A stretch of DNA of 20,404 bases, from contig JBHIAT010000053.1 in NCBI GenBank assembly GCA_046758705.1, positions 1 to 20,404 on the forward strand. Direction: 5' to 3'. Shown here piece by piece: positions 1 to 20,404 of this stretch; within the stretch, counting starts at the first letter, position 1, and every line of letters begins with the position of its first letter. The DNA is from Candidatus Bipolaricaulia bacterium (GTDB lineage Bacteria > Bipolaricaulota > Bipolaricaulia > JBHIAT01). The notes under the pieces were generated by a model. It was not told the origin of the DNA and made no database searches. It was given only the letters and a program-made list of their open reading frames with translations. The position numbers and the translations under genes are program-made.

Positions 1-931
1 TGGTGGACGCCAGGATGATGACCCCCTTGTTCGTCTCGAAGCCGTCCATCTCGGCAAGCATCTGGTTGAGGGTCTGTTCCCGCTCGTCGTGACCGCCACC
101 GATGCCGGTGCCGCGCTTGCCGCCCACGGCGTCGATCTCGTCGATGTAGATGATCGCCGGGGTGTTCTGCTTGCCTTTGTTGAACAGGTCGCGCACCCGG
201 GAGGCACCCACCCCGACGAACATCTCGACGAAGTCGGAGCCGCTGATCGAGAAGAACGGCACATCGGCCTCGCCGGCGATCGCCTTGGCGAGCAGGGTCT
301 TGCCGGTGCCGGGCAGGCCGACGAGCAACACGCCCTTGGGAATCTCAGCACCTAATCGGACAAACTTTTTGGGATGGCGGAGGAACTCGATGATCTCCTT
401 GACCTCCTCTTTGACATCGTCGATGCCGGCGACATCGTCGAAGGTGATCTTGGAGAACTCCTTATCGACCAATCTGGCCCGGCTCTGCCCGAGGGAGAAC
501 AGAGCGTTCTGTTGACTCTGAGCCCGTCGCATCATGTAGATCCAGGCGCCGACCAGTAGGACGACCGGGAGAAGATAGATGAACATGGAGAGCAACCAGC
601 CGCCGTCGGCGGGTTCTACTGCCCTGACCTCCACCCCGTTGTCCAGGAGCCGTTGGATCAGGTCAGCATCGGGGTTGGGAGAGGGAGTCCGGGTGGTGAA
701 CGCGCCTCCGTCGGTCAGGGCACCGCTGATCTGCGTTCCATTCATGGTGACCCGTTCCACCCGGTCATCCCTCACCCACGCGATGAACTCGGAATAGTCG
801 ATCTCTGGAGGTTGGCCCGGAGCGCCGTTGAGCCGAGTCAGCCCCGCATGTAGCAACAGGAGCCCGATGATGATCAAGATCCAGCTCACTCTCCGGTTCC
901 TGTGGTCATTGTGGTTCAACGCCGAATCCAT
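1..931 (-). CDS. ftsH: ATP-dependent zinc metalloprotease FtsH (5' part; runs off the left edge)
   Basis: Not in the ORF track; translated by hand from ATG at 931. Two TM helices ([40 protein letters not shown]), then [33 protein letters not shown] (Walker A), [21 protein letters not shown] (pore loop), [11 protein letters not shown] (Walker B) and [21 protein letters not shown]. The start could instead be TTG at 919. Confidence 0.97.
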
Positions 932-939
932 CCTCCCGT

Positions 940-1155
940 TTAGATCGTCTGAGTGCGAGTAGGCGCACTTGAGCCCTGGATCGCCGTTCCGCAGTGGGGG
1001 CAGAATACGAAACTCTCATTGACGACACTCCCACAGTTGGTGCACGTTATCGTAGCCCCTCGCTTTTCATGTTTCTCCTCATGGCCATGCTGGCCATGCC
1101 GGTGTCTATGCCCGTGCTCAGAGTCATGTCCATGACATCCGCCGCAACAACTCAT
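940..1155 (-). CDS. Small His/Cys-rich protein with C-terminal zinc ribbon (putative metal-binding/storage protein)
   Basis: 71 aa: CCGGC, 9 His in residues 8-29, then CTNC...CPHC. AAGGAGG RBS at 1161-1167; closely packed between the YHS gene and ftsH. Confidence 0.8.
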
Positions 1156-1169
1156 ATTGACCTCCTTAT

Positions 1170-1358
1170 TTAGTGGTGATGGGGATGCGACTTCCCCTCA
1201 GCCTCTTTCCCGATGTACTTCTCGGGGTCCTGTTCGAACTGTCGCTTGCAACCCGGTGCGCAGAAGTAGTACGTCTTCCCCTGGTATTCGTAGGTTGCAG
1301 CGACCTCATCCATCTTGATCTCCATGCCGCAGACGAGATCCTTCACCTTTTCGGCCAT
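1170..1358 (-). CDS. YHS-domain protein
   Basis: KDLVCGMEI...YEYQGKTYYFCAPGCKRQFEQDPEKY is the YHS signature; C-terminal HPHHH. Start moved to ATG 1358 because the ORF-track GTG at 1367 lies inside the AGGAGGTG RBS. Confidence 0.93.
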   Translation of the reverse strand: MAEKVKDLVCGMEIKMDEVAATYEYQGKTYYFCAPGCKRQFEQDPEKYIGKEAEGKSHPHHH

Positions 1359-1386
1359 CTGATTCACCTCCTTTCCGGGACCTCAT

Positions 1387-2019
1387 TTACAACACGCCGA
1401 CCGGTTCCTCAAAATCGCCGTCGGCCATGATCTCACCGTTCCCGTTGATCCGGATGGGCAGTTGGGGCAGGGGCCGGGGGGGCGGTCCGCTGATTACCGC
1501 CGCGCCCTGCTCCGGATCATAGAAACCCGCATGGCACGGACAATGGATAATCAACTCCCTGCCAAACCCCGTTTCCAGCTCTTCAAAGACGGTGCAGGCA
1601 AGGTGTGTGCACAGGGCGCTATAACCGACGAATCCCTCCGCCGTCCACTCCAGCCGAGTGGGCGGCTCGAATGCATCGGGGTCGAACCGGGCCAGGAGGA
1701 TAATTGTATCCTCAACCTGCTCCTTTCCCTGTGGGAAGGCCAGCACAGCTTCGCCGGGGGCCAGGCTCTCCCGGGTGATGACCGCTCCCCGGTTCGCTCC
1801 TTGGGCAAAGACCAACCGATCCCCGGGCGAGACGGGCGCTCCGACCTCCCCGCCCCCCACGGAGGGTTTGAGGAACCGGAGAATCGACAGGACCGAAGCG
1901 ACCAGGCTTCCGGCCCCCAATCCCATCAACCACTGCACCAGCCGCCGACGGCTGATCCTCACGCTCCAACGACCCCGATCCTCCAGCGCCGTCTTCCCCG
2001 ACCCCGACTCCAAGTCCAT
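1387..2019 (-). CDS. Rieske [2Fe-2S] protein, QcrA/PetC-like
   Basis: Box 1 CTHLAC, box 2 CPCHAGFYD, then GPPPRPLPQL. N-terminal SRRRLV twin-arginine-like motif followed by a TM anchor. Start is ATG 2019 or GTG 2028. Confidence 0.92.
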   Translation of the reverse strand: MDLESGSGKTALEDRGRWSVRISRRRLVQWLMGLGAGSLVASVLSILRFLKPSVGGGEVGAPVSPGDRLVFAQGANRGAVITRESLAPGEAVLAFPQGKEQVEDTIILLARFDPDAFEPPTRLEWTAEGFVGYSALCTHLACTVFEELETGFGRELIIHCPCHAGFYDPEQGAAVISGPPPRPLPQLPIRINGNGEIMADGDFEEPVGVL

Positions 2020-2089
2020 TTGAATCACCCCTCTCCTTTTCTGACCTGAAACTATTCATTCTCTCTTGTGATGTTCCTTGCTTTTCAGA

Positions 2090-4597
2090 TCACGATGCGG
2101 CCATCGGAGCTTTGAACCGCCGCAACCGCGTGGCATTGGATACTACCGAGACGGAGCTCGTCGCCATCGCTGCCGCGGCGAGGATCGGGTTCAGCAGCCA
2201 TCCAAACGCGGGGAACAGGATACCGGCGGCCACCGGGATGAGCGCCGTGTTGTACCCATAGGCCCAGCCCAGGTTCTGCTTGATATTGCGCATGGTTGCC
2301 TTCGACAGGGCGATCGCGGTGACAACCCCCCGGAGATCTCCCGAAACGAGCGTGATGTCAGAGGCCTCCATGGCTACATCTGTCCCGGTTCCGATGGCGA
2401 TCCCGATGTCGGCCTGAGCCAGTGCTGGGGAATCGTTGATCCCGTCGCCGACCATCCCGACAATGAGCCCTTCCTCCTGGAGGCGTTTCACCTCGTTGGC
2501 TTTGTCCTGTGGTAGAACCTCAGCCAGCACCCGATCGATGCCCACGCTCCTCGCGATCGCCTCGGCCGTCCGGCGGTTGTCTCCGGTGATCATGGCCACC
2601 TGGAGCCCGAGCCGATGAAGCTGGTTCACCGCCTCGACCGAGTTCTGCTTGAGGGTGTCGGCCACTGCGATGATCCCGGCGGCTGTCCTGTCGATCGCCA
2701 CGACCATCGGGGTCTTGCCATCGTCCGCCAGCGCCTCCAGCTTCGCCGTCAGCGAACCGACCGAAACTCTCTGACGCTCCATGTACTTCAGGTTGCCGAT
2801 GTGCACCGTATATCCGTCGACCCGGGCCTGGATGCCGTGGCCGGGAACGGCCTCGAAGCCATCGGGGTTGAGCAGTTCGATGCCGCGTTCCTTCGCTCCG
2901 TTGACGATCGCCTCCCCCAACGGGTGCTCCGAGCCACGCTCGGCGCTGGCGGTCAGCTGTAATACTTGGGCTTCGGTGAAGCCGTTCGTTACAACGACGT
3001 CGGTCAGCTCCGGCTCCCCCTTGGTGAGTGTCCCGGTCTTGTCGAGGATGATCGCGCTGAGTTTGTGGGCCGTTTCCAGCGCCTCGCCGCTGCGGATGAG
3101 AATGCCGTTCTCCGCGCCCTTGCCGGTGCCGACCATGATCGAGGTCGGCGTTGCCAGACCGAGGGCGCACGGACAGGCGATGATCAGCACGGCGACGAAG
3201 TTCAGCAGCGCATAGGTCAGCGCCGGAGCCGGTCCGAAGAAGTACCAGGTGATGAGGGTGATCACCCCAATTCCGATCACTCCGGGAACGAAGTAGGCGG
3301 TGACCTTGTCAACCAACCTCTGGATCGGAGCCTTGGAGCCCTGAGCTTCCTCTACCATCCGGATGATGTTTGCCAGCATCGTCTCCTTGCCGACCTTGGT
3401 GGCCTCGAATTTGAAACTGCCGGTCTTGTTGATCGTCGCGCCGATCACCTCGTCACCGTTGCGCTTCTCTACGGGAATCGACTCGCCGGTGATCATGGAC
3501 TCATCGACCGAGGAGTAACCGTCCACGACGATCCCGTCGACCGGGATCTTCCCCCCGGGTCGTACGACGACGAGGTCGCCTACGACCACCTCGTCCGCCG
3601 GAATATCCACTTCCTCCCCGTCCCGGATCACCCGGGCCGTCTTCGCCTGTAGCTTTATTAACTTCTTGATTGCCTGCGACGTCCGGCCTTTGGCGATCGC
3701 CTCCAGGTACCGCCCGATCAGGATCAGGGTGATGATGATCGTTGAGGTGTCGAAGTAGACCTCTTTGGCAATTCCCTGGGCTTCGAAGAAATCGGGAAAC
3801 AGGATCAAGGCAACGCTGTACAGGTAAGCCGCCGAGGTGCCGACGGCGATGAGGGTGTTCATGTCACTGGTCCTGTGCTTCAAAGCCGCCCAGGCCCCCC
3901 GGTAGAACTGCCATCCGACCCAGAATTGGACCGGGGTCGTCAGGATCCAGAGGACGACGAAGTTCTGAAGGATATCGGGCACCCAGGGGAAGAGTCGGGG
4001 ATAACTGCCGAAGAAGACCGGAACGCTGATGATCGCCCCGATCGCGATCTTGATCCTGAGCTGTCGCATCATCGCCTGGTGGGCTTGCTCCTGCCGATCG
4101 GCAATCTCCTCCGTCCCGGCTTCCACCACGACCGCCCGGTATCCCACGTCCGTCACTGCGTTCACAAACTCCTTGACTCCGGTCACATCGGGAAGGTACT
4201 CGATCGTCGCCTTCTCCGTGGCCAGGTTGACGGCTACATTGACCACCCCGTCCAGGTCGCGTAACGCCCCCTCGATCGTGGAGACACAGGAAGCGCACGT
4301 CATCCCCTCGATGGGGAAGATGACCTTGTCCACCGCCGTGTGGTATCCCAGATCTTCAACGGTCTCCACCAATCTTTTCGCATCGGTCTGTGTCGGGTCG
4401 AACTGGACGGTGGCCACCTCCGTGGCGAAGTTGACCTGGGCTTCCTGGACGCCGGCCACCTTTCCCAGGCCCTCCTCGATCTTCACCGCACAGCTGGCGC
4501 AACTCATCCCGGTGATCGGGAGATCGATCCGCTTCTTCAGGTTGTGCTTCGACTGTGAGCCTGCAATCCCGTCCTTGAGTTCCCCTGTACTGGCCAT
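2090..4597 (-). CDS. copA: Cu(I)-translocating P1B-1 ATPase
   Basis: Two HMA domains (GMSCASC, GMTCASC), TGES, transmembrane [20 protein letters not shown], and the YN and MxxSS (MATSS) Cu(I) ligands. GGAGG RBS. Confidence 0.97.
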
Positions 4598-4623
4598 GTC
4601 AACCTCCTAGATACGTGAAGTGA

Positions 4624-4914
4624 TCAACGCCGCCTGAACGCTTTCAGCAGGGCACGAATCGGGTCTGCATCCTCGTAGCGCTTCCCCCAGATGCGATATC
4701 CGGCCCGCTCGATCGCCGCCTCGATCGCCTGGCGGCTGGGCTTATCGGGCTCGCATCGCACTGTCACCCGGTCGGTGGCCTTGTCGTAGCCCATCCCAAC
4801 GAAACCATCGAGCTGCTTCAGCTGTTTGACCATCCGCTCCGGATAGCAGCAGCCGATGAACTTGAGTCGGAACGTCTCGGTTCTGGTGCCTGTATCCTGC
4901 TTCAGTTCTGCCAT
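4624..4914 (-). CDS. HMA-like (CopZ-like) small protein with atypical metal loop
   Basis: From ATG 4914 (RBS AGGAGGAGG): TETFRLKFIGCCYPERMVKQLKQLDGF...VTVRCEP...IEAAIERAGY matches the HMA secondary-structure pattern and the AGY terminus. Directly upstream of copA. Confidence 0.72.
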   Translation of the reverse strand: MAELKQDTGTRTETFRLKFIGCCYPERMVKQLKQLDGFVGMGYDKATDRVTVRCEPDKPSRQAIEAAIERAGYRIWGKRYEDADPIRALLKAFRRR

Positions 4915-4941
4915 TGTTGGAGTCCTCCTCCTTGCCTTTGT

Positions 4942-4967
4942 TATCCCACCCCACCTGGGGTGGGGTA
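4942..4967. promoter_or_regulatory. CsoR/RcnR-like operator palindrome, copy 1
   Basis: TAT-CCCACCCCA-CC-TGGGGTGGG-GTA: perfect 9-bp inverted repeat just downstream of the -10 box of the HMA-copA unit. Confidence 0.8.
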
Positions 4968-4974
4968 CACCCAT

Positions 4975-5003
4975 ACTATATCACACGATCGACCGTTTGT
5001 CAA
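4975..5003 (-). promoter_or_regulatory. Sigma70-type promoter of the HMA-copA-Rieske-YHS-ftsH unit
   Basis: Minus strand TTGACA (5003-4998), 17-nt spacer, TATAGT (4980-4975), with a TGn extended -10. Confidence 0.85.
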
Positions 5004-5089
5004 GGGAGCCCATCCTATCCTGAGTACACCCTGTCTCATCCCTCTCCATTGCAGAGGATTTCGGCGTCGAGGTCGGGCCAATGTCACCT

Positions 5090-6304
5090 CTATCTCTTGA
5101 GAAGTTTGCGCAGCGTCAGGCTCGGCCCGCCAATCCCCCAAAGATAGAAGTAGGCGATCAGGTTCTTCAGCGTTCGCGCCGTCCAGCCGGAGAAGTGCAA
5201 TCGGAGGCGTCCCAGATGCAACACCCCCAAAGCGTCCTTGCGTCCCAAACTCAAGAACGTGCCGAGTCGCTTGGGCTGGAAGGGTTGAGGGGCGCGACCT
5301 GCCAGCTTGCAGGACAGGTTTCTCGCGGCCCAATACCCTTGCTGAAATGCAATCTGGGCGGTGGGTGGCAAGGGGTGCCCCTGGTTGTCAACCGCCAGCG
5401 AGCTGTCTCCAAGGATGTAAACGTCGGAGTGGTCGCGAGCCTGTAAGAACTCGTCGACGTACGCCCGACCCTGACGGTCAACCGCAAACCCACTTTGCTC
5501 GACCAGACGGTGGCCGCGCACGCCGCCGGCCCAGATGATCACCCCGGCCTCCAGGCACCGCCCGTCCTTCAACGCCACACAGTGGGGCTCCACACGGGCG
5601 ATGGGAACCCCTGTGACCAGCTCCACCCTTTTATGCATCAGGGTATTTGTCGCCTGCTTGATCAGCAGGGGATCGAAACCGGGAAGGATCGTTTCCGATC
5701 CTTCCACCATCGTGATGTGGATCTCCTCGGGATCCAGGTCGAAGGTCTTGGCCAGATACGGCCGCCAATCGGCCATCTCACTGGCTCGCTCGACCCCGGT
5801 GAACCCGCCTCCCCCGATGAGAATGCGGGGGCGCCAGCGCGCAGCAGGATTTTTGTCATAGGCGACCATGGCCAGCTCGATTTGACTGTGGATCAGGTGG
5901 GCGCTGCTCAGATCGTGTAGCACGAGCGCATGCTCCTCCAGACCCTGGATCTGGTAATACTGCGGCTCCCAGCCCAGCGCGACGATCAGGGCGTCGTAAC
6001 GGAGGGTCTTTATCTCGCCGCGCGTCTGCACCTCAACCTGACGACCTCGGAGGTCGATGGCTTGGACGGTGCCGCGCATGACGTCGATCTCGGGGTTGAG
6101 CAGTCTGGGCAGGTAGACGGAGACCTCTTCATAGGGCGTGTGCCAGACGGCCGGATGGTGCAAGATCGTCGTCAGGTAATGGTAGTGGTGATCGTTCACC
6201 AAAGTGACCTGAGCTGTGCCCGAGGCGGCCAGCCGGCGCAGGCGGACGGCGGCGGTCACCCCGGCATAGCCTCCGCCAAGGATGAGGATTCGGGTCTTGC
6301 TCAC
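5090..6304 (-). CDS. ndh: Type II NADH:quinone oxidoreductase-like FAD protein
   Basis: GGGYAG (FAD), GGGFTGVE (NADH), acidic residue in ITMVE, VIIWAGG, YILGDSS, the AQxAxQ quinone motif (PPTAQIAFQQG) and a C-terminal membrane-anchor region. Confidence 0.88.
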   Translation of the reverse strand: MSKTRILILGGGYAGVTAAVRLRRLAASGTAQVTLVNDHHYHYLTTILHHPAVWHTPYEEVSVYLPRLLNPEIDVMRGTVQAIDLRGRQVEVQTRGEIKTLRYDALIVALGWEPQYYQIQGLEEHALVLHDLSSAHLIHSQIELAMVAYDKNPAARWRPRILIGGGGFTGVERASEMADWRPYLAKTFDLDPEEIHITMVEGSETILPGFDPLLIKQATNTLMHKRVELVTGVPIARVEPHCVALKDGRCLEAGVIIWAGGVRGHRLVEQSGFAVDRQGRAYVDEFLQARDHSDVYILGDSSLAVDNQGHPLPPTAQIAFQQGYWAARNLSCKLAGRAPQPFQPKRLGTFLSLGRKDALGVLHLGRLRLHFSGWTARTLKNLIAYFYLWGIGGPSLTLRKLLKR

Positions 6305-6310
6305 CCTGAT

Positions 6311-6838
6311 TCACCCCTGTTTCGCTCTGCTGCGCTCAGGACGGAGGAGCCAGCTGCCCACCAGCAGGCTCAACCCGAGCACGAGACCGATGACGGTCCA
6401 ATCCTGTGACGATTTCGGCTGGTCGAGCTCCATGAACGCCGCGGTGGGTTCTCGGGGTTCCTGAGTTGCGGGGCTGGCACTCGCGGCGATCGCGAGCTCG
6501 AAGGTGGCGCTCACGCCGTTGGCGCCGATGGCCTTGAGCAAGTAGGTGCCGGGCGGTATATCGGGCGGGATCGCCACGTTCGTTTTAAACCCGCCGTCCT
6601 CGTCCCCCTGGACTTGGCCCAGGCGGAACTTGCCCTTGAGGCCCTCTAAGAAGAGCGCGATCGGACCGTTCGGGTTGATATCGCCCCCCTCTACAAAGAT
6701 CGTCTCTGCCGGAGCGACCGTCTGCGGATAGCTGTTCACCTCCGCACCTTCGTGAGCCCAGCCCACCGGCCCAAAGACCAAAAGGGCGAGCAAGACGATC
6801 AGCGCCCGGCGTCTGTATAATCCTACTTTGCGTCTTAT
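6311..6838 (-). CDS. Exported, C-terminally anchored Ig-like protein with predicted mature N-terminal His
   Basis: Signal peptide ending GWA-HEG, beta-rich domain (GGFKTNVAIPPDIPPGTYLLKAIG), Pro/Ala linker, C-terminal TM and basic tail. The full signal peptide needs an ATA start at 6838; the ORF track uses TTG 6793. Confidence 0.75.
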   Translation of the reverse strand: MRRKVGLYRRRALIVLLALLVFGPVGWAHEGAEVNSYPQTVAPAETIFVEGGDINPNGPIALFLEGLKGKFRLGQVQGDEDGGFKTNVAIPPDIPPGTYLLKAIGANGVSATFELAIAASASPATQEPREPTAAFMELDQPKSSQDWTVIGLVLGLSLLVGSWLLRPERSRAKQG

Positions 6839-7050
6839 CTTTTCTCCCTTCTTGGGTGTCGTCGATCAGTGAGATACAGAATCCGCGCCGTTGCCAGCAG
6901 ACCCACGGCCAGCGCTGCTAATCCTAGGGACACCAGAAGCCAGGCGAAAGGATCGCCGCCTCCGGAAACCAGGATTTTCCCTCCCGTGTACACCCCGATC
7001 ATGCCGAGCGTCGCCAACAGGAGATAGCCGAGAAAGCGCTTGACGATCAT
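6835..7050 (-). CDS. Small two-TM membrane protein, unknown function
   Basis: 71 aa with two hydrophobic helices. Its ATG abuts the cytochrome b stop codon; GGAGGAGG RBS. Confidence 0.75.
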   Translation of the reverse strand: MIVKRFLGYLLLATLGMIGVYTGGKILVSGGGDPFAWLLVSLGLAALAVGLLATARILYLTDRRHPRREKR

Positions 7051-8172
7051 TCAGGCACCTCCTCCCATCTCGATGTGGCTCACCGGCGGCGTGAGCGCCA
7101 CGTACAGGGTCAAGCCAATCAACAGGAACAGCAGGATGACGCCGACGATGAGCGTCACCGGCCGCCGTCGCGGTGCCAGATAGGGACTGCGATCGAGGAA
7201 GGGAACGAGCGCAAGCAGAACGAAGAGCGCGACCGGGATCCAGAGCAGCGCGGCGGTTCCGATCCAGTCTTCAAACGCATAGAGCCACAGGAACATCCAC
7301 GGCGGTTTGGTGACCTCCGCGCCCGGCACCGGCGCAAACCCCAGCGGCGCGGGCCAGATCAGCGCCAACCCACCGGCCAGCGCGAGCAGCCACAGGCCAT
7401 AGCCGCTCATACGCCTGAGGTGCGCGGAGAAGCGACCTGCCCCCTCCTTGCCCCGGGTGCCGGCCCGCGCCTCGGCCGTCGGGCGCGGCGAGATGCCCTG
7501 ATACTTGACTAGCATGAGGTGGACTGCAATCAGGATCAACAGGAGCGCCGGAAGCACGGCGATGTGAACGGCGTAGAGGCGGACGAGCATCGGCACACTC
7601 AGCGTGAAGCTCTGAGAGAACCAGGCCCCCAGTCCGCCCAACAGCTGTGAGAAGGCCATGTTGTGGAGCATCGCCTCGTAGGCCTCCTGATCCCACTTGA
7701 GGATCGTGCCGGTGAAGATGGAGCCGACGATGATGGCGAGCAGCCCCACGCCGGACAGCCAGTTGACCTCCCGGGGCCGCTTGTACGCGCCGGTGAAGAA
7801 GACCCGGATCAGGTGTAGGAGCACGGTGACCGTCACCAAGCTCGCCGTCCAGTAGTGAATACCCCGGATGAAGTTGCCCAGGGACGCCTGTTGCACGATG
7901 TAGACGACGCTGTCGTGCGCTTGGCCCGGGTCGGGGTTGTAGTACTGGGTGAGGTAGATACCGGTGGCGATCAAGATCACGAAGCCGAAGAGCGTGATGC
8001 CACCCAGCATATAGGGCAACGTATTGGCATGCTCGGGAACCGGATAGCTTAACGCGCTCAGCCCTAATCGCTCATCCAACACCTCCCAAAAACGTTGCTT
8101 CCAACCTGTTGTTTGCGTCGAAGTTTTTGTTGTTGATTCTTTTGTTGCTGATTCTACTTTCTGATTTGTCAT
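7051..8172 (-). CDS. Cytochrome b subunit of a Rieske/cyt b complex (fused b6-like and subunit IV-like domains)
   Basis: LGGITL, heme His pairs GIHYW...LLHLIRVFFTGAYKRPREVNWLSG and AVHIAVLP...AVHL, FTGTILKWDQ, KPPWMFLWLY (PEWY position) and LVPFLDRS. Confidence 0.93.
   Translation of the reverse strand: MTNQKVESATKESTTKTSTQTTGWKQRFWEVLDERLGLSALSYPVPEHANTLPYMLGGITLFGFVILIATGIYLTQYYNPDPGQAHDSVVYIVQQASLGNFIRGIHYWTASLVTVTVLLHLIRVFFTGAYKRPREVNWLSGVGLLAIIVGSIFTGTILKWDQEAYEAMLHNMAFSQLLGGLGAWFSQSFTLSVPMLVRLYAVHIAVLPALLLILIAVHLMLVKYQGISPRPTAEARAGTRGKEGAGRFSAHLRRMSGYGLWLLALAGGLALIWPAPLGFAPVPGAEVTKPPWMFLWLYAFEDWIGTAALLWIPVALFVLLALVPFLDRSPYLAPRRRPVTLIVGVILLFLLIGLTLYVALTPPVSHIEMGGGA
8125..8154. repeat. 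15-bp tandem duplication in the cytochrome b N-terminal extension
   Basis: TTTTGTTGTTGATTC / TTTTGTTGCTGATTC, 1 mismatch; encodes ESATK-ESTTK. Confidence 0.7.
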
Positions 8173-8201
8173 CTTACACTCCTTAGATTCTGTCAGAGGG
8201 G

Positions 8202-8243
8202 GGACCGTCGGCCCCCTTCCAACTGCGGCAGGGCCGACGGTCC
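8202..8243. other. Intergenic stem-loop between the DOMON and cytochrome b genes
   Basis: GGACCGTCGGCCC (8202-8214) and GGGCCGACGGTCC (8231-8243) form a perfect 13-bp stem with a 16-nt loop. No U-tract follows on the coding strand. Confidence 0.7.
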
Positions 8244-8268
8244 TCCATCCGGGCCCACGCGACTTCTC

Positions 8269-8871
8269 TTAGCCTGCGCTCACTGTTCCCGCGAACAGGT
8301 CCACCGTCACCGCAACGCGATTTTGGCCGTGGTAGTTGTTCAGGTTGTCTTGCTCTCCGTAGGCTAACAGCATCGTTTGTTGACCGGGTGTCAGGGCTGC
8401 GTCGAACTCATCTCCGGTGTTCAGCTTGCGAACGAACTCCAGCGTCGTGTCCGCTTCGGTCTGGATGGCCACGGCGGATTCAATATCGTCGGTGCCGCCG
8501 AGGAACGTGTCGGCCATGGGCGGGCTTATGGGGGATTGCTGGAAAGCGTCCAGGATATCGGTCTCCCCATCCTCGTCGTGGAAGAAGCCCAGGATCATGT
8601 CTGCATCTCGTTTTTTAAGCCCTGTTGAGGTAAAACCGATGCCCAGCCAGCCTGTGGTCGGCGCTTCCAGCGCAAACGTGATTGCGCCTTCCTCGATATC
8701 AACAGTCCAGTGGACCTTCATGTTTAGGTCCTCGTTAGTGTAGTGATGATCATACTCTCCGTCGTTGACGATTCCATCCACCACGGGACCGCCCTCATGG
8801 GCCAAGCCCCCCCAAGCCAGCATCAGGGCAGCCAACGCCGCCAATGTACCTAACGTGATTGTGCGTTTCAT
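8269..8871 (-). CDS. Secreted DOMON-domain protein (putative Met/His heme-binding)
   Basis: Signal peptide ending GLA-HEG. DOMON motifs TGWLGIGF, DADMILG, TTLEFVRKLNTGDEFD and LLAYG...NYHG; AGGAGG RBS. Confidence 0.85.
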   Translation of the reverse strand: MKRTITLGTLAALAALMLAWGGLAHEGGPVVDGIVNDGEYDHHYTNEDLNMKVHWTVDIEEGAITFALEAPTTGWLGIGFTSTGLKKRDADMILGFFHDEDGETDILDAFQQSPISPPMADTFLGGTDDIESAVAIQTEADTTLEFVRKLNTGDEFDAALTPGQQTMLLAYGEQDNLNNYHGQNRVAVTVDLFAGTVSAG

Positions 8872-8915
8872 CTTTGTCCTCCTGTATTTCGCCGTTGTAT
8901 GGCTTTGTTATCTTA

Positions 8916-8945
8916 ATTATCCCACCCCAGGAGGGGAGGGGTCAA
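8916..8945 (-). promoter_or_regulatory. Putative promoter of the DOMON-cyt b-ndh unit with CsoR-like operator copy 2 in its spacer
   Basis: Minus strand TTGACC (8945-8940), 18-nt spacer, GATAAT (8921-8916) with TGn. On the plus strand the spacer region reads TAT-CCCACCCCA-GG-AGGGGAGGG-GT, the same palindrome with 2 mismatches in the right arm. Confidence 0.7.
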
Positions 8946-9072
8946 TGACCTTAGTCATATCGGAGGGTGATCTATCTCATCGACCTATTCCACCACCGCT
9001 CTCACTTCCCTCTCCTGAGGTTTCGCACCGTGAACAGGTCATCGGAGAGCCCCGTGTCGGGTTTCATCTTCC

Positions 9073-11532
9073 TTACAGATCGCTACCCGCCGGGTGTAGC
9101 GTGCGCTCGATAGTCGGTGTCTTGAGATAGCGTGGCTTCCACAGCAGCGTCAGCGCCGGAAGCACGATCAGCGTGAACAACACGCTCACCAGCAGGGCCA
9201 GTGCGGTCAAGCCGCCCAGCAGCCGAATGTGCTGGCCGCCGGCTAACAGCAGCACCGCGAACCCTGCACCCACCGACAGCGAGTTGATCAAGATCGCCAC
9301 ACCCGTGGTCTGCAGGGTTTTGAGCAAGGCTGCTTGCTCATCGCCGGATCGTTCGAATTCCAGCCTGAAGCGGCTGGTGAAGTGGATCGCATAGTCAATC
9401 CCCAGCCCAATGGTGATACTGGCGACCATCGCGGTGAACGAGTCCAGGCCGATGCCGAAGTAGCCCAACACAGCGAAGTTCACCAGCAGGGTCAGCGCCA
9501 CCGGAACGATCCCCAGCAGCCCGGCTTTCGGCGAACGGAAGATCAAGATCAGCAGGATCGTGACCGCCGCCAAGGCGAGCAGGGTGCTTTCGATCTGCGT
9601 GGGCAGCAACTCCTTTTCCATCCGATCCAGCACCGGAGCGAGCCCGGTCAACTCGGCCGAGAGTGGCACGGTGCGCACGGCCTCCATGCCGTATTGGGCC
9701 TGCAAGGAGGCGTATTCTTCCGGACTGAGGGCTAACGTCGCCGCGGCCTGTTGAGCCTCCGGACGGTTCAGCGCCTCACGCGCGGCTTCGGACACTTGAG
9801 TCACATCGACCACAATCAGCTCGCGGGGCAGGCGATCCAGGAAGGCGTCCGCCGCCTCCACCGCCCGGCTGATGACGGCCGTGCCCAGCGAGGCCACCTT
9901 GGCCTGGATCAACGCCTCCTGGCCATCTGTGCGCACCATCTGATCCAGGAAACCTTGTCCTCGGAGCAGGAGCCACAGGTTGTTCACCTGGTCACGATCG
10001 GCCGGCACGGCAAATCGACCGGTCAGCGCTCCATTCATCTCGGCCAGGATCGAGGCGATCGACGTGGCCTCGCTCACGTTTGGCAACGTGTTTAGATAGC
10101 GCTCTATCGTGTACATGGTCTCAAGAGTGATCGGGTCCTGGATATCGCCCTTGACCGAGATCAACAGGGGCAACGAACCGCCGAACTCGTCGCGCAGCAG
10201 CATCTCGGCCTGGTAGGGTTTGCTGCCCCGCGCCAGGCACAGCGACCAATCCACGTTCATCACGATGCGGGGAATGCCCACCGCGAGCAACGCCACCAAG
10301 CCTACAGTGAGCAGCGCCACCGCGCTCGGTCGCCGGTAGATCAGCCTGCCCAAGCCGGCCATGATGCGGCTTTCTCCTCGGCTGCTGCGCGGCTTCTGGG
10401 CATCATCGTCAGCCTTCGAAGCGGACGTTCGTCCTCGGCCGAACGACAGTCCCGCCGGGATCACGATCAAGGTAGCCACCAGCGCCAAAAAGATCCCCAG
10501 CGAGGTGACCCAACCGAACGTCCGAATGATGTCAAAGTCCGAGATGGCCAGCGAGCCGAACCCGATGATCGTGGTGATCGACGTGAATACGATCGGCGCA
10601 CCCAATTCCTTCATAGTGATTTGGACGGCCTCGCGGTGTCCGGCCCCGTCCGCATGTGCTTCGTAAAAGCGCCGCATAAAGTGAATGCCGTCCGCCGAGC
10701 CCATCGCAATCAGGATCACGGGCGCGATCCCGACGAGCATGTCGATAGGACGACCCAACAGTGCCAGGATGCCCACCGTCCAAACCACGGCCAACAACAC
10801 CACAACAAGCGGCACCAACACCCCGCTCAGGCGACGGAAGCTCAGCGCCAACACGCCGACCAAAAGCAGAATGATAAGCGGCACGAGGAAGAACAGGTTG
10901 TCCATGATCAATCCCGTCATGGAATAGACGAGAAACGGCATCCCGCCATAGTAGATATTCTCGGTGTCCGGCGCGATCTGTTGGGTGATTTGATCGATCC
11001 GGTCGGCGACGTTGAAGTGGTTGGCTTGCGGTGCGAGACGGAGCAGGATGACGGCCGTTGTGCCCGCTTGGTTGATAATCGTGCCGACGTACATCTCCTG
11101 GGAGAGCACGTAACGTCTGAGCTGCTCTAATGTTTCAGGGGTGTCCAGGAAGGGTTTTCCTTCGAGCAGCATGCCCACCCTGAGGCTGCCATCATCCGCC
11201 TTTTCGAGGGCGACCACGTTGATCAGGCTGGTCGCCGAATCCACCCCATCGATGGTCCCATAAGCTTGGGTCAGCTGATCGATCAGGGTCAGATTTTCTG
11301 TTGTGAAGACGTCGTCGGTCTTGACGAGCACCATGCCGATATAGTTGGACTTAAACACCTCATCCACGCGGTTGAACTCCTGGACGAGAGGGCTGTCTTG
11401 AGAGAGATACGTGGAGAAATCGCCGTTCAGCTCGGTCCTCATCACCCCAATCCCCAGGAGCACGGTGAGCACCAGGACAGCTATCAGCAGGGGTGCCCGC
11501 CGGCGCAGCACGAAGTTTGTCAGCGTTTCCAT
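9073..11532 (-). CDS. MMPL-family (RND superfamily) transporter
   Basis: Two repeats of 1 TM, a large soluble loop and 5 TM, with motifs MGSADGIHF and GLGIDYAIHF. Start moved to ATG 11532 because GTG 11544 lies in the RBS. Confidence 0.9.
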   Translation of the reverse strand: METLTNFVLRRRAPLLIAVLVLTVLLGIGVMRTELNGDFSTYLSQDSPLVQEFNRVDEVFKSNYIGMVLVKTDDVFTTENLTLIDQLTQAYGTIDGVDSATSLINVVALEKADDGSLRVGMLLEGKPFLDTPETLEQLRRYVLSQEMYVGTIINQAGTTAVILLRLAPQANHFNVADRIDQITQQIAPDTENIYYGGMPFLVYSMTGLIMDNLFFLVPLIILLLVGVLALSFRRLSGVLVPLVVVLLAVVWTVGILALLGRPIDMLVGIAPVILIAMGSADGIHFMRRFYEAHADGAGHREAVQITMKELGAPIVFTSITTIIGFGSLAISDFDIIRTFGWVTSLGIFLALVATLIVIPAGLSFGRGRTSASKADDDAQKPRSSRGESRIMAGLGRLIYRRPSAVALLTVGLVALLAVGIPRIVMNVDWSLCLARGSKPYQAEMLLRDEFGGSLPLLISVKGDIQDPITLETMYTIERYLNTLPNVSEATSIASILAEMNGALTGRFAVPADRDQVNNLWLLLRGQGFLDQMVRTDGQEALIQAKVASLGTAVISRAVEAADAFLDRLPRELIVVDVTQVSEAAREALNRPEAQQAAATLALSPEEYASLQAQYGMEAVRTVPLSAELTGLAPVLDRMEKELLPTQIESTLLALAAVTILLILIFRSPKAGLLGIVPVALTLLVNFAVLGYFGIGLDSFTAMVASITIGLGIDYAIHFTSRFRLEFERSGDEQAALLKTLQTTGVAILINSLSVGAGFAVLLLAGGQHIRLLGGLTALALLVSVLFTLIVLPALTLLWKPRYLKTPTIERTLHPAGSDL

Positions 11533-11603
11533 GATGACATTCACCCTTTTAGGAAACGATCTAAAGCATCAATCCACGCTTACAACACCGTCGTCATAAC
11601 CGC

Positions 11604-12329
11604 TCATTTCGACACTTCACCGGACTTTCGCTCGCCCAAGGGACAGTGGGCCAAGCACCGATGCCACTCGTCCCGGTGTGTCGTATCCAAAATACCGATT
11701 TCGTAGAAGACGTGGGCCACCTGCCACAGGTCGCCCACCGTGTAATCGATCCTCTCAGCTGGTTCCCTACGTCCGTTGACCCACACTGTCGTCCAACCCC
11801 GCTCCGCAGCAGGGATCAGGTTGATCCGTGAATCATCGAGTAGCATCAGTTCCCTGTCGCCCACGCCAAGGTGTGCCACCACCCGTTCATAAGTCGTCGG
11901 ATCGGGCTTCCCGCGATAGTTCGAGAATTCCAGCGCAAACACCTTGCGGAACCGGTCTGCTATTCCCAACACCGTCAGCACGCGCTCGGCGTAAAACTGA
12001 GGCGCGTTGGTAAACACGCACTTGTCCACGTGGAGGCAATCCAACAGGCAACCCAAATCCGCATCCTGTTTCAGATAGTCTTCGACGGGCAGGTCGTGCG
12101 CGTAGGCGAGAAACTCCACCACGTCCACGTCGTGGTGCAAGACCAGCCCCCGCGTGGTCGAGCCGTAGCGCTCGTTATATGCCTTACGCAGCGTTTGCGC
12201 CTGTTGGGGGGGGACCATCCCCAAGTGCTCGACCATGTACTGGATCATGCGTTGTCCCAGTGCCTGCATCAGCCCGGCAGCGGGTGGATAGAGCGTGTCG
12301 TCCAGGTCAAACAGCGTATAGCGGATCAT
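11604..12329 (-). CDS. HAD-superfamily hydrolase, pyrimidine 5'-nucleotidase-like
   Basis: LFDLDDTLYP, YGSTTRGL, VFTNA, GKPDP and LLDDSRINLIPAAERGWTTVWV. ATG 12329 overlaps the upstream stop codon (ATGA). Confidence 0.9.
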   Translation of the reverse strand: MIRYTLFDLDDTLYPPAAGLMQALGQRMIQYMVEHLGMVPPQQAQTLRKAYNERYGSTTRGLVLHHDVDVVEFLAYAHDLPVEDYLKQDADLGCLLDCLHVDKCVFTNAPQFYAERVLTVLGIADRFRKVFALEFSNYRGKPDPTTYERVVAHLGVGDRELMLLDDSRINLIPAAERGWTTVWVNGRREPAERIDYTVGDLWQVAHVFYEIGILDTTHRDEWHRCLAHCPLGERKSGEVSK

Positions 12330-13732
12330 GGCACTCCTCGTTGCAAAGCCACAGTCTCTGAGTAGCGGGGAAGATGCGTCTTCCAATTCAGTTGCTCTCG
12401 GATACGTTTTTGAAATGCCCGCGCTGCCTGAGGATCCCCGTGGACGATGAACGTCTGGCGTGGCGCCGTTTCAAAACCGGACAGCCAGCGCAGCAATTCG
12501 TGATAATCCCCGTGAGCCGACAGACCATCTATCGAGGCGATTTGCGCCCGTACAGGGACAGGTATCCCGTGGATTTTGATCTCGTTTGTGCCATCGACGA
12601 GCGCCCGACCACGCGTGCCCTGAGCCTGATATCCCACGAACAGCACGGTGTTCTTCGGATCGGGCAGGCGATGCTTGAGGTGGTGCACCACGCGGCCACC
12701 GTTGCACATCCCGCTGGCCGAGATGATGATCATCGGGCCGGGTGCGTCATTGAGCCATTTGGATTCATGCACTGTGCGGGCGAAATGGGTCTGGTGGCAT
12801 CGCAACGGGCATTCCTTCTCGTCCATGAGCAAGTTCACGTTCAGGTTGTGCTCGTCACCGAAGCGGCAATAGATAGCGGCCGCGTCGATGGCCATGGGGC
12901 TGTCCAGATAGACCGGCAGGTCCGGGATGCGCTTTTGATCCTGAAGCTTGCGCAGGTAGTAAAGCACCTGCTGCGTGCGGCCCACGGCGAAACTGGGAAT
13001 CAACAGGGCACCGCTCCGTTCAACCGTCGCCGTGACGACTGCGGCAAGCTGGTCTTCCAGCGGCTCTCGGGGATGTTCGCGGTCGCCGTAGGTCGATTCG
13101 ACGATCAAATAGTCCGCACGAGCCACGGATGCTGGGGACCTCATGACTTCTTGGTCGTAGCCGCCTAGGTCTCCGGAAAACACCAGTTTGAGTTGCTGGG
13201 TGCCGACAGAGACGTCGCATTCCAAGATGGCCGAGCCCAGAACGTGACCTGCAGGACGCATCGTCACGGTCAGCTGCTCATCGATGGCAACGGGCTGCTC
13301 CAGCTTCACGGGGCGGAGCGATTCCAGCGACCGAACCGCTTGGTCATACGTGTAGAGGGGCAGTGCTGGCTTGTATCGCGAATAGCCCTTCTTGTTGGCA
13401 TAGCTCGCCTGCTCCTCCTGCAGATAGCCCGAGTTGGGTAGGAGTAACGCCAGGAGTGCGCGGGTCGCTTCGGACGCGTATACCGGGCCTGCAAAGCCCG
13501 CGTTGATTAGTTTGGGTAAGTAGCCCGAATGGTCGATATGAGCATGTGTCAACACAACAGCGTCAAGCTGTGTTGGATCGATAGGAAGGCGGTCCCAGTT
13601 GAGCTGCTCCAGCTCCGGCGGCCCTTGAAAGATTCCGCAGTCGATCAGGTAATTCTTAGCTCCGATCGAAAGCCAGTGCTTCGATCCGGTCACCGTTCGG
13701 GCTGCGCCGAGAAACGTCAATCGCACGTTCAT
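12326..13732 (-). CDS. MBL-fold metallohydrolase with beta-CASP domain (Ysh1/CPSF-like ribonuclease family)
   Basis: FLGAARTVTGS, LIDCG, LTHAHIDHSG, AGHVLGSA, FSGDLG, VESTYGDREH, FAVGRTQ, SASGM...HHL, LSAHGD and FIVHGD. Confidence 0.94.
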   Translation of the reverse strand: MNVRLTFLGAARTVTGSKHWLSIGAKNYLIDCGIFQGPPELEQLNWDRLPIDPTQLDAVVLTHAHIDHSGYLPKLINAGFAGPVYASEATRALLALLLPNSGYLQEEQASYANKKGYSRYKPALPLYTYDQAVRSLESLRPVKLEQPVAIDEQLTVTMRPAGHVLGSAILECDVSVGTQQLKLVFSGDLGGYDQEVMRSPASVARADYLIVESTYGDREHPREPLEDQLAAVVTATVERSGALLIPSFAVGRTQQVLYYLRKLQDQKRIPDLPVYLDSPMAIDAAAIYCRFGDEHNLNVNLLMDEKECPLRCHQTHFARTVHESKWLNDAPGPMIIISASGMCNGGRVVHHLKHRLPDPKNTVLFVGYQAQGTRGRALVDGTNEIKIHGIPVPVRAQIASIDGLSAHGDYHELLRWLSGFETAPRQTFIVHGDPQAARAFQKRIREQLNWKTHLPRYSETVALQRGVP

Positions 13733-13744
13733 CAAATCTCCTCC

Positions 13745-14431
13745 TCAGCGTTCAGAAGAGTCGCCGTCGTGTTCATCTCGCTCGTTCCTCAGTGTTGAAC
13801 GACCGAAGCGTGGAAAGAATGTTGGCGTGATCGCGGCATAGCGGACGTATTCCTCGCCAAATTCTGCCAGGGCTTCGCGCTCCTCCCGACGGGCCAGCCG
13901 GACGTACATCGTTACCAATATAGGCAGCATGGTCAGCGTGAGAAGCGTCGGCCACTGGAGCAGGAATCCGAGCATGATCAGCACAAACCCGGCGTACTGC
14001 GGATGGCGCAGGCGTGCGTAGGGACCAGTGGTGGCGAGCTGCTGCGTGCGTTGTGCTTTGTAGAGCACCTTCCAGGCGGACGCCAGCAGGATGAACCCGC
14101 CGGCGATCAGTATGTTGCTGAGCAGATGGAAGGGGTACAGGTGTGGATCACCCTTCCAACCCAGCAATGTCGACCAGAGATGTCCAGCGTTATGAGAGAA
14201 TAGGTCAATCCCGGCGTAGGAGTTGCCCAGCCACCCGGAGAGCAGATAGATGGTCAGTGGAAATCCATACATCTCGGTGAAGAGCGCCATCAAAAAAGCG
14301 GAGAATGCGCCGAAAGATCGCCAGTCGCGGGTGGTGCGCGGACGCGTGAAGCTGAAAGCGAAGATGATGAACACCGCTGCGTTGATCGCGACCAACGGCC
14401 AGAGACCGTAGGCCGACAGTTCTGGACTCAT
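13745..14431 (-). CDS. Isoprenylcysteine carboxylmethyltransferase (ICMT/PEMT-like) family membrane protein
   Basis: AYGLW...RDWRSFGAFSAF...LFTEMYGFPLTIYLL, LATTGPYARLRHPQY and REEREALAEFGEEY. This subfamily is often found near copper ATPase genes. Confidence 0.9.
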   Translation of the reverse strand: MSPELSAYGLWPLVAINAAVFIIFAFSFTRPRTTRDWRSFGAFSAFLMALFTEMYGFPLTIYLLSGWLGNSYAGIDLFSHNAGHLWSTLLGWKGDPHLYPFHLLSNILIAGGFILLASAWKVLYKAQRTQQLATTGPYARLRHPQYAGFVLIMLGFLLQWPTLLTLTMLPILVTMYVRLARREEREALAEFGEEYVRYAAITPTFFPRFGRSTLRNERDEHDGDSSER

Positions 14432-14467
14432 CGTTTCCCTCCCTTAGGACGCTGACTGTTGTGACCC

Positions 14468-15055
14468 TCAGCGTTGAAAATGCCAGCGCATCTCATCAGG
14501 GTGCTTTAACCGCTCCAGCACCTTGAGCTCGATCTGACGGACCCGTTCCCCGCTCAGACCCACAATCTTTCCGACCTCCCTGAGCGTCTTCGACTTCCCA
14601 TCCACCAACCCGTAACGCAGTTCCAGGATCCTGCGCTCCTTGTCGCTCAACCGGCTGAGCGACCGATCCAGATCCCGCCTCAGCAACTCCTCAAACCCCT
14701 GTTCGCTTGGAGACGGAGCGTGGTGATCCTCGATGAACTCAACAAACAACTCGTTCCCGTCATCGCCGACCGGTTCGTCGAGCGAGGCAATCTGCCGGGG
14801 AACTCGTTCGATAGCCTGTAGACGCTCCACCGGGGTCTCCAACTCGTCAGCGAGCTGTTCAGGGTCAGGGGGCTGTCCATACGCCTCTAAGTGAGCTTGT
14901 TTCGTTCCCTCGACCTTGTTGATCTCTCCGATGATGGTGGAGGTTTGGTGGGCACCGATATCGGCTCGATCGATCAGCAGGATTCTGCCGCTGAGATGGG
15001 AGGCGACGCTCAACCCGGCGAAACTCGCTCCGGCGATCACCACCTCGTAGTCCAT
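14468..15055 (-). CDS. Chimeric ORF: 40 N-terminal aa of the FAD oxidoreductase fused in frame to sigma70 regions 3-4 (possible pseudogene)
   Basis: Residues 1-40 (MDYEVVIAGASFAG...HQTST) are a Rossmann start, and 14936-14990 is identical to 20350-20404. The remainder aligns without gaps to the sigma gene at 18499-18962. ORF is uninterrupted with an AGGAGGT RBS. Confidence 0.85.
   Translation of the reverse strand: MDYEVVIAGASFAGLSVASHLSGRILLIDRADIGAHQTSTIIGEINKVEGTKQAHLEAYGQPPDPEQLADELETPVERLQAIERVPRQIASLDEPVGDDGNELFVEFIEDHHAPSPSEQGFEELLRRDLDRSLSRLSDKERRILELRYGLVDGKSKTLREVGKIVGLSGERVRQIELKVLERLKHPDEMRWHFQR
14473..14936. repeat. Direct repeat, copy A (sigma 3' half); partner is 18499-18962
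   Basis: Offset 4026 bp. By manual count, 14473-14786 has 2 mismatches in 314 bp and 14787-14936 has about 38 mismatches in 150 bp. Confidence 0.95.
14936..14990. repeat. Direct repeat, copy A (oxidoreductase 5' part); partner is 20350-20404
   Basis: 55/55 identical up to the window edge; offset 5414 bp. Confidence 0.95.
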
Positions 15056-15089
15056 GATCGGACGACCTCCTCTCTTCGAGGGTGCTCCT

Positions 15090-15113
15090 ACCCCACCCCA
15101 GGTGGGGTGGGGT
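15090..15113. promoter_or_regulatory. CsoR/RcnR-like operator palindrome, copy 3
   Basis: ACCCCACCCCA-GG-TGGGGTGGGGT: perfect 11-bp inverted repeat just downstream of the -10 box. Confidence 0.8.
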
Positions 15114-15120
15114 CACTCAT

Positions 15121-15149
15121 ACTATACCACATGATCGGCCGTTTGTCAA
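15121..15149 (-). promoter_or_regulatory. Sigma70-type promoter of the chimera-ICMT-MBL-HAD-MMPL unit
   Basis: Minus strand TTGACA (15149-15144), 17-nt spacer, TATAGT (15126-15121) with TGn. Homologous to the promoter at 4975-5003, including the spacer. Confidence 0.85.
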
Positions 15150-15244
15150 GTGAGCACATCACGGCAGGATGATGTAGACGACGCTGACGCTTAAGTAGCC
15201 CGAGTGGCCCACAAGATGAACCTCGGCAGGAAAGGGGTGATTAA

Positions 15245-15271
15245 GTCCGAGTGATGGGGCAGCACTCGGAC
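15245..15271. other. Stem-loop downstream of the phosphomutase gene (possible weak terminator)
   Basis: GTCCGAGTG-N9-CACTCGGAC perfect 9-bp stem; followed only by TTAA on the minus strand. Confidence 0.4.
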
Positions 15272-15329
15272 CATGTAGCCGTGCAGGCTGAGTTAGCCGC
15301 TTACCGGATCGGTCCGGCCTGGTGAATCT

Positions 15330-16628
15330 TCAATCCGGCGGCAGGGTCAAAGGTTTGACATCGGTGGGACGATAGCTTGCCTGATCCGTCTCGAAGCGCC
15401 GTGGACGAAAACCATAGTTGCCCAGTCGGTTCGTATAGTTCATCAGGATGTTCATCAACTCCATCGCCCGGATATGGCCGAGCCCTCCGTTGACCCCGTC
15501 CCGTTCGGAGAACCGGCTGACCGCATCGGTGCGCACCCCTTCTGCGACTACCACGATCGGGACCGGTTCCCCCGCATGCATCGCCTTAACCGTTCCTTCG
15601 GTGCTCAGTGTCGAGTGATCGGCGGTGATGGCGACGACCAAGGAAGGATCTGGCAGGCGATCCGTTAACACCTTTAAATCTCGGTCGATCTTCTCGATGG
15701 TCTCTACCTTCTTGACTGGGTCCTTCTTATGAGCGATGACATCGGGCCTGAGGTCGTGAATGTGGACGAAGTCGTATGCGTTCAGTTGCTCTATGCCGTA
15801 CGCGTATTCGCGATCGGCTGTTTCAAGGTCGGAAAACTTCGTGTCTATACCCAGATATCTGGCAAGGCCGTTGATCACGGGTTTGGGGGAGATACTCAAC
15901 CCGTTGAGGTTGTACTTCTCTTGGAAGCGGGGTAGTTCCACCTTCTTTGCCGGCCACTTGGTGAGAATGATCGTCCCTTTCGGTCGCGCTCGATTCACCT
16001 CGTGTTGTGACAGAACGCGGTAGGTCCACCTCAGGTAGTTGTTCAAGACATGAGCCGTTCGCTCGGCCGCTTCCGGAGCGCCGACCATCGGCTGGACTGC
16101 CAGCACCGGGAGATCATCGTAGAAAGGATCGGAGTCGGTGATCTGATGAGAGACCTCGCCTCGCATCTTGAGGATACCGAACCATTTCGCCGTGTAGATG
16201 AGCTCAAGCTCGATTCCGGCCTCCCGGTAATGGGGGACGGTCTCCACCAGCGCCCGTCCCTCCTCGGGGCTCAGGCCCATATCCCGTCGAGTCACGATCT
16301 CGATGATGCCGTCGCGGAGTTCCGCCAGGGCGAGGCTTGTGCTGCAAATGACTTCATCCTCTGCGATCGCGACCCCATAACCGGTCGCTTCGAAGACCGA
16401 TCGGCCGGGCCGCCGCTCCAACGGGTAGCCAAAGATGAGATAGTGGGCGACATCCGAGGGTGAAGGCACCCCAGGGGCGATGGTCGTCATCACGCCGTTG
16501 ATCCCCTGAGCGGCCAATGCATTGAGATTGGGGGTATCGGCGACCTCGAGCGGTGTCTTGTCCCCGAGCACCCGCGCTGGTCGATCTCCAATCCCATCGA
16601 GCGTGATGAGCAGGATCTTCTTGCCCAT
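15330..16628 (-). CDS. Cofactor-independent phosphoglycerate mutase-like protein (ApgM type, alkaline phosphatase superfamily)
   Basis: LITLDGIGDRP, TPLEVADTPNLN, PSPSDVAH (phospho-Ser), PDVIAH, TADHST and MHAGEPVP metal ligands. Start moved to ATG 16628. Confidence 0.88.
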   Translation of the reverse strand: MGKKILLITLDGIGDRPARVLGDKTPLEVADTPNLNALAAQGINGVMTTIAPGVPSPSDVAHYLIFGYPLERRPGRSVFEATGYGVAIAEDEVICSTSLALAELRDGIIEIVTRRDMGLSPEEGRALVETVPHYREAGIELELIYTAKWFGILKMRGEVSHQITDSDPFYDDLPVLAVQPMVGAPEAAERTAHVLNNYLRWTYRVLSQHEVNRARPKGTIILTKWPAKKVELPRFQEKYNLNGLSISPKPVINGLARYLGIDTKFSDLETADREYAYGIEQLNAYDFVHIHDLRPDVIAHKKDPVKKVETIEKIDRDLKVLTDRLPDPSLVVAITADHSTLSTEGTVKAMHAGEPVPIVVVAEGVRTDAVSRFSERDGVNGGLGHIRAMELMNILMNYTNRLGNYGFRPRRFETDQASYRPTDVKPLTLPPD

Positions 16629-16645
16629 GCCCGGCGCCCTCTTCC

Positions 16646-17566
16646 TCAGGCGATCCTGGATTTCATCTTCTTCAACTGCCCCTTCGTCTTGGACTTGGAG
16701 TTGGAGTTGGATTGTTGCAGTTGTTCCAGGACGTTGGCCGCCATGCAGTCGTAATCGACCGCTTCCCCACGGCACAGCTTCTCCAGGATGACCTGGGCAA
16801 CGGGGAGACCGAACTCCTCCAGGAACCGGGCCGACTTCTCATCGCTGAACCGCCTCCCCGGGCCGTAATCGACCGAACCGTCCGGGTCTCGATAGCTACC
16901 GCTCAACACACAATGGAGTTGATCTTTGCCGCCCTCCCACTTCCGTCCGAGGAGTCTCACGATCTCGTCTCCGGCATCGATCTTGCGAATCGGATGGAGC
17001 AGCTCGATCCCGAACTCCGCCAGCAGTTTGGCGTAGTGATCGAGGACGATCCCTCGCTGGTTAACCTTGATCCCCCGCTGGTGAATCTCCCGCTCTCCGC
17101 TGATGACGACGCGGCAGCCGATATGTCGGGCGAGCGGCACCCGGATGGCGTGGATGTAGAGATGGCAGCCGACGCACGAGGTGAAAAAGCCGAACTGTTC
17201 ATAGAGTAGATGCTGATACCGCAGATTGAGGGCCAGCCAGAACTTGGGCGAGCCGATCACGGTCGCCTCCAGGACGTGCTCTGCCCCGATCTGGTCACGG
17301 AGCATCTCGATCGCCGCCTCGACCGTGTCCAGACTCCCATACTGGGCGCCATTGTAGGCGACCGTCGGCAGCAAGACGTTCACGTGCCCCTCCTCGAACG
17401 CCTTGATCGCTGCGGCAATGCTGTCCCGGCCGGCGATCTCCACGATCGCTAACCCCGGTATCTCACGCAACTGCGCCGCGCGGTCGATGATCTCTTCCGG
17501 GATGGTGATCTCAGGCTGTTCGGCGAACCGTTCGACAAGGCGCTCACGGATCCCTATAGACTTCAT
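16646..17566 (-). CDS. Uncharacterised protein, adenine nucleotide alpha-hydrolase (PP-loop)-like, with CxxC
   Basis: LAIVEIAGRDSIAAA resembles the beta-strand plus SGGxDS loop; also SCVGCHLYIH, VISGE and QLHCVLS. Start is uncertain (17566, 17584 or 17596). Confidence 0.7.
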   Translation of the reverse strand: MKSIGIRERLVERFAEQPEITIPEEIIDRAAQLREIPGLAIVEIAGRDSIAAAIKAFEEGHVNVLLPTVAYNGAQYGSLDTVEAAIEMLRDQIGAEHVLEATVIGSPKFWLALNLRYQHLLYEQFGFFTSCVGCHLYIHAIRVPLARHIGCRVVISGEREIHQRGIKVNQRGIVLDHYAKLLAEFGIELLHPIRKIDAGDEIVRLLGRKWEGGKDQLHCVLSGSYRDPDGSVDYGPGRRFSDEKSARFLEEFGLPVAQVILEKLCRGEAVDYDCMAANVLEQLQQSNSNSKSKTKGQLKKMKSRIA

Positions 17567-17638
17567 ATTTATCTGTCGCTTCACCCCCTGGGTCAAGTAG
17601 GCAATGTCGCCGAATTGGAAGCATAACTGGAACCGGAC

Positions 17639-18388
17639 TCAAGTCGACTGAGTGAGCTGCTTAATTTCCTCGAGATGCCTTAGGGCTTCTCTCTCGCCGG
17701 CCATGATGCAATCGTCGATATAATCGAAGGCGGTCCAGTCGATCCCCCGGACATCCGGCTGGAGCACCACCAGGTGCTCCTCTCCCAACTGCTCCCGAGC
17801 CAGTGTCTCCTGGGTGCGGGTCAGCTGGCGCCGTGCCATGAGGTCGACCCGAAAGACGACCTCCAAGGTCGAATGCGGCTCATCAAGCGACATTGTACCG
17901 ACGTCGACGGCGATGACCCGATCGGCACCCATCGCAATGGCGGCATCGATGGGCACCAGGTCGACGCCGCCGCCGTCAACGAGATACCGTCCCCTAAGCT
18001 CCACTGGGTGGTAGACGATCGGGACGGTGGCACTCGCCTCGATTGCACAGCAAATCAGTCCTTCCTGGATGAAGACTGGCTCACCGGTGTCAATGTCGGC
18101 GGCGACAGCGGTGAACGGGATATCCAAATCCTCAAACCGAGTATCGCCGGTGAATTGAGCGAACAGCTCGCACATCGTATGTATGTGCGCCTGCGGTTTG
18201 GATGGAGGGGAGTGCCAATCCCGCCGGAACAGGTACTCGGAGGCTGTCCAGCCGAGGAGCCGTCGCAGGGTTTTGGCAAGCCCCTCAGGGATGTTAAGCG
18301 TCTCCTTGAGGTCAAGCCTCTTGATCGTCTCCACCAGCTGCTCCATGTCGAGTCCGCAGACGAACGCGCCGCCGACGGTCGGTTGCAT
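17639..18388 (-). pseudogene. Patatin-like phospholipase lacking its Gly-rich loop and GxSxG nucleophile (in-frame internal deletion; probably inactive)
   Basis: Retains FEDLDIPFTAVAADIDTGE, AIEASATVP, YLVDGG and ADRVIAVDV, but begins MQPTVG-GAFVCG after a strong AGGAGG RBS. The missing motifs were not found upstream in any frame. Confidence 0.75.
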
Positions 18389-18469
18389 CTTGCAATCCTC
18401 CTATATCTCATCGCCGATCAGCCGACCCCATGGTCCGCCGGTTGTCAGGTGGCAACTGGAACGCAGCCC

Positions 18470-19381
18470 TTATACCGTACCTTTCACCAGCTTCTGTTGT
18501 TGAAAATGCCGGCGCATCTCATCAGGGTACTTTAACCGCTCCAGCACCTTGAGCTCGATCTGACGGACCCGTTCCCCGCTCAGACCCACAATCTTTCCGA
18601 CCTCCCTGAGCGTCTTCGACTTCCCATCCACCAACCCGTAACGCAGTTCCAGGATCCTGCGCTCCTTGTCGCTCAACCGGCTGAGCGACCGATCCAGATC
18701 CCGCCTCAGCAACTCCTCAAACCCCTGTTCGCTTGGAGACGGAGCGTGGTGATCCTCGATGAACTCAACAAACAACTCGTTCCCGTCATCGCCGACCGGT
18801 TCGTCGAGCGAGACGATCTGCCGGGGAATCCGTTCGAGAGCCCGTAGATGTTCCACCGGGATCTTCAATTCATCAGCGAGCTGCTTCGGGTCGGCGGGCT
18901 CCTCGTACATCTCCAGATGAGCCTGCTTCGCTTCCTTGACCCTCCTGATATCCCCAGTGATGTGAGCCGGGATCCGGATCACCCATGACTGGTCGTCGAG
19001 CGCCCGGGTGATCGTCTGGCGGATCCACCACGTGGCATAGGTGCTGAACTTACAGCCTTTGCGCCGGTCAAACTTATCGACCGCCTTGATCAGACCTATA
19101 TTCCCCTCTTGGATGAGGTCAAGAAATGGAACGCCGTACCCCCGGTACCGTTTGGCGATGCTGACGACCAGCCGGAGGTTAGCGAGGATGAGCCGCTCGC
19201 GGGCGCTCTCATCCCCTGCCTCAACCCGTCTGGCAAGTTCCAGCTCTTCATCTTTGGAGAGAAGTGACACCCGGCCGATCTCCCTGAAGTAGATGGAGAT
19301 CGAATCCTTGGCCTTGGAACCGCTATTTGAGCCGTCGACCGGTCCGGTTCGGGGCATCGTCATCGTTTTCATGGCGTTCAC
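18470..19381 (-). CDS. RNA polymerase sigma70 factor, RpoD/RpoS-like, without region 1.1
   Basis: Region 1.2 [11 protein letters not shown]; region 2 [31 protein letters not shown] and [11 protein letters not shown]; region 3.2 SLDEPVG; region 4.2 TLREVG...ERVRQIE. Start GTG 19381 follows AGGAGG (alternative ATG 19372). Confidence 0.95.
18499..18962. repeat. Direct repeat, copy B (sigma 3' half); partner is 14473-14936
   Basis: 18530-18812 is identical to 14504-14786 (283 bp). Confidence 0.95.
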
Positions 19382-19446
19382 GATTCTTCCTCCTGTTTCA
19401 GTTGATGCCGTGGCACTTCGGATGTCTGTAAGACCACTCACACCCA

Positions 19447-20404
19447 TCACGGCAGGATGCTGATGTATTCTCTCTGCACATGTTGCACCAGCCCTCGGTT
19501 CTTTAAGGACTTTACCAGGACGGCCCGCACCGGTTCTGAAGAACTGATCAGCAAACCTTGCCCGTGCAGCAACCGATCGTAGTGCAGGCGTTTCTCCATC
19601 ACGTACCGCTCGTACTCCTTCAGCCCTGCCTCCAATCCCATCTTTCCATCGATAATCTTTTGGATGATGGCTCCACATCTCCTGCCGAACTTGAGGCTTG
19701 GCCATATCCCCTCGGCGCTCAGCGGGAGGGCCTGGCCGGCAGAATCCCCCACCAGAAAGATCTCGCCAACGACCGGTCTCCGCAAACCGTAAGGGATAAA
19801 ACCGCCGTGCATCTCATCGCCCAACCCCACCCCCAATCGATCGAGGAATGTTTCCAGGTTCTCCTTGATCCGGGTCTCGCCTGCGTAACTGGCTACCCCG
19901 ATCCTCGAGCGGTCCCCGATGGGGAAGATCCAAAACACACCCTGAGGGATCAGCTGCTCATCCAGATAGAAGTGGATCCGGTCGTCCCGATAATCGGCGA
20001 CCGTTTCGAGCCCAAACGCCAAGCTGTTGCTGTCGACGAAATCCGGCCGCAGCGAGCTGGCCAACACCGCCCGCCCGCCGGTGCAATCGACGATGCACTT
20101 TCCGGTGAAGCGACCGGCGTTCGTGATCACGGTCCGGCCCTCCAAGGCGATGACCCCGGCTCTCAGGGAATCGGCCTGAGTCTTTGCAAACAGGAGTTTG
20201 CAGAACTTGCGGTAGTCCAGGGTACAGTATGGCCTGACGAGCTTCACATCGACCCGCTCGTTGGCCATCTCGAACCGCATCGTGTCCAAAACCTGGAGCA
20301 CAGCCGCTTCGCACCCGATCTCCTGGATCAACGCATACGGGGCGCCGCAGGTGGAGGTTTGGTGGGCACCGATATCGGCTCGATCGATCAGCAGGATTCT
20401 GCCG
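19447..20404 (-). CDS. FAD-dependent oxidoreductase, geranylgeranyl reductase/lycopene cyclase-like (5' end beyond the window)
   Basis: The frame stays open to the edge ([22 protein letters not shown]...). Motifs IVDCTG, FWIFP...RIGV and [18 protein letters not shown]. Confidence 0.88.

Follow-up and report, generated by a model that had tools for sequence, protein, structure and literature searches.

Putative CsoR operators at three gene clusters of a Candidatus Bipolaricaulia bacterium and a candidate copper regulon extending beyond efflux

Which regulator acts on three gene clusters headed by one palindrome, and how far beyond copper efflux does its control reach? The window, that is, the whole stretch of DNA analysed, comprised 20,404 nucleotides of a Candidatus Bipolaricaulia bacterium (GCA_046758705.1 JBHIAT010000053.1:1-20404). 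The three palindromes are very probably operators of a Cu(I)-sensing CsoR repressor whose regulon takes in nine clear promoters and a weak tenth. They share sequence identity with proven CsoR sites and sit on promoters, the motif is restricted to promoters across the genome, and relatives keep the same links between box and genes. From this we infer CsoR binding and a copper response.

Palindromes, promoters and gene units of the window

A sequence-only reading of this DNA had placed the motif at 4945, 8921 (2 mismatches) and 15092, and pattern search of the window for CCCACCCC-N4-GGGGTGGG together with shuffles confirmed all three (Table 1). Chance expectation was 0.04, and three matches were reached in 0 of 100 shuffles. 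The conserved unit is better written 8-4-8, as above, which corrects the N2 form used earlier. The likeness to the Mycobacterium tuberculosis cso operator, proposed in that reading, was borne out, as the published operator GTAGCCCACCCCCAGTGGGGTGGGATAC holds an identical 8-4-8 core (PMC10601412, excerpt). Box 3 with one flanking base per side (15091-15112, minus strand) equals the published 22-mer of the Thermus thermophilus CsoR site, CCCCACCCCACCTGGGGTGGGG (PMC10318464, excerpt), so that two experimentally defined CsoR sites were matched by identity.

Table 1. Positions of the boxes, promoters, repeat and genes in the window
Feature	Position	Strand	Remarks
CsoR box 1	4945..4964	-	0 mismatches; 36.0 bits, the genome's best matrix score
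CsoR box 2	8921..8940	-	2 mismatches; 28.3 bits; orthologous site in G091
CsoR box 3	15092..15111	-	0 mismatches; 33.8 bits
Promoter P1	4975..5003	-	TTGACA-17-TATAGT, 11/12 matches, TG before -10
Promoter P2	8945-8916	-	TTGACC-18-GATAAT, 10/12 matches, TG before -10
Promoter P3	15121..15149	-	TTGACA-17-TATAGT, 11/12 matches, TG before -10
ATGAC-N4-GTCAT palindrome	8945..8958	.	overlaps -35 hexamer of P2
Unit 1	2..4914	-	six genes, intergenic gaps 8-61 bp
HMA-like 96-aa protein (unit 1)	4624-4914	-	GCC in place of CxxC
CopA P1B-ATPase (unit 1)	2090-4597	-	
QcrA-like Rieske protein (unit 1)	1387-2028	-	
YHS protein (unit 1)	1170-1367	-	
Zinc-ribbon protein (unit 1)	940-1155	-	
FtsH, N-terminal part (unit 1)	2-931	-	runs off contig
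Unit 2	5090..8871	-	five genes
Secreted DOMON protein (unit 2)	8269-8871	-	
bc-type cytochrome b (unit 2)	7051-8172	-	
71-aa membrane peptide (unit 2)	6835-7050	-	
160-aa protein (unit 2)	6311-6793	-	no named function
Type II NADH dehydrogenase, NDH-2 (unit 2)	5090-6304	-	full-length match to 4NWZ, E 1.7e-85
Unit 3, beyond chimeric ORF	9073..14431	-	four genes
ICMT/PEMT-like methyltransferase (unit 3)	13745-14431	-	
Beta-CASP nuclease (unit 3)	12326-13732	-	
Pyrimidine 5'-nucleotidase (unit 3)	11604-12386	-	
MMPL/HAE3 transporter (unit 3)	9073-11544	-	
Chimeric 195-aa ORF	14468..15055	-	oxidoreductase N-terminus and sigma C-terminus
Repeat R	14936..15185	-	~250 bp; P3, box 3 and first 40 codons of a geranylgeranyl-reductase-like FAD oxidoreductase

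The three best sigma-70-like promoter hits in window positions 1-16000 coincided exactly with the three boxes, each overlapping the core promoter of the unit it would control, as is expected of a CsoR-type operator. Box 1 begins 10 bases after the -10 hexamer, with the start codon (4914) 30 bases past the box end, and box 3 begins 9 bases after its -10 hexamer. Box 2 occupies the spacer between TTGACC (8945-8940) and GATAAT (8921-8916), and this different position, together with its two mismatches, counts against the common reading. P1 and P3 have a whole promoter of about 70 bp in common (86% identity), and modules of about 60-70 bp, 78-87% identical, are common to P1, P3, C70:356 and C70:9770. 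A MerR/CueR-type activator site was rejected: the spacers were 17-18 bp against the over-long 19-20 bp expected for such a site, 8 of the 9 genome boxes follow the -10 hexamer, and this genome's own MerR genes adjoin other ATPases. The ATGAC-N4-GTCAT palindrome at P2 is possibly the site of a second regulator.

Every gene in 1-15149 lies on the minus strand and each box stands 5' of a tightly spaced minus-strand run, in agreement with the earlier description of motifs within or just downstream of sigma70-type promoters ahead of packed genes. Operon extents were judged from gene spacing alone, and the long runs would on this reading be co-transcribed and copper-induced. The DOMON and cytochrome b genes stand 96 bp apart, with a hairpin in between, and a 305-bp gap follows the first gene of the C70:2021 unit. 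The unit 2 flavoprotein was rejected as a sulfide:quinone reductase, since 3HYV matched its N-terminus only (E 1.2e-7) against the full-length match of NDH-2. Pfam and NCBIfam gave no match for the 96-aa, 71-aa, 160-aa and 252-aa proteins, and Rfam gave no family at gathering scores in the window. For the 160-aa protein, ESM Atlas yielded only unnamed clusters at 0.90, which serves as a lead only.

Assembly of the DNA around site 3

Bases 14936-14990 of repeat R are identical to the contig end (20350-20404), a 55-bp exact repeat. Residues 1-40 of the chimeric ORF equal the N-terminus of the oxidoreductase at 19447-20403, and the remainder corresponds to sigma-70 regions 3-4, its DNA being 91% identical to 18499-18962. 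Because repeat R has two contexts per side, a single assembled junction ties box 3 to the ICMT-to-MMPL genes. Short contigs of three other DNA runs, which branch at 15185 and 15278, did not settle the pairing of the repeat flanks and gave no joints, and no other contig of the genome overlapped the end of contig C176 or the right end of the repeat.

It is conceivable, though the less favoured view, that unit 3 is not a real operon of this chromosome. The geranylgeranyl-reductase-like gene beyond the contig end would then be the only one served by box 3, and a strain variant or a wrong path through the repeat would account for the junction with the sigma fragment. The branching contigs fit this view, as do the 55-bp exact repeat at the contig end, which abuts the start of the sigma-gene similarity, and the uneven identity of the fragment to the full sigma gene (99% over its 3' 300 bases, 77% over the 164 junction-side bases). 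Against it, the oxidoreductase-sigma fusion is in frame, and the beta-CASP, nucleotidase and MMPL genes further downstream have orthologues under box control in relatives regardless. The fragment also differs from the full sigma gene on both sides of the identical stretch, and for this reason it is taken as a separate copy.

Boxes in the genome and in relatives, and the candidate repressor

For the genome scan proposed in the sequence-only reading, the weight matrix was trained solely on 29 sites from other genomes. There were 13 hits above 14 bits, compared with 1-2 in three shuffles; the top 7 were all promoter sites, and the 13 included all 9 promoter sites and C200:4214. Pattern search at up to 3 mismatches gave 11 matches, 9 of them just behind or inside a TTGACA/TATAGT-type promoter and two (C54:14635 and C55:9103) away from promoters; scattering independent of promoters, which the same reading had named as a refuting outcome, was thus not what was found. 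The genome total was nine clear promoter-borne copies and one weak tenth.

The gene content under the boxes is copper-centred. It includes three P1B-type ATPases (CopA, YHS-CopA and one without an HMA domain), CopZ-like, YHS, cupredoxin, HMA-like and Met-rich proteins, a CcdA/ResA thiol pair, a Rieske, cytochrome b, DOMON and NDH-2 redox set, a Rieske/TusA/sulfite-reductase cluster, sirohaem genes, an MMPL lipid-type exporter, and a beta-CASP nuclease with a nucleotidase.

In relatives, csoR itself, copA and copZ stand behind the same box, as does copA in this genome. The box lies directly ahead of csoR in G024, G007 and G091, as expected for autoregulation. Among 80 loci of CsoR homologues, 7 carried the box at up to 2 mismatches, 5 of them less than or equal to 150 bp 5' of csoR; the reversed control gave 0 of 80. 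As background in GC-rich genomes, the reversed control pattern matched 18 of 184 genomes, and 4 of the 14 loci of relatives inspected were not promoter-like.

The box-gene links of the window recurred in these relatives. The MMPL transporter and the box-headed MMPLs of G091 and G111 shared 72% identity, and a box-headed operon of G111 runs from YHS-CopA and cupredoxin to orthologues of the beta-CASP nuclease (75%) and nucleotidase (62%). Counterparts behind boxes in G111 and/or G091 were also found for cytochrome b (79% in G111; 88% over 218 residues in G091), the 160-aa protein (71% in G111, 69% in G091), the 71-aa peptide (58%) and DOMON (57%), the last two both in G091. Rieske orthologues likewise stood in box-headed operons. 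No counterpart spanning half or more of the length was found for NDH-2, FtsH or the ICMT-like gene among the loci compared in relatives, and orthology of the geranylgeranyl-reductase-like protein to a box-headed FAD oxidoreductase of G091 was unsupported (E 0.024). Across three families of an uncultured phylum, non-efflux members are kept under one and the same box. The regulon beyond efflux that had been proposed earlier thus gained orthologues (MMPL, beta-CASP, nucleotidase, cytochrome b, DOMON and Rieske) headed by boxes in two other families, but its sigma fragment proved to be a chimeric ORF in an ambiguously assembled repeat. The MAG records of the phylum are labelled Bipolaricaulota, Acetothermia or Fraserbacteria.

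No csoR was found in the window, as had been proposed, and three CsoR-family genes were found elsewhere in the genome. Of these, the 105-aa CsoR on the 1.8-kb contig C306 is the most likely cognate repressor, a choice among the three paralogues made by similarity alone. This protein scored 93.2 bits against Pfam PF02583 (cut-off 22.8). Its best solved relative, CsoR of M. tuberculosis (2HH7, E 2.3e-18), aligned with it at the Tyr-Cys, His, Cys and Glu positions. The x-Cys-His-Cys ligand set is present; a Tyr precedes the first Cys and a Glu follows the His by 20 residues, and in Cu(I)-sensing CsoR this Tyr and Glu are second-shell residues. The ligand residues of M. tuberculosis CsoR follow PMC10601412 (excerpt). 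The C306 protein was 53-57% identical to the box-headed CsoRs of relatives, and the other two paralogues 30-33%. No csoR lay beside any box in the assembled DNA of this genome; the C306 contig ends inside the gene upstream of csoR, and that neighbour has a box-headed homologue in G003. The locus of the closest CsoR homologue (L026, 73% identical) had no box within 3 kb at up to 4 mismatches. Identity as RicR was rejected (NCBIfam NF052430, 62.7 bits against a cut-off of 175), as was a CstR-type persulfide sensor, which has two Cys without the ligand His, a residue kept in all three paralogues.

Signal, mechanism and breadth of the regulon

Without copper, CsoR would occupy the box, predicted to lie over the transcription start (sites 1 and 3) or in the -35/-10 spacer (site 2), and RNA polymerase would be blocked because of this overlap. 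Binding of Cu(I) at the Cys-His-Cys site would release CsoR and turn on all units together. Published M. tuberculosis work describes two CsoR tetramers per operator.

Three other accounts of the boxes were weighed against this one. Binding by another paralogue (C135:7932-8231, or the gene split between C135 and C126) is improbable: both also have Cys-His-Cys and one adjoins an ArsR/HMA-ATPase pair, but besides their lower identity to the box-headed CsoRs of relatives they have a different palindrome at their own promoters (ATCCCCTGCCGGGGGAT for C135), and T. thermophilus paralogues are reported not to bind each other's sites (PMC10318464, excerpt). A CsoR-family operator that answers not, or not only, to copper, and instead to sulfide/persulfide stress or Ag(I) in a CstR-like manner, is slightly less improbable. 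Persulfide-sensing members of the family exist (PMC8643695, excerpt), the TusA, sulfite reductase, sirohaem and CcdA/ResA genes would suit such a signal, csoR of G091 is followed by a YNCE-propeller/rhodanese gene, and the sequencing runs containing this DNA are labelled hydrothermal vent metagenome. The candidate, however, keeps the full ligand set including the His, its Tyr and Glu align with M. tuberculosis CsoR, and the copper-type ATPases, cupredoxin, YHS, HMA-like and Met-rich proteins dominate the regulon. Least probable is a palindrome acting mainly as an RNA 5' hairpin, or simply carried along in a duplicated promoter cassette, no repressor being involved. Once transcribed, the box would form a G-C hairpin of 8-10 bp, folding energies were -24.3 and -34.0 kcal/mol (z -2.4 and -3.3) for the leaders of units 1 and 3, and the shared promoter modules would fit a cassette; yet box 2 and its counterparts in G091 and G111 lie untranscribed between -35 and -10, between phyla the box alone is conserved and not its flanks, and the box equals biochemically defined protein-binding sites.

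With CsoR sites on three clusters and about ten in the genome, copper therefore probably turns on pumps together with electron-transport, membrane-lipid and RNA-degrading genes. The operator mechanism is textbook, and the breadth of the regulon is the new part. RicR of M. tuberculosis, a CsoR-family repressor, likewise serves several scattered, unlinked promoters through one palindrome, with a regulon of metallothionein and multicopper oxidase unlike the gene set here. The RicR regulon, that of a CsoR paralogue, is mentioned in PMC4801387 (excerpt), according to which M. tuberculosis CsoR directly controls only its own operon, unlike the nine to ten promoters here. That operon (csoR-Rv0968-ctpV-Rv0970) has the same 8-4-8 core and its CsoR the same Cys-His-Cys Cu(I) ligands (PMC10601412, excerpt), but csoR lies within it, whereas here csoR has no adjoining box in the assembled DNA. 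T. thermophilus HB8 CsoR (TTHA1719) has its 22-base site, equal to site 3, at copZ-csoR-copA (PMC10318464, excerpt), but it controls a single operon of copper genes only and has His where the C306 protein has its second Cys (alignment to 3AAI). Gut Firmicutes regulons also have a self-regulated csoR and copA as their core (PMC4938975 and PMC3902906, excerpts), but csoR and copA make up more than 90% of regulated promoters there (PMC4938975, excerpt), while most units here carry non-efflux genes. Described CsoR regulons are small, with csoR, copA, copZ and few extras (PMC4938975 and PMC4801387, excerpts). Among the titles and abstract openings listed, none concerned a CsoR regulon in Bipolaricaulota.

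A broader joint reading, put forward tentatively, makes CsoR a global copper switch and not a pump switch, with four further gene sets and a second regulator. One set would be copper-linked electron transfer, from NDH-2 through quinone to Rieske/cytochrome b with a DOMON haem domain and on to cupredoxin; if true, this branch could handle the periplasmic copper redox state or replace iron-sulfur-rich enzymes. Another would be envelope-lipid remodelling, by MMPL with a LolA-like partner, cyclopropane synthase, an ICMT-like methylase, the geranylgeranyl-reductase-like enzyme and patatin. The beta-CASP nuclease and pyrimidine 5'-nucleotidase would form an RNA-turnover pair, and a full sigma-70-family factor downstream of the unassembled box 3 copy would possibly make the regulon two-tiered. 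The second regulator would gate a subset of promoters at ATGAC-N4-GTCAT on the -35 hexamer.

Some thirty-plus genes on about ten promoters are linked here by a single textbook operator. The beta-CASP nuclease with the nucleotidase, MMPL lipid export and the DOMON/cytochrome b/Rieske set become candidates for copper-stress functions, and the clean operator set is usable for copper-responsive parts. The 60-70-bp promoter-operator module offers an example of regulon growth by copying.

Boxes and promoters in the window and across the genome

A pattern scan of the window located three CsoR boxes with the conserved unit CCCACCCC-N4-GGGGTGGG, an 8-4-8 inverted repeat; 0.04 matches were expected by chance, and three or more occurred in 0 of 100 shuffles. 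All plausible genes in 1-15149 were on the minus strand, and a gene run lay 3' of each box when read on that strand. A consensus scan showed that the top three promoter-like matches in 1-16000 were exactly at the three box places, so that the motif positions and sigma70-type promoters claimed by the sequence-only reading were all re-found. The box started 10 bases after the -10 hexamer at site 1 and 9 bases after it at site 3, and at site 2 it sat in the spacer between the -35 and -10 hexamers.

The cso operator of Mycobacterium tuberculosis, printed as GTAGCCCACCCCCAGTGGGGTGGGATAC (PMC10601412), has the same two half-sites and 4-base spacing as the window box, and the closeness to this operator given in the sequence-only reading was therefore correct. 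The CsoR site of Thermus thermophilus HB8, printed as CCCCACCCCACCTGGGGTGGGG (PMC10318464), was identical in every letter to window 15112-15091 on the minus strand.

The genome (3.70 Mb, 319 contigs, with the window as C53) contained 11 matches to the pattern with up to 3 mismatches, of which 9 coincided with a promoter built in the same way and 2 (C54:14635 and C55:9103) did not. A weight matrix trained solely on 29 sites of other genomes gave 13 matches above 14 bits, against 1-2 in each of three block shuffles, whose best match reached 16.4 bits. The top seven (23.8-36.0 bits) were promoter sites without exception, and C200:4214 was listed as a weak tenth candidate. The association of the motif with promoters thus held genome-wide. 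The promoter-operator modules (60-70 bp) showed 78-87% identity among P1, P3, C70:356 and C70:9770, and the layout cTTGACAA-N-TATAGT-N-box was also found in other genomes, which suggests that the regulon grew by copying of this module. At least six P1B-type ATPases were encoded (C176, C126, C135, C70, C53), and the regulators that serve them were of four kinds (CsoR boxes, a pair of MerR genes and a single ArsR gene). The other genomes of the phylum in the sample were mostly 1-2.5 Mb.

Coordinates of boxes, promoters and related features (C, contigs of this genome; L, loci of relatives; no prefix, window)
Feature	Position	Strand	Details
Box 1	4945-4964		0 mismatches
Promoter P1	5003-4975	-	TTGACA-17-TATAGT, 11/12 matches, TG ahead of -10
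Unit 1	behind P1	-	HMA-like 96-aa protein, CopA, QcrA-like Rieske protein, YHS, zinc-ribbon protein, FtsH
Box 2	8921-8940		2 mismatches
Promoter P2	8945-8916	-	TTGACC-18-GATAAT, 10/12 matches, TG ahead of -10
Unit 2	behind P2	-	secreted DOMON protein, full bc-type cytochrome b, two-helix peptide, 160-aa protein, type II NADH dehydrogenase
Box 3	15092-15111		0 mismatches
Promoter P3	15149-15121	-	TTGACA-17-TATAGT, 11/12 matches, TG ahead of -10
Unit 3	behind P3	-	chimeric ORF, ICMT/PEMT-like methylase, beta-CASP nuclease, pyrimidine 5'-nucleotidase, HAE3/MMPL transporter
Box	C70:356		ahead of CcdA-like and ResA-like thiol pair
Box	C70:2021		ahead of Rieske protein, then TusA, sulfite reductase and sirohaem genes
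Box	C70:9770		ahead of YHS-HMA-CopA, cupredoxin, patatin
Box	C176:4279		ahead of P1B ATPase without HMA domain
Box	C200:821		ahead of Met-rich 252-aa secreted protein and SHOCT protein
Box	C176:6603		ahead of gene truncated by contig end
ATGAY-N4-RTCAT	8945-8958; C70:9667; C200:4292; L107, L108, L110, L015		palindrome at some CsoR-box promoters

Candidate repressor and proposed mode of repression

No CsoR gene was found within the window, as the sequence-only reading had supposed for its repressor, and three were present elsewhere in the genome. The C306 gene encodes 105 aa, a second gene is on C135, and a third is split, with one part at the start of C135 and the other at the end of C126. All three carried Cys-His-Cys. 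The C306 protein demonstrated 53-57% identity to the box-headed CsoRs of three genomes of the same class (G024, G007, G091), compared with 30-33% for the other two paralogues; a box directly headed csoR in G024 and G091, and also in G007, where csoR came after a Met-rich and an HMA-like gene. Among solved structures the best relative of the C306 protein was M. tuberculosis CsoR (2HH7, E 2.3e-18), ahead of 4M1P and T. thermophilus 3AAI; the ligand positions were aligned. The C135 paralogue (C135:7932-8231) had a different palindrome, ATCCCCTGCCGGGGGAT, at its own promoter and was followed by a DUF3105-redoxin fusion. Helix 1 of this and the split paralogue was InrS-like.

A YNCE-propeller gene follows csoR in G091 and precedes it in this genome. 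Since a homologue of this upstream gene is box-headed in G003, csoR is likely autoregulated here too, its upstream DNA being missing from the assembly. Of 80 CsoR-homologue loci, drawn from many phyla, 7 had a box with up to 2 mismatches (reversed control, 0 of 80), and in 5 of these 7 it lay within 150 bp 5' of csoR. The homologue of highest identity (73%), from a MAG with the label Candidatus Bipolaricaulota, lacked a box within 3 kb.

Of the possible mechanisms, repression by occlusion has the best support, since every box overlaps either +1 or the spacer; CsoR on the box would block the promoter by covering +1 or the -35/-10 spacer. In M. tuberculosis, two CsoR tetramers bind one operator, and Cu(I) at Cys36, His61' and Cys65' leads to release, as described in PMC10601412. 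The leaders with a transcribed box were predicted to fold into strong 5' hairpins (-24.3 and -34.0 kcal/mol). The box at site 2 and its counterparts is untranscribed, which argues for DNA binding as the function common to all boxes.

On or before the -35 of some CsoR-box promoters, in at least 4 genomes, lay the palindrome ATGAY-N4-RTCAT, with variants TGACGYGCGTCA at the C200:821 and C176:6603 promoters. It had 50 copies in this genome versus 1-9 for five scrambled patterns; at least 16 copies were intergenic, some in pairs with a 22-bp distance. A second regulator may act at this palindrome.

Breadth of the probable regulon and its conservation in relatives

Boxes with up to 1 mismatch occurred in 57 of 184 genomes of the phylum, this one counted, mostly one or two per genome. 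The reversed control matched 18 of the 184 genomes, as counted from the per-genome matches, and lone matches may therefore be due to chance; 4 of 14 inspected loci of relatives were not promoter-like. The highest counts were 7 in this genome, 7 in G091, 5 in G111 and 3 each in G113 and G125. Six boxes lay within 28 kb in G091, of another family, and five within 26 kb in G111, of a third family.

The sequence-only reading had extended the regulon well beyond efflux, and for several genes this was upheld by box linkage in relatives. The window MMPL was 72% identical to MMPLs directly behind a box as first gene in G091 and G111, where a LolA-like partner accompanied them, with a cyclopropane synthase too in G111; an MMPL gene also adjoined a box in G011. 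A box-headed operon of G111 contained YHS-CopA, cupredoxin and then orthologues of the beta-CASP nuclease (75%) and the nucleotidase (62%). The unit 3 pyrimidine 5'-nucleotidase scored above its NCBIfam cut-off. Behind boxes were also orthologues of cytochrome b (79% in G111; 88% over 218 residues in G091) and the 160-aa protein (71% and 69%, respectively), and in G091 of the 71-aa peptide (58%) and DOMON protein (57%). The promoter flank of the relatives' cytochrome b set was similar to that of site 2. The DUF1573/DUF1573/415-aa trio of C200 was box-headed in G091. For NDH-2, FtsH and the ICMT-like gene, no counterpart with at least half-length coverage was found in the relatives' loci compared, and these are assigned to the regulon by their position only.

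In unit 1, the HMA-like 96-aa protein had 37% identity to a G007 protein that retains CxxC. The unit 2 flavoprotein matched type II NADH dehydrogenase 4NWZ (E 1.7e-85), and sulfide:quinone reductase was ruled out. The genome encodes a haem-copper oxidase (C80) and a cytochrome bd (C233), and a Rieske/cytochrome b branch is therefore not unexpected. A 19-bp inverted repeat (8196-8249; 89% complementary, 16-base loop) lay in the 96 bp that separate the DOMON gene from the cytochrome b gene and could set different levels of the two products. Met-Gly-rich runs are a feature of periplasmic Cu(I)-binding proteins, and such runs (MMGPG, GMGM repeats) occurred in box-headed secreted proteins at C200:874-1632 and L015:1561-1920, for which no Pfam family matched.

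Known CsoR regulons are small: M. tuberculosis CsoR directly controls its own operon only (PMC4801387), and csoR and copA make up >90% of regulated promoters in gut Firmicutes (PMC4938975). The Bipolaricaulia regulon, in contrast, appears broad with conserved non-efflux members, and these two features would be what is new, the switch itself being of textbook type.

The repeat at the third box

Sequence comparison showed that the first ORF behind box 3 was a fusion of two parts. Residues 1-40 were the N-terminus of a geranylgeranyl-reductase-like oxidoreductase (body 19447-20403), and the remainder corresponded to regions 3-4 of the sigma factor encoded at 18470-19705. The "sigma fragment" of the sequence-only reading is this chimeric ORF. 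DNA identity between 14473-14772 and 18499-18798 was 99%, and from there to the junction at 14936 it was 77%.

The stretch 14936-14990 was identical to 20350-20404, the 55 bases that close the contig, and metagenome contigs from three runs of one study branched at 15185 and 15278, with one record per run continuing past the end of the window. Because of this duplication and branching, box 3 and P3 are placed, as judged from the contigs, inside a repeat of about 250 bp (R, 14936-15185) that has two contexts on its left and two on its right. Another copy of R very probably lies past the contig end, ahead of the oxidoreductase gene; if present, it would put both the patatin gene and the full sigma factor downstream of a box. 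These contexts weaken the reading that box 3 drives unit 3 in this genome, but not the regulon membership of the beta-CASP, nucleotidase and MMPL genes, which is supported by the relatives.

The length of the 55-bp repeat was consistent with an assembler word overlap, and such repeats in this genome may reflect branches left unresolved in the assembly graph and not a biological feature. The stretch 15278-15400, which covers the 3' end of a phosphoglycerate-mutase-like gene and DNA following it, was 98% identical to C5:14153-14275. At its N-terminus the full sigma-70-family ORF had an Arg-rich extension of some 100 residues, which overlapped the end of the oxidoreductase ORF by 258 bp; translation probably starts further in. 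C25 encoded a paralogue of this ORF with 78-82% DNA identity.

Follow-up and report, generated by a model that had tools for sequence, protein, structure and literature searches.

A cytochrome b and N-terminal-histidine protein module under CsoR-type operators, and its possible role in electron transfer to copper

Do the respiratory-type genes that lie among copper genes in this bacterial DNA form one electron-transfer chain, or is a smaller set of them the unit that is conserved? The window analyzed here is the whole 20,404-nucleotide stretch of DNA from a Candidatus Bipolaricaulia bacterium (GCA_046758705.1, JBHIAT010000053.1:1-20404). A sequence-only reading had proposed that NDH-2, cytochrome b, a Rieske protein, a DOMON protein and an exported protein with an N-terminal histidine (the His1 protein) pass electrons from NADH to surface-bound copper with no c-type cytochrome.

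Gene Content of the Window

All the genes named in that reading were found in their places on the minus strand, among the following features.

940..1155, minus strand, Cys/His-rich zinc-ribbon protein, 71 amino acids, cytoplasmic, carrying a CxxCH motif, the sole one near the cluster
1170..1367, minus strand, YHS-domain protein with a His tail
1387..2028, minus strand, Rieske [2Fe-2S] protein with an RRR anchor (PF00355, E 3.8e-6)
2090..4597, minus strand, CopA copper P1B-ATPase with two HMA domains (NF007952, E 3.6e-233)
4624..4914, minus strand, CopZ-like HMA-fold protein with GCC replacing CxxC (weak MerP-like match, E 0.0023)
4942..5003, minus strand, promoter P1 (TTGACA-17-TATAGT), then a perfect operator at 4942-4967
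5090..6304, minus strand, NDH-2 paralog, final gene of unit 2, 6 nt past the His1 gene
6311..6838 (probable ATA start) or 6311-6793 (TTG start), minus strand, His1 protein with a signal peptide and a C-terminal TM helix
6835..7050, minus strand, 2-TM peptide, 71 amino acids, abutting the cytochrome b stop codon
7051..8172, minus strand, clade-A cytochrome b, 373 amino acids (PF00033, E 3.8e-30)
8196..8249, minus strand, hairpin in the DOMON-cytochrome b spacer (-43 kcal/mol, z -2.15, no U-tract)
8269..8871, minus strand, DOMON protein, 200 amino acids, secreted (PF03351, E 1.9e-19)
8916..8945, minus strand, promoter P2 (TTGACC-18-GATAAT), overlapping a CsoR-type operator at 8918-8943
9073-11544, minus strand, MMPL/HAE3 transporter, end of the upstream unit
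15089..15149, minus strand, third promoter (TTGACA-17-TATAGT) with a perfect operator, at the head of the MMPL/HAE3 unit

The successive gaps from the DOMON gene to the NDH-2 gene are 96 nt, 0 nt, an overlap and 6 nt, and it is supported that the genes for cytochrome b, for the 2-TM peptide and for His1 belong to one unit. The hairpin in the spacer is stable and was not called as a terminator. The probable ATA start of the His1 gene (6838-6836) overlaps the upstream TAA, and the first canonical start is the TTG at 6793; for the CopZ-like gene the ATG at 4914, downstream of the operator, is the likely true start. The Rieske gene does lie about 5 kb from the cytochrome b unit in this window, as had been noted.

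The claim that the window holds no CxxCH motif fails as worded, since CGGCH occurs at the start of the zinc-ribbon protein (940-1155) and CVGCH in a cytoplasmic open reading frame at 16646-17596. The absence of a c-type cytochrome from the window stands, because neither of these proteins has a signal peptide; no exported CxxCH protein that could serve as a c1, f or diheme c subunit is encoded there.

CsoR-type Operators

The electron-transfer genes are distributed over two of three adjacent transcription units, with the same CsoR-type operator ahead of each. The operator, CCCACCCC-N4-GGGGTGGG, occurs at 8921-8940 (1 mismatch), at 4945-4964 (perfect) and, as a third copy, at 15092-15111 (perfect). 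The three promoter matches that rank best on the minus strand each have one of these copies on them or just past them. It thus holds that the cytochrome b unit and the copA/Rieske unit share an operator. Only four further sites with ≤1 mismatch were found in the rest of the 3.7-Mb genome, and these precede or adjoin genes for CopA-type ATPases, a CcdA-like protein and a Met-rich exported protein. Both marks of a CsoR regulon are present: a promoter has a G-tract pseudopalindromic operator, and the genome, with four CsoR-family matches, has a CsoR gene. The operator is of the class of published CsoR sites (PMC3902906). As in CsoR copper regulons such as copZA, it lies over the promoters of copZ-like and copA genes; unlike those regulons, the present one adds an electron-transfer operon, NDH-2, a Rieske protein and an MMPL transporter unit. 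The window is best explained as a copper island of three CsoR-type promoter-operator units. CsoR-family repressors respond to other signals too.

The modules of G071 and G100 likewise have the operator ahead of them, and that of G102 has it in a degenerate form. Neither operator nor copA was found near the module of G104, and copA was not found in the DNA covered for G071 and G102.

Conservation of the Cytochrome b-His1 Module

The conserved core consists of the clade-A cytochrome b, usually the 2-TM peptide, and a C-terminally anchored exported His1 protein with an Ig fold. The cytochrome b-His1 pair was found in all five genomes of the phylum that carry a clade-A cytochrome b, and at 10 of 13 metagenome loci that were found via a distant His1 subfamily only ~30% identical to the window protein. 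Two further genomes, reached through cytochrome b alone (45-46% identity), encode directly upstream of it a different exported protein with an A|HGG start, a Met/His-rich sequence and a terminal TM helix. Nearby are a YHS match and what looks by eye like a MerR-family-like regulator. Cytochrome b clusters at E ≤ 1e-60 number at least 1545, and the named ones come from Chloroflexota. The core is a mobile module of many uncultured bacteria, found beside copper pumps. No description of it was found in print.

No Rieske or NDH-2 gene was detected beside clade-A cytochrome b, whether at the four loci of relatives (E ≤ 1e-4 in tblastn), at the 13 from metagenomes (E ≤ 1e-3) or at the two distant ones, and the five-part chain is accordingly not supported as a conserved system. 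The expected company of this cytochrome b clade was borne out in part: copA is present in five of the six metagenome loci longer than 3.5 kb, DOMON adjoins the core in Fraserbacteria only (3 of 5 genomes), and NDH-2 adjoins it in this genome only. The link to copper is supported by that recurrent copA neighbor, by copA in the window itself and by the operators before both units. No close homolog was seen in an ordinary qcr operon with cytochrome c and without copper genes.

Properties of the Clade-A Cytochrome b

The window cytochrome b is a b6-like diheme protein of a distinct clade, fused to a subunit-IV-like part. It matches cytochrome b6 (1vf5_A) with an E value of 7.8e-36 with all four heme histidines aligned, and 12 of 12 clade members keep these ligands (His106, His120, His203 and His218). 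The four conserved histidines of the diheme cytochromes b of bc1/b6f-type complexes are therefore present, a feature shared with bc1, b6f and archaeal SoxNL-CbsAB, and their H-x13-H / H-x14-H spacing is b6-like. No cytochrome b561 family was among the family matches of this membrane protein, which are PF00033 and PF13631. Three further clade-conserved histidines, His86, His170 and His366, are predicted to lie on the outer side.

The module resembles SoxNL-CbsAB also in lacking a cytochrome c; CbsA is an outer b-type cytochrome. It differs from the Rieske/cytochrome b complexes, SoxNL-CbsAB included, in having no Rieske gene in its conserved core and in being copper-regulated and copA-linked; it is bacterial (Fraserbacteria and Chloroflexota-like contigs). 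To the best of our knowledge, there is no worked-out chemistry for a bc-type cytochrome b that has a Qo-like motif but no Rieske partner. The Qo motif of the window protein is TKPPWMF, of which TKPPW is conserved; its PPWM opens with PPW, as does the PPWF of SoxN and SoxC (PMC4122944). The fourth residue departs from Rieske/cytochrome b complexes, being Met in the window, Met or Leu in the clade (PPW[ML]) and Gln at the distant loci (PPWQ), whereas the six major patterns given in PMC4122944, P-[EDVP]-W-[YF], all end in Tyr or Phe.

The His1 Protein

The signal peptide of the His1 protein ends ...GWA|HEG, so that the mature protein begins with histidine. Histidine holds the first mature position in 43 of 43 members of the family, the N-terminal pattern was matched in 50 of 51, and this histidine is the sole invariant residue of the family, some members of which have Met- or His-rich linkers. 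The protein folds as a seven-stranded Ig-like domain with a C-terminal TM anchor. The domain, a generic Ig/MG sandwich, matches no copper protein specifically; no Pfam family was assigned at E ≤ 0.01 (the only hit being NPCBM_assoc, E 0.011), no DUF1775 or CopC profile match was obtained, and the sequence match to CopC reached only E 0.27.

Like YcnI (DUF1775) and CopC, the protein has a signal peptide, His at its mature N-terminus, a β-sandwich and a neighborhood of copper genes, and it shares a C-terminal TM helix, and so the whole architecture, with the Cu(II)-binding YcnI (PMC8424229); signal peptide, N-terminal His after cleavage and TM helix are all present in the window protein. The mono-His brace of DUF1775 proteins includes a Glu and a Trp, for which the window protein offers no assignable equivalents. 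It differs from YcnI in giving no DUF1775 match, and from YcnI and CopC in its generic fold and in having cytochrome b, not CopD/YcnJ, as its partner. An invariant N-terminal His of exported proteins is a known copper ligand (PMC8424229), and the His1 protein probably holds copper at this residue.

The DOMON Protein

The AlphaFold2 model of the DOMON protein (pLDDT 81) has as its best Foldseek matches the DOMON domain of DBH and the cytochrome domains of CDH and PDH, which are of the heme-b type. The mature protein begins His-Glu. Met92 and His181 are candidate heme-b ligands by analogy with the similarly spaced ligand pair Met90 and His174 of HYP1, a b561-DOMON protein for which Cu(II) reduction has been demonstrated (PMC10784544). 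Neither candidate has a fixed alignment column: in 6 of 10 sequences the Met is displaced by two positions, and in 3 of 10 Asp stands in the His column, a further His lying two positions before it. The paralog on contig C4 lacks the Met. The protein is probably a Met/His heme-b protein.

In CYBDOM proteins (b561 plus DOMON, such as Arabidopsis HYP1), the membrane b hemes and the DOMON heme b form a three-heme conduit that leads to Fe(III) or Cu(II) outside the cell (PMC10784544). The combination of a diheme-b membrane protein with a putative outer heme recalls these proteins and the Dcytb-type metalloreductases. Several differences are evident: the membrane part is here a bc/b6-type cytochrome b (PF00033) rather than b561, the likely donor is quinol rather than ascorbate, there is a dedicated His1 partner, and DOMON is a separate secreted protein that is missing from most loci.

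A Possible Outward Path to Copper

An outward electron path to copper remains the most economical reading. If cytochrome b and the His1 protein form a complex, electrons would enter from the quinol pool, cross to the outer face via the two b hemes and reach copper bound at the His1 protein. In Fraserbacteria the secreted DOMON protein would be added as an outer relay, and in this genome alone a copper-induced NDH-2 paralog would refill the quinol pool, with a copper-induced Rieske paralog carried in the copA unit. A module working in this way would be a quinol:Cu(II) reductase or a copper redox-poising complex beside the CopA exporter, comparable in action to the CYBDOM or Dcytb cupric reductases. 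The order of potentials, quinol < b hemes < DOMON-type heme b < Cu(II)/Cu(I), is downhill in the outward direction. It is not obvious how a copper-stressed cell would gain from additional Cu(I). We put the probability of this quinol-fed, copper-regulated conduit, with its DOMON relay in Fraserbacteria and its NDH-2 refill, at roughly 0.45.

Should it be correct, a respiratory-type cytochrome b, together with a new family of N-terminal-His proteins, would link the quinone pool of many uncultured bacteria to the chemistry of extracytoplasmic copper. Bacterial copper homeostasis, so far mainly a matter of pumps, chaperones and oxidases, would gain an electron-transfer arm; a function would be assigned to cytochromes b of a clade whose present annotation is "cytochrome b6" or "bc complex"; and a Rieske-free bc-type cytochrome b would open to experiment.

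The NDH-2 and Rieske Paralogs and Alternative Readings

As judged by sequence identity, NDH-2 and the Rieske protein of the window are recent in-genome paralogs. NDH-2 matches the solved NDH-2 4nwz over its full length (residues 1-400, E 1.7e-85), followed by YjlD and S. aureus NDH-2, and is 77% identical to the C91 copy and 74% to the C77 copy of the same genome. The Rieske protein has intact cluster boxes (CTHLAC...CPCH) and is 84% identical to the C4 copy, which lies within a DOMON-Rieske-cytochrome b locus. The other copies are in housekeeping contexts and the window copies under copper-type operators; only in this genome do the two genes accompany the clade-A core.

The chain as first proposed would run a Q cycle between the window Rieske protein and cytochrome b, fed by NDH-2 and discharging via the DOMON heme to surface copper. 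The Qo-type motif and the Rieske cluster boxes are kept, the two genes stand behind copies of one operator, and DOMON-Rieske-cytochrome b triads are conserved in the lineage. These triads occur at other loci, however, and use another cytochrome b clade, 29% identical to clade A and separated from it by a long branch. The window Rieske protein is itself a copy of the triad's own, and the Rieske orthologs of relatives lie in that separate locus. G100 has the module with only weak Rieske matches (32-36%). Together with the lack of an adjoining Rieske gene at the 4 + 13 + 2 other loci, this makes the full chain unlikely.

The same paralogs could instead serve as back-up respiration. Copper is toxic to Fe-S clusters, and because it damages those that are exposed, an Fe-S-free NDH-2, a spare Rieske protein and an alternative quinol-oxidizing cytochrome b would be induced, with His1 as a structural or redox subunit and copper not a substrate. 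In favor are the placing of paralogs of housekeeping copies under copper control and the presence in this genome of several terminal oxidases and of cytochrome b at five loci. The conserved core, however, travels with copA and without NDH-2 or Rieske, and the invariant N-terminal His and the Met/His-rich partner variants are left unexplained; we consider this reading improbable.

Turning from the outward conduit to the opposite direction of flow, the module could act as an oxygen-independent cuprous oxidase, a membrane analog of CueO, in which Cu(I) exported by CopA is oxidized at His1 to the less toxic Cu(II) and the electron passes to the quinone pool. This would suit a CsoR detoxification regulon and the adjacency of copA, and the sequencing runs with this DNA, all from one study, bear the label hydrothermal vent metagenome, a setting in which oxygen may be scarce. 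By standard potentials, however, the step from Cu(I) to the b hemes and menaquinone is uphill, and two multicopper-oxidase matches are already present in the genome, so that reverse flow appears quite improbable.

A more radical variant is highly speculative: a His1 copper center would replace the Rieske Fe-S head at the Qo site, giving an Fe-S-free, copper-dependent quinol-oxidizing complex with a "copper Q cycle." The His1 protein, single-pass anchored on the outer face, would hold the metal by histidine, and copper would be the cofactor or the terminal acceptor of a complex that lies next to copA in many Chloroflexota-like bacteria.

Copper-induced periplasmic repair systems fed by diheme b proteins exist (MsrPQ). 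Thioredoxin-like and CcdA-like genes occur within the operator regulon and at the distant loci. It is nevertheless very unlikely that the outward electrons serve something other than copper, such as repair of oxidized envelope proteins in the manner of MsrQ to MsrP or reduction of another metal, with His1 not a copper ligand, since the related and metagenome loci show no conserved gene for a repair enzyme next to the module and the module's N-terminal histidine is of the invariant kind known in exported proteins to bind copper (PMC8424229).

Genes and Operators of the Copper Island

The window is one entire contig of a 3.7-Mb metagenome-assembled genome, a close relative of which is labelled Candidatus Fraserbacteria. 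Three runs of a single study, each labelled hydrothermal vent metagenome, contain its DNA, and two of these are possibly the source runs. All long genes of the window are carried on the minus strand.

Genes of the two units and copies of the operator palindrome (coordinates, strand, feature)
8921-8940, operator palindrome copy, one mismatch
8269-8871, minus, secreted DOMON protein (PF03351, E 1.9e-19)
7051-8172, minus, cytochrome b (PF00033, E 3.8e-30)
6835-7050, minus, 2-TM peptide of 71 aa (no family)
6311-6793, minus, exported His1 protein of 160 aa (no family)
5090-6304, minus, flavoprotein, a true NDH-2 (4nwz, E 1.7e-85, full length)
4945-4964, operator palindrome copy, perfect
4624-4914, minus, CopZ-like HMA protein (weak MerP-like match)
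2090-4597, minus, CopA (NF007952)
1387-2028, minus, Rieske protein (PF00355)
1170-1367, minus, YHS protein (PF04945)
940-1155, minus, Cys/His-rich zinc-ribbon protein (zinc-ribbon families)
15092-15111, operator palindrome copy, perfect

The window has three copies of a 20-bp G-tract palindrome, CCCACCCC-N4-GGGGTGGG. The three best minus-strand promoter-like sites (TTGACA-17-TATAGT twice and TTGACC-18-GATAAT once) each lie on or just before one copy. The CsoR operators described in PMC3902906 are G-tract pseudopalindromes of the same kind, and the genome has four CsoR-family matches. Elsewhere in the genome just four sites have at most one mismatch (two on contig C70 and one each on C176 and C200), and C70 and C176 each have one site with two mismatches. 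All six precede or adjoin genes for CopA-type ATPases, a CcdA-like protein or a Met-rich exported protein, as identified partly by eye from translations.

Palindrome copies head both unit 1 (beginning with the CopZ-like gene, continuing with CopA, Rieske and YHS, and ending with the zinc-ribbon gene) and unit 2 (DOMON through NDH-2). The sequence-only reading was therefore correct in placing the Rieske gene under the same operator as the cytochrome b genes, and the finding spans two copper-type units. From the operators we infer that both units would be induced by copper. The same reading had described an electron-transfer gene set with no c-type cytochrome. This stands because no exported CxxCH protein is encoded within the window; both CxxCH motifs sit in proteins that have no signal peptide.

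Some further features of the copper genes were observed. A strong hairpin at 8196-8249 on the minus strand (-43 kcal/mol, without a U-tract) separates the DOMON gene from the cytochrome b gene; through it, the secreted DOMON protein may be made at a level unlike that of the membrane genes. GCC or GCGC replaces the HMA CxxC in the CopZ-like proteins of the window (4624-4914, minus) and of contig C147 of the same genome (2628-2846). An exported Gly/Met-rich protein is encoded behind a perfect operator in a copper neighbourhood at C200:874-1632; another, in the copper neighbourhood of locus L041 (4869-5735), reads ...ALA/HGGG after the signal peptide. Behind operator 15092-15111 lies a chimeric ORF (14468-15055, minus) in which sigma-70 regions 3-4 come after about 40 N-terminal residues resembling a FAD-binding fold. 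The window also has a full rpoD-like gene at 18470-19705, and the chimera is probably a rearrangement scar within the copper island.

Conservation of the Cytochrome b-His1 Module

Of 183 other genomes in the phylum set, 4 have a cytochrome b orthologous to that of the window, at 58-85% identity. In all four loci the His1 gene directly follows either cytochrome b or the 2-TM peptide. DOMON lies upstream of cytochrome b in two relatives (G071 and G102) and is lacking at the module loci of the other two (G100 and G104). Neither NDH-2 nor Rieske gave a tblastn match at E ≤ 1e-4 in the four loci, which span 6-20 kb each. When genome contigs were scanned with the His1 protein, a single locus was returned, identical to that of G102.

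Metagenome contigs were scanned with a 12-sequence His1 subfamily that is only ~30% identical to the window protein, yielding 13 loci. A cytochrome b of the window clade (clade A; 54-64% identity) lies directly upstream of the His1 gene in 10 of them, mostly with a 2-TM peptide between the two. Two of the remaining loci have less than 310 bases of upstream sequence; the third, the weakest match of the 13, has 511 upstream bases with no cytochrome b match. CopA is encoded within a few kb in five of the six loci longer than 3.5 kb. DOMON, Rieske and NDH-2 had no match at E ≤ 1e-3 in any of the 13 loci (~69 kb in total).

A cytochrome b query against 400 further genomes added two, from other phyla, at 45-46% identity. 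The Ig-type His1 protein is missing from both. Directly upstream of cytochrome b, each has a gene for a protein in which a signal peptide and the sequence A/HGG... precede an acidic stretch rich in Met and His, with a TM helix at the C terminus. Nearby are a thioredoxin-like gene, a YHS match and a regulator that by eye is MerR-like. Given these proteins and the metagenome pairs, the constant feature is a clade-A cytochrome b beside a membrane-tethered exported His-first protein, in a copper or other metal gene neighbourhood. In the direction from cytochrome b to His1 protein, this association is based on five plus two genomes. The cytochrome b clade comprises at least 1545 clusters at E ≤ 1e-60 among 8000 candidates scored, and the few named clusters are proteins of Chloroflexi or Anaerolineae MAGs called "cytochrome b6" or similar.

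Features of the Module Proteins

The cytochrome b aligns with cytochrome b6 over both haem-binding helices, and the ligand pairs His-106/His-120 and His-203/His-218 are invariant. The haem ci-binding Cys of b6 is Met in the window protein. The ef loop reads VTKPPWMF, in which a conserved PPW is followed by Met, Leu or Gln; in the Qo motifs described in PMC4122944 the last residue is Tyr or Phe, with PPWF in archaeal SoxN and SoxC. His-86, His-170 and His-366, on the predicted outer side, are kept together with a KWDQE motif in 12 aligned members, and His-86 is replaced by Asn in the two distant-genome proteins.

The His1 protein belongs to a large family without a name; at E ≤ 0.001, a profile search retrieved 1953 proteins. 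Single-domain proteins of 165-200 aa are numerous among them, and giant Ig-repeat proteins share the domain only. The residue after the signal peptide is His in 43 of 43 diverse members, and a check of the N-terminal pattern gave 50 of 51, the exception reading Pro-His-Glu. No Pfam family fits the protein. Its model is a seven-strand Ig-like sandwich (pLDDT >90 over residues 18-102) followed by a C-terminal helix. Structure searches with the domain returned generic Ig/MG neighbours only (best Foldseek E 3.9e-5; VIA Z ~10 amid many unrelated rows), with no copper-chaperone fold standing out. A PDB profile search with the family returned CopC and titin Ig domains (E 0.27-0.47). The nearest ESM Atlas clusters, a lead only, are annotated as hypothetical protein (score 0.90). 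No ATG, GTG or TTG gives the gene a normal signal peptide. The likely start is an in-frame ATA (6836-6838, minus), which shares bases with the TAA that ends the 2-TM gene (6835-6837) and would yield a signal peptide of 28 residues. This points to a rare start codon used with translational coupling, or else to an assembly error.

The DOMON model (pLDDT 81) matches the DOMON domain of DBH, the haem b domains of pyranose and cellobiose dehydrogenases, ethylbenzene dehydrogenase gamma and NxrC; a PDB profile search reached E 0.17-0.2 at best. The mature N terminus is His-Glu in all eight clade members. Met-92 and His-181 are spaced as Met-90 and His-174 of HYP1, the pair proposed there to bind haem (PMC10784544). 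Six relatives have the Met two positions further toward the N terminus and a further His two residues ahead of the His column, a pattern that a shift in register of two strands at a candidate haem site could explain.

Proposed Function

YcnI, CopC and LPMOs each bind copper through an N-terminal His according to PMC8424229, and the b561-DOMON protein HYP1 reduces Cu(II) (PMC10784544). Copper is the probable object of the module, as indicated by the conserved copA pairing, the operator and the invariant N-terminal His, and the Met/His-rich variants agree. Dihaem cytochromes b link the quinone pool with the outer face by electron transfer, and by standard potentials the path from quinol through the b haems and a DOMON-type haem b to Cu(II)/Cu(I) runs downhill and outward. 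For these reasons we favor a quinol:Cu(II) reductase or else a complex that poises the redox state of copper; either would be HYP1-like in its action. Electrons would pass from quinol to the cytochrome b haems, then to the DOMON haem b where present, and on to Cu(II) at the outer face. NDH-2, whose E. coli counterpart is reportedly a cupric reductase, would feed the quinol pool in this genome. The module may serve to provide Cu(I) for handling or efflux steps on the outer side, for example by the operator-controlled MMPL unit upstream.

The module would resemble the CYBDOM/Dcytb reductases in function but is not a member of that group because it has no b561 domain. The His1 architecture is similar to that of YcnI, but the protein does not match the YcnI profile. 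With Rieske/cytochrome b complexes the module shares a bc-type cytochrome b but lacks two defining features, a conserved Rieske partner and a c-type cytochrome. A full-text literature search found no paper describing the cytochrome b-His1 module.

A true Rieske-dependent chain, as the shared operator in the window might imply, is unlikely: the Rieske orthologues of G071, G102 and G104 (50-57% identity) are located elsewhere, in loci of the type found on contig C4 (DOMON with a TM tail, Rieske, cytochrome b), and G100 has weak Rieske matches only. The Rieske proteins of the window and of C4 share 84% identity, and NDH-2 has copies on C91 (77% identity) and C77 (74%), both in unrelated contexts. 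The window cytochrome b has only 29-38% identity to the other four in the genome, and the DOMON protein 34% to that of C4. In a tree, a long branch (length 1.42, support 100/97) sets clade A apart from the C4 clade (B) and from the remaining paralogues. Because the genome has five cytochrome b loci, the window complex is not the only complex III of the cell.

A set of back-up parts for respiration is likewise an unlikely reading of the unit. Reverse electron flow, making the module a cuprous oxidase, is quite unlikely beside the outward potentials; arguing for it from an absent multicopper oxidase fails, as the genome has two multicopper-oxidase matches. An acceptor other than copper is improbable. 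There is a slim chance that a copper centre replaces the Rieske cluster.

Other Cytochrome b Loci

A second conserved triad is encoded on contig C4 (L036:884-5385) and at four further loci (L032, L033, L034 and L035). It consists of a DOMON protein with a C-terminal membrane tail, a Rieske protein and a 445-aa cytochrome b with PDWY, and resembles a Rieske/cytochrome b complex in which a DOMON subunit takes the position of cytochrome c1. On C4 a cytochrome cd1 (NirS-like) gene comes after the triad; copA follows the triad directly in L034 and about 2 kb downstream in L032.

The copper islands of G071 and G100 encode a very divergent cytochrome b-like protein of 437-438 aa (L011:2703-4019, minus, and L012:15258-16571, plus; PF00033 E 2e-16) on a long branch. 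An EamA transporter gene adjoins it in G071, and at locus L040 an EamA gene lies between copA and cytochrome b. On contig C120 of the source genome (1249-5360), a Rieske gene and a short cytochrome b of 259 aa are followed by RnfC-like and RnfD-like genes, as judged by eye.

What the first reader, a model, noticed from the sequence alone, without database searches (positions are those of the whole stretch)
14468..15149. In-frame oxidoreductase::sigma chimera encoding only sigma regions 3-4 under a consensus-like promoter
Seen: codon 40 of the oxidoreductase (…HQTST) is joined at 14936, with 1 nt of overlap, to the start of sigma region 3. Relative to the intact arrangement, 1388 bp are missing (5414 minus 4026). 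ORF, RBS, promoter and operator are all intact. Known: region 2 carries the main core-binding and -10 melting functions, while region 4 binds -35 DNA, the beta-flap and anti-sigma factors. Inference: either a fresh pseudogene whose frame preserves downstream expression, or a nascent regulator acting as a -35 competitor or anti-sigma decoy.
Basis: partly seen in the sequence, partly recalled or inferred. Interest (0 to 1): 0.75.

Follow-up and report, generated by a model that had tools for sequence, protein, structure and literature searches.

The report
Broken sigma gene under copper promoter
In an uncultured vent bacterium the first 40 codons of an oxidoreductase are really joined in frame to the back half of a spare sigma-factor gene, but the fusion is likely a functionless leftover of a deletion, kept because its predicted copper-controlled promoter probably still drives the genes behind it.

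Summary
The junction is real. An identical 209-nt contig crosses it in 3 of 4 runs laid, at roughly single-copy depth. The fourth run holds the sigma parent unfused, so the join is derived. It is not a simple cut from the intact copy at 18470-20404: its region 3 is only 75.5% identical to that copy.

The protein lacks sigma region 2, has Gly at the -35-reading R584 position, and keeps only an orphan FAD-binding motif. No second example was found, but no close relative is sampled. The near-consensus promoter carries a CsoR-like operator and is the only one detected for three downstream genes, which explains its upkeep. The patatin gene beside the intact sigma has an independent in-frame deletion of its catalytic motifs, so an open frame here does not indicate function.

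Verdict: likely a remnant (about 0.72); decoy or split-sigma roles about 0.12 together. Gene order and promoter allele rest on a repeat-rich assembly. The scan noted a similar activator::FliA scar on other DNA.

The parts
14468..15055 (-). Chimeric ORF, 195 aa: oxidoreductase codons 1-40 joined to sigma regions 3-4
   Evidence: singleton cluster on 1 contig
14936..15055 (-). Oxidoreductase N-terminus (GGR-like flavoprotein; only the first dinucleotide-binding motif)
   Evidence: 63-69% identical to N-termini of 6 full-length homologues; 14936-14990 identical to 20350-20404
14935..14936 (-). Fusion junction, 1 nt shared; falls at the sigma70 H455-equivalent position
   Evidence: 209-nt contig 14757-14965 with no differences in X1-X3
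14787..14935 (-). Sigma region 3 from a paralogue other than the intact copy (75.5% identical to 18813-18962)
   Evidence: run X4 continues this piece as an intact sigma (table 7)
14473..14786 (-). Sigma regions 3.2-4, repeat of 18499-18812; Gly at R584-equivalent; reads hold a 9-SNP allele at 14618-14711
15066..15071 (-). Shine-Dalgarno AGGAGG, 10 nt before ATG
   Evidence: sequence
15090..15113 (.). G/C-tract palindrome, predicted CsoR-type operator just downstream of the predicted start site
   Evidence: 8 sites with at most 5 mismatches in the genome, 3 in this window, including the promoter upstream of copA; CsoR/RcnR genes present
15121..15149 (-). Sigma70-type promoter TTGACA-17-TATAGT with extended -10 TG
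   Evidence: same layout at 4958-5014
13745..14431 (-). ICMT/PEMT-family methyltransferase, first downstream gene (36-nt gap, own SD)
   Evidence: homologues lie in heavy-metal clusters in 3 of 3 plasmids inspected
11604..13735 (-). beta-CASP metallo-hydrolase and HAD hydrolase, predicted same transcript
18470..19372 (-). Intact group-2-like sigma70 paralogue (300 aa, regions 1.2-4)
19447..20404 (-). Intact GGR-like oxidoreductase, cut by the contig end inside the repeat
17639..18388 (-). Patatin with an independent 120-nt in-frame deletion (junction 18375/18376) that removes the glycine-rich and nucleophile motifs; serves as internal control
   Evidence: contig 18149-18559 in X1 with no differences
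15278..17593 (-). Phosphoglycerate-mutase-family gene plus unknown gene, 94% duplicate of a stretch on contig C5

Best explanation
The ORF is a real in-frame junction that is likely the scar of a deletion in one of two related oxidoreductase-sigma units, and its product is likely a translated passenger without a job. Steps: (1, shown) the genome holds an intact unit and a fused unit, and a related population holds the fused unit's sigma parent unfused. (2, inferred) About 1.4 kb was lost by near-homology-free joining, removing most of the flavoenzyme and sigma regions 1.2-2. (3, from known sigma biology) Without region 2 the product cannot form the main core interface or melt a -10 element, and with Gly at R584 its helix-turn-helix is predicted to read -35 boxes poorly. 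(4, inferred) The promoter and CsoR-like operator persist because they would drive the methyltransferase, beta-CASP and HAD genes when copper is high. An open frame avoids polarity on those genes, so in-frame scars survive better than frameshifts.
For: Junction and parent: contigs cross the junction in X1-X3 at depth 7.8/6.2/7.4, against 10/9.6/11 for the left flank. X4 carries 31 matching bases that continue as sigma region 2.4/3.0. Protein: no region 2; region 2 is the main core and -10 interface (PMC4598750 passages). Gly at position 169 maps to sigma70 R584, which contacts -31 (PMC2613000 passages); 142 of 149 library hits keep Arg. Uniqueness: singleton cluster; a junction-region search returned only itself and one full oxidoreductase among 28 candidates; none of 149 top library hits matches residues 1-13. 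Local control: the patatin beside the intact sigma has a 120-nt in-frame deletion of motifs that 7 of 7 paralogues keep, with start and SD intact. Promoter upkeep: no terminator or other promoter was detected between the chimera and the methyltransferase, whose homologues sit in metal clusters (3 of 3 inspected).
Against: The junction is shared by three samples with different SNP backgrounds, so it is not being purged quickly (one study only). It falls at the start of the sigma-3 helix, leaving sigma-3 and sigma-4 modelled with pLDDT mostly 80-94. This genome holds several sigma modules lacking region 4, fused to GAF/HD/GGDEF domains or standing alone, so sigma fragments may be reused in this lineage. 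The absence elsewhere has little power because even the parent oxidoreductase was not found in 183 other genomes of the phylum. There are no expression data.
Confidence: 0.72

Rival explanations
1. Nascent copper-induced decoy: the sigma-3/4 fragment would titrate a region-4-binding anti-sigma or activator, or occupy the beta-flap or the -35 sites of its sister sigmas.
For: Strong promoter and SD. Region 4 is the second core interface and a target of anti-sigmas and activators (PMC4598750 passages). Its region 4 is nearly identical to that of the intact sister sigma, so it could share that sigma's partners. The junction is present in three samples.
Against: No second example was found. No Rsd match in a 94% complete genome. 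PhyR mimics use both sigma-2-like and sigma-4-like subdomains. Gly at R584. Isolated E. coli sigma-4 is disordered in water (PMC4236625 passages). The neighbouring in-frame deletion shows such ORFs arise without function.
Confidence: 0.08
2. Half of a split sigma: the sigma-3/4 product would pair with a separately encoded sigma-2 protein, as in SigO-RsoA or Tn916 Sig7-8.
For: Split sigmas exist (PMC7826278 and bioRxiv 10.64898/2026.10.01.756105 passages). The genome has a 140-aa sigma-2-only ORF on C48 and other modules lacking region 4.
Against: Those modules are on other contigs. The one searched (C58) is closest to the 255-286-aa alternative sigmas, not this clade. No partner gene lies beside the chimera. 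The chimera is explained as a recent scar with an unfused parent in X4.
Confidence: 0.04
3. The junction is real but its context is misassembled: the chimera may use the other promoter allele, lie upstream of the patatin rather than the methyltransferase, or sit on a small circle or in a co-occurring strain. This does not exclude the best explanation.
For: The contig ends 55 nt inside the repeat; 230 of 638 contig ends show such 55-nt overlaps. Reads hold a second promoter allele (depth 3.5/2.6/7.6) and a 9-SNP repeat allele (5.1/7.4/8.4) of which only 3 of 9 match C25. Several paths use every segment once (inference from the repeat layout).
Against: All unique segments have similar depth (about 5-11), as expected for two copies in one genome. 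The listed differences between the promoter alleles lie downstream of the -10 box (15044-15120), so the chimera would keep a consensus promoter either way.
Confidence: 0.25
4. The junction itself is an assembly or library artefact.
For: The crossing contig has 30 letters on the oxidoreductase side, one short of the tool's 31-letter bridging rule. Only contigs, not raw reads, were available, and all runs are from one study that may include the source sample.
Against: The identical 209-nt piece occurs in three samples at about 0.7 of flank depth. It ends at 30 letters because the graph branches there; the intact copy's contig also ends 30 letters into the repeat, at 20379. Region 3 is unique sequence found nowhere else in the assembly.
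Confidence: 0.03

Closest known systems
Short-junction chimeric sigH genes of Staphylococcus aureus (nusG'-'sigH, rplK'-'sigH; PMC3486894, passages read)
   Same: In-frame fusion of the first 40-50 codons of an unrelated gene, with its promoter and RBS, to a sigma gene, with intact copies retained nearby.
   Different: SigH fusions lose only 7-16 N-terminal residues and are active sigmas formed at 7-8 bp repeats. Here regions 1.2-2 are gone and only 1 nt is shared.
Group 2 sigma70 factors (SigB/RpoS-like; PMC4598750, passages read)
   Same: Regions 3 and 4 align without net gaps to SigA/RpoD residues 457-603; the intact sister lacks region 1.1.
   Different: No region 1.2 or 2; the H455-equivalent is replaced by Thr; Gly at R584; 8 residues shorter at the C-terminus than the sister.
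Split sigma factors SigO-RsoA and Tn916 Sig7-8 (PMC7826278, bioRxiv 10.64898/2026.10.01.756105, passages read)
   Same: A polypeptide with region 4 but no region 2.
   Different: No adjacent sigma-2 partner, no conservation found, derived from a group 2 rather than a group 4 sigma, and it carries a foreign N-terminus.
PhyR sigma mimic (PMC4598750, passages read)
   Same: A sigma-derived domain fused to an unrelated domain that could act as a decoy.
   Different: PhyR keeps sigma-2-like and sigma-4-like subdomains, a complete receiver domain and linked NepR/EcfG genes; none of these is present here.
Deletion-made fusion genes such as fadA-fwsR of Pseudomonas fluorescens (bioRxiv 10.1101/091744, abstract read)
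   Same: A deletion fuses an upstream gene's start to a downstream gene in frame.
   Different: There both fused parts are working domains and the fusion arose nine times under selection. Here the donor part is a domain fragment and one event is known.

Membership tests
sigma70 factor, group 1/2 | Region 2 (core binding, -10 recognition) | tested here: not met
   No PF04542 or PF00140 hit; all listed NCBIfam RpoD/RpoS-type scores are far below cut-off
sigma70 factor, group 1/2 | Regions 3 and 4 | tested here: met
   PF04539 E 3.7e-13 and PF04545 E 5.3e-15; helical model
sigma70 factor, group 1/2 | -35 readout residues R584/E585/R588 | tested here: not met
   E585 and R588 equivalents are kept, the R584 equivalent is Gly, shared with both sister sigmas
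Split sigma (SigO-RsoA, Sig7-8) | Linked sigma-2-only partner gene | tested here: not met
   None in the window; an unlinked sigma-2-only ORF lies on C48
Split sigma (SigO-RsoA, Sig7-8) | Both parts associate with RNA polymerase and direct transcription | not testable with these tools
   Needs biochemistry
PhyR-type sigma mimic | Sigma-2-like plus sigma-4-like subdomains with a regulatory receiver domain | tested here: not met
   against the description in PMC4598750
PhyR-type sigma mimic | Cognate anti-sigma to titrate | tested here: inconclusive
   No Rsd (PF04353) match; other anti-sigma families were not searched
Short-junction chimeric sigma (sigH type) | In-frame fusion using the donor's promoter, RBS and start, with intact copies retained | tested here: met
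Short-junction chimeric sigma (sigH type) | Sigma part functionally complete | tested here: not met
CsoR regulon promoter | G/C-tract pseudopalindrome at the promoter, shared with copper-export genes | tested here: met
   1 mismatch to the site upstream of copA; 8 sites in the genome; operator types in PMC3902906
CsoR regulon promoter | TAC/GTA dyad and copper-specific repressor binding | tested here: inconclusive
   Dyad present on one side only; three full CsoR/RcnR-family matches plus a fragment in the genome; the sensed metal was not tested
GGR-like FAD oxidoreductase | Complete FAD-binding and catalytic domains (about 340 aa) | tested here: not met
   Only 40 of about 340 residues remain

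The most novel reading that the evidence does not exclude
A newborn copper-induced sigma-3/4 module, caught at birth beside its unfused parent, that throttles its sister group 2 sigmas as a decoy or completes the genome's sigma-2-only proteins into a mix-and-match split sigma system.
Probability: 0.1. Interest if true: 0.75.

Novelty: new member of a known kind. Interest (0 to 1): 0.24.

Why it matters
As a remnant it is a clean small example of how deletions in duplicated metal-resistance islands leave in-frame chimeric ORFs under strong promoters that look like new regulators. The neighbouring patatin scar is a useful internal control against reading function into an open frame. If the decoy or split-sigma reading held, it would be a natural sigma-3/4-only regulator with its parent allele still available for comparison; searches (listings only) showed no such case.

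Tried and rejected
Searches for the junction or its parents elsewhere:
- An exact 24-nt junction pattern gave 0 matches in JGI metagenomes, and a 30-nt region-3 pattern gave 0 in GTDB genomes. Both tools may omit this genome's own records.
- Oxidoreductase locus scans gave 84 and 40 candidates, none confirmed. Its best homologues are 44-49% identical, so linkage to a sigma outside this lineage was not tested.
- Chimera DNA against 183 other phylum genomes: 1 weak region-4 match, no junction. In 40 relatives, only generic matches, mostly to sigma.

Other analyses:
- No RNA holder was listed; this is no evidence on expression.
- Rfam: 0 matches in the window.
- ESM Atlas: best scores 0.76, sigma-3/4 clusters (one named as a fragment), leads only.
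- The AlphaFold model gives pLDDT below 50 for residues 1-36. The alignment had no oxidoreductase rows and 4 of 12 homologue rows placed sigma-2 sequence there, so I give this little weight.
- dN/dS of 0.27 between region 3 and the intact copy reflects selection before the fusion and was rejected as evidence for a function of the chimera.
- The 120-nt patatin gap aligned cleanly against 1 of 5 paralogues tried at DNA level (C70); the other four gave no clean two-block alignment.
- The mRNA leader fold (z -2.5) is mostly the operator palindrome and was not used.
- A complex prediction with the sigma-2-only ORF was not run, because halves of a sigma would pass by likeness to solved structures.
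- Phasing of the promoter and repeat alleles was not possible with contigs.

Full report
Setting. The window is the whole contig C53 of a 3.70-Mb, 319-contig genome, 94% complete. It has no same-family relative among the genomes searched, and runs holding it are labelled hydrothermal vent metagenome. The left half is a copper island with a CopA-type ATPase. The right half reads, on the minus strand: oxidoreductase (cut by the contig end), intact sigma, patatin, unknown gene, phosphoglycerate-mutase-family gene, promoter, chimera, methyltransferase, beta-CASP, HAD.

Observation. The ORF 14468-15055 encodes 195 aa. Codons 1-40 are the oxidoreductase start: 14936-14990 equals 20350-20404, and the peptide is 63-69% identical to the N-termini of six full-length homologues. 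Codons 41-195 are sigma regions 3-4, with no region 2 or 1.2. One base is shared at 14936 and the offset difference is 1388. The promoter (11 of 12, extended -10), SD and palindrome are as described.

The sigma half is not a plain copy of the intact gene. 14787-14935 is 75.5% identical to it and 73.6% to the C25 sigma, with dS about 0.78 and dN/dS 0.27 over 50 codons. It therefore comes from a third paralogue that diverged as a working gene. Homology also stops at 14473, leaving a C-terminus 8 residues shorter than the intact sigma's.

Is the junction real? The assembly has k=55 overlaps (230 of 638 contig ends) and the contig ends 55 nt inside this repeat, so the question was serious. Independent Logan contigs from 3 of 4 runs laid contain 14757-14965 with no differences, at depth 7.8, 6.2 and 7.4 against 10, 9.6 and 11 for the left flank. 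The piece has 30 letters beyond the junction, one short of the tool's bridging rule. That is what a branch into a repeat gives, and the intact copy's contig likewise stops 30 letters in, at 20379. The three samples differ by 2-4 SNPs per 1.2-2.1 kb in the neighbouring genes, so the junction is not confined to one clone, though all are one study and may include the source sample. In X4, at depth about 3, a contig matches 14906-14936 and then continues, read by eye from table 7, as in-frame sigma region 2.4/3.0. X4 also has 95-97% identical pieces of the oxidoreductase and its promoter region. The unfused parent therefore exists in a relative and the join is derived; that it was a single deletion is inference.

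What the assembly does not fix. Reads hold a second promoter allele (8 substitutions, 9 gap letters in 15014-15159; depth 3.5/2.6/7.6). They also hold a 9-SNP allele of 14618-14711 (depth 5.1/7.4/8.4), of which only 3 of 9 letters match C25 and 6 of 9 are synonymous. The 'identical' repeat is probably a collapsed bubble. Which allele and which downstream genes belong to the chimera could not be phased. The listed allele differences lie downstream of the -10 box.

The protein. Region 2 forms the main core interface and captures the -10 element; region 4 is the second interface and reads -35 (PMC4598750, passages). Residues 42-188 map without net gaps on sigma70 457-603. The junction therefore replaces the H455 equivalent, and residue 169 is the R584 equivalent, which contacts -31 (PMC2613000, passages). 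It is Gly in the chimera, the intact sister and the C25 sigma. Of 149 library hits, 142 have Arg, 1 has Ala and 6 lack the motif. This weakens a -35 competitor role at consensus promoters but not a role at the sisters' own promoters. Isolated E. coli sigma-4 is disordered in water (PMC4236625, passages). The model folds sigma-3 and sigma-4 confidently and not residues 1-36, with a weak alignment there. No Rsd was found.

Recurrence. The protein is a singleton on one contig. A search with residues 1-75 gave itself and one full oxidoreductase among 28 candidates. Among the 149 best of 40,947 library hits none matches residues 1-13; two sigma-length proteins extend to residues 14 and 26. DNA scans were blank. 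The power is low, since the parent oxidoreductase was not found in 183 other genomes of the phylum.

Why promoter and frame are intact. The palindrome occurs at 8 sites with at most 5 mismatches in 3.7 Mb. One, with 1 mismatch, is at the promoter upstream of copA, and others precede the DOMON gene and a 734-aa ORF on C176 that matches the copA DNA. It resembles the G/C-tract operators of the CsoR family (PMC3902906, passages), and the genome has three full CsoR/RcnR matches. Copper control is predicted, not shown. The methyltransferase starts 36 nt after the chimera, with no terminator or other promoter detected in between. Its homologues lie beside heavy-metal genes in 3 of 3 plasmids inspected, out of 261 records matched. 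The promoter thus has a reason to persist whatever the first ORF does.

Internal control. The patatin beside the intact sigma keeps its SD, start and frame but lacks the glycine-rich and nucleophile motifs (roles recalled) that 7 of 7 paralogues have. Against C70 this is a 120-nt in-frame deletion between 5-nt repeats, spanned by an X1 contig without differences. Two of two deletions are in frame (chance about 1 in 9). That fits selection against polarity or chance, and one of the two clearly destroys function. The block also carries a 94% duplicate of C5 genes.

Against the remnant reading. The junction is at high frequency in three samples and sits at a domain boundary. This genome also has sigma modules lacking region 4, fused to GAF/HD/GGDEF domains or alone (also noted by earlier findings). 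I leave about 0.12 for decoy and split-sigma roles together.

Comparison and verdict. It works like the deletion and short-junction chimeras of S. aureus sigH (PMC3486894, passages) and fadA-fwsR (bioRxiv 10.1101/091744, abstract), but keeps no complete working domain set. It fails membership of sigma70 factors, PhyR mimics and split sigmas. Paper searches (listings only) showed no natural sigma-3/4-only regulator; no supplements were read. Verdict: a real, lineage-private scar, likely without function; interest 0.24.

Noticed in passing
window 17639-18388 (-), junction 18375/18376: Patatin with a 120-nt in-frame internal deletion between 5-nt direct repeats, removing both N-terminal catalytic motifs; seven paralogues keep them.
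   Followed up: yes
G000 C58:2658-4982, C46:16379-20233, C85:2-1162, C48:1008-1874 and C48:2423-2845 (L031-L034): Sigma-2(-3) modules with no region-4 hit. Two are fused to GAF/HD(/GGDEF) domains, two had no other Pfam family, and one is a 140-aa sigma-2-only ORF. The listed matches in relatives lie in frames of 166-548 aa, none as long as the C58 and C46 fusions. Already noted by the scan.
   Followed up: partly
window 18470-19372 and G000 C25:3513-4547: A clade of group-2-like sigmas with Gly at the R584 and E458 equivalents, so likely altered -35 and extended -10 reading. The window copy is probably copper-regulated via the second promoter allele. The genome has 9 intact RpoD-like paralogues.
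   Followed up: partly
window 14618-14711 / 18644-18737 and 15044-15120: Unphased second alleles in three runs; the assembly's identical repeats are probably collapsed.
   Followed up: partly
window 15278-17593: 94% duplicate of a mutase-family gene and an unknown 308-aa gene on contig C5.
   Followed up: partly
window 4940-5014, 8912-8942, 15090-15149; also C70, C176, C200: Shared G/C-tract palindrome outlines a predicted CsoR regulon of 8 sites.
   Followed up: partly
G000 C26:3-110 and C160:7951-8058: Two near-identical sigma C-terminal tails at contig ends that share a terminal repeat, pointing to another duplicated sigma gene collapsed in the assembly.
   Followed up: no
window 16646-17596 (-): Unknown protein of about 310 aa with no Pfam or NCBIfam match, overlapping the mutase gene start by 4 nt.
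   Followed up: no
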